From an uncultured bacterium (GTDB lineage Bacteria; Babelota; Babeliae; Babelales; Vermiphilaceae): a DNA stretch of 64,000 bases. The position numbers and the translations under genes were made by a program. The notes under the pieces are model-generated. The model searched no databases, had not been told where the DNA came from, and saw only the letters and a program-made list of their open reading frames with translations. Below, one piece after another: positions 1 to 64,000 of this stretch. Position 1 is the stretch's first letter. Every line of letters starts with the position of its first letter. The DNA lies in assembly GCA_963707655.1 (NCBI GenBank), contig OY970172.1, positions 608,001 to 672,000 of the forward strand, given 5' to 3'.

Positions 1-2
1 CG

Positions 3-140
3 GTGCAGCTGGGCAACTTTAGCCTCTATTATGACATCTCGCCAAGCTTGAATTTGGGCTTTTTGGTGCAGTTGCCGTTCCAACAACAAAATGCCTACCG
101 TAGCACCACCGTTATGTTCTCATTATGGTCCACCTTTTAA
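3..140 (+). CDS. 3' end of a gene truncated by the window edge; probable outer-membrane beta-barrel protein
   Basis: Manual translation VQLGNFSLYYDISPSLNLGFLVQLPFQQQNAYRSTTVMFSLWSTF*: alternating hydrophobic strands and a C-terminal Phe (beta-signal). Confidence 0.5.
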   Translation: MQLGNFSLYYDISPSLNLGFLVQLPFQQQNAYRSTTVMFSLWSTF

Positions 141-170
141 AGAATCTGGTCTGACTAAAACGGCGTTTAA

Positions 171-198
171 TTGCTATTTTTGATAGAAAAGATATACT
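171..198 (+). promoter_or_regulatory. Putative sigma70 promoter
   Basis: TTGCTA-16 bp-TATACT upstream of the ORF at 237. Confidence 0.45.
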
Positions 199-236
199 CA
201 TTTTGTATTAAAAATTAAAATAAAAATGGGGTTATC

Positions 237-1211
237 ATGTTTTATTCAGTTGAAAAATTTACCAAGGGCGCTCAAGCCCTCTATCTATTCAGCGATTATC
301 ATCTTCCTACCGCCAAAACAAACGGCAAGGTCAATTTCACGCAAAGAAAAGAATTGATTGCTATGGCACGCAAGATGGGCGCTGCAACCATTGTTGAAGA
401 CGAAATTGGTATTGCGAAACAGCTTTCTTTATTTAACTCGGCAGATTTCATTCGCCCCACAGAGAAACTTTCGTTAGCCGAGCTGGTGAGCGCCAATAAA
501 TTAGGTGGACACACCGCTTTATTAATGCTTTCACACTGGCTTGAACAGGCGCAGCTACCCTACACCAACATTGAGTTCCGCTATGCCCCATGGCGCCCGC
601 TCAATATCACGTTTACTCTCATGGATACGTTGAAGGCAAAAATAAGAGCATATAACGATGGCCATGAACTCAACAGCTATTATCAAAAAAAATTGGCTGA
701 ATTGGAGCAGATAGAAGGCAGCTGCAAGCCACTTTTTGATGAATTCAGAAAGAGCGGATTAACCATACAACAATATGTCCAATCACTTTCTCCCGTCTAT
801 TCTGCCGAATTTGATCCTACACTACAAAAACTACTCGATGAAGCTTCATGGGATTTGGCAAAATTTACCGAAAGAGACAAAGCTTTGACTCTCTTTACTC
901 GCTACTGCGTACTGTTACTTGATATTGAGATTTTGCATGCTATTGCTCAAAGTGAAGATGAAAACATCTTTGTATGCATCGGCGGCCTTCACGCTCTCAA
1001 CATTAAAGAGGGTCTGGCCCTTGCCGGCTTTACCTCAAAAGCAACGATGGGGCAAGAGTTGGGCTTTGATACACTGGCCAATAGATATGCTGAGCCGGCC
1101 GCTTTGCCCATCACGGCATCGGTAAAAAAGCTTAACCCGCAGTATGCGCCATATTCGATTTCTTTAAAAAGAATCTGGGTATCAATGCTTTTATGGTGCT
1201 TGGCTCATTAA
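237..1211 (+). CDS. Hypothetical protein, paralog family A (DYH...ED...NIEFR...DxEILHAI...GxxH; possible EreA/ChaN/TraB-like fold)
   Basis: Shares ordered motifs with ORFs 13831, 34449 and 35725. Confidence 0.7.
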   Translation: MFYSVEKFTKGAQALYLFSDYHLPTAKTNGKVNFTQRKELIAMARKMGAATIVEDEIGIAKQLSLFNSADFIRPTEKLSLAELVSANKLGGHTALLMLSHWLEQAQLPYTNIEFRYAPWRPLNITFTLMDTLKAKIRAYNDGHELNSYYQKKLAELEQIEGSCKPLFDEFRKSGLTIQQYVQSLSPVYSAEFDPTLQKLLDEASWDLAKFTERDKALTLFTRYCVLLLDIEILHAIAQSEDENIFVCIGGLHALNIKEGLALAGFTSKATMGQELGFDTLANRYAEPAALPITASVKKLNPQYAPYSISLKRIWVSMLLWCLAH

Positions 1212-1429
1212 AAATTAGTGGGAGAAAAAAGGCAATCTTCCAAGAAATTTTGGACGACGCCTTCCCAAATCAGTTACGGCGGGCTACTTTCCCCAATTAC
1301 CAGATGAGCGGGATCAGGAATTGTATCGGGAGAAATTGCAAAACCTTAATGAATTCTAGACAATTTACGACAAAATATTTATAATTTAGCTATCAGTAAA
1401 ATTTTATCTATCTAAAGAAAGTGGATTTC

Positions 1430-1636
1430 ATGTCACGCAAAGCAAATATCGCTGTTCATGTTAGCGGAAATATCGAACGCTCACTACGTCAACTCAAGAA
1501 AAAAATTGAACGTGAAGGCGTTGTCCGTGATATGAAACGCGTAGTTTATTTTGAATCCCCAACTCAAAAACGCCGCAAACGTCTTGTTCGTGCTATCAAG
1601 CAAAACTTGGTACGTTTGATCGCTCAAAAAGGCTAA
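1430..1636 (+). CDS. rpsU: 30S ribosomal protein S21
   Basis: NIERSLRQLKKKIEREGVVRDMKRVVYFESPTQKRRKR matches the S21 pattern. Confidence 0.9.
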   Translation: MSRKANIAVHVSGNIERSLRQLKKKIEREGVVRDMKRVVYFESPTQKRRKRLVRAIKQNLVRLIAQKG

Positions 1637-1677
1637 TCTTTTTTACCGGCCCCATGGGCCAGTCAGGTTAATTCCCT

Positions 1678-2049
1678 ATGTCATTTACCGCGTTGCGAGA
1701 CCGCAAAAAGGCTCAAAAAGAATCTCATATGTATCAGGAAATTTCTAAGATCTTTCTCCTGATTACGATGGACGACGAGCGCTTGCGCGATCTTTCAGTA
1801 AGCAGAGTGACTTTATCTCGTGATAAAAGTCACGCAACGGTGTATATGTATACGACCGGTGGTCTTGCTAAGTTTGAAGAAATCCGCCCGACCCTTATTC
1901 TGTACAAGCCATCGATGCGTAAAGCAATTTCTCAAGCGATTCCGGGACGTTACACCCCTGAATTAACCTTCACTTTTGATGAAATTTTTGAAAAACAGCA
2001 AAGAATTCAAGGCCTGATTGATAAGGCATCCACGGAAGAACAATCATAA
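1678..2049 (+). CDS. rbfA: Ribosome-binding factor A
   Basis: DERL..LSVSRVTLSRDKSHATVY and RYTPELTFTFD motifs; 123 aa. Confidence 0.9.
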   Translation: MSFTALRDRKKAQKESHMYQEISKIFLLITMDDERLRDLSVSRVTLSRDKSHATVYMYTTGGLAKFEEIRPTLILYKPSMRKAISQAIPGRYTPELTFTFDEIFEKQQRIQGLIDKASTEEQS

Positions 2050-2057
2050 TATTCTTT

Positions 2058-2795
2058 TTGATTCTTTTCTTTTTGTGCTGGGGCTCATTTTTGAATGTAG
2101 TTGCCTATCGCCTGATGAGAGAAGAAAGCATTATCTTTCCCCGCTCACACTGCCCACACTGCAAACATATGATTGCCTGGTATGATAACATTCCGGTACT
2201 TTCATGGCTGTTGCTTGCCGGCAAATGTCGCCAATGCCGCAGGCCAATTTCTTATCTATACCCTGCAATAGAATGCTTCACTGCACTGAGCATGAGCGCT
2301 CTTTTTTTTAGCGTTCCGCTCCACTACTTTCCTCTTTATTTTCTCTTTTTTTCAGCGCTCATAGTTACCCTGCGTTCTGACCTGGAAACAATGCTTATCT
2401 CCCGATTTGTTACCATTTACCTTATTCCTCTTGGCCCAATAGGCAGCATGCTTGGCCTGCTACCCATAACCATGCGTGAAAGCATGCTTGGTTGCATGCT
2501 TGGCTATGCAATTTTATATTGCACCGCCGCTCTCTTTACCAAATACAGCGGCAAAGAAGGAATTGGTCAGGGCGATTTTGATTTACTGGCCTTTATAGGC
2601 GCCTTTATTGGCCCGTTTGGTGCTTGGTTTACTTTATTAAGTGGATCGCTGATAGGCTCATGCATTGGCATATGCTATTTACTTGTCTGTAAACCGGACA
2701 ATAGACGACTTCCCTTCGGTCCTTTTTTGGCGCTTGGAGCCATGGGATATGTATTGTTTCAACAAAGAATCATTGATTTGTTAGCTATTTTTTAA
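2058..2795 (+). CDS. pilD: Prepilin peptidase (A24)
   Basis: GSFLNVVAYR, SHCPHC, WYDNIPVLSW, GKCRQC, GxGD, LPFGPFL. Confidence 0.93.
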   Translation: MILFFLCWGSFLNVVAYRLMREESIIFPRSHCPHCKHMIAWYDNIPVLSWLLLAGKCRQCRRPISYLYPAIECFTALSMSALFFSVPLHYFPLYFLFFSALIVTLRSDLETMLISRFVTIYLIPLGPIGSMLGLLPITMRESMLGCMLGYAILYCTAALFTKYSGKEGIGQGDFDLLAFIGAFIGPFGAWFTLLSGSLIGSCIGICYLLVCKPDNRRLPFGPFLALGAMGYVLFQQRIIDLLAIF

Positions 2796-3181
2796 GCCAG
2801 ATCATCCTGCACAATCACCATATTGTTATGATGATCAACGGATAAAATATCCATCTGCCCATCACCATCTATATCGCCGGTAGCCAACGCCAAGAAACCG
2901 GTATCACCACCGGAAATCGTGTAGGTGTAATATTTACTATTTTCGTTGTTGCCTTGTCCTTCAGCCTGCCAACCAAGATTGCTCATTGAAGCATAGGAAC
3001 CATGTTCGGCCCAATGTGCTTTTTGTGCGGCGTAAATTGAATTGAGATTAAGATAGGCCTCGGCCCGCTTTGCTTTGGCGAGATACCGGTTAAAGCTGGG
3101 CACCGCTATCATGGCAAGTAAGCCAATAATTGCGACAACCACCATTAATTCGATAAGAGAAAAACCTTTTTTCAAATGCAT
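2792..3181 (-). CDS. Type IV pilin-like protein
   Basis: KKG/FSLIELMVVVAIIGLLAMIAVP class III signal peptide; C-terminal GDIDGDGQMD. Confidence 0.9.
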   Translation of the reverse strand: MHLKKGFSLIELMVVVAIIGLLAMIAVPSFNRYLAKAKRAEAYLNLNSIYAAQKAHWAEHGSYASMSNLGWQAEGQGNNENSKYYTYTISGGDTGFLALATGDIDGDGQMDILSVDHHNNMVIVQDDLA

Positions 3182-3266
3182 AACCGCCCCCCTTTTTTCC
3201 ATCGTCACTCTCTCGCTTGATATCATGGCAAAAAGCAGATACGAAAAGCAAGAGAGTGGATAACGG

Positions 3267-3905
3267 TTACTTTTTTTGTATAGTGATACCAGTCTCTTGT
3301 TCTATGCGCTCAATCGAATAAGCCCCTTCGCGGACAACCCTAATAACTTCCCCCGTGCAATCAAGAATAGTAGAGGGAACGGTAGAGGCTGCCTCGCCCT
3401 GCTCCCCATCATTGATGATATAGGCGACGGAACTTAGAATATCGACGTCAAGAGCCTCTATAGTTGTCGGGACAGGCTGGCCCGATTTATTGGCGCTGGT
3501 TGAAAAGAGAGCCGGCACGTGCTGCAAAAGACTCAAGAGCCCTGCATGATTGGGCATGCGCAAAGCAATGGTCCCTTCTTTGGATTTCATGTAGTCAGGA
3601 ATCGACTTTTTTGCCTTGAAAATAAGGGTTAACGGCGCTGGCCAGCAGTTCATTAATTTTTCTACTTGTAATGAATTATTCTCTGCTAACTCACCTACTG
3701 CGCCCAAATTTCCAACCAGAATTAGGTAGGGCTTTTCTTGTCTTACCTTAACGGAGTTAAGAGCATCAAACCCTGTCTTGTTAAGCGGCGCTAAAAAGCC
3801 GATAACGGTATCGGATGTGCCGACAATCAGGTTATTTTGAGAAAATGCATGAAGCAGTGTGGAAATCGCGTTTTTATGCGTCCAAGTTAAAGTTTTACTT
3901 ATCAT
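3267..3905 (-). CDS. tsaC: L-threonylcarbamoyladenylate synthase (Sua5/YrdC)
   Basis: SDTVIG, KxRxxKP, WPAPLT, IALRMP, STSANKSG, PSTILD, VREGA. Confidence 0.88.
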   Translation of the reverse strand: MISKTLTWTHKNAISTLLHAFSQNNLIVGTSDTVIGFLAPLNKTGFDALNSVKVRQEKPYLILVGNLGAVGELAENNSLQVEKLMNCWPAPLTLIFKAKKSIPDYMKSKEGTIALRMPNHAGLLSLLQHVPALFSTSANKSGQPVPTTIEALDVDILSSVAYIINDGEQGEAASTVPSTILDCTGEVIRVVREGAYSIERIEQETGITIQKK

Positions 3906-3953
3906 TTTATCTTTTGTAAATTAAGCAAAGTCGTTTGATTTATAATTTATTGT

Positions 3954-3981
3954 TTGACAATTTATTAGAATACATTATCCT
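3954..3981 (+). promoter_or_regulatory. Putative sigma70 promoter of the folC-like/atp operon
   Basis: TTGACA-16 bp-TATCCT. Confidence 0.55.
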
Positions 3982-4075
3982 TACAAAATGTCACGCAATT
4001 TAACTCGTTAAAAATTGCATGATATTTACTATAAATCACTAAAAGCATTGTCCCTTATTGTAAGGCGGAGTAAAA

Positions 4076-5476
4076 ATGAAAATAAACAAGCAGGTAGTAA
4101 GTAAAACTACCATGGCGCCGGAAAAACAGCGCAGCTATCATGAAATCGTGGAATTTCTTGATGCTCACTGGCAAACAAACAAGCAAGATACAGCCCTGTC
4201 AAACATCAAGCAGCTTGATAAAGCATTGGGCAACGTATCACAAAAAACAAACGTTATCCTCGTAGCCGGAAGCAATGGGAAAAGTTTAACTATCAACTTT
4301 ACCGCTCCTCTTTTACACGCTGAGGGATTAACGGTCGGCGCATTCTACATGCCTCACCTGCTTACCTACAATGAACGCTTTGCCATAAACAAAGAACACA
4401 TCTCCAATAAAGCTTTTACCGACCTTGGTAATGAAGTTTTAAATGCTGCACAAAATCTTGAACTCGAGTTCAACAGCTTTGAAATATTAACCATGATGGC
4501 TCTTCTGTATTTCCAATCTAACAACGTTGATGTTGCCTTGATGGAAATCAGCACCGCCTACACCGCTCCTGCAATTTGCAACGCAAAAATTACTGCAATT
4601 AGCCGCATCACTACTGATGATGTAACAAAAACTGATACAGCAATAGCTGAGATGCTAGAGCTCGTAAAAGCGGGAACTCGCGTAATATCAGCCGATCAAA
4701 GCAAGTTAAATTTGCAAACCATGCTCAAAATTGTTGAATCAAAAGAGGCTATTTGGGAAATGCCAATTCGTAAATTGGCACAATTAAATTATCCCTTCGA
4801 GCAATTGCATGGCCGCTGCGCTGCATTGGCTGAACGTATAGCACAAATTTATGTGAATACGATTCTTGCGAAAGATTCAATCGTAGTATCCGGCTCATTG
4901 CTGACCAAACAAAAAGGTCAACGTGGCCGCCCTACCCTAGAAGCAAAACGTCAACAAGAATTAAATCCACGCAAAACAATCGAACAATTCTGGAAAGAAA
5001 CAGATGCATCTCTTCCTGCTCGTTTCCAGCTTCTTGACAAAGAAAAGCCTACTATCCTTTTAGACACGGCAAGCAATCTTGATGCGTTTGAAAATCTTCT
5101 CCTTGGTATCCGCTTGCTCTATTATCAACGCCCGTTAAAAGGTCTCACCTTGATCATTGGATGCAACAATCCCGATCTAAACATGACTGATTTTCTCAAA
5201 GCGTTACGCTACTTCTTCAAAAAAACATCGGGACAAGTCATTGTCTGCCCTACACAACCGGTTGCCGCTCAAAACAGTAACCCGTCATGGGATGTTGAAA
5301 AAGTAACTAATGAAATCAAAGGCATGAAAATAAAAGCAAAATCAGCCAAGAATTTCAAAGAAGCCTTTGAAAGCGCTCAAAAATCAGTTGATGAACGCAG
5401 TGGACTAGTAGTGGTAACCGGATCTTCCGCACTGGTCACTGAATACTGGCATTATAAAGACATTAAAAAATTATAA
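4076..5476 (+). CDS. FolC-like Mur-ligase-family protein (divergent)
   Basis: VAGSNGKS P-loop, PHLLTYNERF, FEILTMMALLYF..VDVALME, VVTGS; lacks the usual GLGGRLDATN. Confidence 0.75.
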   Translation: MKINKQVVSKTTMAPEKQRSYHEIVEFLDAHWQTNKQDTALSNIKQLDKALGNVSQKTNVILVAGSNGKSLTINFTAPLLHAEGLTVGAFYMPHLLTYNERFAINKEHISNKAFTDLGNEVLNAAQNLELEFNSFEILTMMALLYFQSNNVDVALMEISTAYTAPAICNAKITAISRITTDDVTKTDTAIAEMLELVKAGTRVISADQSKLNLQTMLKIVESKEAIWEMPIRKLAQLNYPFEQLHGRCAALAERIAQIYVNTILAKDSIVVSGSLLTKQKGQRGRPTLEAKRQQELNPRKTIEQFWKETDASLPARFQLLDKEKPTILLDTASNLDAFENLLLGIRLLYYQRPLKGLTLIIGCNNPDLNMTDFLKALRYFFKKTSGQVIVCPTQPVAAQNSNPSWDVEKVTNEIKGMKIKAKSAKNFKEAFESAQKSVDERSGLVVVTGSSALVTEYWHYKDIKKL

Positions 5477-5480
5477 TGCA

Positions 5481-5804
5481 ATGACGCTTCTCTCTATCTG
5501 CTTATCAGTTATTAGCGGTATCGGAGCGAGCCTAGTTTATAGACTCTTCTTCTTGTTACAGAGAAGAAGAGTCTTTTTCTTGGCAATGCGACAACAAGAC
5601 AATCAAACTTCATTGTCCGACATGAAACGAAACCTATTACTTTCGTTTTTTTTCGCACTCATCCGAATCATATTTCTTGCAATGGTCTTTAGATATCTAT
5701 TGCTATCATCACCAAACCATTTTATAATCGTAGCATTATCTTTTTTTATAACATGGTTAATCCTTATTGTGTTGCATAAGGAAAAATTTGATGCAAGAGA
5801 CTAA
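5481..5804 (+). CDS. ATP synthase accessory membrane protein (AtpI/AtpR-like)
   Basis: Small hydrophobic protein overlapping the atpB start. Confidence 0.6.
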   Translation: MTLLSICLSVISGIGASLVYRLFFLLQRRRVFFLAMRQQDNQTSLSDMKRNLLLSFFFALIRIIFLAMVFRYLLLSSPNHFIIVALSFFITWLILIVLHKEKFDARD

Positions 5805-6534
5805 TTTTTTACAAACTCATACGTGGCAGCCCTTTGCGCGATTTACCACACATCCTTTTTTTACCGTTAATCGCGAGACGATTATAAGTACGTGGATTGT
5901 GCTCGCCCTTCTTTTAGTTATTGGTGCTCTGATATGGTTCGTACTGAGAAGACCAAATGGCATAGCCCGCTATCTTATTTTTTCAGGTGCGCAAGCATTC
6001 ATCGATCTCACCACACAAACATTGGGATCGCTTCAAGCTCATCATTTTTACTTTTGCACCGCTCTTTTTTTATTTATCGCTTTATGTAATTGCATTACCT
6101 TATTGCCCTGGACAGAAGAGCCAACGGCCGATATAAACACGACACTGGCCATGGGGCTTATCTCATTCTTTTATGTTCAATGGTATGCAATCCGAGCGCA
6201 CGGCATAGGTGCCTATTTAAAAGAATATGTCTCCCCCGTGTTTGTTATGTTGCCGCTCCACGTTATCGGTAAGCTTTCTTCAATCATTTCATTGTCATTT
6301 CGTCTGTTCGGTAATATTTTTGGCGGTTCGGTAATTGCGCGCATTTATCTTTCGTTTATTAAGGGCTCATTAATTCTAGAGCCATTGGGAATGCCACTGA
6401 ATATTGCTATCACGCTCTTTTTTGTGCTCTTTGAAGGATTATTACAAGCGTTTGTTTTTTCTATGCTCTCACTCACCTATCTTTCAATTGCAGTATCGCA
6501 TGAAGAAACAACACAAATCGGAGACCTTCCATGA
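5791..6534 (+). CDS. atpB: F0F1 ATP synthase subunit a
   Basis: PTADINTT, ISLSFRLFGNIFGG, FEGLLQAFVFSMLSLTY. Confidence 0.96.
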   Translation: MQETNFLQTHTWQPFARFTTHPFFTVNRETIISTWIVLALLLVIGALIWFVLRRPNGIARYLIFSGAQAFIDLTTQTLGSLQAHHFYFCTALFLFIALCNCITLLPWTEEPTADINTTLAMGLISFFYVQWYAIRAHGIGAYLKEYVSPVFVMLPLHVIGKLSSIISLSFRLFGNIFGGSVIARIYLSFIKGSLILEPLGMPLNIAITLFFVLFEGLLQAFVFSMLSLTYLSIAVSHEETTQIGDLP

Positions 6535-7481
6535 TAGAATGGGCAGAATTTTTGCATTACGGCACCATTGCTCTTTTGGTCTGCATAAGTGCTATTGGCG
6601 TTGGTCTTGGCCAGGGCCTTATCGGCATTGAAGCGCTCAGGGCCATGCATATACAACCGCAAGCATCACTTGATATGATTCGCCTTTGTGTATTGGGTAT
6701 GGCACTTCTTGAATTTGCCGCTATTTCAGGCTTTACTCTTGCGCTGTTTATTTTATTTACCAATCCCAACATAACTTTATATGGAAGCATTGCTGAATTG
6801 GGTGTTGCTGCTGCTCTGGCAATAACCGGTCTAGCCATTGGGTTTGCCTCATATTTTCCCGCAAGCAGCGCATGCAAAGCACTCGCGCGCCAACCATTTT
6901 TTGGCCAACAAATTGTGCGCTTTATGCTTCTCAGCCAATCAACTATTCAAACTCCTCTTGTTTTCAGTTTTATTATTGCCATGTTTATCAAAACACAAAT
7001 TGCTACCGTAACAACGTTGCCCGATGCACTTCGCGTGCTTGCCAGTGGGCTATGCATAGGTGTCGGCAGCATTGGCCCTGCACTGGGCATTGCTCATTTT
7101 GCAAAGATCGCCTGTGAAAGCATTGGCATTAATCGCGCTGCCTATCCAAAGCTACTCTCTTTTACCTTCATCAGTCAGGCAATTATAGAAACACCGGTCC
7201 TTTTTGCCCTACTTATCTCTTTAATACTTTTGGGCACAACGGTGAATGACAATCTTCTTGCAAGCATCGGGCTGTTCAGCGCTGCCATGTGCGCCGCGGT
7301 AGGAACCTTTGGCCCCGGATTCAGCTCGGGAAGAATCGCCGGAGCCGCCTGTAAACAAATTGCAATAGCGCCGGAAAATCATTCTTACCTTGCTCGCATA
7401 AGTATGTTTGGCCAAGGAATGGTTGATACCGGATCAATCTATGCTTTTTTAATCGCAATTTTGTTATATTTCTTTAGGTAA
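6531..7481 (+). CDS. atpE: ATP synthase subunit c, four tandem hairpins fused (316 aa)
   Basis: Four GxGxG-helix/loop/helix units (loops IQP, RQP, INR, IAP); follows atpB. Confidence 0.88.
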   Translation: MIEWAEFLHYGTIALLVCISAIGVGLGQGLIGIEALRAMHIQPQASLDMIRLCVLGMALLEFAAISGFTLALFILFTNPNITLYGSIAELGVAAALAITGLAIGFASYFPASSACKALARQPFFGQQIVRFMLLSQSTIQTPLVFSFIIAMFIKTQIATVTTLPDALRVLASGLCIGVGSIGPALGIAHFAKIACESIGINRAAYPKLLSFTFISQAIIETPVLFALLISLILLGTTVNDNLLASIGLFSAAMCAAVGTFGPGFSSGRIAGAACKQIAIAPENHSYLARISMFGQGMVDTGSIYAFLIAILLYFFR

Positions 7482-7512
7482 AAATAGTGAAGCAAAAAAA
7501 GGAGCAACCCAC

Positions 7513-9669
7513 ATGCATAGCCAAGCACACGTAAGCAAAGAGCATCAGTCTCTTATCAAAAAAATAATCATGATTTTTGGTATCGTTGGATTTTGTTTTT
7601 TTCTTTTTTTTACCACTAATTTTTTTAGGGTAAGACAACAGATCAGTAATGACGCGTATGCGCGCGCGGAACAGAAAAACAAAGCAATAGCTGATTATAT
7701 CTCAAAAAACATTGCGCAACTCAATCCATTGGTCCTTTCGCTCAAGCAACAAATAGAGCGCGATGGAGCCAATCAATCGGCTATTATTGAATATTTACAA
7801 AAAAAACCGGTAGAAGTAAGCGGCTTGGGAGTTATTGTTAATTCACCGTGGTACGCCCCTTATTACGGCGAACATGAAGACAAGCAGGTTTTACAGAATC
7901 TGCCGCAATCAATAATGCATACCGATTGGTATAAGCAGGCAATGGCTGAAAAGAAAGAAATTTCAGGACTTTTTTTTGATGAAGAAACTAACCAGCCAAT
8001 TTTTTATACCATAGCTCCGTTTTACCTCAAGGCAAACCCGCAACAGCCAGCCGGCATTGTTTTTGCCACTCAATCAATGGCACATATACGCCACATTCTC
8101 TCTACGCTTTATACTGATAACACCGGTTACTGTTTTTTACTTGACCAACAAGGTGCTATTCTTGCTCATCCGGAAAACTTTTGGGTACGTACCAAACAAA
8201 CTATCATAGAGCTGGCAAACAAAGTAAACAATCAAAAATTGATCAGCAAAGCAGAATCAGCGCGAAGCAGCGGCTCTTCTTTTATGCATTATCACAATGA
8301 AATGACTGGCGACCGCTCATGGCTTTTTTTCACCAAAATTCCTGCAACCAATTGGCTTCTTGCCAGCGTTGTTGACATGCGCGAGCTACCATTGAGCGGA
8401 GATTTTTTACGCCATAATCTTCTGTTGATTACCATCAGCTTTATTGTGATGCTGCTGTGCGCTCTTTTATTGCTTCCCCCGCTATATAAACATCCCCATC
8501 ACATCCTGCTTTGGATCATCAGCGGAGCGGTCAGCATGCTCTTTGTCTTGGGCATTGCCAGTGCGTGGATTCTTTCTATTCAATTTCCCCGCACTGAAAA
8601 AGATGCTCTTGCTATTGAGAACAAAGCGCAATTATACAAGCTCTTGGATACATTTGAAGAGGCGTACAAAGGAAAACTTGATGAAAAAAATATCGCACCT
8701 GAAAGTAATGATTATGCACAATTGTTGGCATACCGCTATAAAGACAAAAATTATGTACCAACCGGCATTATCATTAATGATATGCAATTTAACCCGCACG
8801 ATCAGATAGAATTTGTTGGCTTTATTTGGCAACGCTATTTTGATGGCATTCATGATTCTGTTGATCGTGGTTTTATTTTGCCTCAGGCAACGCACAAAAC
8901 AACTATTACTGAAATTGGCCGCACCAAACATGAAAAAGCCGAGACAATCATGTGGCAAGTGCAGGCGCAGTTAAATCAAAACTTGAGCTATAGCGCTTTC
9001 CCTTTTGATATAAAAAATATAAAAATTCAGATGCGCCACAAAGATTTTGAAAAAAATATTATTTTAGTACCGGATTTAGATGCGTATAAAATTATAAACC
9101 CTGCCGCACTGCCCGCCATTGGTCAGGATACTCATCTTGACGGTTGGCATCTTTTAAAGAGCTACTTTGATTATGAAATAGAAACCTATTTAACCAACTT
9201 TGGCCTCTACGGCTATGGTCCTTTTGGTATTTATGATGAAGCGCCGCTTTCCCAGGTTCCTGAATTGCGGCTCAATGTAGTGGCTCAGCGCTATTTATTG
9301 GATACAATCTTAACCGACCTTCTCGCCTTATGCGTGATTGCCGTTATTTTATTTGTTTTACTTCTTACCTATTTCTCTGAAAAGAAATTTGAATTTATTC
9401 TAGAAACATGCGCCGCCGCGTTTTTTAGCTCCGTATTTGCGCAAATTCAATTTAGAGCCAAGATTTTTTCACACGAATTTGTTTATTTTGAAATCTTCTA
9501 TTTTACGCTGTATCTCGCCATTATTTTGATTTTGATTACTACGTTGATTCATATGTTTAAAATGAACGTCCCTTTGATCCGCTACGATAGCAACATTATA
9601 ACCAAATTACTGTATTGGCCATTCATTCTGGGAGTTATCTGGAGTGTGACCATGGTGTATTTGTATTGA
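7513..9669 (+). CDS. Cache-domain-fused pentameric ligand-gated ion channel homologue
   Basis: TM, Cache-like region (PYY, DWYKQA, GYCFLLDQQGAILAHP, IPATNWLL), then YSAFPFD Pro-loop, LDGW, pre-M1 R and four C-terminal TMs. Confidence 0.8.
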   Translation: MHSQAHVSKEHQSLIKKIIMIFGIVGFCFFLFFTTNFFRVRQQISNDAYARAEQKNKAIADYISKNIAQLNPLVLSLKQQIERDGANQSAIIEYLQKKPVEVSGLGVIVNSPWYAPYYGEHEDKQVLQNLPQSIMHTDWYKQAMAEKKEISGLFFDEETNQPIFYTIAPFYLKANPQQPAGIVFATQSMAHIRHILSTLYTDNTGYCFLLDQQGAILAHPENFWVRTKQTIIELANKVNNQKLISKAESARSSGSSFMHYHNEMTGDRSWLFFTKIPATNWLLASVVDMRELPLSGDFLRHNLLLITISFIVMLLCALLLLPPLYKHPHHILLWIISGAVSMLFVLGIASAWILSIQFPRTEKDALAIENKAQLYKLLDTFEEAYKGKLDEKNIAPESNDYAQLLAYRYKDKNYVPTGIIINDMQFNPHDQIEFVGFIWQRYFDGIHDSVDRGFILPQATHKTTITEIGRTKHEKAETIMWQVQAQLNQNLSYSAFPFDIKNIKIQMRHKDFEKNIILVPDLDAYKIINPAALPAIGQDTHLDGWHLLKSYFDYEIETYLTNFGLYGYGPFGIYDEAPLSQVPELRLNVVAQRYLLDTILTDLLALCVIAVILFVLLLTYFSEKKFEFILETCAAAFFSSVFAQIQFRAKIFSHEFVYFEIFYFTLYLAIILILITTLIHMFKMNVPLIRYDSNIITKLLYWPFILGVIWSVTMVYLY

Positions 9670-9945
9670 AAAAAACGGAGAAGGATCTAATTCTACCCGC
9701 ATAGTTTGCGTTAAAAATTCAATTTTTTTGTCCGCCTGATCATCATAGGCTTTTCTATCCGCTATTGTTGCGATAGCAAATGCATGTAATGCTGGGTCAA
9801 TACCTTCATTGAATCTGGCGGCTATGAGCTGGCAATATTTTTTTAGAGATAATTGTGAAGCTTTTTCCAATAATGATTTGTCATCATCCATAGCATGAGC
9901 ATTTAAAATAGTTATGGCTACAAGGAGCAATAATTTATTTTTCAT
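9607..9945 (-). CDS. Hypothetical secreted protein
   Basis: MKNKLLLLVAITILNAHA-MDDD signal peptide; 3' end overlaps the convergent gene. Confidence 0.55.
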   Translation of the reverse strand: MKNKLLLLVAITILNAHAMDDDKSLLEKASQLSLKKYCQLIAARFNEGIDPALHAFAIATIADRKAYDDQADKKIEFLTQTMRVELDPSPFFSIQIHHGHTPDNSQNEWPIQ

Positions 9946-10095
9946 AAAAGCTCTTCCTAAAGAAAAACAATTGAAACAATCTCGTTTCAGATTGTACCTA
10001 TCTATGATAATTTTGAAAAGAAAACATGTGTTTCTTGAAGAAGTTATTCGGGAATAGGTCTCAAGCACTTGATAATGTATAAGCTATTGAAAATA

Positions 10096-10758
10096 CTATC
10101 TCGTGACACAATAACAGCTCAGAGCAGTGAGAATAGCCCCGGTCGCAATTGCCGCCGGTTCATAATATTTTTGCAATGATGGACTCAGTTGTTGTTTCAT
10201 AAGTTCTCCATCACAAGCTTTAGAGAATGGATACCATTGAGCTAAGTCATTTGCTATACTCCCCACACAAGCCGCACCAATTCCGCCCGCAATACAACCT
10301 GTTATAGATGAATTATTTGCATTACATTCTGCTGCACAATATTTTGTTGCCAGAGCTATCGCCAGGCCACTCGCAGCTCCGCACAGACCCCCGGCAGCAC
10401 CCACAATAAATTCTTTAATAGGGGTCTTATTTTGCGGAACTTTGTCAGCACAACACATCCCCCCATCCCAAAATGATTTATATATAGTCATCCAATTATT
10501 TTTATAAAGAATCGGTTGCTTGCTTTCATCATCCCCACCAATATAGATATGACTATCTATTCCATAACACCACTTAAAAGCAGCTGCATGACCCATTTCA
10601 TGACAAAAAATGGTGATTCCGAGAATGGGGAACACAGCTAGGGCTGCAACCCCGGCCATCAAGCCCAAGCCCTTGGTCGCATCAATTTTCATATTTTCTT
10701 GAATAGGCTGAACAGTGAAACCCATTAACAACGCACCAATTATTAATATTTTTTTCAT
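10096..10758 (-). CDS. M50-family (site-2) zinc metalloprotease-like protein
   Basis: HEMGH next to a TM segment, AAGG, and NDLAQWYP..CDG resembling NxxPxxxxDG. Confidence 0.7.
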   Translation of the reverse strand: MKKILIIGALLMGFTVQPIQENMKIDATKGLGLMAGVAALAVFPILGITIFCHEMGHAAAFKWCYGIDSHIYIGGDDESKQPILYKNNWMTIYKSFWDGGMCCADKVPQNKTPIKEFIVGAAGGLCGAASGLAIALATKYCAAECNANNSSITGCIAGGIGAACVGSIANDLAQWYPFSKACDGELMKQQLSPSLQKYYEPAAIATGAILTALSCYCVTR

Positions 10759-10987
10759 TTTAAACCCTTAATTAAAATTCTATTATGAATTTAATAATAA
10801 CATTTCCATTGCCCATGTCCAGGTTGGGATTAAGGGATTGATCTATTATTCTTCGCATAAAGACGGTGACAGGAGCAACTCTCATCATTTCATCCCCTCA
10901 TTTAAAGTAGGCAAAGAGCATGACATTGCTACAAAATTCATTTACATTAAAGTTTTAAAAGAAAAATTTATATTTTGAGGATACTTC

Positions 10988-11902
10988 ATGATGTATAACA
11001 ACCTCCTGCAAGCAATTGGCAATACTCCATTGGTGAAAGTTAATTTTGGTGGTCCCGGCACTATTTATGCAAAACTTGAATACTTAAATCCGGGTGGCAG
11101 TGTAAAAGATCGCTCTGCACTTTTTATGATTGAACATGCGGAAAAAAATGGCCTTCTAAAGCCTGGCGGCACGTTGATTGACGCTTCTTCCGGCAATCAA
11201 GGCATTGCAGTAGCCATGATTGGCGCACTCAAAGGATACAAAGTAATTATTACCGTATCTGAGAAGATCAGCAAAGAAAAAATGGATACACTCAGAGCCT
11301 ATGGCGCACAAGTAGTTGTGTGTCCGGCCACCGCTTTGATTGACGACGCGCAAAGCTATCATACCCAGGCAAAAGCACTCCATGAGCAAACCCCCAATTC
11401 ATTTATGCCTAATCAATATTACAATCCCGTAAATGCGGTAGCTCATTATAGCTTATTGGGGCCGGAAATTTGGCGTCAAACTGATGGCAAAATTACCCAT
11501 TTTTTTGCCGGCGCAGGGACAACAGGCACGGTAAGTGGTGTTGGCCGCTATCTTAAAGAACAAAATCCCGCTATCAAAGTCTTTGCCCTTGATTCAATTA
11601 ATTCATTCAGAGCTACCGGGGGCAACCCTAAACCCTACAAGCTTGAGGGGTTGGGGATGGATTTTGAAACGCCGGTGTTTAACCCAAAAGTTGTTGATGA
11701 AATTATCACCGTCTCAGATGATCATGCTATTGAAATGCTCTCAACCCTGGCGCGCAAACATGGTCTTTTGGTCGGGCCAAGCAGCGGTGCCGTAGCCTGG
11801 GCAGCTGCTCAAAAAGCAGCCCAATTGAAAGAAAATGACATCGCCGTCATGATCTTTGGTGATTCGGGCCGTGCATACCTTACCAAAGGATTTTATTCTT
11901 GA
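10988..11902 (+). CDS. cysK: Cysteine synthase / cystathionine beta-synthase family PLP enzyme
   Basis: IGNTPLV, AKLEYLNPGGSVKDR, SSGNQG, GTTGT, GPSSGA. Confidence 0.9.
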   Translation: MMYNNLLQAIGNTPLVKVNFGGPGTIYAKLEYLNPGGSVKDRSALFMIEHAEKNGLLKPGGTLIDASSGNQGIAVAMIGALKGYKVIITVSEKISKEKMDTLRAYGAQVVVCPATALIDDAQSYHTQAKALHEQTPNSFMPNQYYNPVNAVAHYSLLGPEIWRQTDGKITHFFAGAGTTGTVSGVGRYLKEQNPAIKVFALDSINSFRATGGNPKPYKLEGLGMDFETPVFNPKVVDEIITVSDDHAIEMLSTLARKHGLLVGPSSGAVAWAAAQKAAQLKENDIAVMIFGDSGRAYLTKGFYS

Positions 11903-12023
11903 TGGGTAAATAGGTTTTGCCACTTACCACCTCTGATTATTTTCAAGTTGAAAAAAATACATGAGCTGATATACTTATCATAAGTAACTTAATTAAATGG
12001 AGGTTATTATGAAAAACAAATTA
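11902..12023 (+). repeat. Duplicated promoter/RBS/leader block, copy 1 (copy 2 at ~12493-12615)
   Basis: Both copies read ATGGGTAAATAGGT...TTGAAA-16-TATACT...TAAGTA...AATGGAGG...ATGAAxAACAAATTA. Confidence 0.75.
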
Positions 12024-12476
12024 CTCTTATTGGGTTTAACCCTATTCACCGTTCCTGTTATGCAGGCAAATGTTTTTACCAGAGCATGTGCTACAATCTT
12101 GAAATCCGGTACCAAATTCACCTTTTTCGGTACTGCGGGATTAGTGGGCAGCCATTACCAGCTCTTGCTAGAAGCGAAAAATGATTTTTTATTCTACAAG
12201 ATGCATAATAGGCTAAACCAACATGAAGAAAGAATCTCATCATTAGAATATAGAGTGCAGCAACTAGAGACAGGAAAGCCTGCTCAGGTTGGGCAACCTA
12301 AACCACAAATTGCTGACAATAATATGGGCAAAAAATTCTGGCAATGGGGAGAATCCCTCGTGACCGAAGAAAATGTTGCACTCGTAACGGCAAACATAGA
12401 AGCAATAAAATATAGCGGCCAGAAATATGGGGAACGCTTCGTTGATGCAGTAACCCAAAGGCCAAAAAAATTATAA
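12009..12476 (+). CDS. Hypothetical secreted protein with short coiled coil
   Basis: GGAGG RBS; signal peptide MKNKLLLLGLTLFTVPVMQA. Confidence 0.7.
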   Translation: MKNKLLLLGLTLFTVPVMQANVFTRACATILKSGTKFTFFGTAGLVGSHYQLLLEAKNDFLFYKMHNRLNQHEERISSLEYRVQQLETGKPAQVGQPKPQIADNNMGKKFWQWGESLVTEENVALVTANIEAIKYSGQKYGERFVDAVTQRPKKL

Positions 12477-12492
12477 AAATCCTTTATCCTTA

Positions 12493-12615
12493 ATGGGTAA
12501 ATAGGTCGTGCTATGCCACTCTGCTTATTTCAAATTGAAAAAAATATGCGAATTGGTATACTTGCTATAAGTAGATTAATGATTAATGGAGGATCTAAAT
12601 ATGAATAACAAATTA
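12493..12615 (+). repeat. Duplicated promoter/RBS/leader block, copy 2
   Basis: See copy 1; TTGAAA at 12535, TATACT at 12557. Confidence 0.75.
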
Positions 12616-13248
12616 ATAACTATCCTTTTAGGATTAACCTTTTTACTCACCCCAAAAGCTGAAGCTATGGGCGGGGTAGCAGCGCGATATCTCTTAGGCG
12701 GCGGTGCCGCAGGAGCTGTCGGCGCAGGGTTACAATATGCGCTTAATAATTATTTGCCATTGCTCGCTCCTGCAGTACAAGCAGCAGCTCCGGCAGCAGC
12801 GCCAGTAATCAATGTTATGATGCCCGCAGCAGCGCCAATCGCAGCTTCAGGCTTTATGGCAAAAGTACTCGGTGGTGCCCTTGTTCCCCTAGCGTACGGA
12901 TGCTGGACATATAGAATGGAAATTGCGCTCGCCGCAACAGAACTAAAAAATAATGCGATCTTATGGTGGCACAATAACAGAATCACAGACTTGGAACGAA
13001 AAGCCAAAAACCAAGCTGACCAGATCGTAGAGCAAGAGGATAGGCTCGCGCAACAAGAAGCGCGCCAAGAAGAACAAGCGGTACAGATTGCTCAGCTCCG
13101 TGAAGATCATGAACAACTTAATAATAGAGTCGTGCAGTTGACTGCAGTGGTAAGTGAGGTTCAAGGACAAAATCCTGCCTGGTACCAAAGAATTAGACAA
13201 ATATTTAATCGCGTTGTAGGCAACAATAACCAAGCCCAACAAGTATAA
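12601..13248 (+). CDS. Hypothetical secreted Ala-rich/coiled-coil protein
   Basis: Signal peptide ending AEA-M; Ala/Gly-rich hydrophobic region; heptad-rich C-terminus. Confidence 0.75.
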   Translation: MNNKLITILLGLTFLLTPKAEAMGGVAARYLLGGGAAGAVGAGLQYALNNYLPLLAPAVQAAAPAAAPVINVMMPAAAPIAASGFMAKVLGGALVPLAYGCWTYRMEIALAATELKNNAILWWHNNRITDLERKAKNQADQIVEQEDRLAQQEARQEEQAVQIAQLREDHEQLNNRVVQLTAVVSEVQGQNPAWYQRIRQIFNRVVGNNNQAQQV

Positions 13249-13274
13249 ATACCTACCTCCTTAATTAATCAAGC

Positions 13275-13307
13275 AAAAAAGCTCGCCGTAAAAAAGCGAG
13301 CTTTTTT
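13275..13307. terminator. Bidirectional intrinsic terminator
   Basis: AAAAAAGCTCGC-9 nt-GCGAGCTTTTTT between convergent genes. Confidence 0.85.
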
Positions 13308-13350
13308 CTGTCCAAATTTTATAGAGCCTTGTTTTTTGGATGGGGCTTTC

Positions 13351-13818
13351 TTAATGCACTGTTTCTGCTGCGTCTATCAAATCAGCAATATCTTTTAGGT
13401 GGTTATTTTTTGCAATATCACGTGCCGTTTCACCATATTTATTTTTGATTGCCGTGTTTGCTCCTGCAGCTAAAAGCAGAGCAACAGTCTTTTTATGATG
13501 CTCTCTTGCTGCATCCATTAAAGGAGTGTAACCTTCCTTGGCATCTTGAGCGTCCATGGCACCACCAGCGATCAAAAGCAATTTAACTATTTCTGTATGC
13601 CCTTGCATTGCCGCATCATGCAATGGAATAAAGCCGCGCGCGTCGATTTTATTAACGTCCACTCCTGCTTTAATAAGCTCACGCACTTTTTCTACGCGAT
13701 TTTCAAATGCAGCGGTGTGCAATGCACTTATTTCTAATCCATCTGAATCAGCATGCTCTGCCCAACGAGTAAGTTTGCGCGCAGATATTGCCTGCCTTGA
13801 ATCATTTTTTCGCGACAT
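13351..13818 (-). CDS. Ankyrin repeat protein
   Basis: ALHTAA, GFIPLHDAA, GYTPLMDAA, GETARDIA. Confidence 0.93.
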   Translation of the reverse strand: MSRKNDSRQAISARKLTRWAEHADSDGLEISALHTAAFENRVEKVRELIKAGVDVNKIDARGFIPLHDAAMQGHTEIVKLLLIAGGAMDAQDAKEGYTPLMDAAREHHKKTVALLLAAGANTAIKNKYGETARDIAKNNHLKDIADLIDAAETVH

Positions 13819-13830
13819 AACACACTCTCG

Positions 13831-14781
13831 CTATAAGTATTCTTCTAACACCGTTAATTCTATTGGCTCCGGCTTTACACAATAACCGCCGGGCATAATG
13901 GGTGAGCCAAGAGAATTGGCAACATCATAATCATGTATGAATGATACGGGTGTTGCATATATTTGTGTATACCCCTGCGCTTTTAATTGTTCAAACGCAC
14001 GGTCAATATGCGTTCCGCCTGCCAGAGCAACTATTACCCCTTTATCCGCAGCATGGATTATGCTATGCACCAGGGCGCAATCAACCAAGCCGCTATCAAA
14101 GGTTAATAACTTCTTCAGCGTAAGCAATCGGTTACTGCGCTGAGTAATCTTTTCAAAATATGCAGCACTGCTCAATGCATTATGCTCTTGCAAACGCAAT
14201 GCATGCATGCTCTTTTTTACCTCAGCACAATTTTCTTTGTACCAACGATTGAGTGCTGATCCATCATCGTAGCTCAAGATTTTTTGCATCATCTGCTGCA
14301 CTTCATCAATCAATGAATAGATTCTAATAGCACACGCAGGTTGCGATATGTAAGAACTTTGGTCCAACTGGCGCAGCAAGCCCCCTAATGATATCACTCG
14401 ACAATATCGATACTCTATATTTTCTGCGTCAAGACCCAGCGCTATGCACTCTTTTGTTAAACTTGCCAAAATACCACGATTTGAATTGAGCCAAAATTGT
14501 TTGTGCCCATAACTACCACTATTATTCGGCGAGCTTAAGTCTTCTAAAATGATCTTCATTGATTGGTTTTGTTTAGCTAATAGATGAGTAATATAGGTTC
14601 TTTGGGCGCTATTTGCCTCGTGCATTTTATCATGAAAATCGCTACACCCTATAATAATTTTGTGCTCTTGCGCCGCCTCATCCCACGCGCGCAATATCTT
14701 TACTTCATAAATATAGCTCTTGATGGGAGACGAAAAGCAGAGAAAAATGCCACCACATAAGGCAAAAAATAGCTTTACCAC
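13831..14781 (-). CDS. Secreted hypothetical protein, paralog family A
   Basis: Signal peptide; SDFH, ILED, NIEYR, SYDDG..LNRWY, AGGTH. Confidence 0.75.
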   Translation of the reverse strand: MVKLFFALCGGIFLCFSSPIKSYIYEVKILRAWDEAAQEHKIIIGCSDFHDKMHEANSAQRTYITHLLAKQNQSMKIILEDLSSPNNSGSYGHKQFWLNSNRGILASLTKECIALGLDAENIEYRYCRVISLGGLLRQLDQSSYISQPACAIRIYSLIDEVQQMMQKILSYDDGSALNRWYKENCAEVKKSMHALRLQEHNALSSAAYFEKITQRSNRLLTLKKLLTFDSGLVDCALVHSIIHAADKGVIVALAGGTHIDRAFEQLKAQGYTQIYATPVSFIHDYDVANSLGSPIMPGGYCVKPEPIELTVLEEYL

Positions 14782-14940
14782 AGCACTTCTCCTTTTACAT
14801 AGATATAGGTTTCTCCTTTTTATTTTATTACATGTTGAAATATTTTATCAACATTATAAATTAAAATAATCTAAAAATGCCATACAAAAAGAAAGCGTGG
14901 GATGAAAAATGGAGATGTAGAGAAGCGTATTAACTGTCAA

Positions 14941-14991
14941 ATCCAGCCTTCGCTTATTCCGGGCATTCAGGCTCGGTAAGCTTCGGCGGAT
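14941..14991. repeat. Palindromic (REP/RPE-like) element, intergenic copy
   Basis: ATCCAGCCTTCGCTTATTCCGGGCATTCAGGCTCGGTAAGCTTCGGCGGAT; homologous to 36821-36870; folds into a long hairpin. Confidence 0.8.
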
Positions 14992-15070
14992 AGCCGACAA
15001 TTCTCGCTATAAATGGCAATTATTTTCCTCAGCAGACAATTTGAATCCTTAGCAAATCTTGGCATAGGCT

Positions 15071-15168
15071 AAAAAAATACCCCCACCCAGACAGAACGTC
15101 ACGGATAGGGGAAATGGAGGTTATCAAGGTAAAATGTGTGCTGCTTTAACTGATCATTTGCATGATCA
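15071..15168 (-). ncRNA. Candidate small RNA with anti-Shine-Dalgarno segment
   Basis: Minus-strand TTGACG-16-AATAAT promoter (15196-15169), internal AUAACCUCCAUUU, GC-rich hairpin 15080-15111 followed by U7. Confidence 0.45.
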
Positions 15169-15268
15169 ATTATTACTGATAGGTAGTCTACGTCAAGATT
15201 TGGCAAAAATCAAATTTTTATCTTTCAGCTCTCTAGCAACACCTACCAAAAAAGTGATTTGATCGTTA

Positions 15269-16855
15269 TTAAGCCTTATTATTCAACCTTTTTTTATCAA
15301 TTTTGCCCGTCGCCGTAAGCGGCAAAGATTCAGTAGTGCACACAAAAGAACGCGGTATTTTGTAGGGGGCCAAATTTTTTCTACACAACTCCTGTAGCTC
15401 TTGCTCTAAAGTGGGAGTTATTTCACGCACTTGTACATAGGCAACGGGAACTTGGCCAACCGCTTTATCTTCGCGCCCAATAACTGCCACACGTATCACT
15501 AAAGGGTGACTCATGATCACATTTTCAATCTCTTGGGGATAAATTTTTATTCCCTTGCTAGCAATAACATCTTTCAATCGCCCGGTAATAACTAAACGGT
15601 CCTGTTCGTCAAAATAGACCATATCACCGGTATTGAACCAGCCATCTCTCAATACCAATTCAGTTGCCTCCGGTGCATTATAATAGCCAAGCATAATATT
15701 ATCTCCCTTTACCCAGAGCTCTCCAATAGAACCGGCGGGTAATGGCTGGCCCTGCTCGTCTCTAACTTGAGCCTGAATGCCTACAACAAGGGGTCCCACG
15801 GTGGGCGCAGAAGCTGCTTCATCTTCCAGATGTGCTGATATTAAAGGAGAGGTCTCCGTTAATCCATAGCCACTACAAATCTTTCTGCGATAAACGAGCT
15901 CAAAACCGGCACAAATCTTGTCTTGCAATGCATCACCACCGGAAACAAAGTATTTGACCGAATCAAGTGGCGCATTTTTAAGCAAAACAAGCAAACCGTA
16001 TAATGCCGGAACACCCAAAAATATGGTTGGTTCATGGCGTAATCCTTCCAGCAAATAGCGGCGCTCAATACGCGGCACCACAATTACTGTTGAGCTGGTA
16101 AAAAATGCACCCCAAATGCACGCGAATTGTGCAAAGCTATGAAACAAGGGCAAAATACCGAGCAGGCGCTCACCCGGCAAAAGACCCAATTTTAAACGAG
16201 ATATACCTTGAATAACATTGGTTATCGCATTTTTCGAACTGATCATCACTCCTTTAGGAAAGCCAGTTGTTCCTGAAGTATAGAGCAGCGCAGCCATTTC
16301 ATCCGGCTCCAGATCGACAACTTCAAAAGAATCCGCTTCTTGTTCAGATGCCGCAGCGGGAAAATCTGTGAGCCTAATTAAAGGAAGATCAGAGGAATAA
16401 TTGTTGTCTTTCAGACGCGCATGCAACTCATCAGAAACAATCATAAGACGCGGTTGTGAATCGGCAATAATGTGCACAACTTCAGGCTCTGTTAAAAAAA
16501 CATTTAAAGGGGCAACCACCGCACCCAGTTGCGCAATGGCAAAATAAGCAACATAAAATTCAATTGAGTTTTCCCAAAAGAGCAGCACGCGATCTTTTTT
16601 CTGCACACCGCGCTCTTTTAAAAGCCTACTTAACGCCACTGAGCGCGCATAAAGATCATGATAGGAAATCGATTGACCCTTGTACACCAAAGCGATATGC
16701 GCTGGAGATAAAAATGCTGCTCGTTGCAATAAACGCCCAATAGAGAGCAACTTATTATTAAACAATGAAGCAGCATATAAAACATCAAACAACTGTTGCT
16801 CGGAAAGCCCCTCGTTAAGGACACTCGCATCGGGCATGGGAGGATATAGAGTCAT
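15269..16855 (-). CDS. fadD: Long-chain fatty acid-CoA ligase (AMP-binding)
   Basis: YTSGTTGFPKG, GYGLTE, WFNTGD, GKIDK. Confidence 0.88.
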   Translation of the reverse strand: MTLYPPMPDASVLNEGLSEQQLFDVLYAASLFNNKLLSIGRLLQRAAFLSPAHIALVYKGQSISYHDLYARSVALSRLLKERGVQKKDRVLLFWENSIEFYVAYFAIAQLGAVVAPLNVFLTEPEVVHIIADSQPRLMIVSDELHARLKDNNYSSDLPLIRLTDFPAAASEQEADSFEVVDLEPDEMAALLYTSGTTGFPKGVMISSKNAITNVIQGISRLKLGLLPGERLLGILPLFHSFAQFACIWGAFFTSSTVIVVPRIERRYLLEGLRHEPTIFLGVPALYGLLVLLKNAPLDSVKYFVSGGDALQDKICAGFELVYRRKICSGYGLTETSPLISAHLEDEAASAPTVGPLVVGIQAQVRDEQGQPLPAGSIGELWVKGDNIMLGYYNAPEATELVLRDGWFNTGDMVYFDEQDRLVITGRLKDVIASKGIKIYPQEIENVIMSHPLVIRVAVIGREDKAVGQVPVAYVQVREITPTLEQELQELCRKNLAPYKIPRSFVCTTESLPLTATGKIDKKRLNNKA

Positions 16856-16873
16856 TTTTTTACCGTTCCTTTT

Positions 16874-17059
16874 TTATTCTTCATATTCTATAACCTGCAC
16901 GGGACATCCTCGTGCAGCTTCTTTTATACTATCATTACAGCGAGCTATTGGCGCATCTTTTTTAACACGCGAAAGATCAGTCACTTCAAAAATTTCAGGC
17001 GCTATAAATTCACATAACCCACAGGTAATGCACCCCGGCTCTATGCTTACTTTTTTCAT
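16874..17059 (-). CDS. Single-cluster ferredoxin
   Basis: CITCGLCEFIAP...GCPVQVI. Confidence 0.88.
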   Translation of the reverse strand: MKKVSIEPGCITCGLCEFIAPEIFEVTDLSRVKKDAPIARCNDSIKEAARGCPVQVIEYEE

Positions 17060-17176
17060 GAAAAATTCCCTCGCGGCGATACTGTTTTTTATGTATACTA
17101 TAACAACAAAAAAGAGAAAAAAACATGACATAAAAACTCTACGTCATGTGTACCATTTATGATAAGGCTTTTAACC

Positions 17177-17824
17177 ATGACAGCATTAAAAAAAGGATTA
17201 TTGATCTCTATCGAAGGGATCGATGGATCGGGAAAAAGCACACTCGCTGCTGCTCTTGTTAAAACATTGTCATTGGCCGGTCTGCCAATACTATTAACCA
17301 AAGAACCGGGAGCTACGCAACTGGGCACTATCTTACGCGCACTCGTTCAAAAAAAAGAGATGCCTATTTGTTCAAAGGCTGAATATCTTTTATTTGCCGC
17401 TGACAGAGCGCAACATTTTGAACAGATAATTATTCCTGCGCTTGCGCAAGGCAAAATTATTATTTCAGATCGCATGGCCGATTCATCGCTCGTGTACCAG
17501 GGCTATGGACGCGGCCTTGAAAAAGAGATGATCACCACTATTAATAAATGGACAATGAATCACGTTGTTCCCGATCTGACCATTTATGTAAAAGTAACTG
17601 CACAAACGGCTTTTAAGCGCATTATACAAAGAAATGCGGAATTTACCTCATTTGAAAAAGAACAGACAGAGTTTATTGAACGGCTCATCATTGGTTTTGA
17701 TGAAATCTTTAAAGCACGCGCCAATACTCTCTGGTGCGATGGAGAGCAAGGGGCAGAACAAATTAGCAACCATGCAACGCAAAGTATTCTTTCATGGATT
17801 ACCAATCAACAACCAACGCCGTAG
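17177..17824 (+). CDS. tmk: Thymidylate kinase
   Basis: IEGIDGSGKST, KEPG, LLFAADRAQH, SDR..SS..YQG. Confidence 0.96.
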   Translation: MTALKKGLLISIEGIDGSGKSTLAAALVKTLSLAGLPILLTKEPGATQLGTILRALVQKKEMPICSKAEYLLFAADRAQHFEQIIIPALAQGKIIISDRMADSSLVYQGYGRGLEKEMITTINKWTMNHVVPDLTIYVKVTAQTAFKRIIQRNAEFTSFEKEQTEFIERLIIGFDEIFKARANTLWCDGEQGAEQISNHATQSILSWITNQQPTP

Positions 17825-18570
17825 CGCCAACGGCTACTCATCGAGTACCCGCTTATTTATGGCTGGGCAATCATGACTTTTTAGTGCAAAAAACAAAGAA
17901 TTTCTTGCGCGCTATGTTCTGCGCATCAGATGCATGCACCCTCTGCAGCGTATGCCGCAAAATTGAAGAAGAACAGCATCACGCGGCGCTCTGGCTCGCA
18001 CCGGAAAAAGAACTCTACACGCTTGAGCAGATAGAGCTCATACATAGCACCATTGCCTATAAGCTTGCTGATGGTGAACATTATTTTTTCATAGTACAAA
18101 AAGCTGACAGCCTTTCACCGCTTTGCGCCAACAGTCTGCTAAAATCTATTGAAGAACCCCCTGCCGGCTACCACTTCATCTTGCTTGCCGAGCGGGCTGA
18201 TATGATAGTACCCACCATACGTTCACGCTGCCAAACAGAAGCTCATTATGGCAATGCCGCACCGGCGATACATCCATTATTAAGATTTTTTTACTCGAGA
18301 GAGAATAATGATTCAATAGCTTTTTTGAAAGAAATTGAGAGTAACAAAATTGGCGAGCAGGAAAGCCTGCAATTGCTTGATGCTTTGTTATATTACTGGA
18401 TCGAAGAAGCAAAAAAAGCGATCATCAACAATCAGCGCAAAGAATATTTACACGCATGCACAGTGATCGAAACAATGAAACAAACATTTTTAAAACCGCC
18501 AATGCCCGGCAGCAGCAAGTTGTTTTGGAAGAATCTGTTTTTACAATTTCATACTGGTACCTGCAGCTAA
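17794..18570 (+). CDS. holB: DNA polymerase III delta' subunit
   Basis: Zn cluster C..ACTLCSVC, ANSLLKSIEEPP, PTIRSRC; follows tmk. Confidence 0.88.
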   Translation: MDYQSTTNAVAPTATHRVPAYLWLGNHDFLVQKTKNFLRAMFCASDACTLCSVCRKIEEEQHHAALWLAPEKELYTLEQIELIHSTIAYKLADGEHYFFIVQKADSLSPLCANSLLKSIEEPPAGYHFILLAERADMIVPTIRSRCQTEAHYGNAAPAIHPLLRFFYSRENNDSIAFLKEIESNKIGEQESLQLLDALLYYWIEEAKKAIINNQRKEYLHACTVIETMKQTFLKPPMPGSSKLFWKNLFLQFHTGTCS

Positions 18571-18589
18571 ACTCGGCAGCAATGCCCAT

Positions 18590-19168
18590 TCATTTCTTGG
18601 AAACCCACCGATTTCCGGCAATATAAAAACGCCACAGTTTATCTTGCGCTTTTGATATGCCAACGCGCTTAGAAGTGACCATCGTAAAATCTTGCTCCTG
18701 CGGGTGAGTAATCAGATACAACGGCCCGCGATGCGTGACATCGTGACCATATAATGCAGGCGTGATATCTAATGCTTCGCTCAATTTCCCCGGTCCGTTG
18801 GTCAAATTTTGAGCAACAGTAGTGCCGCGATAGTGTTGCATGATCTCGATTCCTTGCAAAGGCTCAAGAGCACGAATCAGTACCCCGCCAGCAGGAGTGC
18901 TGCTTTCACGCGCTACTAAATTTAAACAATAATGAGTATGAATGGTATAAATATACGCATGACCCGGCGCGCCAAATAATGCGCGATTGCGATTGGTTTG
19001 TTTATCAAAGGCGTGAGAAGCCTCATCGCCAAATTCATACGCTTCGGTTTCAACAATCATTCCCGTCACGCGCTGATCATTAATCACGCGTACTACTACT
19101 TTTCCCAACAATTCCTGGGCAACTTCAACGGTATTTCGTGCATAAAATGAGCGGGTAAGAATGGTCAT
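18590..19168 (-). CDS. mpg: DNA-3-methyladenine glycosylase (MPG/AAG family)
   Basis: VAQELLGK, IVETEAY, GVLIRALEP, LTNGPGKL, RVGI, WRFY. Confidence 0.93.
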   Translation of the reverse strand: MTILTRSFYARNTVEVAQELLGKVVVRVINDQRVTGMIVETEAYEFGDEASHAFDKQTNRNRALFGAPGHAYIYTIHTHYCLNLVARESSTPAGGVLIRALEPLQGIEIMQHYRGTTVAQNLTNGPGKLSEALDITPALYGHDVTHRGPLYLITHPQEQDFTMVTSKRVGISKAQDKLWRFYIAGNRWVSKK

Positions 19169-19287
19169 AAACTTCAGTAATTTTTAAAAAAATATCTGTG
19201 TTTTAGAAAAAATAGTGCTATTTTCTTGATAGATTACTATAGTACAATGAATAAAAAAGTGAAGCAAGCAAAAAAGGGGTAGCACGC

Positions 19288-20202
19288 ATGGAAGCACACT
19301 ATTCATCAAAAAAAAGATATATCATATTTATCTTGGCGCTCCTCATTCATGCCCTACTTGCTTTGATTTTATTTATGACTTTTTTTGAAAAAAAACTTGA
19401 TTGTTTGTTACCCACTCATCAGAATACCGATCTTGATTTAAAAAAAGATTGGGCCGCTCGTTTGCCCGCACCAATTTTATTTTATGACATGATCGATGAT
19501 CAACCCAGCATTGCGCAAAAAGAGCAGGAAAACTCTTCTGCTGCACCGATAGAAAAAGAAATAAAAGAAGAAATTGAGCAGGAAGAACATGTCGTGGCAC
19601 ACCACCAGCCTGACAAACTGGAGGCCCCTGAACATCGATTCCCCGCAATGGAAAAACCAAACACTCTCATTGAAAACGTGGCAATCAATGTTGATCAAGA
19701 GAAAAAAACAGCACCACGCGCACAACAACAAAAAGCTCGCGCTAAGAAAGTGCCGTCACAAAAAACAACAATGACTCTTGCCGATCTGACAAAAATGTAT
19801 AAAAAACAGCTCCAAGAGGTACCTATTGAAAACATGTTCCTGCAGGGAGTTCCTGATAAATTACCGCCGGACAAGCAAATTAGTTTTGAACGATACAAAA
19901 CAAAAATTAATAGCATTATTAATGATATGTATAAAATTTATAGGAATGAGATGGGACCGGTACCACCAAATCTTTCAGTCAAAGTCTATGTGGCAATGGA
20001 GCGCAAAGGAATTTTTAAAGATCTCTATCTGGCGACCTCCAGCGGTTATCCGCTCATTGATAAATGCGTGATGAAAATTTACCGGGAAGCAAGCGATCGC
20101 TTTCCGCCGATTCCTAAAGGGCTGGAAGAAGAGTTGTTCAAAGGCTTTATTATCTTACAAAGTGGTTATCGCACGTCGGGGGGCAACTGGTTGCCTTTTT
20201 GA
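19288..20202 (+). CDS. TonB/TolA-like periplasmic protein
   Basis: N-terminal TM ending in HAL, charged linker, C-terminal SSGYPLID...FPPIP. Confidence 0.65.
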   Translation: MEAHYSSKKRYIIFILALLIHALLALILFMTFFEKKLDCLLPTHQNTDLDLKKDWAARLPAPILFYDMIDDQPSIAQKEQENSSAAPIEKEIKEEIEQEEHVVAHHQPDKLEAPEHRFPAMEKPNTLIENVAINVDQEKKTAPRAQQQKARAKKVPSQKTTMTLADLTKMYKKQLQEVPIENMFLQGVPDKLPPDKQISFERYKTKINSIINDMYKIYRNEMGPVPPNLSVKVYVAMERKGIFKDLYLATSSGYPLIDKCVMKIYREASDRFPPIPKGLEEELFKGFIILQSGYRTSGGNWLPF

Positions 20203-20294
20203 AAAACTCACTTCAAATGTTGCTTTTCTTAAAATAAATTGGGTAGCCTCTGCCTATAAGCAAGACTAAATCAAAATCGGAAATTAAGAAAAGT

Positions 20295-21710
20295 ATGAAA
20301 TTACCGAAAATAACCAGAAAAAATATAACTATCGCGAGCAGCATCGTCATAGCAATTTGTGCTCTGGCACTTGCATACACCATATACGATTATATGACAA
20401 CGCATCACAAGCAAAAGGCAAGGCTCCATGAAACAAAAACATTTGTACCGCAAGCAGAAGCCCAATCAACGCAAGATTTAGCTATCATTTTGCAGAAAAA
20501 AATAATTCGCGCTTTGCTATTGGGGACTGCAATACTCTTTTTACTCAGCATCATGCTATCAAAAGCGTATACGGGCAATAGACATTCATTATGGTTTTTG
20601 GCTATTTTTTTCTCTCTGCTTTTGGCCGCTGACATTGTTGTTATCTGGTATTTCGAAGTACGATTGGCACGTTTAAAAATGCAAAGCAATATTGTAGAAA
20701 ACGACGCCGATGTAGAAAAATTTTTTGAGATACATAGGGCTCAAAACCCTAACATTTATGAAGGAAAATTTCATTACGTACCTATCGGATTTCTTTGGTA
20801 TTCAATAATACTCAATGAGAAGATTCAAGGGGACATTGGAGATGTGCATTTATATTCCTATCCCTGGATAACGTATGATCTTTCCACAGACAAAGAACTT
20901 AAAGAGAAGATCGATAAGAATATTAATGCCGGCGTTTTTATTAGCATGAACGCTATTAATGAAATAAGATGGGCTCTTTCCGGGATCACCCAAGGCAATA
21001 AATATGTATTGAATTGGCAAGAAGATATAGCTCTTCATACTGATTTCAATTACAGAAAATATCCTTTTGATCAGCAACAAATTATTATACGTTTTGAACA
21101 TTATGACTCGCTCACAAGAATTATGCTTCTTCCCGACTTTGAAGCATACAAGATGGCCACCACCAAATATCCCCCCATCGATAAAAATATCAACTTGTCG
21201 GGCTGGAAAATTACCAATGCCTATTTTTGTTATGTTTTAAGCAATTACTCAACCGATTTTGGCATAAAAAATTATTGGCAAGTTAAAAACTATCCCTTTC
21301 TAACATACATTATTCAAATTCAACGTAATTTTACCGAACCGCTCGTTACTGGACTGCTACCTATACTTATTATTCTTTTTATTATTTTTGCGAGTCTACT
21401 CATACTCTCAAAAGTAACGAGTCCAAAAGATACAATTAACGGTATTCTCGCGTTACTTTCAAGTCTTTTTTTCGCCAATTTGATTTCTTATCAAACCTTG
21501 CAAAATACTATATTGTCGCCCAGCATAACCTACTTTAAATTATTTTATATCATAACGTACGTTATTATTTTTGTTGCAACCACGAATTGCTTGCTCTACG
21601 TATATAAACCAAATTCGTTTCTACATTATGATAAAAATTTTATTTCACGATTACTCTACTGGCCCGTGGTTATGACAATTTTTTTTGTTATAACACTTAT
21701 CTTTTTTTAA
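20295..21710 (+). CDS. Pentameric ligand-gated ion channel homologue (Pro-loop), paralog 2
   Basis: DFNYRKYPFDQQ, LSGWKI, IQRNF...LLP, four C-terminal TMs. Confidence 0.8.
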   Translation: MKLPKITRKNITIASSIVIAICALALAYTIYDYMTTHHKQKARLHETKTFVPQAEAQSTQDLAIILQKKIIRALLLGTAILFLLSIMLSKAYTGNRHSLWFLAIFFSLLLAADIVVIWYFEVRLARLKMQSNIVENDADVEKFFEIHRAQNPNIYEGKFHYVPIGFLWYSIILNEKIQGDIGDVHLYSYPWITYDLSTDKELKEKIDKNINAGVFISMNAINEIRWALSGITQGNKYVLNWQEDIALHTDFNYRKYPFDQQQIIIRFEHYDSLTRIMLLPDFEAYKMATTKYPPIDKNINLSGWKITNAYFCYVLSNYSTDFGIKNYWQVKNYPFLTYIIQIQRNFTEPLVTGLLPILIILFIIFASLLILSKVTSPKDTINGILALLSSLFFANLISYQTLQNTILSPSITYFKLFYIITYVIIFVATTNCLLYVYKPNSFLHYDKNFISRLLYWPVVMTIFFVITLIFF

Positions 21711-21809
21711 ATTAAGAGGTTAAGAGTTGAGCTAAAATATTGCACGGTCCAGGATATAACTGAATAACATCAAACCAAAGTATAAACAAAGCGTAAAAAG
21801 GCTAACAAA

Positions 21810-23159
21810 ATGAAAAAATTAGGAAAAAATAAGCCTGCCACCCTCGCGATCGCTATTTTAACAGCATGTGCTGTTGGCATTTTTGGTTATCTATCCCATA
21901 GTTACATGAAGCTTTATAGCATTAAGCCAGTACCCCATACTTGGGTTAATATCGATCAGAAAAAAGATTTTGATCAACCGGAAATGTTGAGAAAAAAAAC
22001 GATTCAATGCATAACAATGATCATTATTGTTCTTGCCTTGTTTATCATTTTTTTGACTGCATTTCATAATTTTGAGCGGCTTTGGTTATGGATCGCTGCA
22101 ATATCTTTATCATGTTTATTATGTATCGGCATTATTTTAATCTGGCATTTGGAAATTAAAAAAACTGAATTCAAAATCGATTATAATGTGGTTGCTAATG
22201 ATGAGGATGTGAAAAATTTTTTTACTGCTCATAAAAAAGAAAATCCAAAAATATATGAGCCCGAAGCTCATTTTCTTCCTGTCGGCTTTCTTTTTTATTC
22301 GATTGAAATTAATGAGGAGCGAATCACTATTGGCAGCTATCCATGGCTAAAGAGAAATATGAAAAAAGATAGCGACATTCCCAATATTTTTATTGCAATG
22401 AATGCTACACAAGAAACAAAAACATGGACCGTAGACAATAGGCGCGTTGGTGATATTGAAGATGCATCTTGGCAGGAACAGTTGCAAATTGAAAGCCATT
22501 TCAACTATGCGAAATATCCCTTTGATCAGCAAGATATCGTCATCCGATTTGAGGAAGAAGAAACACTGAAAAAAACAATTCTATTGCCTGATTTCGGCGC
22601 ATATCTACCAGGTAACCCTTATCCGCCACTAGATCCCTCTTTTCACCTTGATGGCTGGACCATAAAAAATGCCTATTTTTTCTATGACTTATCTGATTAT
22701 TCAACCAATTTTGGTATAAAGGATTACTGGCAAGTTAAAAATTATCCCTTTCTTGGCTATGTCATCCGGGTACAACGCAATTTTTTTGAACCGCTTTTTT
22801 CCGGCTTGATACCAATAATTATTATTTTATTTATTACTTTTGCATGTCTATTATTATTGCCAAATCAGAAAGGGGCCGACATTCGACTCATTCTCGCGCT
22901 TTTATCAAGTTTGTTTTTTGCCAATGTTCTTTCTTACCAAAACTTACAAACAATGATACTCACCCCCGACATCACCTATCTCAAAAGTTTTTATATCATA
23001 GCATATGTCGTCATTTTTTTAGTGGCCGTCAATATCATACTGTATGTATACCGCGCCAATGAAGTGATTATTTATAAAAGCAATCTACTTGCACGGCTAT
23101 TGTATTGGCCCGTTGTTTTAAGCATTTTTTTTATAGCGACGCTTATCTTTTTTTATTGA
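21810..23159 (+). CDS. Pentameric ligand-gated ion channel homologue, paralog 3 (tandem duplicate)
   Basis: FNYAKYPFDQQ, LDGWTI, VQRNF..LIP; shares YWQVKNYPFL and RLLYWPVV with 20295. Confidence 0.8.
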   Translation: MKKLGKNKPATLAIAILTACAVGIFGYLSHSYMKLYSIKPVPHTWVNIDQKKDFDQPEMLRKKTIQCITMIIIVLALFIIFLTAFHNFERLWLWIAAISLSCLLCIGIILIWHLEIKKTEFKIDYNVVANDEDVKNFFTAHKKENPKIYEPEAHFLPVGFLFYSIEINEERITIGSYPWLKRNMKKDSDIPNIFIAMNATQETKTWTVDNRRVGDIEDASWQEQLQIESHFNYAKYPFDQQDIVIRFEEEETLKKTILLPDFGAYLPGNPYPPLDPSFHLDGWTIKNAYFFYDLSDYSTNFGIKDYWQVKNYPFLGYVIRVQRNFFEPLFSGLIPIIIILFITFACLLLLPNQKGADIRLILALLSSLFFANVLSYQNLQTMILTPDITYLKSFYIIAYVVIFLVAVNIILYVYRANEVIIYKSNLLARLLYWPVVLSIFFIATLIFFY

Positions 23160-23355
23160 AGAAATAAAACCCTCACCGGCTCTATACACCGATTCCAAGC
23201 TCTTACTTAGATATTTTTAATTTCGTATCGAGCTCGTCTACTTGTGCTTTTTTATAAAAATTGATATAATTTTTAATCATAAAATAACATTTCATATTGC
23301 CTCGGTCTGTTACCAAAAAAATTCCAGCCGTTCAGCTATTGGAAAAGGAGCATCG

Positions 23356-24114
23356 GTGCCTATACCCATTCTTGAAATAAAAAACATTAGCAAAGTCTAT
23401 CGCGCCGGAACAAAGTCTGTTCACGCTCTCGACGATGTTTCACTCACTCTTTTTCAAGGTGAAATATTTGGTCTTCTTGGCGTGAATGGCGCAGGCAAAA
23501 CAACATTATCGTCCCTCATCGCCACGCTTCATCCTCCCACATCAGGAACCATACTCTTTAGAGGTGAATCGATTTATGAAAATTTGGTTAATTACCGCCG
23601 ATCACTCGGCTTTTGCCCCCAATCACAAAATCTTGATCAATTTTTAACCGTAGAAGAGAATCTCATCTTTGCCGGCCGCTATTTTTTGATGCCTGAAGAA
23701 CAAATAAAAGAGCGCGTAAGAAAATTGATGCACGATTTAGAGCTCACTCGTTATGCAGATTTTAATATAAATGCTCTTTCCGGTGGCACAAAGCAGCGCG
23801 TACTCATCGCTCGCGCGCTTATGCATCATCCCGCTATTATCATTCTTGACGAACCAACCGTTGGGCTCGATCCCGATATTCGTCGTAAATTGTGGGATTT
23901 AATTCTTGATCTAAAAACCCAAGGCATAACCATTATCTTAACAACCCACTATCTTGATGAAGCAGAAGTCTTGTCTGACCGAATTTGCATATTAAATAAA
24001 GGAAAAGTGGTAATGGTTGAGTCAGTGCAAACACTCAAAACAAAGCATGAAATGGCCACACTAGAAGAAATCTTTTTACGACTCTCCAAAGAAGGATTTA
24101 TTCAAGAAGGCTAA
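23356..24114 (+). CDS. ABC-2 exporter ATP-binding protein
   Basis: GVNGAGKT, LSGG, LDEPT, TTHY; GTG start after an AGGAG RBS. Confidence 0.95.
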   Translation: MPIPILEIKNISKVYRAGTKSVHALDDVSLTLFQGEIFGLLGVNGAGKTTLSSLIATLHPPTSGTILFRGESIYENLVNYRRSLGFCPQSQNLDQFLTVEENLIFAGRYFLMPEEQIKERVRKLMHDLELTRYADFNINALSGGTKQRVLIARALMHHPAIIILDEPTVGLDPDIRRKLWDLILDLKTQGITIILTTHYLDEAEVLSDRICILNKGKVVMVESVQTLKTKHEMATLEEIFLRLSKEGFIQEG

Positions 24115-24131
24115 AAAAATAAGGACCCGAG

Positions 24132-24926
24132 TTGGTATATTTTACAGACAACTACAACTTTCGTATTTTCTGTGCATTGATACGGCGAGACATTAAAGTT
24201 TTTGCGTCGGAGCTCATTGACACAATAATTGATGGCATCGTCTTGGTTGTTACAGAAATATTGTTGTATAGCCATTTCTTGCCTCTCATGGGCATGCCCT
24301 CTACCGAGATCGCTCCCATGTATATAGGAAGCCTTGTGTTTGTACTCTTCTTTTTAGGAGAGAATTTATCAATAAGCCATCTGTTTGATCTTAAATATGA
24401 ACGATTTATAGATTATCAATTACTTTTGCCTATTTCCCGCCCGTGGTTATTTGCTCATTACCTTGTCTCTTTCATTATTGAGTCATCAATCATAAGCGGC
24501 CTACTCCTGGTGTTTGGATTACTTCTTTTGGGTAACAAATTTGCCGTTATCAGCCCTAATTGGTTTGGCCTTGTCGCCATCTATTTCTTAAGTTTAATTT
24601 TCTTTGGTCTCTTTTTTTTATTTCTCGCTTTCATTGCCCACTTTGAATGGTTTATGGATAATGTCTGGCCACGAGTTCTATCACCGCTTTATGCGTTTGG
24701 CTGCACCGTGTTTGTATGGAGCAAGGTAAATCAGCTTTCTCCATGGCTCGCCAAGTTTTGTCTCCTCAATCCACTCACCTATGTGAGCGAGGGATTACGA
24801 GCAGCAGCTATTGGCGGTTCTGATTTTATTCCCTTATGGATATGCATAACCGTGGTGAGTTGCACCATCATTGCACTTTTTTATGCGCTCATGCTCGGCA
24901 TCAAAAAAACATTGGATCCTGTATGA
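24132..24926 (+). CDS. ABC-2 permease (type A)
   Basis: Six TMs; NPLTYVSEGLR. Confidence 0.85.
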   Translation: MVYFTDNYNFRIFCALIRRDIKVFASELIDTIIDGIVLVVTEILLYSHFLPLMGMPSTEIAPMYIGSLVFVLFFLGENLSISHLFDLKYERFIDYQLLLPISRPWLFAHYLVSFIIESSIISGLLLVFGLLLLGNKFAVISPNWFGLVAIYFLSLIFFGLFFLFLAFIAHFEWFMDNVWPRVLSPLYAFGCTVFVWSKVNQLSPWLAKFCLLNPLTYVSEGLRAAAIGGSDFIPLWICITVVSCTIIALFYALMLGIKKTLDPV

Positions 24927-25732
24927 AACAAATGACATTATCAAAACATGAGAGAATCCGTATCTTTTTTGCGTTTTTGAAGCGAGATTTTTATGTCTAC
25001 TTCAAAAGAATACATACGTACACCATCAACTTTGTTATCCTCTATCCACTCACCTATATTATTTCATTTGCCTATATTCAGGCAAAAGTCTATTTTGGCA
25101 CTGAAAATGTTACGCAAGCAACTATATTTTTTGCCGGCAATGTAATTTTACTTATTATGAGCCTTGCATTTGAATTTACCATCACCCTGCTCTTTGATTT
25201 AGAAAATGAACATACGACTGATTATCGCATAACTATCCTTGACCCATGGCTGGTGTTAGTGGAACACGTTACGTTCACCACGCTTTTTTCTTTTATTCTT
25301 TTACTTCCTTTTTTTCCTATCACGGTACTCTGCCTGCAAAACAATTTTGACAGCTCTCATATATCGTGGCCATTGCTCTTCCTTATGCTCTTTTTAAGCT
25401 GCCTATGTGGCGCTGCGTACCATATACTCGTCGCATGCGCATTAAAAAATTCAAAACAGATTGTCCATTTTTGGATGCGTTGCAATCTTCCTTTAATTAC
25501 TCTTGGCGGTTTTTGGACCCCGTGGTATATTATGAATCAGTACTCACACACTTTGGGAATACTGAGCCTCTTTAACCCTTTACTGTACGCAACAGAAGGA
25601 ATACGACAGGCAATTATTGGAGGAAATATGTTTTTATCGGCAAGCATCTGCGCCATTGTTTTAATAATTTTTTCTTTTGTGTTTACCGGTGTTGCCCTGT
25701 ATTTGTTCAAGAAGAAGGTGGATCATATCTAA
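24923..25732 (+). CDS. ABC-2 permease (type B)
   Basis: LGGFWTPW, NPLLYATEGIR, C-terminal KKKVDHI. Confidence 0.85.
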   Translation: MKQMTLSKHERIRIFFAFLKRDFYVYFKRIHTYTINFVILYPLTYIISFAYIQAKVYFGTENVTQATIFFAGNVILLIMSLAFEFTITLLFDLENEHTTDYRITILDPWLVLVEHVTFTTLFSFILLLPFFPITVLCLQNNFDSSHISWPLLFLMLFLSCLCGAAYHILVACALKNSKQIVHFWMRCNLPLITLGGFWTPWYIMNQYSHTLGILSLFNPLLYATEGIRQAIIGGNMFLSASICAIVLIIFSFVFTGVALYLFKKKVDHI

Positions 25733-25733
25733 C

Positions 25734-26525
25734 ATGCAGCCAATCTATACAACCAGCATGCGCGTATTTTTAGCATTGTTGAAAAGAACTTTTTTTGTTA
25801 TCGTGCCACAATTAAAAAATACTCTTATTGATGGCCTTTTTTTAACAAGCATTTATGTGCTTCTTTTTGGTTATCTGTATCCTGAAATGGGCATGAGATC
25901 AAACTTTATCGGTCCGGTTTTTATCGGTTCAATTCTTACTTTGCTCTGCAGCCTGAGCTTTAGTTTGGCGGTGCGCATGGTCAATGATCTTAAATATCAG
26001 CGCTTCATCGATTATCTTTTCACCCTGCCCATCGCAAAAACATGGCTCTTTGGCTGGTACGTTGCATCATTTTTAATTGAATTGGTTCTTGCCACTGCCC
26101 CGTTGCTCATGTTTGGCCTCTTCTTGTTGCGCAACAAAATAGATTTAACTCATCTACAGCTCCCTCTTTTCATCCCAATTTACGCGGCGAGCGTGCTTTT
26201 TTGCTCAATTTGTTTTTTGGCGTTCAGCATTTTATATGATTACGAGTGGTTCTTTGATAACATATGGCCGCGCCGGCTCACCCCGTGCTTAATAGCAAGC
26301 TGCTCAATGTTTCCCTGGCAGAAAGTGCACGCTTTTTCTCCATTAATAGGAAAATTATTTTTACTTAACCCAGTAACCTATATTGCCGAAGGATTACGAG
26401 GCGCCTTGTTTGATCCGGCTCTTTCATTGTCCCCATTGGTCTGCCTCGGCATGTTATGTATATGTAATGGATTGGCAGTTTGTTTGCTCATACACAGTGT
26501 TAAAAAAACATTCAATACGGTATAA
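25734..26525 (+). CDS. ABC-2 permease (type A')
   Basis: DLKYQRFIDY, EWFFDNIWPR, NPVTYIAEGLR, as in 24132. Confidence 0.85.
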   Translation: MQPIYTTSMRVFLALLKRTFFVIVPQLKNTLIDGLFLTSIYVLLFGYLYPEMGMRSNFIGPVFIGSILTLLCSLSFSLAVRMVNDLKYQRFIDYLFTLPIAKTWLFGWYVASFLIELVLATAPLLMFGLFLLRNKIDLTHLQLPLFIPIYAASVLFCSICFLAFSILYDYEWFFDNIWPRRLTPCLIASCSMFPWQKVHAFSPLIGKLFLLNPVTYIAEGLRGALFDPALSLSPLVCLGMLCICNGLAVCLLIHSVKKTFNTV

Positions 26526-26530
26526 AATAT

Positions 26531-27337
26531 ATGAATTATTCATCATGCAAAAATCAGACTCTTATTTTTTTACGATTGATGCAGCGAGATTGGTATCAAT
26601 ATAAAGATCGTATTTTTAGTTATTATCTGATTAACTATGCGCTCATATATCCAGCCCTTTATGCATTTTCTTTTGGCTACCTGCAAGCAAATCTTTTTTT
26701 TGGAAATACCGATCCTTTAAAAGGAACTATTCTTTTTGTGGGCAATTTTTTATTGGTCGTCATTGTACTGTCATTCAACCTTGGGCTTGAGTTGCTTTTT
26801 GATCTTGAGCATGATCGAACCGTTGATTATCAGATGACAATCATTAATCCGCGCCTGATAATTATAGAACGCATTTTATTTACTTCATTGTTCACTTTTT
26901 TTATTCTGCTTCCTTATTATCCGGTCGCAAAATTGCTTCTCGGCTCTTTTTTTGTCACCTCTGCACTTTCAATACCAAAAGCCATAGCGCTTTTATATGT
27001 AAGCAGCCTTATGTGCGCAGCATATAATCATTTTGTCGCCTGCGTATTACCAAGCGCTGATTCGATAGGAATATTTTGGCGCCGCGTAAATACGCCGCTG
27101 TTTATGCTTGGTGGTTTCTGGGTGCCCTGGTATGTATTACAAAAATTTTCACCCTGGTTGGGCGCTGTTGCAATGCTGAATCCATTTTTGTATGTAACAG
27201 AAGGCATGCGCCAGGCAGTACTCAACAATAATCTCTTTCTCCCTTTTTGGCATAGCTTTTTTATGCTGCTCCTCTTTACTGCCATGTTTACCGGGGCAGC
27301 ACTGTGGAAATTCAAAAAAAGAGTTGATCATATTTAA
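26531..27337 (+). CDS. ABC-2 permease (type B')
   Basis: LGGFWVPW, NPFLYVTEGMR, KKRVDHI, as in 24923. Confidence 0.85.
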   Translation: MNYSSCKNQTLIFLRLMQRDWYQYKDRIFSYYLINYALIYPALYAFSFGYLQANLFFGNTDPLKGTILFVGNFLLVVIVLSFNLGLELLFDLEHDRTVDYQMTIINPRLIIIERILFTSLFTFFILLPYYPVAKLLLGSFFVTSALSIPKAIALLYVSSLMCAAYNHFVACVLPSADSIGIFWRRVNTPLFMLGGFWVPWYVLQKFSPWLGAVAMLNPFLYVTEGMRQAVLNNNLFLPFWHSFFMLLLFTAMFTGAALWKFKKRVDHI

Positions 27338-27390
27338 ATAAAATCATTTATAAAAGTTTTCTGCATATTTTGTAAAAAATAATTTCTCAC

Positions 27391-27798
27391 ATGCATGAGT
27401 CATCATTTTCTGATACCCAAATCGAACCTGAGGTTTTAGCAGCACTTCATGAAATGATAGCAGCATATGACCCCGAGCAACATAAGGCTGATAGCGCAAA
27501 AAATAAGGAATTGATCGCACAATGGTCAGATGAAGAAAGACAAAGCTATCTTGATGATATGAAGGAGATAATGGGAGATCTTTCCAGCCGTCCGATAGAA
27601 ACTGCAACGGACACCGATGAATTTAATTCTTATCGCGTTGCTCTAGCTGCAATAGAAGAAAGTATAGAAGCACGATCAGCCAATAAAGCTGCGCAAACCG
27701 ATGAATCTGTTGCTTGGCTCGCAAATTTATCAGATGAAGAAAGACAAAGTTTATTGGATGATATGGATGAAATTATGGGTGCGAGCAAAAAGCTATAA
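27391..27798 (+). CDS. Acidic hypothetical protein with internal repeat
   Basis: SDEERQSxLDDMxEIMG occurs twice. Confidence 0.7.
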   Translation: MHESSFSDTQIEPEVLAALHEMIAAYDPEQHKADSAKNKELIAQWSDEERQSYLDDMKEIMGDLSSRPIETATDTDEFNSYRVALAAIEESIEARSANKAAQTDESVAWLANLSDEERQSLLDDMDEIMGASKKL

Positions 27799-27817
27799 AA
27801 AGGATGTATAAAATTTG

Positions 27818-28162
27818 ATGAATCAAATGCAAAAAAAGCATTTCCTTACTTGCCATGCAGTTTTATATCAAGGAATCACTGATGAAGATATATTTTTTGA
27901 ATGGATAACACATATAAAATGCATAGAACATTTTGACGGGGTGGGACTTGATTTGTATCTCTACCTGAAATCAGACACATTATCTTCACACGATTTATAC
28001 GAATTGCTTGGTTTTTTCAAACGATACAACATAGATATGCAACAATTAAGACCATTTTTAACTGAAGAAAATAAAAAACCATTTTTAAAACCAAAAAAAG
28101 CATTTTGGTATAAAGCTCTTTTTGGCGATTTAGCAGAAGTCAAAAGAAGGACTAGACCATGA
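27818..28162 (+). CDS. Small hypothetical protein, paralog family B (1)
   Basis: DEDIFFEW..I.CI, LYLYLKS, ELLGFFKRY.I.M.QLRPFL, WYK.LFG. Confidence 0.75.
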   Translation: MNQMQKKHFLTCHAVLYQGITDEDIFFEWITHIKCIEHFDGVGLDLYLYLKSDTLSSHDLYELLGFFKRYNIDMQQLRPFLTEENKKPFLKPKKAFWYKALFGDLAEVKRRTRP

Positions 28163-28476
28163 ACATGATAGTTAAAAAAAGTGCCTTTCTTGTCTGCGCA
28201 GACGTCAAATACTATGGTCCTACGGATGAATACATGTTTTTTCAGTGGGTAAAAAAAATTCAGTGTATAAAAGATTTTGAAAAAAAAGATAATATTCTCT
28301 ATCTCTATCTTAAATCTCGACGATTATCATCGCTTGATCTCTTTGAATTACTCGGTTTCTTTAAGCGATATAAAATCAATATGAAGCAATTGCGGCCATT
28401 TTTAACCAAGTTCAATACAAAGAATTTTATAAAAGATAAAAAAGCATACTGGCACAAACCTCTTTTTGGCGAATAA
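28159..28476 (+). CDS. Small hypothetical protein, paralog family B (2)
   Basis: Same motifs as 27818. Confidence 0.75.
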   Translation: MNMIVKKSAFLVCADVKYYGPTDEYMFFQWVKKIQCIKDFEKKDNILYLYLKSRRLSSLDLFELLGFFKRYKINMKQLRPFLTKFNTKNFIKDKKAYWHKPLFGE

Positions 28477-28530
28477 CCCATTATCATGAATCAATCAACA
28501 CAAAACAAACATTAAACAAAGGCTACTCGA

Positions 28531-29022
28531 ATGAATCCATATGATCGCCAGCATTGGCATGTTATGTGCCCATCGACTCCAGACATTCAGGAAGAATATA
28601 TAAACGTTTATCCTGAAAATGATGCTTCACAGGTTCCTATAAAAGATACCGTCACGATTACTCTTTTCCCTCAAGCATTTTACTCTCAGAATGATGAGAA
28701 TTTTTTGTTTTATTGGCTCAAATATTTTAAAGGTATTAAGGCGATACAAGGATACAATCTTTATATTGACCCCAATGAAGTTTCTGAAGAAGATATTACT
28801 GATTTGAGAGCTATTTTTAAGAGATATAAATTTCAAGACATACAGCAGCTGTACTTGTTTAAGAATAAAGACAACAAAAACTTATTTGAATCCTTTGGTC
28901 CTCTAGAAGACGATGAGGAAATCATAAAAAATAAAGCGTTGTATGAGGAATTTAGAAATTGTTCTGTACCCGCGGAAGTCTTGGAGCAAATGAAATATGA
29001 TCAAGAAAATCCTAATGATTAA
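28531..29022 (+). CDS. Hypothetical protein, divergent paralog family B (3)
   Basis: FYSQNDENFLFYW, DLRAIFKRY...QQL.LF. Confidence 0.65.
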   Translation: MNPYDRQHWHVMCPSTPDIQEEYINVYPENDASQVPIKDTVTITLFPQAFYSQNDENFLFYWLKYFKGIKAIQGYNLYIDPNEVSEEDITDLRAIFKRYKFQDIQQLYLFKNKDNKNLFESFGPLEDDEEIIKNKALYEEFRNCSVPAEVLEQMKYDQENPND

Positions 29023-29029
29023 TGGCGGA

Positions 29030-29881
29030 TTAATGCTGCCCGACATCGAAATCGCCGCGTTCATGTCGCAGAAAAAAATACAAGTCTTTACGGCTTGATA
29101 AATACGCGGTGTCTATAGGATTAGTTCTATAGTCAGTTGCATCGGCATGAGCATGAACATCTGCTCCATGCTCTAATAAAACATTCGCCACTGCTATTGA
29201 TTGCACAAAGTGCAAAGGAGTGTATCCTCCACAATCTTTATCTGTCGCGTTTGAGCCATGTTCGCACAGATAGCGCACCATTTCTTCATCATCTTGTTCT
29301 GTTGCGTAATGCAGTGGATACTTTTTTGCTGAGCTGGGCAGGGCGAGTGATATCTTCTTTTCCTCAACCAAGTAACCCAGCGCCGGCATATTTGCATGCA
29401 TTATTGCCCGCGCCACTGAATCGACAGATAATGGGCCGGGAATTTGTGCTTCTCCCAGCAAAAACCCCATAATCTTCCGATCGTGTTCATCAATGCCAAG
29501 GTCGGCAGATCTGTTTACCACATCCATTACTTTTATTTTCTGGCTATAAGAGAGCTTATCACTCTCAAGACTTTGGATAATAATATCTGATCGATAGGTA
29601 TAAGGACGGGTATCAGAGCGGCTATCGAGAGTCTTATTAATGTAATAAGTAGGACAACTTTTAAGAAACTCATTAACTAGGGCAAATTTTGGCTCTTTTA
29701 GGGCTAAGCACATGACGCAGCCCCGTTCGGCGAGCTTAACCAAAGAAGGTATATATCTTGCAGGTCCTATTGGCAGTTCTGTGGGTTCCGCGGCATGAGC
29801 GGCGGCTGTCAGCACTGCACTGAGCAGAAGACAGTTTTTTATGGTTGTCAGCACACGTTTTACCATGTTCATATAAAACAC
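29030..29881 (-). CDS. Secreted ankyrin repeat protein
   Basis: Signal peptide ending AHA-AEP; YPLHYA, GYTPLH, LLEHGADV. Confidence 0.85.
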   Translation of the reverse strand: MFYMNMVKRVLTTIKNCLLLSAVLTAAAHAAEPTELPIGPARYIPSLVKLAERGCVMCLALKEPKFALVNEFLKSCPTYYINKTLDSRSDTRPYTYRSDIIIQSLESDKLSYSQKIKVMDVVNRSADLGIDEHDRKIMGFLLGEAQIPGPLSVDSVARAIMHANMPALGYLVEEKKISLALPSSAKKYPLHYATEQDDEEMVRYLCEHGSNATDKDCGGYTPLHFVQSIAVANVLLEHGADVHAHADATDYRTNPIDTAYLSSRKDLYFFLRHERGDFDVGQH

Positions 29882-29971
29882 TCCCGATAATAACCCATCG
29901 ACGATAGCCTACTCTTGTGATATAATGGCACTAAAATAAGATAAAAACCAGAAAACAGATTATCAGCGCCC

Positions 29972-30904
29972 ATGGGAAAAATTTTACTTTTTTATAAATA
30001 CGTCGCTATTCAATATCCAAAGCAAGTCCTGAAATGGCAAACGCGCCTGTGCACTGAATTAGAGCTCAAAGGCCGCATAATTCTTGCTCACGAAGGAATC
30101 AATGCTACGCTTGGCGGAACAGCAGAAAACATTAACCGCTACAAAGCTGCTATGGAAAAACATCCCCTTTTTGGCTCCATAGATTTTAAAGAGAGCGATG
30201 GCGCAGCCAACTATTTTCCCCGTCTGCGCATTGTCATTAAAAATGAAATTGTTTATTTGGGTCTTGACCCTGCCCTGATTAAAGCAGAAGACGGTGGCAC
30301 TCACGTAACCCCCGCTCAGGCGCATCAGATGATGCAAGAAAAAGCTGAAAACCTGCTCATTCTTGACTGCCGCAACACCTATGAAACAACCGTCGGTACC
30401 TTTGTTGATGCAGTACGCCCCAACACTCAATATTTCAGAGAGTTTCCCGGTTATGTTGATACCAATGCCGATATGTTTAAAGGCAAGCAGGTGCTCATGG
30501 CCTGCACCGGTGGCATCCGCTGCGAACGCGCTTCAGCATACTTAAAATCAAAAGGCGTTGCTGAACAGGTATACCAGATTGAAGGGGGCATTCATCGTTA
30601 TATAGAGCAATTTCCTGATGGTCTATTTCGAGGAAAAAACTATGTTTTTGATGCCCGCGTCACCGTACAGGTCAATAATGATGTTTTGGGCTCCTGTGCT
30701 TTATGCCAAGCCCCTCATGATGAATATGCCAATTGCATGAATGCAAGCTGCAACAAACATTTTATCTGCTGCGCGTCATGTCTTGAAAAATATAAAGGCA
30801 GCTGCAGCCAGACATGCTTTGAACTTCTTGCGGCCAATAAAGTTGCTGCACGCCCTGCACGCATAAAAATTGAAAACACTCCTGAAAAAAGTTGTAATCT
30901 TTGA
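29972..30904 (+). CDS. trhO: tRNA uridine(34) hydroxylase, rhodanese-domain (YceA/TrhO)
   Basis: LFYKY, GRIILAHEGINAT, CTGGIRCE, GGIHRY, GKNYVFD, C-terminal Cys cluster. Confidence 0.9.
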   Translation: MGKILLFYKYVAIQYPKQVLKWQTRLCTELELKGRIILAHEGINATLGGTAENINRYKAAMEKHPLFGSIDFKESDGAANYFPRLRIVIKNEIVYLGLDPALIKAEDGGTHVTPAQAHQMMQEKAENLLILDCRNTYETTVGTFVDAVRPNTQYFREFPGYVDTNADMFKGKQVLMACTGGIRCERASAYLKSKGVAEQVYQIEGGIHRYIEQFPDGLFRGKNYVFDARVTVQVNNDVLGSCALCQAPHDEYANCMNASCNKHFICCASCLEKYKGSCSQTCFELLAANKVAARPARIKIENTPEKSCNL

Positions 30905-30905
30905 T

Positions 30906-31889
30906 ATGGAAAAACTGCACCAAAAAATAGCTGAGCCATTACATATCCCTCCCATTATTAGCAGACAAGTTTCTTTAAAAAATAAAAACTGGTTTAATAC
31001 CGGCGGGTCTGCGCAATTCTTTGCGCAACCAGCCAATGCTCAAGATTTTCAAGATGCTTTGCAGTTTGCTCACACGCAACAATTACCCATAACATTAATC
31101 GGACACGGCGCAAATGCACTTATTAATGATGCAGGCATTGCCGGGCTGGTGATTTCTCCCTCTCTTAACACACTACACATTGATTCTTACGACGATCAGC
31201 ACATGAGCGTGCATGCAGGAGCTGGCGTTTCTATGCATGATCTGATTGTTCATTGTCTGGAGCACAATCTTATTGGCCTTGAAGAATTCAGTGGCATTCC
31301 CGGCAGCGTAGGGGGCTCGGTGTACATTAATCTACATTATTTTGAATTTTTATTGGCTCAATTTCTGGTAACTGCGCAGGTTATTAATCGCCACACTGGC
31401 ACTGTACATGAAGTGGATACGAACTGGTTTAATTTTGGTTATAACTACTCAACGTTGCATGAGGGTAATCATTATCTTCTATCGGCAGCCTTTAAACTCA
31501 AAAAAGCAACTGATCTTGAAACCTCCCACGCGCAGGGAAGACGTGCAGAAATTATGCGCCACCGCTTTAAGCGCTATCCAACCAAAAATACCTGCGGCAG
31601 CTTTTTTAGAAATTTTCTTGACTCCGAAGTAACGCTCATGAGCGGCGGCAAAAAAATGATTTATGTTGCCTATTATCTTGATAAAATTGGAGTAAAAGGT
31701 GAACTGCGCGTTGGCGATGCACTCGTCTCGCACCAACATGCTAATATGCTGGTGAACCAAGGTGCCGCGACAACGGCCGATATTGTCAGCCTGGCGCGCA
31801 CCATGCAAGAGCTTGTTCGTGATCAATTTGGTCTTATTCCTCAGCCTGAGTGCCGCCTACTGGGATTTGAAGAGTATCCATTGCTCTGA
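30906..31889 (+). CDS. murB: UDP-N-acetylenolpyruvoylglucosamine reductase
   Basis: TGGSA, IGHGAN, GLEEFSGIPGSVGG, CGSFFRN, SHQHANMLVN. Confidence 0.92.
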   Translation: MEKLHQKIAEPLHIPPIISRQVSLKNKNWFNTGGSAQFFAQPANAQDFQDALQFAHTQQLPITLIGHGANALINDAGIAGLVISPSLNTLHIDSYDDQHMSVHAGAGVSMHDLIVHCLEHNLIGLEEFSGIPGSVGGSVYINLHYFEFLLAQFLVTAQVINRHTGTVHEVDTNWFNFGYNYSTLHEGNHYLLSAAFKLKKATDLETSHAQGRRAEIMRHRFKRYPTKNTCGSFFRNFLDSEVTLMSGGKKMIYVAYYLDKIGVKGELRVGDALVSHQHANMLVNQGAATTADIVSLARTMQELVRDQFGLIPQPECRLLGFEEYPLL

Positions 31890-31938
31890 GCGGCAGCAAA
31901 GAAAAACAACTTCACTGCCGCATATCTTACATCAACAA

Positions 31939-32112
31939 TTAAGATTTTTTGTTGCTATAACCAAAGATGAGGGAGATAACAAATAAAATAATAAATATCG
32001 CGAATAAGATTTTGGCTATATCAACTGAAAAATCAAATATACCGCCAAAACCCAGCACACCAGCTATTAAAGCAACTACCAAAAAGATAACTGCCCAACG
32101 TAAAAAATCCAT
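31939..32112 (-). CDS. DUF1328/UPF0391 small membrane protein (57 aa; absent from ORF track)
   Basis: MDFLRWAVIFLVVALIAGVLGFGGIFDFSVDIAKILFAIFIILFVISLIFG; AGGAG RBS. Confidence 0.88.
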   Translation of the reverse strand: MDFLRWAVIFLVVALIAGVLGFGGIFDFSVDIAKILFAIFIILFVISLIFGYSNKKS

Positions 32113-32138
32113 ATATGCTCCTTTTTAAAAATTCAACT

Positions 32139-32645
32139 TCAATTCTGTTCGTTTAATAGCTCAATACCATAATCAATAAAACGCTGTAAGAGTGCTCCAT
32201 TGCTGCTTGCTCTATTAAAAAGCTGCTCTTGCTCTGGTAGCGTTGCCGCATCGGCATATGTCTTCTTTGGTTCTTTTTTGACTTCAATGATCCCTAATGA
32301 TTCATCCAATCGCTGTTGAACTAAATCGAGCAGGGCTTGCAAATACTCAAGATTGTCCGCTAGTTTTAATAAAAGCTCACGTTGCATCTTAATAAGTTGC
32401 TTTTTAGTAATCTTCTTCTTTTCATACCGCGCAAGAAGCTCAACGCGTTCATTCAGCAAAGCTTTTCGGCGCAACTCTAGCTGATCTCTATTCGGCTTAA
32501 AAATATCGCCTGCTTTTTTCGCTGATTGAGAAATATTATTACTGAGAAGAACCTTGCTGCCAGAGTCTGATGATGAAGCTCTGTCATTATCTGAAGCACA
32601 CAATGGATAAAAACTCATTACTAAGACGATACATGTTTTTTTCAC
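32139..32645 (-). CDS. Hypothetical secreted coiled-coil protein
   Basis: GTG start with RBS; signal peptide ending LCA-SD. Confidence 0.65.
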   Translation of the reverse strand: MKKTCIVLVMSFYPLCASDNDRASSSDSGSKVLLSNNISQSAKKAGDIFKPNRDQLELRRKALLNERVELLARYEKKKITKKQLIKMQRELLLKLADNLEYLQALLDLVQQRLDESLGIIEVKKEPKKTYADAATLPEQEQLFNRASSNGALLQRFIDYGIELLNEQN

Positions 32646-32654
32646 TCTTGCTCC

Positions 32655-32822
32655 TTACAGCACAATATTAATGCCGATAAAAGCCAAGATGGCCAAAATC
32701 AAGAATATGGCAAAAATAGCTTTTGCTGCTGTTGATGCTGCGCCGGAAACATTGGTGAACCCAAATAAGCCAGAAACAACCGCGATAACCAAAAACAACA
32801 ATCCCCATTGCAATAAACTCAT
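32655..32822 (-). CDS. DUF1328/UPF0391 small membrane protein, second copy (55 aa; absent from ORF track)
   Basis: MSLLQWGLLFLVIAVVSGLFGFTNVSGAASTAAKAIFAIFLILAIL; AAGGAG RBS. Confidence 0.85.
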   Translation of the reverse strand: MSLLQWGLLFLVIAVVSGLFGFTNVSGAASTAAKAIFAIFLILAILAFIGINIVL

Positions 32823-32906
32823 ATCTTCTCCTTAGTAAATAAATACATTAGACTTACTTATAATTAAGCAAGATAGTTACCTTAAAAGCAATACTTTAAA
32901 AGCACT

Positions 32907-33575
32907 ATGAATGAATTAATCTTTATCATCCACACCCTGCTCATCAGCACATGCGCCGTCATCGCGCTCCGTTTTGGCAAAGAAGCGCTGATAGCCTTTA
33001 TTTGCGTACAAAATATTTTGGCGAATCTTTTTGTGATAAAACCAATTACGCTGCTTGGGTTAACCGCTACCGGTGCAGATGCTTTTACCATAGGCGCTGT
33101 CTTTGGCTTCCACCTACTCCAAGAATTTTATGGCCCAGAGCTTACTAAAAAAGTAATTCTGATCAGCTTTGGTCTTCTGTTCTTCTATATCATTGTCGGC
33201 CAAATCCATCTCATGTACACTCCTGCGCTCTTCGACACTACACAACAACACTTTGCGGCGCTCCTGGGCTTTATGCCACGCATTGCTGCCGCATCATTGG
33301 CTTCATATTTAGTTGCGCAACAATTTGACTGGCTTTTATATGAAAAATTGCGTGCGTTATTTGCGGGTAACTATTTACCCCTGCGTAATTATCTCTGTGC
33401 CGCTACTTCACAATTGTTGGACACCGTTCTTTTTAGCCTGCTCGGGCTGTGGGGGATTATCGATAACATTGGTCAAGTTATTATTATCAGTTACTTCATA
33501 AAGCTCACCGCACTCGCTCTGACAACCCCATTCTTATTACTGGTCAGAAAAATGAAAAGCTCCCGATCAGCATAG
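32907..33575 (+). CDS. yhhQ: Queuosine precursor transporter (YhhQ/VUT family)
   Basis: ANLFVIK, QEFYG, PRIAAASLASYLVAQQFD, LRN...SQLLDTVLF. Confidence 0.88.
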   Translation: MNELIFIIHTLLISTCAVIALRFGKEALIAFICVQNILANLFVIKPITLLGLTATGADAFTIGAVFGFHLLQEFYGPELTKKVILISFGLLFFYIIVGQIHLMYTPALFDTTQQHFAALLGFMPRIAAASLASYLVAQQFDWLLYEKLRALFAGNYLPLRNYLCAATSQLLDTVLFSLLGLWGIIDNIGQVIIISYFIKLTALALTTPFLLLVRKMKSSRSA

Positions 33576-33615
33576 AGAAAAAATAGTTGCTTCGACCCGA
33601 ATACCCTCATTCGAA

Positions 33616-33643
33616 TTGACAGATAGACAATAAATGGTATCCT
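33616..33643 (+). promoter_or_regulatory. Putative sigma70 promoter
   Basis: TTGACA-16 bp-TATCCT. Confidence 0.55.
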
Positions 33644-33689
33644 TGAAGTAGGATGAAAGTTAACTACTCACCGAAGAAAAAGGATATCT

Positions 33690-34256
33690 ATGAAAAAATT
33701 ATTACTATTATTACCCGTTATGATCAGCCAATGCGCTTTTGGTATGGACCAAACAACATATAACCCATTCATTAAAACTGAAAAAGATAATCGCGTGTAT
33801 AATCCATCACTGCGTGATGCGGCCAATAGCCAAGCTCGCGAGAATACATTATTTGCCACTGGTTTTGCCGGTATCGGCGCCTTGGGCAATAGAATGCTTG
33901 ATCAGGCCTGCAGAACAGTACAGGGATCACACGTTAAACCGATTATGGCATCTACCAAATGGCTCATACCCGGATGCGCATGCGCTGCAATTGCCCATGC
34001 AAACTCTTTGACGGTGAACGATGAAACAGGAACAAAAGAACGTTTATACAAAACTATAGTGCCATTTACCGCACTGGGCGCTGGCTACTATGCAGCAAAA
34101 AGCATTACCAGTCGTGCAGTAAGCAAGGTAGGCGCAGCTCCATTGTTGTGCGCTGCCTATGCGGGATTAAGCGGAATAAGCTTGTTTGAAATCTGGCATC
34201 AAAATCATTTAGAAAAGCCACAATCACACTGGTACAGCAAATATTTACCGTGGTAA
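33690..34256 (+). CDS. Hypothetical secreted/membrane protein
   Basis: Signal peptide ending AFG-MDQ; Gly/Ala-rich hydrophobic segments. Confidence 0.7.
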   Translation: MKKLLLLLPVMISQCAFGMDQTTYNPFIKTEKDNRVYNPSLRDAANSQARENTLFATGFAGIGALGNRMLDQACRTVQGSHVKPIMASTKWLIPGCACAAIAHANSLTVNDETGTKERLYKTIVPFTALGAGYYAAKSITSRAVSKVGAAPLLCAAYAGLSGISLFEIWHQNHLEKPQSHWYSKYLPW

Positions 34257-34265
34257 AAAATATAT

Positions 34266-34298
34266 AAAAAAGGGGGGATTTAATTCCCCCCCTTTTTT
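34266..34298. terminator. Intrinsic terminator
   Basis: AAAAAAGGGGGGA...TCCCCCCCTTTTTT. Confidence 0.85.
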
Positions 34299-34448
34299 AT
34301 AGTGCCTATCTCTTTTGACCACACAACGGCAAAACGGCATACCCCTTTTCACCACTGTTCCGATTTAATCAATGCTTTCAAACCATTTTCCCTTGAAAAA
34401 CAACACTGATACTCTTTATACTTAATAGAGAAATGAGGGGAAACAAAT

Positions 34449-35528
34449 ATGGCTATTATCAAAAAAATAATTGTAGTATATTTTACCCTGTTTTTACCAA
34501 CACAGGCGCACATCTTTGAAGCAGAAAAATGGGTAAGTTCAGATTCAAAGCAAACAATCTCCCTCTTGGGTGATTATCATCTTGCTGAAAATAAAGAAAA
34601 TCAAGTGAATGATACGCAGCAAGATATTGTTATTGAAGTTGCTAAGCGTTTGAATGCAGCCCTCATTCTTGAAGATGGCAAAACAGATATTGTGGCATTT
34701 AAAAAAGATCCATTGCATTACGACCGCAATACCTATTGTGAATTTGTTATTGATAATCCTACTAAAACCACTTTATTGCTCGGCTTCACCCAACGCTGCC
34801 AAGAAGAAGGCATTACCGTTAACAACGTAGAGTTCCGCTTTCCTGATTTATTAACTTCTACGCAACTACTTATGCAAAAATTAGAACAAGTAAAACAAAA
34901 AATTTCTTCATACGATGACGGTCCTGTCTTGAATAGCTATTATCGCGCCAAGCTGCAGGAATTATACGATTTCGTTGAAAAGCCATGTAAAAAGCTCTTT
35001 GCGCAACTCAAACAGAGCGGAGCAAATCTTACCCTGACAGAGCCAACAATTCGTTATCACCATTCATATAATCGCGCATTAGATTATCTGTGGGAGCAGA
35101 ATAGGCTGTGTCTGCGAGATGATACAAAGTTAAATAAAATTCATTATATTATCACGGGCCTGGAAGCAAAGCTTTTAGATCTTGAAATCTTGCACGCAAT
35201 TGCCGAGCAAAAAAATTGTCCTCATATTATTATTTGCGCTGGGGCCTCACATCTTAATAGCATAAAACCGGCGCTTGAAGTCTTAGGGTTTACTCGCACG
35301 CACACTAATAATCCCGCTGAACAAACATGCAGCCTCAATGGCACCTATATTGAACCGCAAGCGATTAATGTTGAAAACACGTTAAATGCTTTTTATAAAA
35401 ATGAGAGAATTACAAGTCAAAACCAAGAAGTCCCATCAACCGATTTCTCTTCCATTATTGTAGGCGCGCTGCTTTTATTGGTAGGTATAGCTGGTTCAAT
35501 CGCCGTAATACGAAACTTAAAGTTATAA
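34449..35528 (+). CDS. Secreted, C-terminally anchored protein, paralog family A
   Basis: Signal peptide; GDYH, ILEDG, NVEFR, DLEILHAI, CAGASH; C-terminal TM. Confidence 0.8.
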   Translation: MAIIKKIIVVYFTLFLPTQAHIFEAEKWVSSDSKQTISLLGDYHLAENKENQVNDTQQDIVIEVAKRLNAALILEDGKTDIVAFKKDPLHYDRNTYCEFVIDNPTKTTLLLGFTQRCQEEGITVNNVEFRFPDLLTSTQLLMQKLEQVKQKISSYDDGPVLNSYYRAKLQELYDFVEKPCKKLFAQLKQSGANLTLTEPTIRYHHSYNRALDYLWEQNRLCLRDDTKLNKIHYIITGLEAKLLDLEILHAIAEQKNCPHIIICAGASHLNSIKPALEVLGFTRTHTNNPAEQTCSLNGTYIEPQAINVENTLNAFYKNERITSQNQEVPSTDFSSIIVGALLLLVGIAGSIAVIRNLKL

Positions 35529-35634
35529 ATCTCAAATCTCACTAATCCCCCAACAAGGAAAAATGGCTTCTCCCATCTTTAAAAAAACGGATGAAAACAT
35601 TCTCCTAATCGTTCATTTCGGCATTCCCCTCAAA

Positions 35635-35662
35635 TTGACAAATAGAAAGCTTTTGTTATACT
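35635..35662 (+). promoter_or_regulatory. Putative sigma70 promoter
   Basis: TTGACA-16 bp-TATACT. Confidence 0.6.
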
Positions 35663-35724
35663 TATAATAAGTAAAAAACAGAGATTAAATGGGCTTTTAC
35701 CCATTACAATCAATGGAGGCTTTT

Positions 35725-36792
35725 ATGAATACAATTAAAAAATTATCCCTTTTTGCCCTTACCCTTTTTTCATTCGCCCAAGGTCACATATTTGAAGCTG
35801 AAAAATGGGTAAATCAATCAAATCAAACTGTTTCCCTTTTTGGTGATTACCACGTTGCTGAAAATGAAGAAAACCAAGTGAATGATGTACAACAAGCCGC
35901 TCTTATTGATATCGCAAAAAATTTGAATGCTACCATCATCGTAGAAGATGGTTATTCAAATGGGGCAGAATTAAAACAAGATCCGCTTAATTATGATTAT
36001 AATAAATACCGCAAATTCGAAGTGGATAATCCACACGAGATAACTTTGTTGGCAGGATTTACCGGTCGCTGTAAAGAAGAGGGTGTCAAAGTTAACAACA
36101 TTGAATTCCGTTTTCCCCCTTTAGCAACATCGGCACACATGATCATGGCAAAGATAGAGCAAATAAAACAAAAAATAACAACCTATAATGACAACGCATT
36201 GAATGATTATTATAAACGCAAGCTGGAAGAATTACGCACAGAAGTAGAAATACCTTGCGCATCATTACTCAATGAACTTAAAAATTCTTATGCCAATTTA
36301 GAAGAATCATGTCATAAAATTCATTATAAAAAAGAATATGACCAGGCATTGTACCATTTATGGGGCCACGCCGCATTCGCTGACATGTATGATAAAGTTA
36401 ACCATATTATTATCGGTTATGAAGCGCGTCTTGTTGATCTTGAAATCTTACATGCGATTGCGCAACAAAACAGCCACGCAATTATTTGCGCCGGTGCCGG
36501 CCACTTAAACCGTATCAAACCGGCATTGAAAGAAATTGGTTTTGCGAGTGTAAAGAGCATGGGCGAACAACATATAGGAAACGCTCCTGAACCGCGCGCA
36601 TTGAATATTACTCAAACAGTTGATGCTTTTTATAGTGCTGATGAAATGGCTACGGCCCAACAGCAGGCCAACGCGTTAAAATATTTCACCCCTATAGCTC
36701 TAGTGCTTTGTGTGCTGTTAGTTATAGCCACGCTCGGTGCATTGGTAGTAGTCAGACACGCGCGCACGCGAACACAAATACAATCATTGTAA
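35725..36792 (+). CDS. Secreted, C-terminally anchored protein, paralog family A (tandem duplicate)
   Basis: HIFEAEKWV, GDYHVAENEENQVND, CAGAGH; close paralog of 34449. Confidence 0.8.
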   Translation: MNTIKKLSLFALTLFSFAQGHIFEAEKWVNQSNQTVSLFGDYHVAENEENQVNDVQQAALIDIAKNLNATIIVEDGYSNGAELKQDPLNYDYNKYRKFEVDNPHEITLLAGFTGRCKEEGVKVNNIEFRFPPLATSAHMIMAKIEQIKQKITTYNDNALNDYYKRKLEELRTEVEIPCASLLNELKNSYANLEESCHKIHYKKEYDQALYHLWGHAAFADMYDKVNHIIIGYEARLVDLEILHAIAQQNSHAIICAGAGHLNRIKPALKEIGFASVKSMGEQHIGNAPEPRALNITQTVDAFYSADEMATAQQQANALKYFTPIALVLCVLLVIATLGALVVVRHARTRTQIQSL

Positions 36793-36805
36793 TTAAGGAA
36801 AAACC

Positions 36806-37798
36806 ATGAACTTTAAATCAATCCAGCCGACGCTTATCCGGGCCTTCAGGCTCGGCAAGCTATGGCGGACAAAAATAATCGCCGCTTTATTGCTCGCAAC
36901 GACAGCAGCAACAGTTCACGGCAGTGAATTAATTAAGCCAACCAGCGGATTATGCCTCAATGGCTGGTACAATAAATTAACGAGCACAAAGACTGATGTT
37001 GATAATTTTTTCGAGAAAAAATATACCCCCTATTTGGGCGGCATGGTTTCATGGGAAAGTGACGAACTCAAAGAGTTCCAGCTCAGCGTAAAAGAACCCA
37101 AGAAATGGGCCGGTCATGTGCTCAAATACCTTAATGATAGTGCAGGTTCAAAAGATTCGCAGAAGCCCACAGAGCTCAAAGAGCTTAATTTTGCCAGCGG
37201 CGCAACGCGAAATATTAACGTGCCCGATACTAGACCTTCTCTGTTAAGCAGAGCAGCCAATTATATGTTCTCAACGATCAAATCAGATTTAGGCTATGGC
37301 CCGCGATCTTTTAAGCAGTCAGGCTGGCTTATGCATGGAGTAAAGCAAGTTGCAACAGCTGCACGACTTTTGGCGTACAAACGAGCTATTAATGCAATTT
37401 TTATATCCGCCTTAGCAACATCCGGCTACGGAAATGTCATAACTGAAAACTTAAATAAAACATCACAATTTAAGCCAATGTCATTAGCGCTCTTGGTTAC
37501 GGCGGCAGTCCTTATCTCTCCGCCACTGGAGGAAGGGATATTTACGCATGCCACAGCACCAATGCTGTCGTATGTGGGTGGAGAACGCCTTGGAAGAATA
37601 ATAACTCCCCTGCTATTTGGAGCGATGCATTATCATGAGAATCCAATCAGGTGGGCATTCCACGTAGCACAGTTGGCGCCCTTATCTTATCTCAATATTT
37701 CACACCTGCAGCAAAATCCTGACAATATTTTGGTACCCACATTGCACCACATGATGCATAATGCTTTAGCGATGTGGCAGATCTACGGAAATAAGTAA
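36806..37798 (+). CDS. CPBP/Abi (CAAX protease-like) intramembrane metalloprotease domain protein
   Basis: PPLEEGIF, LLFGAMH, HHMMHN motifs in the C-terminal region. Confidence 0.75.
   Translation: MNFKSIQPTLIRAFRLGKLWRTKIIAALLLATTAATVHGSELIKPTSGLCLNGWYNKLTSTKTDVDNFFEKKYTPYLGGMVSWESDELKEFQLSVKEPKKWAGHVLKYLNDSAGSKDSQKPTELKELNFASGATRNINVPDTRPSLLSRAANYMFSTIKSDLGYGPRSFKQSGWLMHGVKQVATAARLLAYKRAINAIFISALATSGYGNVITENLNKTSQFKPMSLALLVTAAVLISPPLEEGIFTHATAPMLSYVGGERLGRIITPLLFGAMHYHENPIRWAFHVAQLAPLSYLNISHLQQNPDNILVPTLHHMMHNALAMWQIYGNK
36821..36870. repeat. Palindromic element, in-frame copy within a CDS
   Basis: ATCCAGCCGACGCTTATCCGGGCCTTCAGGCTCGGCAAGCTATGGCGGAC; homologous to 14941-14991. Confidence 0.8.
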
Positions 37799-37813
37799 AT
37801 CACTATGAAATTT

Positions 37814-37846
37814 AAATGGCGGGCCTACAGTGCCCGCCATTTTTTT
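37814..37846 (+). terminator. Intrinsic terminator
   Basis: AAATGGCGGGC-7 nt-GCCCGCCATTTTTTT. Confidence 0.88.
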
Positions 37847-37986
37847 GTGCTTTAATGTAACTCTTTCTATGAGCAATGCCGGCAATTCATAATTCATTGA
37901 CCACAGGCAAAAATACCTGGTACAATGAGCGCTCAACACAATGGTGATGATACAAATTAACTAATTTAAGCCATAGGGGCCAGTTA

Positions 37987-38778
37987 ATGAATTCAAAAAC
38001 TATCACCGCTTTCTTTCTCGCAATAACTGCAGCGACTGCCCGTGGCAGCGAACTAGCCAACGAAAAACTTTCTGCGATTGAACAAAAGTGGATGAATTGG
38101 GCAAATGCACGCGTTGAAGAGGAAAAAGATACATTTTTATCTCTCTACAATCTCAATCGCTCCCATTTAAACAATCAAGAAGCCATCATGGGCATAAGAA
38201 GTTCTCTCGACCAAATGATTGAAGATATGATTAACGCTTACGATACAGAAGAAAAATCAGCCATAAAAACAGAAGTCGAAACAATACAAAAAATTGCCAA
38301 TGCAATTTTTATTGGACCTCAGTGTGCGTGTGTGAAAATTTTATCCGATGATACGTTTGAATATGGGGATGTAGCAACAATGCAGCATTACTCACAGAAA
38401 GAATGCTACGTCGTATTAAACGCCTCAAAACACAGCGATAATATGGCTGAACTTGAAGCAATATTGCGGCATGAGTACAGCCATATTGTACATGAAGATA
38501 ATTTCCATCATGAGATGCTACGATGTGCTGCATGGGTCAACTCACAAGATGCGCATGAAGAGGTAGCAGAAAAAAGCGCTTCTTTCCATCAGGCTTATGA
38601 AATAAGAGCCGACGTGTATGCTGTAATGAATTCAGCTGATCATGGCAATGGTTTGATTGCTTCTTTAAAGAAAATTGCTGAAGAAGAAGAGCAAACTCAT
38701 CCTAAAACAAACGAGCGTATTGCCTTATTAGAAAAAATTAAATCAGAATGCGCCGCGGCACAAGAAACATCGCTATAA
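37987..38778 (+). CDS. Secreted M48-like zinc metalloprotease
   Basis: ILRHEYSH, EIRAD, THPKTNERI. Confidence 0.8.
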   Translation: MNSKTITAFFLAITAATARGSELANEKLSAIEQKWMNWANARVEEEKDTFLSLYNLNRSHLNNQEAIMGIRSSLDQMIEDMINAYDTEEKSAIKTEVETIQKIANAIFIGPQCACVKILSDDTFEYGDVATMQHYSQKECYVVLNASKHSDNMAELEAILRHEYSHIVHEDNFHHEMLRCAAWVNSQDAHEEVAEKSASFHQAYEIRADVYAVMNSADHGNGLIASLKKIAEEEEQTHPKTNERIALLEKIKSECAAAQETSL

Positions 38779-38782
38779 TTTT

Positions 38783-39562
38783 TTAAGAAGCATACCCATC
38801 AACCCGCTTAAGCCATCCGGCAAGCCAGCGTTGTTCACCTTTTTCTACTGGGCTCAACGCAACTCGCTGCTGCAAAATGTTCTTTGCCTGCGCAATAAAA
38901 TCGAGGAGCGCACTTTCTACGGCCATCCCCTGCATATGCTCAAGCACCTGCAGTAAACCCCAGCCTTTACCCGCATAACGCTCAGTCTCTTTAATTCCCT
39001 CACCCTTAAAATGCACATAATCAATCAATGCCAGCAACCCCTTGCTTGTCTGCGCCATGCGATCAAATTGTTGCGCAACATGCGCCCGCTGCTGCTGGGC
39101 AGCTGTTGCAATAATCACGTCACGGGATTTTAAAAAGCGCTGCACCACAAACTCTGCCTGCAGCTCAACGGTTGATGCAAGTAATGCGCGCAATTCAATC
39201 ATTCGTGCACTTTCAAGATCGGCAAGAAATGCAGCGCGATCCGGCCATGGGCAACCTACTTTAATTGCCCGTGCAAGCCAAGCGGGTATTTTTATTTTAT
39301 GCTCTTGCAAAAATGCAACGAGCATGGGGAATGTGTCTTGATAAGGGCCCATTGTGTTTACCGGATACCAAATAAAATGGCCAATGCCTAATGAGGGAAA
39401 GGCTTCACCATTGTTCCATGAAGTTAACTGAGCAATTGATTTATTGCATTCACGCTGCCAGAGTTTGTCGGCAAATAATTGTAACTCTGCTTGAGCAAGC
39501 AATGGTGCCGCGCCGACATGAAAAGTTAATGCAGAGAAAATAATAAAAAGAACACTCTTCAT
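38783..39562 (-). CDS. Secreted hypothetical protein, possible lysozyme-like
   Basis: Signal peptide; E...SLGIGHFIW; C-terminal WLAGWLKRV. Confidence 0.6.
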   Translation of the reverse strand: MKSVLFIIFSALTFHVGAAPLLAQAELQLFADKLWQRECNKSIAQLTSWNNGEAFPSLGIGHFIWYPVNTMGPYQDTFPMLVAFLQEHKIKIPAWLARAIKVGCPWPDRAAFLADLESARMIELRALLASTVELQAEFVVQRFLKSRDVIIATAAQQQRAHVAQQFDRMAQTSKGLLALIDYVHFKGEGIKETERYAGKGWGLLQVLEHMQGMAVESALLDFIAQAKNILQQRVALSPVEKGEQRWLAGWLKRVDGYAS

Positions 39563-40017
39563 GCCGCTTGCTGCACCTGAATTTCTTTTAATTGTTCAGC
39601 ATAGACAATACATTGCCTTTTTAATGCATGTAAAAACTGTTCATCGAGCAGACATTTTTCAAACTCTTTTTCATCATCAAGGGGAATAGATTTATTAAAT
39701 GCTTCCATGCCGATGGCCACAAGACCGGTAAGAATTTGTGCCATCTGGGTGCCTACAACACAAGGATTTTTAGGGTCCTTGAGAATATTCAAAAAGTTGC
39801 CAACCATGCTCAAAAAGGTAACTAAAATACGCTCTGTTTCTTGCTCATCAGCTTCAATCATTTCTTGAATTGTTTGTGGTGGCTGGGACTGCACAGGAGG
39901 AAGAGGCGGAGCAGTAACTACATAATTTTGATCTGGTTTTTCCGCGGGAGCCTCAGCAGCGCGTTGCATAGTAAATGAAAATAAGACAGCAACAAGAAAC
40001 AGCTTAGTGTGCTTCAT
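39559..40017 (-). CDS. Hypothetical secreted protein
   Basis: GGAG RBS; signal peptide; Pro-rich N-terminus. Confidence 0.65.
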   Translation of the reverse strand: MKHTKLFLVAVLFSFTMQRAAEAPAEKPDQNYVVTAPPLPPVQSQPPQTIQEMIEADEQETERILVTFLSMVGNFLNILKDPKNPCVVGTQMAQILTGLVAIGMEAFNKSIPLDDEKEFEKCLLDEQFLHALKRQCIVYAEQLKEIQVQQAA

Positions 40018-40115
40018 AATTTCTCCATAGGCAAAAAAGTTATTTTTTTTGACTATAGCGAAGCACATTTTATATTCACAAGAAATTTTTAGAAATATTT
40101 TCAAAACAACACAAA

Positions 40116-41447
40116 CTACTCAGCGTTCAAAATATTGCCCTGCTCATCACGATATTCTCTGCGCACCAAGAGTTGCATGATGCGTTTTTCTGTTGCGCGC
40201 TGTACAAGAAAAAGATAATTCTTGTACCACAGTGATTCACCTTTTTTAGGCAAATGTTGCAATTTTTCAGTAATGAAGCCGCCTAGTGTCTGCTCTTGCG
40301 TCGAATCAAATTCTATATTTAAAAGCTTAGTCATTTCAGACAATGATATGGTTGCATCAATCAGCCAGCAACCTTGTCTGACGGGTGATATTTTCTCATG
40401 AATTGGCTCTTCATGCTCATCGCTAATTTCGCCGACAATTTCTTCAAGCACATCTTCCAACGTAATTAATCCGGTAATAATGCCATACTCGTTAATCACG
40501 ACGGCAATGTGCACATGCTGATAGCGGAATTCGCGTAACAACTGGTTTACTTTTACGCTTTCAGGAACAAAGAGAATAGGGCGCAGTAATTCTTTAAGTG
40601 GTTTATCAGGGGAGCTGGCAATAGCGGCAACAACATCTTTTAAGTGGATCATGCCTACCATGTTGTTTATGTTGTCCAGCCATGCGGGAAGACGACTGAA
40701 TTGATGCTCCAAAAAGACATCTAATGCTTCTTTGGCAGTTAAATTAACTGGAATAGAGACAATGTCTGATGCCGCAATCATAATATCTTTCACCGGTGTA
40801 CGACCAAGTTCAAATATATTTTGCAACATTTCTGTTTTTTCTTTTTCGATTAACCCTTTTTCAAAAATGTAATCGATCAAGAATTGAATCTCATGCTCTG
40901 ATGAAACCCATTCGCTGCCCGATTCAACATCCTTTGACCCGCTTATCTTTGCGGTAATAAAATCGGTAAATTTAATGAGGAAACTGACTAGGGGATAAAA
41001 AAGATAGAATATAATATTGGTGATCCACAAACTTGACCTGAACAGACCCTCGCCGCGGCCACGAGCAAGGTTTTTTGGAATGATTTCACCAAAAAGAAGA
41101 ATAGTTACCGTTGCGAGCACGATCCCCGCCCAGAAGCCCAAGCCGTTTGAAAGATGCAGCCTGCTGAATATTATCGAGGTAATCTGCGTAGAGATAGCGG
41201 AAAGTATCACATCGGCCAGATTGCTGGCGATCAATATAGTAATCAATACCCGATGAGGATGCTTTTCCAAATTTTGAAATAGCGTAGTATACTGCGCCGA
41301 AGAGGCGGCAGCCATCTCTTTGAGCTTAAAAAGACGAAGAGCCGCTATGCTTGTTTCTAAAAATGAAAAAACTGCACGGCAAAATAAACATATAAGAAAA
41401 AAGAATATGTGCGCGGTAAGCGTACTACTCAGGCCATCTTCCATCAT
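40116..41447 (-). CDS. CNNM/DUF21-CBS-CorC (HlyC/CorC family) transporter
   Basis: FSFLETS, FGEIIPK, FSRLP, GLITLEDVLEEIVGEISDE, TLGG. Confidence 0.93.
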   Translation of the reverse strand: MMEDGLSSTLTAHIFFFLICLFCRAVFSFLETSIAALRLFKLKEMAAASSAQYTTLFQNLEKHPHRVLITILIASNLADVILSAISTQITSIIFSRLHLSNGLGFWAGIVLATVTILLFGEIIPKNLARGRGEGLFRSSLWITNIIFYLFYPLVSFLIKFTDFITAKISGSKDVESGSEWVSSEHEIQFLIDYIFEKGLIEKEKTEMLQNIFELGRTPVKDIMIAASDIVSIPVNLTAKEALDVFLEHQFSRLPAWLDNINNMVGMIHLKDVVAAIASSPDKPLKELLRPILFVPESVKVNQLLREFRYQHVHIAVVINEYGIITGLITLEDVLEEIVGEISDEHEEPIHEKISPVRQGCWLIDATISLSEMTKLLNIEFDSTQEQTLGGFITEKLQHLPKKGESLWYKNYLFLVQRATEKRIMQLLVRREYRDEQGNILNAE

Positions 41448-41481
41448 AAAAAAATACCCCTTAATTATTATTTATATTGCT

Positions 41482-43464
41482 TCACTCCATTGACTCATCA
41501 TCAATGATTTCATCATCTTCAGGAGATACCAAATCTTCAAATTCTTTTTCAAAGAATGTGCGTAATTTTTTGCTGCGTGATGGATGGCGCAGTTTTCGTA
41601 GTGCTTTTACTTCGATTTGACGGATACGTTCACGAGTTACAGAAAAATCTTTACCAACTTCTTCAAGAGTATGCTCAGAAGCGACATCGATACCAAAGCG
41701 CATTTTAAGTACTTTTTCTTCACGTGGCGTAAGTGTTTTGAGTACTTCTCGCACTCGTTCTTTTAAATCATTGTTTGCAACCGTATCGGATGGAGAAAAC
41801 TCATTTTCATTTTCAATAAAATCTTTAATGAATGCATCTTCACTATCACCAACGGGAGTTTCAAGAGAAATTGGTTCTTTTGAAATCTTGATAATATTTT
41901 TGATTTTCTTTTCATCAAGATTCAGTTCTTTTGCCAATTCAGCATAGCTTGGTTCGCGGCCATGTTCTTGAATAAAGGTGCGTTTGATTTTGTTAATTTT
42001 GTTGAGCGTTTCAACCATATGAACCGGAACACGAATAGTACGTGATTGATCAGCAATTGCACGAGTAATTGCTTGGCGAATCCACCAGGTTGCATAGGTT
42101 GAAAATTTATAGCCACGCTCAAATTCAAATTTTTCAACTGCTTTCATTAAACCGATATTACCTTCTTGAATCAAATCAAGAAAGTGTAATCCGCGATTGA
42201 CATATTTTTTGGCAATATTAACCACCAAGACGTAAGTTTGCATTTGCAAGATCATCTTTTGCACGTTTATCTTTTACTTGAGCTCGTCATAAGAATTGAT
42301 GTAATAATGTTTAAATATTACTGTTTGTGGCAATACCGACTTCAACTTCAATCTTTTTAATCGCTTTTGACTGCGCTACGCATATTGCGCTCAATTTCTT
42401 CCATCTGTTCGCGCTGATCTTCAGTCGGTTCAATAATGGCTTGATAAGCTTCGAGCTGATCTTGGCTAGAATTTAATGAGTTGCTTCTTTTTCTTTAATT
42501 TTCTTCATGATATTTTTCAATTTTCTTGCCCATTTTGCTAATAAGCTTATTAGAAATTTTAATTGAGCGAATAGTTTCACCAATTTTTTCTTTATTTTCT
42601 TTCACCTCTTCAAGCATCTCTCTTTTTTTCTTATCAGAATCAAGCTTGCCACGATAACTTAAATAAATCTTTTCTTCATTATCAATCAAATCTTTAATTG
42701 TTTTAATAGTGCTGAGAAGTGCTTTTTTTTCTTCTTCAATATTTAGGAAGATTTTCTTCATCAAATTCAGAAAATTGAATAATATCTTTTAATGGGAGGC
42801 TGTTTTCTTGTAATTTTTCCCCAATGTAGCAAATTCTTTATGAATGAACGGGAAAGCGAGAAATAGCATCGATAGATTCTTTTTTGCTCAGAGCAATTTG
42901 ATCAGCAATAACCGTTTCTGTTTTTTTATTTAGGAGAGGAATTTTACCAATATCGCGCAAATAACATTTGACCGGATCGGTAATCTGTGAAGCTCCTGCT
43001 TCCCGAACCACTTCGCGCTCATCATCTTCGTCTTCTTCTCCACCTTCTTCTTCATCTTCATACTGATCGCCTGAGCTATCTAGCGAGCCATCTAAATGAG
43101 ATTTGATATTGGTGCGACCAACCTCTTCTTCTTCTTGAAAGTCATCAAGAGAGTTTTGTGTTTTATCAAATTCTTCTTGAGTAATCAGGTCAACGTGCTC
43201 TTTTTCAAAGGTTTTGAGCATATCATTGGTTTCAGCCTCTGTAAGCTGATGCTTATCACCAAATTCTATAAGCTCTTCATAGGTTAAAACATCTGCCTGT
43301 TTACTTTTTTCAACAAACTCTTCAATTATTTCTTTTTTTAAATCAATACCGGTTTCTTTTGCTTTTTTGCTGCCAGCATTAATTTTTTTGCTCTCACCTT
43401 CAGGGAGCTCTTCTTTGATAAGTTTATTTTTTATTGTTTTTACGGCGGATAGAATTTTTTTCAT
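41482..43464 (-). CDS. rpoD: Primary sigma factor RpoD, broken by several frameshifts in this sequence
   Basis: Fragments with region 1.2 [11 protein letters not shown], region 2 VVNIAKKY...[17 protein letters not shown]...[12 protein letters not shown], region 4 TRERIRQIE; follows dnaG. Confidence 0.93.
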
Positions 43465-43487
43465 ATTTTTGACCCCTTAAAAAGAAC

Positions 43488-45257
43488 CTAGATCAGCTCT
43501 TTACCTATCAATTTTTTTCTCAAATTCAAAAATTCATTAATGAGGTACTGCACCCGCTCATTATCGGCCTGCTTTTTTGCCTGTTCTATTTTAAGTTTTA
43601 TATCATTTACAATTACTTTCCAATGTTTTTTTTGCAATTGGGTAATAAGCGAATCAAAAGTCCTTTCTTCCGGCTGCAGATCGCCTTCAAGAAGAAGTTT
43701 GCTCACAAATTGCCGCTCCTGCTCTCTCAAAATGTCAAAAAACTGCATAAAAGTGATGGCAGAATTTTGCTGTTTTGCATGATCAAGAACTTGCAATATA
43801 TCACGCAACTGTTGAGGAAGAAAAGTAAGCAGGTACCATCCATTTTCCTTATTGAATAATTGTATGTTACTCATTATAGCAAAAAATATCTTTTTTTCCA
43901 ATTTTGGCAGGTCGGCTGAAGACATAAAAGAGACGGGAATTAAAGGCTTTTTCTCCTCTGATTCAACCTTTGTCGGGGCCTTTGCCAATTTTGATCCTTC
44001 CTGCTTTAACGATTCAAAAGGTATATCAAGAAGATCGGCCGCTTTTTTTAATAAAATATCTTTTTTCAGCTGATCTTCCAGCGGCTGGAGAGCATCAAGA
44101 ATTTTGCGGGTCAAAGAGAGCTTGGCGCTCAACCCCTTATCTTTAAAATCTTTGCCCAATGTCTCTATAAAAAAAACCAAAATGTCTGCTGCCCGCTTTA
44201 TCAAATCATTCAAATCACCCTTTTTTGCCAAAAATGATGCTGGATCTTCTCCTGCGGGCAAAGAGACTACTTTTAAATCAATAGTTGCCTGCCAGCACAA
44301 TGAGGCAAGGCGCAATATCGCCTGCTGACCGGCGGCATCCCCATCATACAGCACCAAAAGCTGCGTCGCGTGTCGTGACAACTGCTTTAAATGCTCTATG
44401 GTGCAGGCCGTGCCGAGCGTAGCCACGGTATTGCCATACCCATTTTGCACCATTGCTACACAATCGGTATACCCCTCAACCAGAAAGACCGATTCCTTTT
44501 TCTGTATCTCTTTTTTTGCCACATCAAGCCCAAAGAGAAGCGACCCTTTGGAAAAATATTCATTTTCATGAGAGTTATAATATTTTGGGCGGGTATCATT
44601 TTCTTTAAAAATGCGACCACCAAATCCACAAAAACGCCCCAAATGATCTTTAATGGGAAACATAACTCGCTCTTCAAAGGGAGAATAAAAAATATTTTTG
44701 CCCTGCAAAAGAATATTTGCTTCCATCAAAGAATCAATCAAAATATTGCGCTTACTCATATCATGAATAAACTGCTTACTCGCATTCAACCCGCCGGGAA
44801 AATACCCGATGGTGAAATAGGATATGCTTTTTGCATCAATAGATCGGCGATTGAGATATTGCAAGACTGACGGTGACTTTAAAAGCTGCTCATGACACCA
44901 TTGGGCAACTAGCTCACACAGATCAAAATAACGTTTTTTTTCCTCCTGCGCCTGGGCCGGCTCTTCATAGCTCAAGGTTTGGGGAAGCTCAATGTTATAA
45001 CGATCCGCCAAAAACTTTGCTGCCTCCAAAGGAGAACAGTTTTCTATTTTGGTAATGAATGAAATTACATCTCCGGTCACATGGCAGCCAAAGCAATAAA
45101 AAATATCCTTATGCGGACTTACCGTAAACGAACCGGTTTTTTCTGAGTGAAAAGGACACGGGCTTTTCCAGTAATGGCCCGCCTTTTTAAGCGCCGTATA
45201 GCTATTAATAACATCAAGAATCGGCACCCGCGATTTGATAAAGGTAAAAATATTCAT
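43488..45257 (-). CDS. dnaG: DNA primase
   Basis: CPFHSEKTGSF..CFGC zinc finger, FGGR, PKYYNS, VEGYTD, YDGDAAG. Confidence 0.97.
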   Translation of the reverse strand: MNIFTFIKSRVPILDVINSYTALKKAGHYWKSPCPFHSEKTGSFTVSPHKDIFYCFGCHVTGDVISFITKIENCSPLEAAKFLADRYNIELPQTLSYEEPAQAQEEKKRYFDLCELVAQWCHEQLLKSPSVLQYLNRRSIDAKSISYFTIGYFPGGLNASKQFIHDMSKRNILIDSLMEANILLQGKNIFYSPFEERVMFPIKDHLGRFCGFGGRIFKENDTRPKYYNSHENEYFSKGSLLFGLDVAKKEIQKKESVFLVEGYTDCVAMVQNGYGNTVATLGTACTIEHLKQLSRHATQLLVLYDGDAAGQQAILRLASLCWQATIDLKVVSLPAGEDPASFLAKKGDLNDLIKRAADILVFFIETLGKDFKDKGLSAKLSLTRKILDALQPLEDQLKKDILLKKAADLLDIPFESLKQEGSKLAKAPTKVESEEKKPLIPVSFMSSADLPKLEKKIFFAIMSNIQLFNKENGWYLLTFLPQQLRDILQVLDHAKQQNSAITFMQFFDILREQERQFVSKLLLEGDLQPEERTFDSLITQLQKKHWKVIVNDIKLKIEQAKKQADNERVQYLINEFLNLRKKLIGKELI

Positions 45258-46036
45258 GCGCACCGCCTCTCTTGGTGAATACGGTGCAAAACAGTATACA
45301 CAACCAAGGCGCTCACCATGAAAATGATAGCTATCCATTGATGTATTGAAAAATAGGGGAACAGACCAAATTCACGATCTGCGCGTAAAAAATCAAGACA
45401 AAATCGCTCGATTCCCATACCGGCAAGATACAGAGCAAAAAGTTGGCCCGGCTTGCTTACTATTCGTTGACCAACACAATAGAGCAATAAAAAAAGTGAA
45501 AAAAGAAGTAAAGAACTATAGATTTGCGTAGGATGCAGTGATTGGTGCAATGGCGCAAAGCTCTGTGCATCAGTATACGTAATCGCCCAGGGTAAAGAGC
45601 AGGTCTTGCCAAAGCAACAACCCGCCATTAAACAGCCAAAGCGCGATATTCCCTGCAAAAGCGGCGCATACAGCGCTGCAAGATCCAGGAAAGAGAGAAT
45701 CGGTACTTTAAGATGGTGCAGATACCAGGGCAATACTAAAATAAGAGCGGTTACTGAACCCAGAAGTGAAAATCCTGCCTGCCAAAATGACAGTAGACTA
45801 CGCCAGCCGTCTTCAAACAGCGACCAATCGCCTGCAATCGCCAGTAGGCGCCCGCCTGCCACTGCCGCAATAATGCCATAAAACAGAATGCTAAAAAAAT
45901 TATCAACAGAAACAAGTGCTTTTCTTCGGGGATCATGCAAAAAAAGATAGGAAAAAACAATCAACCCAATGGCTATGGCAACACCAAAGCTCTGGATTGA
46001 AAATGGTCCATAAATATGAAATAGTTCACGAGTCAT
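45254..46036 (-). CDS. lgt: Prolipoprotein diacylglyceryl transferase
   Basis: GGRL, QGISRFGC, LPWAI, HPTQIY, ERF..DFLR. Confidence 0.9.
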   Translation of the reverse strand: MTRELFHIYGPFSIQSFGVAIAIGLIVFSYLFLHDPRRKALVSVDNFFSILFYGIIAAVAGGRLLAIAGDWSLFEDGWRSLLSFWQAGFSLLGSVTALILVLPWYLHHLKVPILSFLDLAALYAPLLQGISRFGCLMAGCCFGKTCSLPWAITYTDAQSFAPLHQSLHPTQIYSSLLLFSLFLLLYCVGQRIVSKPGQLFALYLAGMGIERFCLDFLRADREFGLFPYFSIHQWIAIIFMVSALVVYTVLHRIHQERRCA

Positions 46037-46276
46037 CAAGATTTTCCCCCACCGTGCAATAAACTGGTTTGAGTATAAACAATGGTAAAGAAAATACAAC
46101 ATCTCCTGAACAACCAGAAATTAAACGAATAAGATCGTACAGCGATGCAAAAAATGAGATGCTCAATGCCTTGAGCAAACTTGCATGCGAAAATCATGGG
46201 TGAGATGGTATAGAAACGGCATCATTTGCCAACGTAAAATTATGTACTAGAAAGACATACCGGCACAATGTGCTTG

Positions 46277-46825
46277 TTATGCTTTCAAATCTTCAACGGT
46301 GAGCTGAATTTTGAGAAATGGGCTATAGCCGATAGTGACGGAAGGGAAATTGGCGTTCCATTGCTCAGCTTTGGCGATGAGTGGATAGAGAAGCTCTACC
46401 TCATTTTCATCTTCTGCAACGCACGGGCTAAACTTTGCCTTAATTTCTACGAATGAAGCAACCGCTCTGAAAAAACCAAGTGTTTTGAAAAATGGTCTGA
46501 GGCCGGCTGCTGAAATAATAATCTGTATTTCATAAGAATCATTAACTATAGGCAAATACAATGATTCGCCATGATCAATCAAATGACCGTTAACATACAC
46601 CGATGCATTGCGCACCGCCTGTTCAACAGCAGCAACATGCGCTTCATCACCATCAATAACAAGTGCAATATCTGCAAGATTGTTGATAAAAGTAACGGCA
46701 CGATTGCGCGCAGCTATCTCGACAGTTGGTGAGCCATTTTCCTGCGGCTCTGCCGACATGGCAACCTGAGATACCAACGATAATCCAAAAAGAAGAACTG
46801 CTGCTATTTTTTTAATGGTATTCAT
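46277..46825 (-). CDS. Hypothetical secreted protein
   Basis: GAGG RBS; signal peptide ending AMS-AEP. Confidence 0.7.
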   Translation of the reverse strand: MNTIKKIAAVLLFGLSLVSQVAMSAEPQENGSPTVEIAARNRAVTFINNLADIALVIDGDEAHVAAVEQAVRNASVYVNGHLIDHGESLYLPIVNDSYEIQIIISAAGLRPFFKTLGFFRAVASFVEIKAKFSPCVAEDENEVELLYPLIAKAEQWNANFPSVTIGYSPFLKIQLTVEDLKA

Positions 46826-46941
46826 ATGATCCTCTTGAGTAATTGAGGGTTTAACTATGTTGACTCATTAACAAGTATATCAGAATCGAAACAAATTGAT
46901 AGTTGACCACCCCTTAAACCCTATTGCCATTTCACCCATTT

Positions 46942-48756
46942 TTAAGCGCCACGAGAGAATTCTCTCACCTTAAAGACAAGGAGCGATAATGCAGCGGGTG
47001 TCATGCTAGGAATTAAAGATGCCTGGGCAATGGTGGCAGGTTTAAATTTAAGCAACTTTTCCTGCAATTCCTTAGAGAGACCAGGCAAATCGCGGTAGTT
47101 GAAATTTGAGGGTATTTCAAGCGATTTATAATAGTGTGCTTTTTCAGTTTCTTTTTCTTCGCGCTTGAGATACGGCTCATATCTGATTTCGGCATAAATG
47201 TTGGTCAGGGCCCGCTCCGAGAGATTGGCATTGGTATGCGTTTTCAATGCTTGAATATCGCAACTTGTTTCACCAAATAACTTTAAAAGCTGTGAATTAT
47301 TATGGCCGGCGCGTAAATCATTGAGCGTTTGATTAACCAGTTCTTTTTCTTGCCTGAAGGCCTGATACATCTCTTGATCGAGCAACCCCAAATCATGAGC
47401 GCGGTCAGTCAAACGCAAAAAGACATTGTCCTGACGCAAAGTTAAACGGCGCTCTGCGCGTGAGGTGAACATGCGGTAAGGCTCATCAACACCCATGGTT
47501 ACCAAGTCATCAATCATCACCCCAATATAACTTTCAGCGCGATCCAGAACAAACGGCGGCAAGCCCGCCTGCTTTAAGTGGGCATTAATGCCGGCAATAA
47601 TACCTTGGCCCGCTGCCTCTTCATAACCGGTGGTGCCGTTGATCTGTCCTGCCAGAAAGAGGCCGGAAACTGATTTTACCTCCAGCGTATGGCGCAACTG
47701 ATCAGGAAGAACAAAATCATATTCCACCGCATAACCGGGGCGAACAATCACTGCTTGCTCAAAGCCAACAATGCTATTGATGTATGCCTTTTGCACTTCC
47801 AGCGGCAACGAGGTAGAAAGCCCGCTCGGGTATATTTCATTGATATTGGCACCTTCCGGTTCAACAAACACATGATGTGATGTCTTATCAGGAAAGCGGG
47901 AAATTTTATCTTCAATCGAAGGACAATAACGTGGCCCTATGCCTTTGATATTTCCTGAATACATGGCAGAAAGATGCAAGTTTTGGCGGATGATTTCATG
48001 AGTTTTTTCATTAGTGTGAGCAATATAGCAGGCGTGGCTGCTTACCGCCTTGTGTGGCTGAAACTCAAATAAATAATCAAGATTATCAGGCTGCTGATAT
48101 TCCAGCTTTGAAAAATCTATGCTCTCTTTGAGCAAACGCGGCGGCGTGCCTGTTTTTAAGCGCCCCAAACGCAACCCAATTTTATTGAGAAAGAGAGATA
48201 GTGAAGCAACCGCTTCTTCATCTTGGCGGCCAGCACTAAAATTTGTTTTGCCGATGTGCACTAATCCATTTAAAAAAGTGCCGGTGGTTAGAATAACCGT
48301 TGGTGCCAAATAGGTTGTTTTATCGCTGGTAATTATTCCTTGCACTCTGCGCTGATCATCAAGAATAACTTCATCAACGGTGCCATTTAACAGTGTAAGG
48401 TTTTCTGTTGTATCAAGAAGTTGTTTTGCCAATTTATTATAAGCATATTTATCAATCTGCAGGCGCAAACCTTGCACTGCAGGCCCCTTTTTGGTGTTGA
48501 GCATGCGAGCTTGCAGGTATGTTTTGGTACACAACTTGGGCATTAAGCCACCCATGGCACTAATTTCATAGACAATGTGCCCCTTGCCCACACCACCCAC
48601 TGAAGGATTGCATGGCATAAGGCCAACTTTATCAACATTGAGGGTAATCAGCAGTGTTTTTGACCCCATGCGCGCCGCAGCATGTGCCGCCTCAAGGCCC
48701 GCGTGGCCACCACCAACAACGATAACATCAAAATCACGAATTGCAGAATTAGTCAT
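46942..48756 (-). CDS. mnmG: tRNA uridine-5-carboxymethylaminomethyl modification enzyme
   Basis: VGGGHAG, MPCNPSVGG, RLKTGTPPR, GPRYCPSIEDK, AGQINGTTGYEEAA. Confidence 0.98.
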   Translation of the reverse strand: MTNSAIRDFDVIVVGGGHAGLEAAHAAARMGSKTLLITLNVDKVGLMPCNPSVGGVGKGHIVYEISAMGGLMPKLCTKTYLQARMLNTKKGPAVQGLRLQIDKYAYNKLAKQLLDTTENLTLLNGTVDEVILDDQRRVQGIITSDKTTYLAPTVILTTGTFLNGLVHIGKTNFSAGRQDEEAVASLSLFLNKIGLRLGRLKTGTPPRLLKESIDFSKLEYQQPDNLDYLFEFQPHKAVSSHACYIAHTNEKTHEIIRQNLHLSAMYSGNIKGIGPRYCPSIEDKISRFPDKTSHHVFVEPEGANINEIYPSGLSTSLPLEVQKAYINSIVGFEQAVIVRPGYAVEYDFVLPDQLRHTLEVKSVSGLFLAGQINGTTGYEEAAGQGIIAGINAHLKQAGLPPFVLDRAESYIGVMIDDLVTMGVDEPYRMFTSRAERRLTLRQDNVFLRLTDRAHDLGLLDQEMYQAFRQEKELVNQTLNDLRAGHNNSQLLKLFGETSCDIQALKTHTNANLSERALTNIYAEIRYEPYLKREEKETEKAHYYKSLEIPSNFNYRDLPGLSKELQEKLLKFKPATIAQASLIPSMTPAALSLLVFKVREFSRGA

Positions 48757-48865
48757 AAGTAGTTTTAAAAAAGGGTGTAAAAAAGTAATAGGAAGCTTTT
48801 TAATCGCTTCCTATTGTAATTTTAACGCAACTCCTGCCTTTGGGCAAGAATGGGCTTTATTTATC

Positions 48866-48894
48866 AAAAAAAAGGCCGGGGGATAATCCCCGGC
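48866..48894 (-). terminator. Intrinsic terminator
   Basis: Minus strand GCCGGGGA-TTA-TCCCCCGGC followed by a T-tract. Confidence 0.8.
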
Positions 48895-48900
48895 AATCTC

Positions 48901-49611
48901 TTACCTTTGATGTATTTTTTTGTGAAGTATATTGGCAATTTTTGCCTGGTTCGCAAGCGATAAGGGCTGAGCATTTTCCGCTTTTGCTTGCTGAAAGAGC
49001 ACTCGAATAGAAGCCATTTCTTTAACCAGAGTATCCAATTGCAACTGCTCCAAACATTTGAGTAACTCGGCCAACTTTCTATCAACCGCGTCATGCTGCT
49101 TGAAGAATAAATCTATCTGCTCTTTGAGCGCCAGCGCCATTTTTGCACCGGTTTTCTTATTTTCTGCAATCTTCATGACCTTTGCAACTTTTTGAAACTG
49201 TGCATAAAAATTAGTCAGAATATCATCTGCTGCTTGTAATGCCTTGTAATATGCTGATGTACGGTCATTTTCTTCAGCCAGTTTAATCTTGAGGGGATTA
49301 ATAAATGAGCCAAGCATAACGTGCAATTTTTCATCGACAAAGGCGACGCATTGGCCAAAAGACGTGTTATCTTTAGGGTCCTTGAGCTTATTTAAGGTCT
49401 TATCGACATCCTCAATAAATTTTTTAATTTCGAACGCAAGCTGATGAAGGTAGGCATTGTTGCCCTCGATCGCGTTCACTGCATCTACTACTTGCGCAAA
49501 GCTGTCAGGAATTTGTGGTAAATGATCCCGACCGCCCTCTTGTGCTAACGCACCATTTCCCGCGCACAACAAAAGCGCAAGAGAAAGGATATTCTTTTTG
49601 TTCAATTTCAT
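48901..49611 (-). CDS. Hypothetical secreted helical protein
   Basis: GGAG RBS; signal peptide MKLNKKNILSLALLLCAGNGALA. Confidence 0.7.
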   Translation of the reverse strand: MKLNKKNILSLALLLCAGNGALAQEGGRDHLPQIPDSFAQVVDAVNAIEGNNAYLHQLAFEIKKFIEDVDKTLNKLKDPKDNTSFGQCVAFVDEKLHVMLGSFINPLKIKLAEENDRTSAYYKALQAADDILTNFYAQFQKVAKVMKIAENKKTGAKMALALKEQIDLFFKQHDAVDRKLAELLKCLEQLQLDTLVKEMASIRVLFQQAKAENAQPLSLANQAKIANILHKKIHQR

Positions 49612-49873
49612 AGCAAAGCTCCTATGCTTAATAATCATATTTGCAGGTTGCGTAATGCTGAATATGCCACATTCAATATTTCTTGGCGTATATCTTATAC
49701 AAAACAACAACCCATTTAAAATTCGATAGTTTCTGTATTTAATATCCATCTAGACAATTACTAGTTTAAACCAGGGATTTTTAATGTCAAAAGCCCCCCG
49801 CCTCCTGGTTGATTTAATCGGTTTTTAAATTATCCTATCCCTTAATCTACCCATTAAATCAGAAAGAAACCAA

Positions 49874-50884
49874 ATGCACTACCCTTATTCCCTTTCATTG
49901 CTAGCAACATTTTGCACTGCCCTTTTTGGGTCCATCTTCTTAGGCAAGCTGTTCATAGGTCATGCTCCCGGCTTTTTTAGGGCGCGGGTGCGGGAATATA
50001 CCCCAATGCAACATCAGCAAAAAAACAACACTCCAACGATGGGAGGGATATTTATTATAGCCGCTACCCTTTTAGGCTGCGCGTATGCGTGGCGTTCTTT
50101 GTACAACCCGTCAGCTATTCTCTTGTTAACCAGCTTAGTAAGCTTTGGCCTGATAGGCTTTGTTGATGACTGGAATAAGCTTGTTTTTCTTAAAGGGATT
50201 TCTGCCCGCGCAAAATTCATTGCGCAATGGGCAACGGCGTTTATTGTAGCTTTGGCGCTTGTCTTTTGGGTGCACACCCCCACCGGCATCACCATTCCCC
50301 TGCTTGGCTGGCACTTTGACCTGGGTGCTTTCTATATTCCTTGGGCCATGTTTGTGATTGTCTCAACTTGCAATGCGGTAAATCTTACTGATGGGCTCGA
50401 TGGATTGGCCAGTCTGGTGCTTTTACCCAATCTCATTCTCTTTAGCACACTTGCGCTGTGCACTGGCACTTTCTTTTGTGCCACGCACTATCATCTTTTT
50501 CCGGTAGAAAACACGCCATTGGCATTAGTGACCATTGCCGCTATTGGCGCTCTTATTGGCTTTCTGTGGTATAACAAATATCCGGCAAAAGTTTTTATGG
50601 GAGACGTTGGCTCTTTGGGCCTTGGAGCATTTTACGCAACGCTTGCACTCATGACCAAGCAAGAGCTGTTGATCCCTATAGCCGGTGGCGTATTTGTGAT
50701 TGAAAATCTTTCAGTATTACTTCAAGTTTTTTGGTATAAACGGTATAAAAAGCGCATTTTTAAAATGGCACCGCTGCACCATCATTTTGAATTGAGCGGC
50801 TGGCCAGAGACAAAAGTTACCCTGATGTTTGGCGCCTGCTCAGCATTGCTCTCTTTGCTCGCCGCGATTATCGCTTACTGGTAA
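49874..50884 (+). CDS. mraY: Phospho-N-acetylmuramoyl-pentapeptide transferase
   Basis: TPTMGG, GFVDD, NAVNLTDGLDGL, VFMGDVGS, MAPLHHHFE. Confidence 0.97.
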   Translation: MHYPYSLSLLATFCTALFGSIFLGKLFIGHAPGFFRARVREYTPMQHQQKNNTPTMGGIFIIAATLLGCAYAWRSLYNPSAILLLTSLVSFGLIGFVDDWNKLVFLKGISARAKFIAQWATAFIVALALVFWVHTPTGITIPLLGWHFDLGAFYIPWAMFVIVSTCNAVNLTDGLDGLASLVLLPNLILFSTLALCTGTFFCATHYHLFPVENTPLALVTIAAIGALIGFLWYNKYPAKVFMGDVGSLGLGAFYATLALMTKQELLIPIAGGVFVIENLSVLLQVFWYKRYKKRIFKMAPLHHHFELSGWPETKVTLMFGACSALLSLLAAIIAYW

Positions 50885-52157
50885 GACAGTACATCAATGC
50901 GCCGCCAACAAGCAATGCCAAAAACCCTACAAGTTGTCCGGCTGTCCCACTAGAAAAACCGCGTGCGCAGGCAAAAATCAATATAGCACAATTGATTAAC
51001 GCAAGAACGATAAGCCAGGGATTCTTTACCGACCGCTTGTAATACCATGCGCAGAATAGTGCCGCGACACTCAACGTGTAGGCAATAATTGAGCCAAGAA
51101 CGCTGGTTAATTGCAAGGGGACCTGGCTTCCTGCACTCATATACAGATAAAAACAGGCGATCACCCCTTCAGTTAACACACAGGCAAAAGGAATGCCCTG
51201 CGCGTTCATTCTGGTAAACAGTTTCGGAAAAAAAGTATGTTTGCGTTCGGCCAATGAATAAAGGTTCCAGCTGTTGCTATACAAAATGCCATAACTACCG
51301 CCCAGCGCCGATGCGGCAATAGCGAGATTAAGCAGAACATGCAAAAACGCAAAAGAAGCAACGTGCGGTCCAAATAAAGCTGCTAAGAGAGAAGGAAATG
51401 CGCCCAGATAACTATGCTGTGCTATTAATTGTTGCCCGACGGCGGCACAAAACAAAAATTGATACAAAACATAGAGCCCCACAACACAGGCATAAGAAAT
51501 AAAAATTGCCAATGGACCGTTTCTGCGGGCATTTTCAATTTGAGAGCTTAAAGAAACCGTGGCTTCAAAGCCTAAAAAGGCATAAATAACGAGCGGAATG
51601 GCAGAGAGAATACCACTATAAACTCCGGTGCTTACCACAAAATTGGCGGGATTAATGCAATAGAGCCCAACGAGTATTACAAATACCACCGGCACAATTT
51701 TAATAGCCGTGAGCCAGCCCTGAATAGTTTTGCCGGTACGCATATTAAACATGTTAAGCAGAATGAACAAAGAGAGGATAAAAATATCGAGGACAAAAAC
51801 GTTCACCCGAGCGAGAGCCGGGATAATTTGCTGACACAGTAAAAAAGCGGTGTGTATCAGGAGCATGGCTGAGCCCAATTTGCCTATAAAATAGCTCCAC
51901 GCACTCATAAAACCGGCAAACGGATGTATCTCTTGGGCGGCAAAGGCATAAAAGCCACCGCTTGGGTACAAGCGCACCATTGATGCGATAGAAATGATTA
52001 AAGGCAACATCAAAACACCCACCAAAGCGTAAGCCAAACAACTTAAAAATCCTGCTCGCTTTGCCAATTCAACGGTATTTATAAAAATACCGGCTCCCAT
52101 CATAATATTTATATTAATTAAAATGGCCGATTTAAGAGATAATTTCTCTGTATTCAT
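50868..52157 (-). CDS. APC family amino acid permease
   Basis: NIMMGAGIF, PSGGFYAF, YAFLGFE; about 12 TMs. Confidence 0.9.
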   Translation of the reverse strand: MNTEKLSLKSAILININIMMGAGIFINTVELAKRAGFLSCLAYALVGVLMLPLIISIASMVRLYPSGGFYAFAAQEIHPFAGFMSAWSYFIGKLGSAMLLIHTAFLLCQQIIPALARVNVFVLDIFILSLFILLNMFNMRTGKTIQGWLTAIKIVPVVFVILVGLYCINPANFVVSTGVYSGILSAIPLVIYAFLGFEATVSLSSQIENARRNGPLAIFISYACVVGLYVLYQFLFCAAVGQQLIAQHSYLGAFPSLLAALFGPHVASFAFLHVLLNLAIAASALGGSYGILYSNSWNLYSLAERKHTFFPKLFTRMNAQGIPFACVLTEGVIACFYLYMSAGSQVPLQLTSVLGSIIAYTLSVAALFCAWYYKRSVKNPWLIVLALINCAILIFACARGFSSGTAGQLVGFLALLVGGALMYCLTSKR

Positions 52158-52334
52158 AATAAAAAGTTCCTCGATTAATACATCAGATTTTTATACAGTA
52201 GCACGAAAAGCAGAAGAGGTCACTGGGAAATTGCGTAAAATAGCGGACTTTTTCCCGTTTATCTGGTTATTTTTCAATGTTTTAGTATAATAAAAGTGTT
52301 AACAACTCTTATAAAATATCGTATTGATCTGATC

Positions 52335-53468
52335 ATGAACCAGCCATTTCGCTTTGAACTCATTCACCAATCAAAAAAATCCCGTGCGCGCGTGGGCAGA
52401 ATTCACACGCCTCATGGCATTATTGATACCCCCAATTTTGTTGGAGTGGGCACCAATGCTACGCTCAAGGCTCTTGATAGCGAAGCGGTTAACGCCCTTG
52501 GCCTGCAACTTATGTTTTGCAACACCTACCACTTAATGCTGCAACCGGGAACTCAGACCATTAAAAAAGCCGGTGGCCTGCACTCATTTATTAATCGCTC
52601 AATGCCTATCATTACTGATTCAGGCGGCTTTCAAGTATTTAGCCTTGCCTATGGCGGCGTAAAAGATGAATTAAAAAGTCGCGGACAAAAAAAAATTAAT
52701 AACTCGGTGTTGAAAATCAACGAAGACGGGGTTCTCTTTCGCTCATATCGCGATGGGGAAAAAATACTTCTTACACCGGAAACATCTATTGCTGCCCAAA
52801 AAGATCTGGGCGCCGATATTATCATCCCCTTTGATGAGTTGCCTCCCTACCATATTGATCAAAACAAACTTAAAGCATCACTTGAGCGTACTCATCGGTG
52901 GGAAAAGCGATCTCTTGATGCACATTTGCAATCCCCCAACAACCAAGCAATGTATGCGGTAATTCATGGCGGCATTGATCAAAAAATGCGCGCACAAAGC
53001 TGCAATTACTTAACTTCATTGCCATTTGATGGCTTTGCTATTGGCGGCTCGTTGGGCAAAACGCGCCAAGAAATGTTTGATCTGCTTAATTTCACCATGC
53101 CCTTGCTCCCGACTGATAAACCAAATCACCTCTTGGGTATTGGCGATCTAGCATCTTTGGAATATTGCATCAGCCAGGGAATTGACACTTTTGACAGCTC
53201 ACACCCGACACGATGCGCACGCCACGGTCTCTTGTTTACGTTTCAGGGAACAATAAAAATAGTTCATGCGAGCAACAAGGAGAACTTTAACCCCATTGAT
53301 AAACAATGCGCATGCATGGTATGTCAGCGCTACACCTTGGCCTACATACATCACCTATTCAAAGCAAACGAAATGACCGGATATACACTGGCCACCATAC
53401 ACAATTTACACTTTATGGTGCAATTAATGAAATCTTATAGAAACGCTATTTTGGAGGACAAAATCTAA
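52335..53468 (+). CDS. tgt: tRNA-guanine transglycosylase
   Basis: ARVGRIHTPHG, NTYHL, TDSGGFQVFSL, HLLGIG, CACMVC..Y...HN. Confidence 0.96.
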   Translation: MNQPFRFELIHQSKKSRARVGRIHTPHGIIDTPNFVGVGTNATLKALDSEAVNALGLQLMFCNTYHLMLQPGTQTIKKAGGLHSFINRSMPIITDSGGFQVFSLAYGGVKDELKSRGQKKINNSVLKINEDGVLFRSYRDGEKILLTPETSIAAQKDLGADIIIPFDELPPYHIDQNKLKASLERTHRWEKRSLDAHLQSPNNQAMYAVIHGGIDQKMRAQSCNYLTSLPFDGFAIGGSLGKTRQEMFDLLNFTMPLLPTDKPNHLLGIGDLASLEYCISQGIDTFDSSHPTRCARHGLLFTFQGTIKIVHASNKENFNPIDKQCACMVCQRYTLAYIHHLFKANEMTGYTLATIHNLHFMVQLMKSYRNAILEDKI

Positions 53469-54211
53469 TGAAAACAATTACATCTCTTACTAATCCCGAC
53501 ATTAAATACCTTACCAGTCTGCATACAGCAAAAGGACGTGCTCAGCATAATCAATTTATTGCCGAAGGCATTCGCATCTGCCAAACATTAATCGATGGCT
53601 CTATTAAATTGGCACGTTTATATACTACACATGAAATGCTCACTCAAGCACAACAGATGGCTTCTGACGATCGCATTACCACTGTTTCGGTAAAAATAAT
53701 GGAAAAAATAAGCCCAAGCGTCAGCCCAAGCGGCATCATGGGAGTGTTCACCATACCAAAACCACTTGATCTTGCAGATCTTGGCTCCGGCTTAGTACTT
53801 GCTCAAATTTCTGACCCGGGCAACATGGGTGCTCTGATTCGTTCAGCTGCGGCTCTTGGCGCTAGATCGGTTGTAGTGGTTGAAGGGGCTGATATATGGA
53901 ATCCTAAAGTAGTTCAGGCAAGTGCAGGAACTCTGGGCAACGTAAAAATATTTCGCCCAAGCTGGCAAGAATTACTCGACGCTAAAGGCAACCTCAAACT
54001 CCACGCGCTTGTTGTAGAGGGTGGAGCGTCACCTGAAGCAGTTAATAAACGAGATTGCCTTCTTGTTGTTGGCAACGAAGCTCATGGCATTAATCCTGCC
54101 TGGCTCGCTCAATGCGACCAAGAGATAACTCTTTCTATGCCGGGGAAAATTGAAAGCCTTAATGCTGCAGTAGCCGGTTCTATTGCTTTATATATGGTTT
54201 TTGCACGCTAA
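53468..54211 (+). CDS. TrmH/SpoU family RNA methyltransferase
   Basis: DPGNMGALIRSA, VGNEAHG, ESLNAAVA. Confidence 0.93.
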   Translation: MKTITSLTNPDIKYLTSLHTAKGRAQHNQFIAEGIRICQTLIDGSIKLARLYTTHEMLTQAQQMASDDRITTVSVKIMEKISPSVSPSGIMGVFTIPKPLDLADLGSGLVLAQISDPGNMGALIRSAAALGARSVVVVEGADIWNPKVVQASAGTLGNVKIFRPSWQELLDAKGNLKLHALVVEGGASPEAVNKRDCLLVVGNEAHGINPAWLAQCDQEITLSMPGKIESLNAAVAGSIALYMVFAR

Positions 54212-54254
54212 AGAAACGCTTTTGAATCATTCGTGTAACTGGCTGCAATAGGTT

Positions 54255-55235
54255 ATGAGGTTATCATTAATTTCACGGATCGGGGCATGGCTGCTTAATT
54301 TTATCGATTTGCAGCTTTTTCTGATGTGTGTAAGCTTGCCGATTCTCATTGGTTGGGGAATTCCCCTGTCAGCGGCATCGCTGCTGGGCAATCTCATTTT
54401 TATGCCATTTTTAACCATGTTTCTTCTGCTCGCTTCGATAATATTTTTTTGTGAGTTATTACATATTCCCCAGGGAATACTCATATATTGTCTTGAAAAA
54501 GTCAGCTCTTGCTGGCTTTTTTGCATGCAGTTTGGTCAGCGCGATTGGCTTTTTGGCTTTCCATCGCTTCCTCTTGCCTTCCTCCTTATACTCACACTCA
54601 TTCCTTTCTTGATTATCTGCTCCCGCCACATTACACAACAATCAAAGCGCATAGGCTTTTTTATTCTGTTTCTCACCGCGTTATATGGGGTCAGCCATGT
54701 ATGGCAGAGTAGAAAAAGTGCGTCATTTTGTATCCAATCGGGCCGAGGCAAATGGCAAGGCTTGCATGCCCATAACCAAATCGTATTGATTGATGTTCAA
54801 GCCAGCAGCAGCATAAAAAAACCCTCATCAACCATTGATTACACGCTCATTCCTCAATTAATAAAAGAAACAGGCTCTTTTGCCATAGATCACTTGATTA
54901 TTACTAAGCCCGGCAAAGCAACATTTGAAACGCTTGATCACTTGCTGCGCAAAACAACGGTAAGACACCTGTATATTGCCTGGTGGGAAGGCAAACCCTC
55001 AAAGCATTTTTGGCGTAATTTTTTTACCTTAAAAGAGACAATGAAACAGACCGGATGCTGCTGTCATGTTATAAAAAACAAACCGGTTAGCATAATGCTT
55101 AGCGAAGCAGAAAAGATTGAAATCGAACCCGACAAGATAGTGCTCAATAGCACGAAAGAGATTTCATATCCCGCCTTTATTATTCGGCATGTAATTGACA
55201 ATAAAACTGACACCCTTTATGATGCATCACAATAG
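54255..55235 (+). CDS. ComEC/Rec2-like membrane protein (C-terminal part, degenerate MBL-like domain)
   Basis: SLLGNLIFMPF membrane segment, then VLIDV...IDHLIIT lacking the HxHxDH motif. Confidence 0.55.
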   Translation: MRLSLISRIGAWLLNFIDLQLFLMCVSLPILIGWGIPLSAASLLGNLIFMPFLTMFLLLASIIFFCELLHIPQGILIYCLEKVSSCWLFCMQFGQRDWLFGFPSLPLAFLLILTLIPFLIICSRHITQQSKRIGFFILFLTALYGVSHVWQSRKSASFCIQSGRGKWQGLHAHNQIVLIDVQASSSIKKPSSTIDYTLIPQLIKETGSFAIDHLIITKPGKATFETLDHLLRKTTVRHLYIAWWEGKPSKHFWRNFFTLKETMKQTGCCCHVIKNKPVSIMLSEAEKIEIEPDKIVLNSTKEISYPAFIIRHVIDNKTDTLYDASQ

Positions 55236-55270
55236 ACATTTCAAGTATCAGGGAAATTTAAAGGATATAT

Positions 55271-55807
55271 ATGGCTGAAAGACAAGTAGTTTTTGTTGTC
55301 GCAAGTAGAGACTATCAACCCATAGAATATCAGGTCCCCAAACATCTTATTGAACAAGCAGGTTTCACCGTTTTAACCGCGAGTGATAAATCGGGAACTG
55401 CTCTTGCAAAAGATGGCTCAACCACCCACGTCGATCTTCTTCTTGACGCTTTTGACCCTACCGATTATGATGCGGTAGTTTTTATCGGCGGTCCGGGCGC
55501 TTTAGAATTCCTTGATAACAAAAAAAGCTATGATGTACTGAAAAAAGCAGCTGAAGCAAAAATAATTATCGCCGCTATATGCCTTTCAACCCGTATTCTT
55601 GCCAAATCAGGCATTCTAAAAAACAAAAAAGCCACCGGCTGGAATGATGATAAAGATCTTGAAGATATTTATAAAGAATACGGCGTTAACTATAAACTCA
55701 GCGATGTGGTCGTTGATGGTTCAATAATTACTGCCGTTGGCCCTGCTGCCGCGCGCGAATTTGCAGAAAATATCATCAGCTTATTGAGTGATAAATATAG
55801 TAAATAA
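55271..55807 (+). CDS. DJ-1/PfpI family protein
   Basis: YDAVVFIGG, AAIC, VVVDGSIITA.GP. Confidence 0.92.
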   Translation: MAERQVVFVVASRDYQPIEYQVPKHLIEQAGFTVLTASDKSGTALAKDGSTTHVDLLLDAFDPTDYDAVVFIGGPGALEFLDNKKSYDVLKKAAEAKIIIAAICLSTRILAKSGILKNKKATGWNDDKDLEDIYKEYGVNYKLSDVVVDGSIITAVGPAAAREFAENIISLLSDKYSK

Positions 55808-55830
55808 AAAACATATTTTTGGGAGAAGTA

Positions 55831-56037
55831 ATGATTAGAATTAATAATCTTTTTATTTTATCTCTATTACTCACCACAAGCGCACTGCATAGCATGGATG
55901 CATCGAATAACGATCTCGGAGCCCGGAGGGTGGTCATACTTAAACAACTATTATTACAAGTATCTTTAATGTCAAATGACAGTAAGAAGTGTTATGATCG
56001 AATAACCATCCTGGAAAAAACCTATGAACAAAATTAA
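55831..56037 (+). CDS. Short secreted orphan or gene remnant
   Basis: Signal peptide nearly identical to that of the next gene. Confidence 0.5.
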   Translation: MIRINNLFILSLLLTTSALHSMDASNNDLGARRVVILKQLLLQVSLMSNDSKKCYDRITILEKTYEQN

Positions 56038-56092
56038 TAACATCTTTATTTTATCTCTATTACTCACCACAAGCGCACTGCATAGCATGGAT
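55852..56092 (+). repeat. 48-bp perfect direct repeat (55852-55899 and 56045-56092) encoding a signal peptide
   Basis: TTTATTTTATCTCTATTACTCACCACAAGCGCACTGCATAGCATGGAT occurs twice. Confidence 0.92.
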
Positions 56093-56431
56093 AATAGGCC
56101 TGATAATTCAGGCAACAATCCGCTGGATCCTCAGGCTTTAATGCAGTTGGCCGGGCCATTACTTGTTGGTAAAAGAATAATAATTATCGGCAAGTCATCT
56201 GAAATGGCCTCCGAAGGATCGTACCGTGGCAATGGCAGGTACCTTGGCAGCAGAACTACAAAATGGTATCACGAGTTAGCAATAACACTAGAAGACAAAA
56301 CTCCACCTTTAACACCTGAAGCATCTGATGACGAACAAGACAATCAGGATGTGCCAAGCGAACTAGACAGCTGGAACGAAAAAGTAAGAGAAGTGAAAGA
56401 AGCTCAGTACGATAGTTGCACCATTTCTTGA
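56024..56431 (+). CDS. Hypothetical secreted protein
   Basis: Signal peptide ending LHS-MDN; C-terminus ...SCTIS. Confidence 0.65.
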   Translation: MNKINNIFILSLLLTTSALHSMDNRPDNSGNNPLDPQALMQLAGPLLVGKRIIIIGKSSEMASEGSYRGNGRYLGSRTTKWYHELAITLEDKTPPLTPEASDDEQDNQDVPSELDSWNEKVREVKEAQYDSCTIS

Positions 56432-56482
56432 TGTGACAAACGTATCCCCGCAGCGATAATACCGCACATAAAAAAGAGAGTA

Positions 56483-57700
56483 ATGAAGAGAATAACTCTA
56501 TTTATTTTTAGTCTCGTTTTAATTATTATCGGCTGTATTTATTATCATTTCATATATGTGAACCATGATGCTAAAACAGCCGACCCTCTTTTAGTCGTGG
56601 TTATCATGGTAAAAGATGAAGAAGCGGTGATTGTTGAAACACTCGATCCATTCGTACAAGGCGGCATTGATGCATTTCTTGTTTTTGACACTGGCTCCAC
56701 TGACAAAACTATTGAGCGCATAACCGGCTACTTTAAAGACAAAAAAATTACTCGCTTTGCCATAGAACAAGAACCTTTTATAGATTTTGCAACATCGCGC
56801 AATCGCGGGCTTGAATTGGCAGAAAAACATTTTCCCCATGCGGGATTTTTTATTATGCCGGATGCGGAATGGTATATTCATGGTGCCGATGCCTTGTGTG
56901 CTTTTTGCAAGCAGATGCTGCCTTTTGAAGAGTATGGGCTCTATGCGATGGAGACATTTTTCAAAGAAAATTGTAATCATTACGATGTCCCGCGTCTATT
57001 CCGCGCCAAATCACATATCAGATTTAAGGGAGTAGTGCATGAAATTCCTGCGTATAGTGGCATTATTATAAAAATTCCCGCGCAAATCTGGATAGAGCAT
57101 CGTTCATCAGAGTATGGTGATGAAAAGACCATAAAACGCGTGCATCGTGACATCAAACTATTAAGCGCCGAGCTTGAAAAGAATCCTGAAGATACGCGCA
57201 CCCTCTTTTATTTGGCCCAATCATACACGGTATTGGGCGATTATCATACGGCAATTAAATACCTGAAACAAAGAGTACAATATGGCGGGTTCGAAGAAGA
57301 ATATTTTGTTGCATTGCTGCGCATGGGCCAAATGTATGAACAATTATTTTTCAGAGGAGAAGCAAGCTGGCACGATGCAGAAGATGCATTTTTGCGCGCA
57401 GCGCGAAGCCACCCAAGCCGCTTGGAGCCATTGATTCATCTGGCGAATCATTATATGCATTATCACAATCCGCAATTGGCTTATGAATACGCCTTGAAGG
57501 CTTGCAATACCGCTTATCCCCATGAAGATGGCCTATTTATCAATAAAGAATTATATGACTTTGATCGTTGGAACATTTTGGCACGCGTGGCTGCGAATCT
57601 TAATAAATGGGATGAGGCAGAAACAGCCGCTTATGTGGCGCTCAAGACACATTCTGATATTCCTGAATTGCGTGCTATTCTTGCACACAACAAAGCATAA
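56483..57700 (+). CDS. GT2 family glycosyltransferase with TPR repeats
   Basis: MVKDEE, DTGSTD, DFATSRN, PDAE, GVVHE, FYLAQSY TPR region. Confidence 0.85.
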   Translation: MKRITLFIFSLVLIIIGCIYYHFIYVNHDAKTADPLLVVVIMVKDEEAVIVETLDPFVQGGIDAFLVFDTGSTDKTIERITGYFKDKKITRFAIEQEPFIDFATSRNRGLELAEKHFPHAGFFIMPDAEWYIHGADALCAFCKQMLPFEEYGLYAMETFFKENCNHYDVPRLFRAKSHIRFKGVVHEIPAYSGIIIKIPAQIWIEHRSSEYGDEKTIKRVHRDIKLLSAELEKNPEDTRTLFYLAQSYTVLGDYHTAIKYLKQRVQYGGFEEEYFVALLRMGQMYEQLFFRGEASWHDAEDAFLRAARSHPSRLEPLIHLANHYMHYHNPQLAYEYALKACNTAYPHEDGLFINKELYDFDRWNILARVAANLNKWDEAETAAYVALKTHSDIPELRAILAHNKA

Positions 57701-57746
57701 ATAAAACTCAAGGCCGATGAAAAATGGGCTGTTGATTGAGCTTTGT

Positions 57747-58517
57747 TTAATGCTGATAAAATTTGTTAACCCATTTTTCTATGCGTTCTTCTACTACGGG
57801 CCAATTGATATTATCCCACATTACTTTTAAATATTCTGCGCGGTTAATGCCAAAATCAATCATATAAGCATGTTCATACGTATCAATCATTAAAATGGGC
57901 AATACCAGGACCGGTACCGTCTCATTGTGCGCATCAAGAAGAAAATTAGAAACCAGATTGTCAGCTATGCAAAACCCAGTCATTACCCAACCACGCGCGC
58001 AACCGGCGGTGGCAATGAGATCTTTTTTAAAGGCCTCGATAGAGCCAAAGTTTTTGATTAACAGTGCGCGCGTCTGAGGACCCATCTCTTTGTTATTACC
58101 GCCTAAATTATCAAAATAAAGTTCATGCAAAAGTGCTCCGTTTAATGAAAAAGTTTCTGCAACCTTTAATGCCCTGAGCGGCGCATAGCTGGCAGCAACT
58201 TCATCTTTGTTTACACGGTAGAGCGCTTGTTCTATTTCGTTTCTTTTTTTTACGTATCCTTGATACAGCTTTTCATGCTGCTCAAGCTGTGATTTGGTTA
58301 ACCCATGAATAGTGGCAAAATCGAACGTACGTGGTTGATAATTATGAAGAACAGGAGCTGTTGCCTTTGCTTCTTCCGCTGTGTCCGCCACCGCTTTTTT
58401 CCCCAACACGATGGTATCAGTTGATTGCGACTCTCGCTGCTGGGTCACCCTGAAAATAAACAGCATGACAACAACGGTAAGTAGCGCAGTGACACCGTGA
58501 GAAAAAAATGAACGCAT
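57747..58517 (-). CDS. Fe/Mn superoxide dismutase family protein with N-terminal membrane anchor
   Basis: H..LYQGYV, LHELYF, FGS...F, DTYEHAY, NINW. Confidence 0.85.
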   Translation of the reverse strand: MRSFFSHGVTALLTVVVMLFIFRVTQQRESQSTDTIVLGKKAVADTAEEAKATAPVLHNYQPRTFDFATIHGLTKSQLEQHEKLYQGYVKKRNEIEQALYRVNKDEVAASYAPLRALKVAETFSLNGALLHELYFDNLGGNNKEMGPQTRALLIKNFGSIEAFKKDLIATAGCARGWVMTGFCIADNLVSNFLLDAHNETVPVLVLPILMIDTYEHAYMIDFGINRAEYLKVMWDNINWPVVEERIEKWVNKFYQH

Positions 58518-58667
58518 GAATAACTCCTTGATTATCGACTTTTTTGTTTACCCTAACAAAAATGCATCTTCCATGACTATATTTACTATGAAGAAACACT
58601 TGCTTATTATGAGGTAGTTTTATAAGGTGAACTTAAATTTAATTATTTGAACAGAGAAGGAAAGAAA

Positions 58668-59102
58668 ATGCTTTCATTTTTTGCCGATTTTTTCTTATCA
58701 GAATGGCTGTGGAGCGTTACATGGGGCATGTACCACATCCCAATCAATATTTTTATTATGTTCTTGCTGACCAAGTTAACGGTGCATTACGGATCACGCT
58801 CAACGTTAGCCTTAACAGTTTCAGCAAATATTTTTGGCCTTGTAGCATTTACTGTTTTGGTTGGGAGCATCATCATCTTTGTTGTAGGACTCAACTATTT
58901 ACCCTCAGAAAGTGCCTACAGCGGTGAATATAGCAGCTTTGTGGCATCTTTATTTTTGGGAATTTTTTATGCGTTGTTGCAATCGTTCTTTTTTTATTTG
59001 ATTAATAAAAGATACCGCATTCAACTCTTGCATATGATTGCCATTGCTATGCTGAGCAATATTATGACTGCTCAGGTTGTTTATCTTTTACTAAATCATT
59101 AA
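58668..59102 (+). CDS. Hypothetical membrane protein
   Basis: About four hydrophobic segments. Confidence 0.65.
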   Translation: MLSFFADFFLSEWLWSVTWGMYHIPINIFIMFLLTKLTVHYGSRSTLALTVSANIFGLVAFTVLVGSIIIFVVGLNYLPSESAYSGEYSSFVASLFLGIFYALLQSFFFYLINKRYRIQLLHMIAIAMLSNIMTAQVVYLLLNH

Positions 59103-61302
59103 AGAGTGGCCCAACCGATATTCCCTCAGCGTTTCTTCCTGCCGCTTGCTGACCAAGCGCGATTATAACATCGATGAATTCGCGTGGTTTAATGCCTATT
59201 TCTGCCGCTTGGTGAAAAATACAGGTTGCGGGAGTCATGCCGGGCAATGTGTTGATTTCCAGAATCACTACCCGCTCCGTTCCCGTTTTGCTTTGCTGCG
59301 CATTTTGATAAAAGCAGTCAATGCGCGCATATCCTTTGCATCCCAAAGTTTCATACACCGCTTCCATTGTTCGCTGCACAAGAGCAATTGCTGCCGATGG
59401 TAATGGTGCCGGCGTCTGGTTTTCGCCTGCACCGGGCAAAAATTTTTCTTGAATAGAAAGCACGTCTTTTGTTGTTATGGTTTGACTTGGCGGTAATGCA
59501 TGCGCTCTCGCGTTGCCAATAACCCCAACGGTAAGCTCCATACCAACAATATATTCCTCAACAAGTGCATGCTCTTTATTATTCTCAAAGATACAGCTGA
59601 GTGCCTGTAGTAACTGTTGCTCACTGCTTATTTTTTGTACCATAACACTGCAACCGTCATCGTGCGGTTTGACAATTAAGGGGAAGGGAATCTGTTCTGT
59701 AATTTTTTTAGCCATCATTACTTGATCTAATTGCCATTCATGTTTGGCGATAAGTATATGACCCGGAACATTAAATCCTTTATTTTTCAAAAACACGTTG
59801 GTTTTAAATTTATCCATACATAAAGCGCTGGTAAGAACCCCAGAGCCGTTGTAGGCAAGACCAAGCATTTCTAAAGTTCCCTGAACACAGCCATTTTCAC
59901 CCTGGCCACCGTGCAGCGCAATAAACACAAAATCAGCTATTTCAGGCAATCTGCCCCAGGCTACGCGTGATGAAGGCTCTATGAGCTGTTCAATTTCTGC
60001 TGTTGAACTGCGCACCAATAAACGTTGTGTTATATGATACAGCTCTGAGTCTTTGTTTAAAAACAGAGGAAGAACAGTATATTTTTCGCTCGACAATTTA
60101 TACACAATGTTGCGCCCAGATTCCAATGAAATCTCTTTTTCATTTGATGTGCCGCCCATTAAAACAGCAACTCGCATTTTTTGTGTCGGCATCAGATCTT
60201 CCTGTTCTTTTTTATTATTTACCTGCTCAAGCATGCCATACTGCTCAAGAGATGATTGAATAAGGTGGTTGATCAGCTGAGGATGACTCATCCCCTCTTC
60301 TGCCGCCTCCCGAAAGACAAAGCTTGATGGTGAAAGACCTGAGAAGCTATTGGGGTCAATAATTATTACTTCATGCTCTTTGGTTAAAAAACCATCAATA
60401 CGAGAAAGAGTGCGCATGCCCAGAATTTCAGTTGCCTGAATACAGGCTTCTTTAATTTTTGCTCTATTTTCTTGCGAACAGCGAGCCGGCGTGAATTCAA
60501 CTGCTTTTCCGGGCATGTATTTTTGTTCATAATCAAAAATAGTATTCTCTTGCTGATGAACCACTTCTGTGGGAGACAAGGCAAAGAAAGATTTTTTCGT
60601 GTAATCATACAAACTCACACATGAAAATTCCATACCTTCAATTTTTTCTTCGATCAACACCTCTTGCTGCCCGTTCGGCGATATGGCAGATGCATAACAA
60701 AGCGCATCATATAAATCATCTTCCTGCAATACAATGCGCACTCCCAAGCTTGAGCCTTCATGGCACGGTTTGACTACATAGGGTGCTCGTATTTTTTTTT
60801 GCGCAAGATCTGCCAAAATTGTTTGCTTGTGCTGTTCAAAATTGTTGATGCGCTCAACAGTAAGAGTTATCCCTCGTGCAACGCGAATGCCATGCATAGA
60901 GAGAATATCTTTTTGCATACTTTTATTCATGCCCAAAGCACTTGCCAACACTCCCGAGCCCAGATAGGGGATGCGCAACAGTTCGAGAAATCCTTGCAGT
61001 CGCCCATCTTCAGCAAATTGCCCATGCATTGCAATAAAAACAAAATCGACACATCTCTTTAAATCATCCCATATTATTTTTTGGGCCTCTTTTTCAAGTC
61101 GATGTTCAAAATCAGTTATTTTGCCTCTGTGGAGAAAATGCCAGGGCAACACGTATAGCGTACCGTGTAAAGATTGAAATAATGGAACAATGTCGTAGCA
61201 ATGAGTATCAAGATGGTCACATACCGTGCGACCGGAATTGAAAGAGACTTCTCTTTCAATTGATGTTCCACCCATTAATATGCCAACACGCAGTTTTTTC
61301 AT
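59062..61302 (-). CDS. ddl: D-alanine-D-alanine ligase, tandem double-domain (746 aa)
   Basis: Two copies of GGTSxExExSxxSG, HGxxxExG, GSGVLxSAL, KP, RID. Confidence 0.9.
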   Translation of the reverse strand: MKKLRVGILMGGTSIEREVSFNSGRTVCDHLDTHCYDIVPLFQSLHGTLYVLPWHFLHRGKITDFEHRLEKEAQKIIWDDLKRCVDFVFIAMHGQFAEDGRLQGFLELLRIPYLGSGVLASALGMNKSMQKDILSMHGIRVARGITLTVERINNFEQHKQTILADLAQKKIRAPYVVKPCHEGSSLGVRIVLQEDDLYDALCYASAISPNGQQEVLIEEKIEGMEFSCVSLYDYTKKSFFALSPTEVVHQQENTIFDYEQKYMPGKAVEFTPARCSQENRAKIKEACIQATEILGMRTLSRIDGFLTKEHEVIIIDPNSFSGLSPSSFVFREAAEEGMSHPQLINHLIQSSLEQYGMLEQVNNKKEQEDLMPTQKMRVAVLMGGTSNEKEISLESGRNIVYKLSSEKYTVLPLFLNKDSELYHITQRLLVRSSTAEIEQLIEPSSRVAWGRLPEIADFVFIALHGGQGENGCVQGTLEMLGLAYNGSGVLTSALCMDKFKTNVFLKNKGFNVPGHILIAKHEWQLDQVMMAKKITEQIPFPLIVKPHDDGCSVMVQKISSEQQLLQALSCIFENNKEHALVEEYIVGMELTVGVIGNARAHALPPSQTITTKDVLSIQEKFLPGAGENQTPAPLPSAAIALVQRTMEAVYETLGCKGYARIDCFYQNAQQSKTGTERVVILEINTLPGMTPATCIFHQAAEIGIKPREFIDVIIALGQQAAGRNAEGISVGPLFNDLVKDKQPEQS

Positions 61303-61455
61303 AGCTATTTTTTAATCCCCCTGCTAAATACTCAGTTAAGAATAACAGGCTGTTGATATGAGTAAAGAGTAAAAAGTAAAATATGTTATATTATGTGATA
61401 TGATGACTAGCGCATCCCATTACTTATACATCTTATCAAAGATCGGTGCATCTGC

Positions 61456-61962
61456 ATGAAAACGTATCAATTTTTCTGTTTTGTTATTTGTTTGATGATA
61501 CAACACAATGTGTGGTGCATGGATAATCAGATCGGGCCAATGCTAACCGGCCAAGAAATTAACACTATGCTGACCGCCCTTGGAACAAATTCTTGGCACG
61601 ACAAAGAATGGATCTCTGTTATGAAAAAGCACTCGTGGGCATTGGCAAGTAGAGTGAATAGAGATGGAACCATTGAAAAGAAACACTTGGATCTTTTGAA
61701 AACATCACTACAACGGGCCGGTGATGACTTGCTGCGCATTAAGATTGGTATTAAATTGTTGACTCAAATCGTGAATCACGGGGATACCATTCAACAACAA
61801 ATTGCAACCAAAGATTTTGCCGCATTGCATGATGTATTGAATGATCTGCATGTTCCCGGCAGTGCCAAAAAACTGTATCAAGAAAGACACGTCACTTTTA
61901 TAGTTGAAGAAGAGGAATCAAGCGATGAACAAAGAACAGAACCTGGTCTGGATCGATCTTGA
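61456..61962 (+). CDS. Hypothetical secreted protein
   Basis: Signal peptide ending VWC-MDN. Confidence 0.6.
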   Translation: MKTYQFFCFVICLMIQHNVWCMDNQIGPMLTGQEINTMLTALGTNSWHDKEWISVMKKHSWALASRVNRDGTIEKKHLDLLKTSLQRAGDDLLRIKIGIKLLTQIVNHGDTIQQQIATKDFAALHDVLNDLHVPGSAKKLYQERHVTFIVEEEESSDEQRTEPGLDRS

Positions 61963-62473
61963 AATGACCGGGCTTGATCCGGAACAAGATAAAATTTTAG
62001 AAATTGCGACTATTATTACCGACGGACAGTTACAAGAAATTGCGCAAGGGCCGGTCATAACTATTGCATGCGAAGAATCGATTTTAAGTACCATGAATGA
62101 TTGGGTAACCAAGACACACACAAAATCTGGCTTGCTTGATCAAGTCCGGGCCTCTCGAATTAGCAGTGCACAAGCAGAAGAAGAAACATTGGCATTCATT
62201 GCTGCACATTGCATAGAAAATAAAGCTATCTTGGCAGGCAATTCGATATGGCAAGATAAATATTTTCTGATGAAGCATATGCCAAAGATTGTTGCGTATC
62301 TCAACTACCGTTTGATCGATGTGAGTTCAGTAAAAGAGATTGTTCGTCGCTGGTATCCGAACAATGAAAAAAGCTTCTTCCCAAAACCCAACGCTCATCG
62401 CGCGCTGGCTGACATTCGCGAATCTATTGAAGAGCTTAAACATTATAGAACTTATTTCTTTGTCAAACCGTGA
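61925..62473 (+). CDS. orn: Oligoribonuclease
   Basis: LVWIDLEMTGL, H.KSGL, AGNSI, IDVSSVKE, HRALADIRES. Confidence 0.96.
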   Translation: MNKEQNLVWIDLEMTGLDPEQDKILEIATIITDGQLQEIAQGPVITIACEESILSTMNDWVTKTHTKSGLLDQVRASRISSAQAEEETLAFIAAHCIENKAILAGNSIWQDKYFLMKHMPKIVAYLNYRLIDVSSVKEIVRRWYPNNEKSFFPKPNAHRALADIRESIEELKHYRTYFFVKP

Positions 62474-63054
62474 AAATAGCCTCAAAGCACGTTGGCCATG
62501 GAGATGGAGAAAACATGAACAATATAGACACTACACATCACTCATTCTTGCCAGGAGAACTTGTTACCTTATCTCCTTTGCAAGAAATTCACATAGAAAA
62601 TTATCTCTCTTCTTTTTCTTCAACAGTTATGGCGGCGCTTCATGTGAGCACTCTGCAAGCCGAGCGCGACTATCTACAGAGCTGTTTACAAGAAATGCAT
62701 GAGGAGAAAACCTTTTTTTATCTTATTCACCATGCTGGCGACCAAAAGTTGATTGGTGCCATTGCTATCCGCGATCCGCAAAAATACCCCGGGCAGCTGT
62801 ATAGTTGGCTCAATGAAAACTACTGGGGCGGTGGGCGATATCAGGAAGCATTAGCATTAATTACCCAATTCTATTTTGCTCGCACCCAGGCTCTTTTTAT
62901 AACGGCACAGGTTGATATTACCAATACACGAAGCCACCGTGCGCTTAAAAAATATGGCTTCGCCGATAGCGGTATTTCTCAAGGACCTTATGGCAAGCAA
63001 TTTGAACTCATTTTGCGCAATAAGACTCGGGTCTTGCCTGGAGATAAAGTTTAA
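62470..63054 (+). CDS. GNAT (RimJ/RimL-like) acetyltransferase
   Basis: WLNENYWGGG, NTRSHRALKKYGF. Confidence 0.8.
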   Translation: MKIASKHVGHGDGENMNNIDTTHHSFLPGELVTLSPLQEIHIENYLSSFSSTVMAALHVSTLQAERDYLQSCLQEMHEEKTFFYLIHHAGDQKLIGAIAIRDPQKYPGQLYSWLNENYWGGGRYQEALALITQFYFARTQALFITAQVDITNTRSHRALKKYGFADSGISQGPYGKQFELILRNKTRVLPGDKV

Positions 63055-63125
63055 AAAATGATACAATAGTCTTTAAGTAACGCCACTTTTTACGTTTCTA
63101 CAACGTCTACACTTCTGGGGGTTTC

Positions 63126-63913
63126 ATGGTTCGTTTTAAGCGCAAAAATTATTCTTCATCACTCAATGGCCGCCCGCTTCTTGATGCAGTAATTCTTAAA
63201 GATCGCTCATCCATTGATTTCGCTCAATTTCCTTTTTCTCTTCCGATTATCAAAAATTTAACGAAGATTCATTTTCCTACCCAGGTTACCTTTTTTGTCG
63301 GTGAAAATGGCGCAGGAAAATCAACTCCGCTTGAAACTATCGCCACCCATGTTGGCTATGGAGCAGAAGGAGGGGGCAAAAATATTGCCTTTAAAACAGC
63401 TGAGGAAAGCACCTATACAATTTCTCAACAATTCGCCGAGCATTTGACCCTTTCATGGAATCAAAAACCCAGAGACGGTTACTTTTTAGGGCAGAAAGTT
63501 TTTATAATGTGGCGAGCAAAATTGATGCTATAGGAGATGGCGTGCTCGATTTTTATCATGGCAAGTCGCTTCATCATCAATCACATGGGGAAAGCTTTTT
63601 TGCATTCTTTCAAAACCGCATGCGCAAAGACCAGGGATTCTTCATTTTAGACGAACCTGAAGCGGCACTTTCACCACAACGTCAACTATCACTCCTGGTT
63701 CTCATTCATGAGCTATGCAAAGATTCAAGCGCGCAGTTCATCATCGCTACCCATTCACCAATTTTGCTTGCGTGCCCCAACGCAACTATTTATTCATGCG
63801 ATACCGGGGCGCTCACGCAAATTGCCTACAAAGATACGGATCATTATAAAATTACCAAACAATTTCTTGATAATCATGAGCATTACTTGAAGCATTTGTT
63901 ACGTGATGATTAA
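63126..63913 (+). pseudogene. Predicted ABC/AAA-type ATPase (COG3910-like) split by a frameshift
   Basis: FFVGENGAGKST in ORF1; RAESFY, SHGESF, LDEPEAALSP, ATHSPI in ORF2; frame break at T5 run 63483-63487. Confidence 0.7.
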
Positions 63914-64000
63914 TCCCCGCTGTTTGCCGCTCATTCGAGCTAATGTTATTTTTCGAAAAATAAAGAAATTTCAACAATATTGATTCGCGGTAGTCATCAC

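What the first reader, a model, noticed from the sequence alone, without database searches (positions are those of the whole stretch)
7513..23159. Three pentameric ligand-gated ion channel (Cys/Pro-loop) homologues, one with a Cache sensor
Seen: ORFs 7513, 20295 and 21810 all carry (F/Y)PFD, a GW motif, a pre-M1 Arg (QRY/QRN) and four C-terminal TMs ending LLYWP. 20295 reads DFNYRKYPFDQQ. Each also has N-terminal TMs. 7513 has a Cache-like periplasmic domain between them, while the tandem pair has only a short linker there. Established: these motifs define the pLGIC family (GLIC/ELIC and animal nicotinic/GABA receptors), and Cache-fused prokaryotic members exist. Inference: an expanded channel set that could form heteropentamers, with one sensor subunit and sensor-less partners, letting a host-dependent bacterium convert a host metabolite cue into ion flux.
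Basis: partly seen in the sequence, partly recalled or inferred. Interest (0 to 1): 0.85.

Follow-up and report, generated by a model that had tools for sequence, protein, structure and literature searches.

The report
Three divergent seven-helix pentameric-channel subunit genes
A small, probably host-dependent bacterium carries three genes for very divergent relatives of neurotransmitter-gated ion channels, each with three extra membrane helices at the front; one carries a Cache sensor domain and the neighbouring two lack it, most simply by loss.

Summary
ORFs 7513-9669, 20295-21710 and 21810-23159 are intact and carry the stated motifs. They are the only three copies in a 1.09 Mb genome.

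Pfam sees only dCache_1 in 7513 and no channel domain. A family profile matches GLIC at E 9e-9. AlphaFold models (pLDDT 80 and 86) align with whole GlyR, GABA-A and GLIC subunits at Z 17.6-19.1.

All three share an unusual layout: TM1, periplasmic insert, TM2-TM3 hairpin, beta-sandwich, M1-M4. This layout recurs across a large unannotated family: 1199 clusters at E<=1e-30, 0 of 50 recognised as channels by Pfam.

A tree puts 7513 in an all-Cache clade. The tandem pair lies in a Cache-less clade nested among Cache-bearing proteins. ORF 20295 aligns continuously with a Cache-bearing sister from just after its Cache domain.

A heteromer of the tandem pair stays open. Channel activity, ligand and stoichiometry are untested.

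Cache-fused pLGICs were predicted in 2005. The membrane hairpin and the Cache-less derivatives appeared in none of my literature searches.

The parts
7513..9669 (+). Cache-bearing seven-TM pLGIC-type subunit, 718 aa
   Evidence: ORF. AF2 model pLDDT 86.3, pTM 0.81. Residues 412-717 match GLIC 6zgd_A at Z 17.6, rmsd 3.1 A, 271 aligned.
7546..7632 (+). TM1 of 7513 (aa 12-40)
   Evidence: Hydropathy scan. Lies within the long helix 9-68 of the model.
7645..8400 (+). Periplasmic double-Cache domain of 7513 (aa 45-296)
   Evidence: Pfam dCache_1, E 8.7e-14, above cutoff. Z 17.0, rmsd 3.5 A, 241 aligned to sensor-kinase ectodomain 3lib_H; also H. pylori TlpA. The Arg of the amino-acid motif is replaced by Thr137.
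8401..8589 (+). TM2-TM3 hairpin of 7513 (aa 297-359), returning the chain to the periplasm
   Evidence: Hydropathy scan. Helices 296-319 and 330-357 in the model. Trp334 in TM3 is at least 90% conserved in 60 relatives.
8746..9291 (+). Beta-sandwich extracellular domain of 7513 (aa 412-593), with FPFD Pro-loop, GW and pre-M1 Arg593
9292..9669 (+). M1-M4 helix bundle of 7513 (aa 594-718). M2 (helix 623-650) carries Glu at inferred -2', 2' and 6', and Phe638 at 13'
   Evidence: Model helices. Alignment and GLIC-based register. The register is an inference.
20295..21710 (+). Cache-less seven-TM pLGIC-type subunit, 471 aa (P0001)
   Evidence: ORF. AF2 pLDDT 80.1, pTM 0.73. Foldseek E 1.2e-11 to GABA-A beta3. 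Z 19.1, rmsd 3.1 A, 284 aligned, residues 155-471 vs GlyR 9boz_B 32-419.
20319..20669 (+). TM1, short periplasmic linker and TM2-TM3 hairpin of 20295 (aa 9-125)
   Evidence: Hydropathy scan. Helices 5-47, 53-88 and 96-127. Residues 54-471 align continuously to residues 308-717 of Cache-bearing P0014.
20757..21326 (+). Beta-sandwich domain of 20295 (aa 155-344), with YPFD, GW and Arg344
21327..21710 (+). M1-M4 of 20295 (aa 345-471). Inferred pore face: Asn2', Ala6', Ser9', Phe13', Leu16'
21810..23159 (+). Second Cache-less seven-TM subunit, 449 aa (P0009), 99 nt downstream of 20295. Inferred pore face has Arg at 2'
   Evidence: ORF. 45% identical to 20295 over the full length, E 4e-127. TM layout. 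Own orthologue group of 5 rows, SH-aLRT 99. It was not folded on its own.

Best explanation
The three genes encode subunits of a very divergent clade of the pentameric ligand-gated ion channel (Pro-loop receptor) superfamily. Each subunit has the canonical periplasmic beta-sandwich and M1-M4 bundle. Ahead of that sits a module absent from characterised pLGICs: TM1, a periplasmic insert, and a TM2-TM3 hairpin that brings the chain back outside. In 7513 the insert is a double-Cache small-molecule sensor, laid out as in chemoreceptors and sensor kinases (TM, Cache, TM). In the tandem pair the insert is a roughly 30-residue helical stump; the most parsimonious history is loss of the Cache domain, followed by an old duplication. 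Shown here: homology, fold, topology logic, family size, the tree, and the position of the missing Cache relative to a sister protein. Inferred from the superfamily: each protein assembles as a pentamer around M2 and conducts ions. In 7513, ligand binding to Cache modulates gating. The Cache-less pair is gated through the conserved beta-sandwich or the TM module alone. The default assembly is homomeric, because most genomes of the phylum that have the family have one copy. The pore-lining charges differ between the three (Glu/Glu/Glu, Asn, Arg at the inner half), which suggests different ion preferences. That rests on an alignment register that could be off by a residue or a helical turn.
For: Fold: model of 20295 pLDDT 80.1, pTM 0.73. 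Foldseek gave at least 500 matches at E<=1e-3, the listed ones all pLGICs, best 1.2e-11. VIA-align gave Z>=8 for 1000 of 1000 chains; the top was Z 19.1, rmsd 3.1 A, 284 residues, covering 155-471 against a whole GlyR subunit. Model of 7513 pLDDT 86.3, pTM 0.81. It matches GLIC at Z 17.6 over 412-717 and a dCache ectodomain at Z 17.0 over 45-296. Sequence: the family profile matches GLIC 4il9_A at E 9.3e-9 over profile 307-504 / GLIC 102-277, from the Pro-loop to M3. YPFD aligns to GLIC YPFD and the pre-M1 Arg to GLIC's. NCBIfam LGIC_1 gives E 1.4e-6 on 20295. Topology: two TMs between Cache and the beta-sandwich put both on the same side. The layout recurs in the ~700 aa relatives listed. Family: 1199 clusters at E<=1e-30; 61 of 201 sampled genomes of the phylum. 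Cache loss: the pair lies in a 16-row all-short clade (SH-aLRT 100) inside a 26-row clade (97) that holds 8 Cache-length rows. 20295 and 21810 each have their own orthologue group, 6 rows (96) and 5 rows (99). 20295 residues 54-471 align to P0014 residues 308-717 at 36% identity, E 5e-65. Pore: Phe at inferred 13' in 74 of 76 rows; Asn2' in 6 of 6 rows of the 20295 group; Arg2' in 3 of 5 rows of the 21810 group.
Against: No curated channel model reaches its threshold. Pfam Neur_chan_LBD/memb gave no hit on the three ORFs at E<=1 or on 50 relatives at E<=1e-3. LGIC_1 scored 27.9 bits against a cutoff of 500. The position where canonical channels have the 9' Leu/Ile gate is Ser, Ala or Gly here (69 of 76 rows). 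The pore may therefore work differently, or the register is wrong. ORF 7513 lacks the family's conserved Cache motif W-x-E-P (I150, G152, L153, where 55, 43 and 54 of 60 relatives have W, E, P), so its pocket is atypical. Pentamer formation, ion conduction and ligand binding were not tested. The tree is unrooted, so loss versus gain of Cache rests on parsimony. ORF 21810 was not folded on its own.
Confidence: 0.75

Rival explanations
1. The two tandem Cache-less paralogues (20295 and 21810) form an obligate heteropentamer with each other, as alpha and beta subunits do in animal receptors.
For: They are adjacent (99 nt apart, same strand). They diverged long ago (45% identity), yet both orthologue groups are kept (6 and 5 rows). 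Both are found in the same-genus genome G169, and P0003 and P0011 share a longest-contig length of 19003. Their inferred pore residues differ systematically, Asn vs Arg/Thr at 2'.
Against: The pre-duplication relatives in the same short clade occur singly; G059 has 1 match. A homomer therefore looks like the ancestral state. In G169 the second gene of one pair is truncated to 302 aa. Two separate homomeric channels with different selectivity explain the same facts. No co-assembly evidence was obtained.
Confidence: 0.3
2. One reading: the Cache-bearing 7513 is the sensor subunit of a mixed pentamer whose other subunits are the sensor-less 20295 and 21810.
For: All three share the same seven-TM core and sit within 13 kb of each other. 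The same spacing is seen in the same-genus genome G169: contig 52 has the pair at 365-2670 and the Cache form at 15304-17010.
Against: ORF 7513 is only 24% identical to the pair and lies in a different clade with SH-aLRT 100. The pair's nearest Cache-bearing kin are other proteins. Cache-less forms are the sole copy in G059, G002, G170, G164 and G187. Most genomes with the family have only a Cache-bearing copy, so each type works alone elsewhere.
Confidence: 0.08
3. The proteins keep the pLGIC fold but no longer conduct ions. They would act as membrane receptors or scaffolds whose output is something other than ion flux.
For: The canonical 9' hydrophobic gate residue is replaced by Ser/Ala/Gly in 69 of 76 rows, and a Phe ring at inferred 13' is conserved in 74 of 76. 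This could be a permanently closed pore. No curated channel model recognises them.
Against: M2 keeps an amphipathic pattern, with polar or small residues on the inferred pore face. The Pro-loop Asp and the pre-M1 Arg are invariant. Tasneem et al. 2005 propose that charge pair as a universal feature possibly involved in gating (PMC549065, conclusions passage). No cytoplasmic output domain exists in the 449-471 aa forms.
Confidence: 0.1

Closest known systems
GLIC, ELIC and sTeLIC (characterised prokaryotic pLGICs)
   Same: Beta-sandwich plus M1-M4 subunit fold (Z 16-17.6 to 7513). Cys-less Pro-loop Y/F-P-F-D, GW and pre-M1 Arg align residue for residue with GLIC.
   Different: Those have a cleaved signal peptide and four TMs. 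These have three extra N-terminal TMs and, in 7513, a Cache domain. Sequence similarity is so low that Pfam's models miss them. The inferred 9' is Ser/Ala rather than Ile/Leu, and a conserved Phe sits at 13'.
MCP-N + Cache fused ART-LGICs predicted by Tasneem, Iyer, Jakobsson and Aravind 2005 (PMC549065; Methanosarcina, Cytophaga, Microbulbifer)
   Same: A Cache-type sensor N-terminal to a pLGIC core, read as a multi-ligand chemoreceptor channel (passages read).
   Different: The paper describes a signal peptide followed by extra domains and the LBD. The passages I read mention no membrane hairpin between Cache and LBD; the figure is not held. I could not test whether those proteins belong to this clade. 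Cache-less derivatives that keep the TM scaffold are not described there.
DeCLIC (Desulfofustis pLGIC with a soluble N-terminal domain)
   Same: A prokaryotic pLGIC with an accessory periplasmic domain ahead of the ligand-binding domain, thought to modulate gating (PMC12664993; abstract and discussion passages).
   Different: The DeCLIC NTD is two beta-rich lobes joined directly to the ECD, without intervening TMs. Here the accessory domain is a dCache flanked by TMs.
dCache_1 chemoreceptors and sensor kinases (for example mmHK1S-Z3 3lib, H. pylori TlpA, PctA)
   Same: TM1, long stalk helix, double PAS-like Cache, then TM2 (Z 17.0 to 3lib, 16.2 to TlpA. Pfam above cutoff).
   Different: The output is not a cytoplasmic kinase or MCP domain. 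It is a third TM and a periplasmic/transmembrane channel core. The amino-acid motif YxxxxRxWY...Y...D (PMC8915833) is not kept: Thr137 stands at the Arg position.
Heteromeric animal Cys-loop receptors (GABA-A, glycine and nicotinic receptors)
   Same: Best structural matches of the 20295 model (Z 18-19). Paralogous subunits encoded in one genome.
   Different: No Cys-loop disulfide, no large M3-M4 loop, extra N-terminal TMs. Heteromer formation is unproven here.

Membership tests
pLGIC / Pro-loop receptor superfamily | Extracellular beta-sandwich directly followed by a four-helix transmembrane bundle | tested here: met
   Models of 20295 and 7513. Whole-subunit alignments at Z 19.1 and 17.6. 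Foldseek E 1e-11. ORF 21810 by 45% identity to 20295.
pLGIC / Pro-loop receptor superfamily | Pro-loop motif (F/Y)-P-x-D in the beta6-beta7 loop | tested here: met
   YPFD, YPFD and FPFD. Pro and Asp invariant in 20 of 20. Aligned to GLIC YPFD.
pLGIC / Pro-loop receptor superfamily | Basic residue at the end of the ECD just before M1, partner of the Pro-loop Asp | tested here: met
   Arg344, Arg323 and Arg593. Invariant in A1 and A3, at least 90% in A2. Aligned to the GLIC pre-M1 Arg.
pLGIC / Pro-loop receptor superfamily | Significant sequence-profile similarity to characterised members | tested here: met
   Family profile vs GLIC: E 9.3e-9, 37.7 bits, over about 200 positions. A single-sequence phmmer search found nothing at E<=10.
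pLGIC / Pro-loop receptor superfamily | Pentameric assembly | not testable with these tools
   The complex tool takes at most 4 copies and 1000 residues, so no pentamer could be modelled.
pLGIC / Pro-loop receptor superfamily | M2-lined ion pore with a hydrophobic gate (9' Leu/Ile) and gated conduction | tested here: inconclusive
   The M2 helix is present. Inferred 9' is Ser/Ala/Gly in 69 of 76 rows and 13' is Phe in 74 of 76. The register is inferred. Conduction is not testable here.
Pfam Neur_chan_LBD (PF02931) / Neur_chan_memb (PF02932); NCBIfam LGIC_1 (NF033918) | Score at or above the curated cutoff | tested here: not met
   No Pfam hit at E<=1 on the three ORFs. 0 of 50 relatives at E<=1e-3. 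PF02931 found nothing in the genome at E<=10, but the control genomes were also silent. LGIC_1 scored 27.9 bits against a cutoff of 500.
dCache_1 (PF02743), for ORF 7513 only | Profile score above the gathering cutoff and a double PAS-like fold between two TMs | tested here: met
   52.1 bits against a cutoff of 45. Z 17.0 to 3lib_H over residues 45-296. TMs at 12-40 and 297-328.
dCache_1AA (amino-acid-binding subclass, Gumerov et al. 2022) | Motif Y-x4-R-x-W-Y ... Y ... D | tested here: not met
   W139 and Y140 are present, but the Arg position is Thr137. Arg is not among the six commonest residues of that column in 60 relatives. Motif definition from PMC8915833. The mapping of the C-terminal Asp (Thr186 here) is my inference.

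The most novel reading that the evidence does not exclude
In this family the Cache sensor may not talk to the channel through the extracellular domain, as accessory domains of known pLGICs are thought to. It may act within the membrane instead: ligand-driven movement of TM2, as in chemoreceptors and sensor kinases, would pass through the conserved TM2-TM3 hairpin packed against the M1-M4 bundle. That would be a coupling route not described for any pentameric channel. The Cache-less tandem pair would then be natural 'sensor-deleted' versions that keep the three-helix module as a built-in auxiliary subunit. They might form an alpha/beta-type heteropentamer with mixed Asn/Arg pore rings.
Probability: 0.2. 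Interest if true: 0.8.

Novelty: new variant of a known kind. Interest (0 to 1): 0.55.

Why it matters
Pentameric ligand-gated channels are among the best-studied drug targets, and a handful of bacterial members (GLIC, ELIC, DeCLIC) serve as structural models for them. This locus belongs to a much larger bacterial clade: 1199 clusters at 50% identity with E<=1e-30, in at least five phyla judging by source names. Standard annotation labels its members only "Cache domain-containing" or "hypothetical". Its subunits have seven, not four, membrane helices.

This one small genome offers a natural comparison: a Cache-bearing subunit and two Cache-less derivatives of the same scaffold. That makes two questions directly testable. 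How does an accessory sensor gate a pLGIC? What do the extra helices do? It would also give a first lead on how bacteria of this phylum, reported to depend on protist hosts (recalled), turn chemical cues into ion flux.

Tried and rejected
- **Single-sequence search:** phmmer of 20295 against PDB sequences found nothing at E<=10. Only the family profile worked.
- **Named loci:** I therefore could not fetch named loci, and could not test whether the 2005 Methanosarcina, Cytophaga and Microbulbifer proteins belong to this clade.
- **Complex prediction:** full-length 20295 + 21810 scored 0.06 and 0.08 against a mark of 0.32, and the controls were not run. This is no verdict, and counts neither for nor against binding.
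- **Pfam PF02931 on the whole genome:** no match, but the 14 control genomes were silent too, so it is uninformative.
- **ESM Atlas:** the nearest clusters are unnamed "hypothetical protein". One cluster at rank 20 (score 0.87) has Neur_chan_LBD on 11% of its members. This is a lead only.
- **Promoter and terminator scans:** counts around both loci were within the range of shuffled sequence, so nothing can be said about operons.
- **Literature searches with no relevant hit:**
  - [quoted passage not shown]: 0 papers.
  - "pLGIC + dCache": 0 papers.
  - [quoted passage not shown]: 2 unrelated papers.
  - "Dependentiae + ion channel": 6 papers held both terms, 5 were listed, none on this by title or abstract.
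- **Rejected reading, chance motif resemblance:** excluded by the E-values and the fold matches.
- **Rejected reading, recent duplication of 7513 followed by deletion:** excluded by 24% identity and the tree.
- **Model geometry:** I could not inspect model coordinates. Where TM1-TM3 sit relative to M1-M4, and the pore geometry, remain unknown.

Full report
**Observation.**
The three ORFs are real and intact on the + strand: 7513-9669 (718 aa), 20295-21710 (471 aa) and 21810-23159 (449 aa). In a 20-sequence family alignment the following are invariant: the Pro and Asp of (Y/F)PFD, the Trp of GW, the pre-M1 Arg and the WP of LLYWP.

A hydropathy scan finds three N-terminal TM segments in each protein, plus the C-terminal bundle. 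ORFs 20295 and 21810 are 45% identical over their full length (E 4e-127). The C-terminal 400 residues of 7513 are 24% identical to 20295 (E 2e-29). The window's genome is a single 1,091,075-base contig and holds exactly these three copies.

**Are they pLGIC homologues?**
Curated models say almost nothing:
- Pfam finds only dCache_1 in 7513 (residues 40-285, E 8.7e-14, 52.1 bits against a cutoff of 45) and no Neur_chan domain in any of the three at E<=1.
- NCBIfam LGIC_1 touches 20295 weakly (E 1.4e-6, 27.9 bits against a cutoff of 500).
- phmmer of 20295 against PDB sequences finds nothing.

A profile of the 20-sequence alignment does match GLIC. The match is 4il9_A at E 9.3e-9, profile positions 307-504 against GLIC 102-277, running from the Pro-loop through M3. 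YPFD lies on GLIC's YPFD, and the pre-M1 Arg lies on GLIC's. The profile's Cache part separately matches sensor-kinase ectodomains (3lib, E 1.4e-9).

The AlphaFold2 model of 20295 has pLDDT 80.1 and pTM 0.73. It shows three N-terminal helices (5-47, 53-88, 96-127), a beta-rich domain (160-344) and four C-terminal helices. Foldseek returns at least 500 PDB matches at E<=1e-3. Those listed are all pLGIC subunits, with GABA-A beta3 4cof_A at 1.2e-11 and GLIC 6f13_A at 9.1e-11. VIA-align scores all 1000 re-aligned chains at Z>=8. The best is Z 19.1, rmsd 3.1 A over 284 residues, with model residues 155-471 against GlyR 9boz_B residues 32-419, a whole subunit.

The model of 7513 has pLDDT 86.3 and pTM 0.81. 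It splits cleanly into two matches:
- Residues 412-717 against GLIC 6zgd_A residues 15-315 (Z 17.6, rmsd 3.1 A, 271 aligned).
- Residues 45-296 against the double-Cache ectodomain 3lib_H (Z 17.0, rmsd 3.5 A, 241 aligned), and also H. pylori TlpA.

ORF 21810 was not folded and rests on its 45% identity to 20295.

**Architecture.**
All three share one layout: cytoplasmic N-terminus, TM1, a periplasmic insert, a TM2-TM3 hairpin, the beta-sandwich, then M1-M4. Cache domains are extracytoplasmic and so is the pLGIC beta-sandwich (established knowledge). An even number of TMs between them is what the sequence shows, so the topology is self-consistent.

TM3 is not a passive anchor. Trp100 is invariant, and Ile114 and Trp118 are at least 90% conserved in the 20-row alignment. 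The matching Trp334 of 7513 is at least 90% conserved in 60 Cache-bearing relatives.

**The family.**
A full HMMER scan of 1.84 billion representatives with the profile gave 5533 proteins at E<=1e-3, 1922 at E<=1e-10 and 1199 at E<=1e-30. The profile includes part of the Cache domain, so the weaker hits may include Cache-only proteins. Of the 166 proteins held at that point, 127 were 650-749 aa and 17 were 400-499 aa.

In the 60 proteins printed by the hydropathy scan, nearly all of the ~700 aa ones show the same TM1, ~270-residue gap, two TMs, ~210-residue gap and C-terminal TM pattern.

Pfam on 50 relatives gave:
- 0 of 50 with any Neur_chan model at E<=1e-3.
- 45 of 50 with dCache_1.
- 5 of 50 with nothing.
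- Some with extra parts: TPR repeats (P0063), and C-terminal solute-binding domains (P0065, P0081, P0154).

The sources name these proteins "hypothetical protein", "Cache domain-containing protein", "Cache 3/Cache 2 fusion domain-containing protein" or "tetratricopeptide repeat protein". They come from Candidatus Dependentiae, Candidatus Nitronauta, Anaerolineae, Spirulina, another cyanobacterium and Desulfobacterales. None is called a channel. The ESM Atlas's nearest clusters are likewise unnamed.

**Distribution in the phylum.**
The closest named homologues are from Candidatus Dependentiae: P0005 at 62% to 20295 and P0173 at 71% to 7513. Assigning the window's genome to that phylum is therefore an inference. 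In 201 sampled genomes of the phylum, 61 have a match at E<=1e-10, and 43 of 66 in the window's own family do.

Most have one copy of Cache-bearing length. Some frames are about 1000 aa. Tandem Cache-bearing duplicates also occur (G036, G148). The same-genus genome G169 has the same set as the window, including a Cache form about 12.6 kb from a short pair on contig 52. It also has a further short pair on contig 24.

**Origin of the Cache-less pair.**
I built a tree of 76 rows on 400 columns from TM2 to the C-terminus (IQ-TREE quick search, LG+C20+F+G4, SH-aLRT support).

Rows left out:
- Duplicates of the window's own loci.
- Five fragments: 218, 302 and 495 aa pieces, and the two pieces of the G115 copy that carries in-frame TGA.
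- Three of every four representatives of 400-800 aa.

Results:
- ORF 7513 sits in a 9-row all-Cache clade (SH-aLRT 100) with same-family genomes.
- The pair sits in a 16-row clade of only short proteins (100), nested in a 26-row clade (97) that also holds 8 Cache-length proteins.
- Inside the short clade, 20295 (6 rows, 96) and 21810 (5 rows, 99) each have their own orthologue group, and the two groups are sisters (99).

The duplication therefore predates several species, and both copies have been retained. ORF 20295 residues 54-471 align without a break to residues 308-717 of the Cache-bearing P0014 (36% identity, E 5e-65). The alignment begins just after P0014's Cache region and just before its TM2 at 319-347. 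The short form is thus the long form minus roughly 270 residues between TM1 and TM2. In the model the two flanking helices protrude as a short stump (helices 5-47 and 53-88).

Other Cache-less lineages exist:
- L018 and L019 (405 and 367 aa, with two or one N-terminal TM).
- L016 and L017 (453 aa).
- L020 and L021 (542 and 554 aa, with a roughly 110-residue insert).

Six of the 28 "short" rows are probably fragments (P0015, L014, P0126, P0060, P0074, P0111). The tool's count of 9 label changes is therefore too high. The tree is unrooted, so "loss" is the parsimonious reading and not a proven one.

**Heteromer question.**
Five genomes of the phylum (G059, G002, G170, G164, G187; 94-98% complete) have a Cache-less form as their only match. 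Most others have only a Cache-bearing form. A heteromer of the tandem pair is not excluded: both copies have been retained for a long time, they are adjacent, and their inferred pore residues differ systematically.

**Pore.**
Taking the register from the profile-GLIC alignment, the inferred pore face is as follows:

| Position | 7513 | 20295 | 21810 |
|---|---|---|---|
| -2' | Glu | Lys | Gly |
| 2' | Glu | Asn | Arg |
| 6' | Glu | Ala | Ala |
| 9' | Ala | Ser | Ser |
| 13' | Phe | Phe | Phe |
| 16' | Val | Leu | Val |

ORF 20295 also has Asp at -1'.

For 7513 this register needs no indel between the pre-M1 Arg and 13' relative to GLIC: 45 residues in 7513, and 45 in GLIC by its standard residue numbering, which I recalled and did not take from a call.

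Across the 76 rows:
- Phe13' occurs in 74.
- 9' is Ser (40), Ala (23) or Gly (6).
- Asn2' holds in 6 of 6 rows of the 20295 group.
- Arg2' holds in 3 of 5 rows of the 21810 group.
- Glu2' and Glu-2' of 7513 are shared only with its same-genus orthologue, which has Gly at 6'.

Reading Glu rings as cation-selective and Arg as anion-favouring follows established pLGIC knowledge. Here it is an inference on an unverified register.

**Cache ligand.**
The published amino-acid motif of dCache_1 is YxxxxRxWY...Y...D (PMC8915833; passages read). ORF 7513 has Trp139-Tyr140 but Thr137 at the Arg position. Arg is not among the six commonest residues of that column in 60 relatives. ORF 7513 also departs from the family's W-x-E-P motif (I150, G152, L153). 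The ligand is unknown.

**Comparison with what is known.**
Tasneem et al. 2005 predicted bacterial and archaeal pLGICs fused to MCP-N and Cache domains and suggested a chemoreceptor role. They describe a signal peptide followed by the extra domains and mention no membrane hairpin in the passages I read (PMC549065). The figure is not held.

Jaiteh et al. 2016 does not mention Cache or N-terminal domains (PMC4795631; term search). Recent DeCLIC work calls the NTDs of prokaryotic pLGICs poorly understood and cites only Tasneem for their diversity (PMC12664993). My searches found no paper on extra N-terminal TMs, on dCache-pLGIC fusions, or on channels of Dependentiae. Subscription-only papers are outside that library.

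Earlier AI notes of this scan describe the same seven-TM Cache-channel family, and nine-TM double-Cache forms, in other genomes. They agree with my reading but are not independent evidence. None mentions Cache-less derivatives.

**Verdict.**
The specific heteropentamer idea is not supported.

What is known: the superfamily, and the idea of Cache fusion.

What appears undescribed in print, within my searches: the TM-flanked Cache plus hairpin giving a seven-TM subunit, the size of this unannotated clade, and the natural Cache-less tandem derivatives seen here.

Function (channel, ligand, stoichiometry) is inferred, not shown.

Noticed in passing
window 5481-7481: Directly upstream of 7513 (31 nt gap) lie an ATP-synt_A gene (5767-6534, E 1.7e-35) and a 316-aa ORF (6531-7481) with four ATP-synt_C stretches in one frame (E 3.1e-23). 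This looks like a concatenated c-subunit. A small membrane ORF with no Pfam hit precedes them (5481-5804). I saw no other F-type ATPase subunit genes among the ORFs listed up to 26.5 kb.
   Followed up: no
window 19288-20202 and 23242-26525: The tandem pair is flanked upstream by a protein with a TonB_2 C-terminal domain (E 2.8e-6). Downstream lie an ABC ATPase (E 1e-35) and three membrane ORFs, one of which hits ABC2_membrane. Whether these neighbours are conserved next to the pair in relatives was not checked.
   Followed up: no
L022 (G169:C52) 347-1255 and L023 (G169:C24): In the same-genus genome, the gene downstream of the 20295 orthologue is only 302 aa (N-terminal TMs plus part of the beta-domain, no M1-M4). 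A second contig holds another short pair: P0010 plus a partial upstream gene at the contig end. This could be a truncation, an assembly artefact or strain mixture.
   Followed up: partly
G115:C24:13691-15157 (L025): One family copy in another genome of the phylum has two in-frame TGA codons and splits into 371 and 245 aa pieces. It could be a pseudogene or recoding.
   Followed up: no
P0065, P0081, P0154, P0063 (relatives): Some family members carry solute-binding-protein domains after M4: Bmp plus ABC_sub_bind in two, SBP_bac_5 in one. If M4 ends outside, as in known pLGICs, these domains would be periplasmic. A Spirulina member has an N-terminal TPR array of about 350 residues.
   Followed up: partly
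table, genus g2 and others: Many genomes of the phylum (10 of 10 in genus g2) have the match inside open frames of about 1000-1070 aa. This fits earlier scan notes of double-Cache, nine-TM versions. I did not analyse them.
   Followed up: no
L018 (G164) and L019 (G187): Two members of 405 and 367 aa have only two or one N-terminal TM. They are close to the canonical four-TM-plus-signal layout, so the family spans a gradient from a Cache insert, through a 110-residue insert and a 30-residue stump, to none.
   Followed up: partly

Follow-up and report, generated by a model that had tools for sequence, protein, structure and literature searches.

The palindromic segment within ORF 36806 of the window (the whole stretch of 64,000 nt that was analyzed) is a stray copy of a real repeat family, a bulged hairpin whose usual home is the 3′ ends of tRNA and tmRNA genes. 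Across the phylum, one repeat, one fixed target (the tRNA CCA) and one candidate enzyme of 80 residues co-occur, and consequently the spread of palindromes into coding sequence becomes testable. This bears on the wider problem of how palindromes without a transposase, such as the RPEs and the CGTC REPs, spread and come to lie in genes; in the sections of PMC3733652 that deal with them, the CGTC REPs were concluded to have no dedicated transposase. No description of the tRNA-end hairpin family or of its cassette was found in the published literature searched, which excluded most subscription journals, and the supplements of PMC11893778 and PMC3733652 could list such repeats.

The insertion in ORF 36806

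The window lies in a genome of 1.09 Mb (G000), for which a relative of the same genus (G001) served as the closest comparison. An earlier reading made from the sequence alone (hereafter the sequence-only reading) had held that the palindrome in ORF 36806 is homologous to an intergenic one, that the pairing arms of the two are conserved and that most of their differences are unpaired, and all of this was borne out, with the boundaries now exact (Table 1). The two copies are 88% identical over 43 nt (E 1.9e-4, blastn against the 1.09-Mb genome), and six of their seven differences lie where the family structure is unpaired, the seventh being at the loop-closing pair (alignment A3). Both are of the reverse-partner type, with an outer stem TCC/GGA and a bulged A. 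As DNA, the + strand of 36819-36873 has a folding energy of −13 kcal/mol (z −3.2; 0/200 shuffles were equally stable), and the + strand of this hairpin folds better than its − strand. A search of Rfam over 36700-37000 gave no match up to E 5. For the intergenic copy, no hairpin was seen upstream of the G001 ortholog of the gene at 13831-14781, where the spacer differs.

Table 1. Positions of the hairpin copies and associated features in the window.
Feature	Position	Strand	Remarks
Bulged hairpin TCC...GGA, 48 nt	36822..36869	+	Solo copy of the tRNA-end hairpin family; in frame, codes part of QPTLIRAFRLGKLWRT
Segment missing from the G001 ortholog, 54 nt = 18 codons	36822..36875	+	Boundary uncertain by ≤3 nt
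CAA belonging to the host, shared with the ortholog	36819..36821	+	Occurs again at 36870-36872, possibly as a 3-nt target duplication
Second solo copy, intergenic, 49 nt	14942..14990	+	Sequence, fold, nhmmer
Host gene, 330 aa, signal peptide and C-terminal Rce1-like (CAAX protease) domain	36806..37798	+	PF02517, E 2.9e-7
Shine-Dalgarno-like AAGGA, 6 nt ahead of ATG 36806	36795..36799	+	Sequence
Signal-peptide hydrophobic core, codons 24-33, intact behind the insert	36875..36904	+	Hydropathy reaches 3.4 over 7 residues
Leader of the following gene (a Peptidase M48), similar but not an ortholog	37987..38055	+	Domain search
Acyl-CoA ligase-like gene, empty here	15269..16855	−	G001 ortholog 72% identical, with the hairpin inside a 30-codon in-frame insert

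Comparison with the ortholog confirmed that the element is a real in-frame insertion of 51-54 nt (17-18 codons), its direction being set by G001 as the one ortholog. The G001 protein (313 aa, 43% identical) has the same MNFKSI start and then enters its hydrophobic core at once. At the DNA level it reads AAATCAATAAT, for which the window counterpart is AAATCAA at 36815-36821 plus TAAT at 36876-36879, leaving 54 nt extra in the window. If the insert is instead defined by the hairpin's own ends (TCC/GGA, 48 nt) and the CAA at each side, it comprises 51 nt, or 17 codons, and the reading frame is kept either way. The sequence-only reading had recognized the extra segment correctly but gave it 19 codons, a size taken from the leader of gene 37987 as a proxy for the empty site. 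That leader is indeed similar; it can be only a rough proxy, since a Peptidase M48 gene is not a paralog of one with an Rce1-like domain. The insert matches a copy in another genus (L103) at 47 of 50 nt, while the host proteins are 43% identical, and because the element is so much closer to that copy than the host genes are to each other we consider the insertion to be young. Among ten sequencing runs, contigs of four were compared with the site; those from other organisms match no more than 36815/36834-36858/36872 and have loose ends, and no contig spans the insertion site, so that an empty allele of the same species was not seen among them.

The ORF is open from ATG 36806 across the element to 37798. 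An ortholog was present in one of 40 relatives (G001), and a profile search with the host protein returned one full-length ortholog, the only one to cover the N-terminus, and 20 partial matches. A protein search with it gave no match but itself, and of 155 candidates from a metagenome scan for related loci, not one was confirmed. The insert contributes five basic residues before the hydrophobic core. Signal-peptide n-regions tolerate extra length and positive charge, so the inserted peptide is probably tolerated and discarded: it would lengthen the n-region and probably be cleaved off with the signal peptide, whose probable cleavage site matches that of the ortholog. We infer that the leader is translated and cleaved in this manner. 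The proposal that the palindrome creates new protein sequence is weak at 36806 itself, as the peptide precedes the core and would be removed with the signal peptide. On its own, the lone insertion in this signal peptide is a minor event and probably neutral.

Several features elsewhere in the window were noted in passing. Downstream in ORF 36806, at 36923-37060, is a short N-terminal domain (KPSGxCLNxWxNxL) that it has in common with unrelated secreted proteins of ~580 aa (L003; P0017) and that other Rce1-like homologs do not have, pointing to shuffling of leaders and domains. Three similar promoter-like segments of 53 nt (family D4) lie upstream of genes at 11941-11993, 12528-12580, and 35628-35680, and a leader-coding segment of 69 nt (family D7) is repeated at 55831-55899 and 56024-56092, with 91% identity and 193 nt apart. 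An rpoD-like gene at 41482-43464 (− strand) appears to be split between two frames, 42838-43464 and 41482-42264, perhaps through a frameshift or an assembly error.

A hairpin family at the 3′ ends of tRNA genes

The dispersed family proposed from the two window copies proved to be far larger, with 14 copies in G000 at E<0.001 by nhmmer (best E in the reversed-genome control, 2.4) and 17 by a covariance model; the copy in ORF 36806 is the only one in G000 within a real gene. Covariation supports the hairpin structure: in an alignment of 12 copies (11 from G000), two-sided changes occur in 7 of 15 pairs, a level that 0/500 shuffles reach and that kinship among the copies can inflate, and sliding the structure along the same alignment lowers the paired share to 12-51%. 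The covariance model matches 21 of 41 genomes searched. An exact degenerate pattern found 54 loci among 185,579 species genomes, the named taxa being Dependentiae/Babeliales save for four MAGs titled Pseudomonadota, and none of them Rickettsia; this points to Dependentiae as the origin of the window.

What the sequence-only reading overlooked is the main site of the family, the tRNA CCA end. Among 38 tRNA genes in G000 (ARAGORN), 20 have CTDYG exactly 2 nt after the CCA (CCA-NN-CTDYG), and at every other offset from 0 to 7 the motif occurs in no more than one tRNA each; the background after any CCA in G000 is 146/31,154. A scan with the CCA-anchored pattern gave 23 matches vs 2 in the reversed genome. 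(A structure-pattern scan without the CCA anchor was dropped as unspecific, with 23 matches vs 28 in the reversed genome.) Nineteen of the tRNA hairpins have a partner arm; in these, the variable NN is complementary to that arm at 33 of 38 positions (17.4 when shuffled), and the arm ends in TGG facing the CCA of the tRNA. Within the phylum, 129 of 201 genomes have the tRNA-hairpin junction, as compared to 0 in the reversed control.

A set of 148 distinct copies, combined from the best model matches, pattern matches and 60 regions picked from five genomes and thus not random, contains 68 that adjoin a tRNA end, 5 at a tmRNA end, 16 reverse-oriented partners of the tRNA-end hairpin, which form inverted dimers and mosaics with nested forms among them, 4 otherwise near a tRNA, and 55 solos. 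A Shine-Dalgarno sequence and ATG follow directly in 6 of 52 solo copies. In 37 solos there was no excess of target duplications or flanking direct repeats (mean 1.97 vs 1.81 shuffled, p 0.23). Pairing between the flanks of solos exceeds that of shuffled sequence only at the first 1-2 flanking positions, which argues against a long templated fold-back as the general rule.

Two arrangements at tRNA-Arg deserve separate mention. At G000:324168-324270 and at L208 a hairpin is inserted after GTAGCT in a 5′ fragment of tRNA-Arg, upstream of an intact tRNA-Arg, and the layout in G001 is the same. At G000:996006-1016800 (L062) and G000:315540-318043 (L018), a serine-recombinase island at tRNA-Arg(tct) is followed by a tandem array of genes of ~630 aa that have a common N-terminus and swapped C-termini (one a Colicin D domain), with a small gene after each, resembling polymorphic toxin-immunity cassettes. 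Every such cassette opens with a duplicated 3′ end of tRNA-Arg and the hairpin.

Insertions in other genes

That the element enters genes in frame, as had been proposed, is evident both from the same-genus ortholog without the segment and from genes of relatives that are also affected. Ten further solos lie within long open frames of relatives, eight of them sense and two antisense (L213 and L126), in at least four different frames; with several reading frames and both strands in use, the hairpin does not yield a single conserved peptide. In TruB there is a gap of 16-17 residues against solved TruB proteins at the hairpin insert. Against homologs in G000 the gaps are 30 for the acyl-CoA ligase (L213), 19 for a replication-like protein (L177), 19 for a C-terminal case, and 17 for one behind a signal peptide (the last two being L197 and L217). 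Three others (L192, L199, and L200) align to their G000 homologs without a clean gap and two (L126 and L232) have no usable comparator, so that these five are in frame on the evidence of the open frame only; among them are what we take, by recognition from sequence, to be an alanine-symporter-like gene, pheT and mutL.

Within the acyl-CoA ligase insert (L213, G001:C52:7000-8300), ~12 nt of neighboring host sequence recur in inverted orientation, which is suggestive of template switching. G000 itself has two copies of the replication-like gene (226244-227005 and 246922-247698), and it is the homolog of these in a relative (L177) that has the hairpin in frame.

A linked gene for a small GIY-YIG protein

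The sequence-only reading had advised looking for an associated RAYT/TnpA or nuclease gene. A nuclease gene is associated with the hairpin; a search of G000 (88.6% complete) for Y1_Tnp/RAYT/TnpA (PF01797) gave 0 matches. Directly behind a hairpin pair at G000:315763 is a small GIY-YIG gene whose protein conserves the GIY-YIG tyrosines, Arg, His, and Glu. It has no stop at the usual place and continues for 25 codons into a hairpin remnant. We collected 67 loci of small GIY-YIG proteins from 134 PF01541 matches in 41 genomes (best-scoring short frames), which form three groups in a quick tree, the group that includes the G000 gene (clade C; sole member in G000) having an SH-aLRT of 99. Clade-C proteins are ~80 aa in length with a single domain (model pLDDT 96), nearest by sequence and fold to the catalytic domains of SLX1/HIGLE (TM 0.76-0.78), and NCBIfam gave no specific family for the small GIY-YIG proteins.

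A tRNA or tmRNA gene lies ≤600 nt upstream of 28 of 38 clade-C genes and of 0/30 other small GIY-YIG entries, and CCA-NN-CTWYG is upstream of 24/38 vs 2/30. Where the tRNA or tmRNA is ≤400 nt away (25 clade-C genes), 17 show the strict motif, the other 8 having a variant hairpin. The order in the cassette does not vary: CCA, hairpin, a TGGC-N3-GCCA mini-hairpin, an A/T-rich spacer, a stretch perfectly complementary to the first arm, a reverse hairpin, and then the GIY-YIG gene. In the phylum, 122 of 201 genomes have a clade-C gene; gene and junction occur together in 107, neither in 57, the gene only in 15 and the junction only in 22, giving an odds ratio of 18 in which related genomes are not independent and which is partly circular, as the cassette itself includes a junction.

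Three small GIY-YIG clades in Babeliales (L009-L035, L063-L102) each have their own palindrome type. Besides clade C, one has flanking inverted repeats of the CGTTCGTCCTGAGC type, which match neither the SRM nor the tRNA-end family, and the other has NTS/SRM-like ones.

How the hairpin may spread

We lean, by a modest degree, toward the interpretation that the hairpin is non-autonomous and is spread by the clade-C GIY-YIG nuclease, in the manner of Ssn and its NTS repeats (see below) with another clade and another motif. The unit would be the cassette of tRNA-CCA, a first hairpin whose base pairing extends to the CCA, an A/T-rich spacer, a second, reverse hairpin (the type in the window), and the gene for the ~80-aa SLX1-like GIY-YIG protein. 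The nuclease would recognize the bulged hairpin in single-stranded DNA and nick beside it or at tRNA ends, and repair through recombination or template switching would then copy the hairpin to new sites. Most copies without the gene would remain at tRNA ends and a minority would land elsewhere, those that survive being the ones that keep the frame in tolerant places such as signal n-regions, loops, and termini. We infer the activity of the nuclease, its target, and the copying step. Against this reading, 22 of the 201 genomes have the junction without the gene, the solos show no excess of target duplications that would define the copying step, the G000 gene runs past its usual stop, a nuclease is not a transposase, and Chenal et al. 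(PMC11893778), in their discussion of the matter, only hypothesize that Ssn spreads its repeats.

A broader proposal, which we would sooner doubt than assert, is that these are an undescribed class of mobile element, with an SLX1-like nuclease of 80 residues and no transposase, which uses the universal CCA of tRNAs as a safe landing site through hairpin pairing and whose gene-less 48-nt hairpins are moved in trans, protein genes included. If true, this would give coding palindromes a first candidate class of enzymes and add to Ssn a second family of ssDNA nucleases addressed by hairpins.

It is unlikely, though a reading to be taken seriously, that the hairpins are instead RNA elements (a pre-tRNA trailer, an attenuator, or a switch over read-through into the nuclease gene) and that the solos were spread by host recombination or template switching with no dedicated enzyme. 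The 5′ arm has two possible partners, namely its own 3′ arm and, 60-90 nt downstream, a perfect complement that covaries with it; the hairpin would sequester the CCA in the precursor, and the better folding of the + strand, as well as the solos placed just ahead of a Shine-Dalgarno and ATG, are what an RNA element would lead one to expect. However, the second hairpin has the opposite direction, solos lie antisense in genes (L213, L126), 18 of 38 tRNAs and 72 of 201 genomes are without the hairpin, Rfam has no match, and the discrete insertions of 48-54 nt in unrelated genes are left unexplained.

Somewhat less likely still is that another enzyme moves the hairpin, either an island integrase aimed at tRNA ends or a RAYT/TnpA since lost, with the GIY-YIG gene a passenger. 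The serine-recombinase island at tRNA-Arg(tct), behind which the cassettes are delimited by duplicates of the tRNA 3′ end with hairpins, lends itself to this explanation, as does a tyrosine-recombinase gene in the same island. Yet site-specific integrases do not serve 20 different tRNAs, the hairpin is in the examined flanks of 0/4 tyrosine-recombinase loci, the island appears to have displaced an earlier hairpin, and G000, at 88.6% completeness, has no Y1_Tnp.

The remaining alternatives concern ORF 36806 alone. We think it very unlikely that the region around the element is untranslated or dead, with the true start downstream or the gene silenced by the hairpin. In the mRNA a hairpin of −24.6 kcal/mol starts 16 nt past the ATG and may lower translation, and Di Nocera et al. 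cautioned, in their remarks on N-terminal REPs, that many of these may be extragenic; however, the initiation region stays open in the centroid fold, the ortholog shares the MNFKSI start, the Shine-Dalgarno is good, the frame of 330 codons is intact, and the sole standard downstream start within the leader is the TTG of codon 28, inside the hydrophobic core. It is extremely improbable that the segment is an ancestral leader lost by the G001 ortholog, the one ortholog covering the N-terminus, given the near-identity of the segment with tRNA-end copies in other genera and the short ordinary leaders of the more distant homologs P0003-P0006 and of neighbor 37987. The outcomes that the sequence-only reading had named as counting against an insertion (no further copies, a segment ancestral in all orthologs, a start downstream of the element) did not arise.

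Comparison with known systems

The palindrome, which the sequence-only reading had termed RPE-like, is not itself an RPE, as length, motif, and host all differ. There are likenesses, in that RPEs as described in the relevant parts of PMC10969869 and PMC3733652 are palindromes that sit in frame within genes unrelated to one another, in an intracellular bacterium with a reduced genome, and truB is affected in both cases. However, RPEs are given there as ~150 bp vs 48-54 nt here, and it is by such description that we set them apart; the Dependentiae hairpin also has no terminal CGTC tag (a feature ascribed to RPE-4/6), its home site is at tRNA ends, and a candidate enzyme is present. The GTAG REPs and BIMEs associated with RAYT, according to the account of them in PMC3733652, are likewise palindromes of small size that frequently form inverted pairs and mosaics and in some cases lie within genes. 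In contrast, the hairpin here has no unpaired terminal GTAG, GTAG-like letters occurring only inside bulges of the reverse strand (alignment A3), and the Y1 transposase of a RAYT-REP system was not found in G000 (88.6% complete). As for a MITE, the CAA is repeated at the 36806 site, yet the 37 solos show no excess of such repeats and the element ends only in TCC/GGA.

Phage T4 SegB offers a precedent of another kind, being described in PMC2330249 as a free-standing, self-spreading GIY-YIG gene among tRNA genes. Unlike the present case, SegB belongs to phages and cuts dsDNA at a 27-bp site with a T-psi-C motif, and no hairpin repeat figures in the abstract of PMC2330249. The gene here is chromosomal, with a product of ~80 aa and an SLX1-like fold, and the likeness rests on its position behind tRNA genes.

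The closest parallel is with the Ssn proteins, GIY-YIG enzymes that, as reported in the pertinent text of Chenal et al. (2025; PMC11893778), cleave ssDNA adjacent to hairpin repeats of their own (NTS/SRM) and for which a mobile origin is there only hypothesized. In both systems a small single-domain GIY-YIG gene is tied to a dispersed hairpin repeat, host-associated bacteria are enriched, and a domesticated mobile unit has been proposed. They differ in that the SRM pattern misses the present element (its one match in G000 is unrelated) and occurs in 0/38 clade-C flanks; it was found in three entries of another GIY-YIG clade, which SRM/CGTC-type repeats flank in the same genomes. Moreover, the Dependentiae hairpins are mostly upstream only and anchored at the tRNA CCA, whereas the word tRNA is absent from the main text of PMC11893778. 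Membership of clade C in cd10448/SsnA is argued against by its separation from the SRM-flanked clade (in a tree without SsnA) and by its being closest to SLX1 among solved structures.
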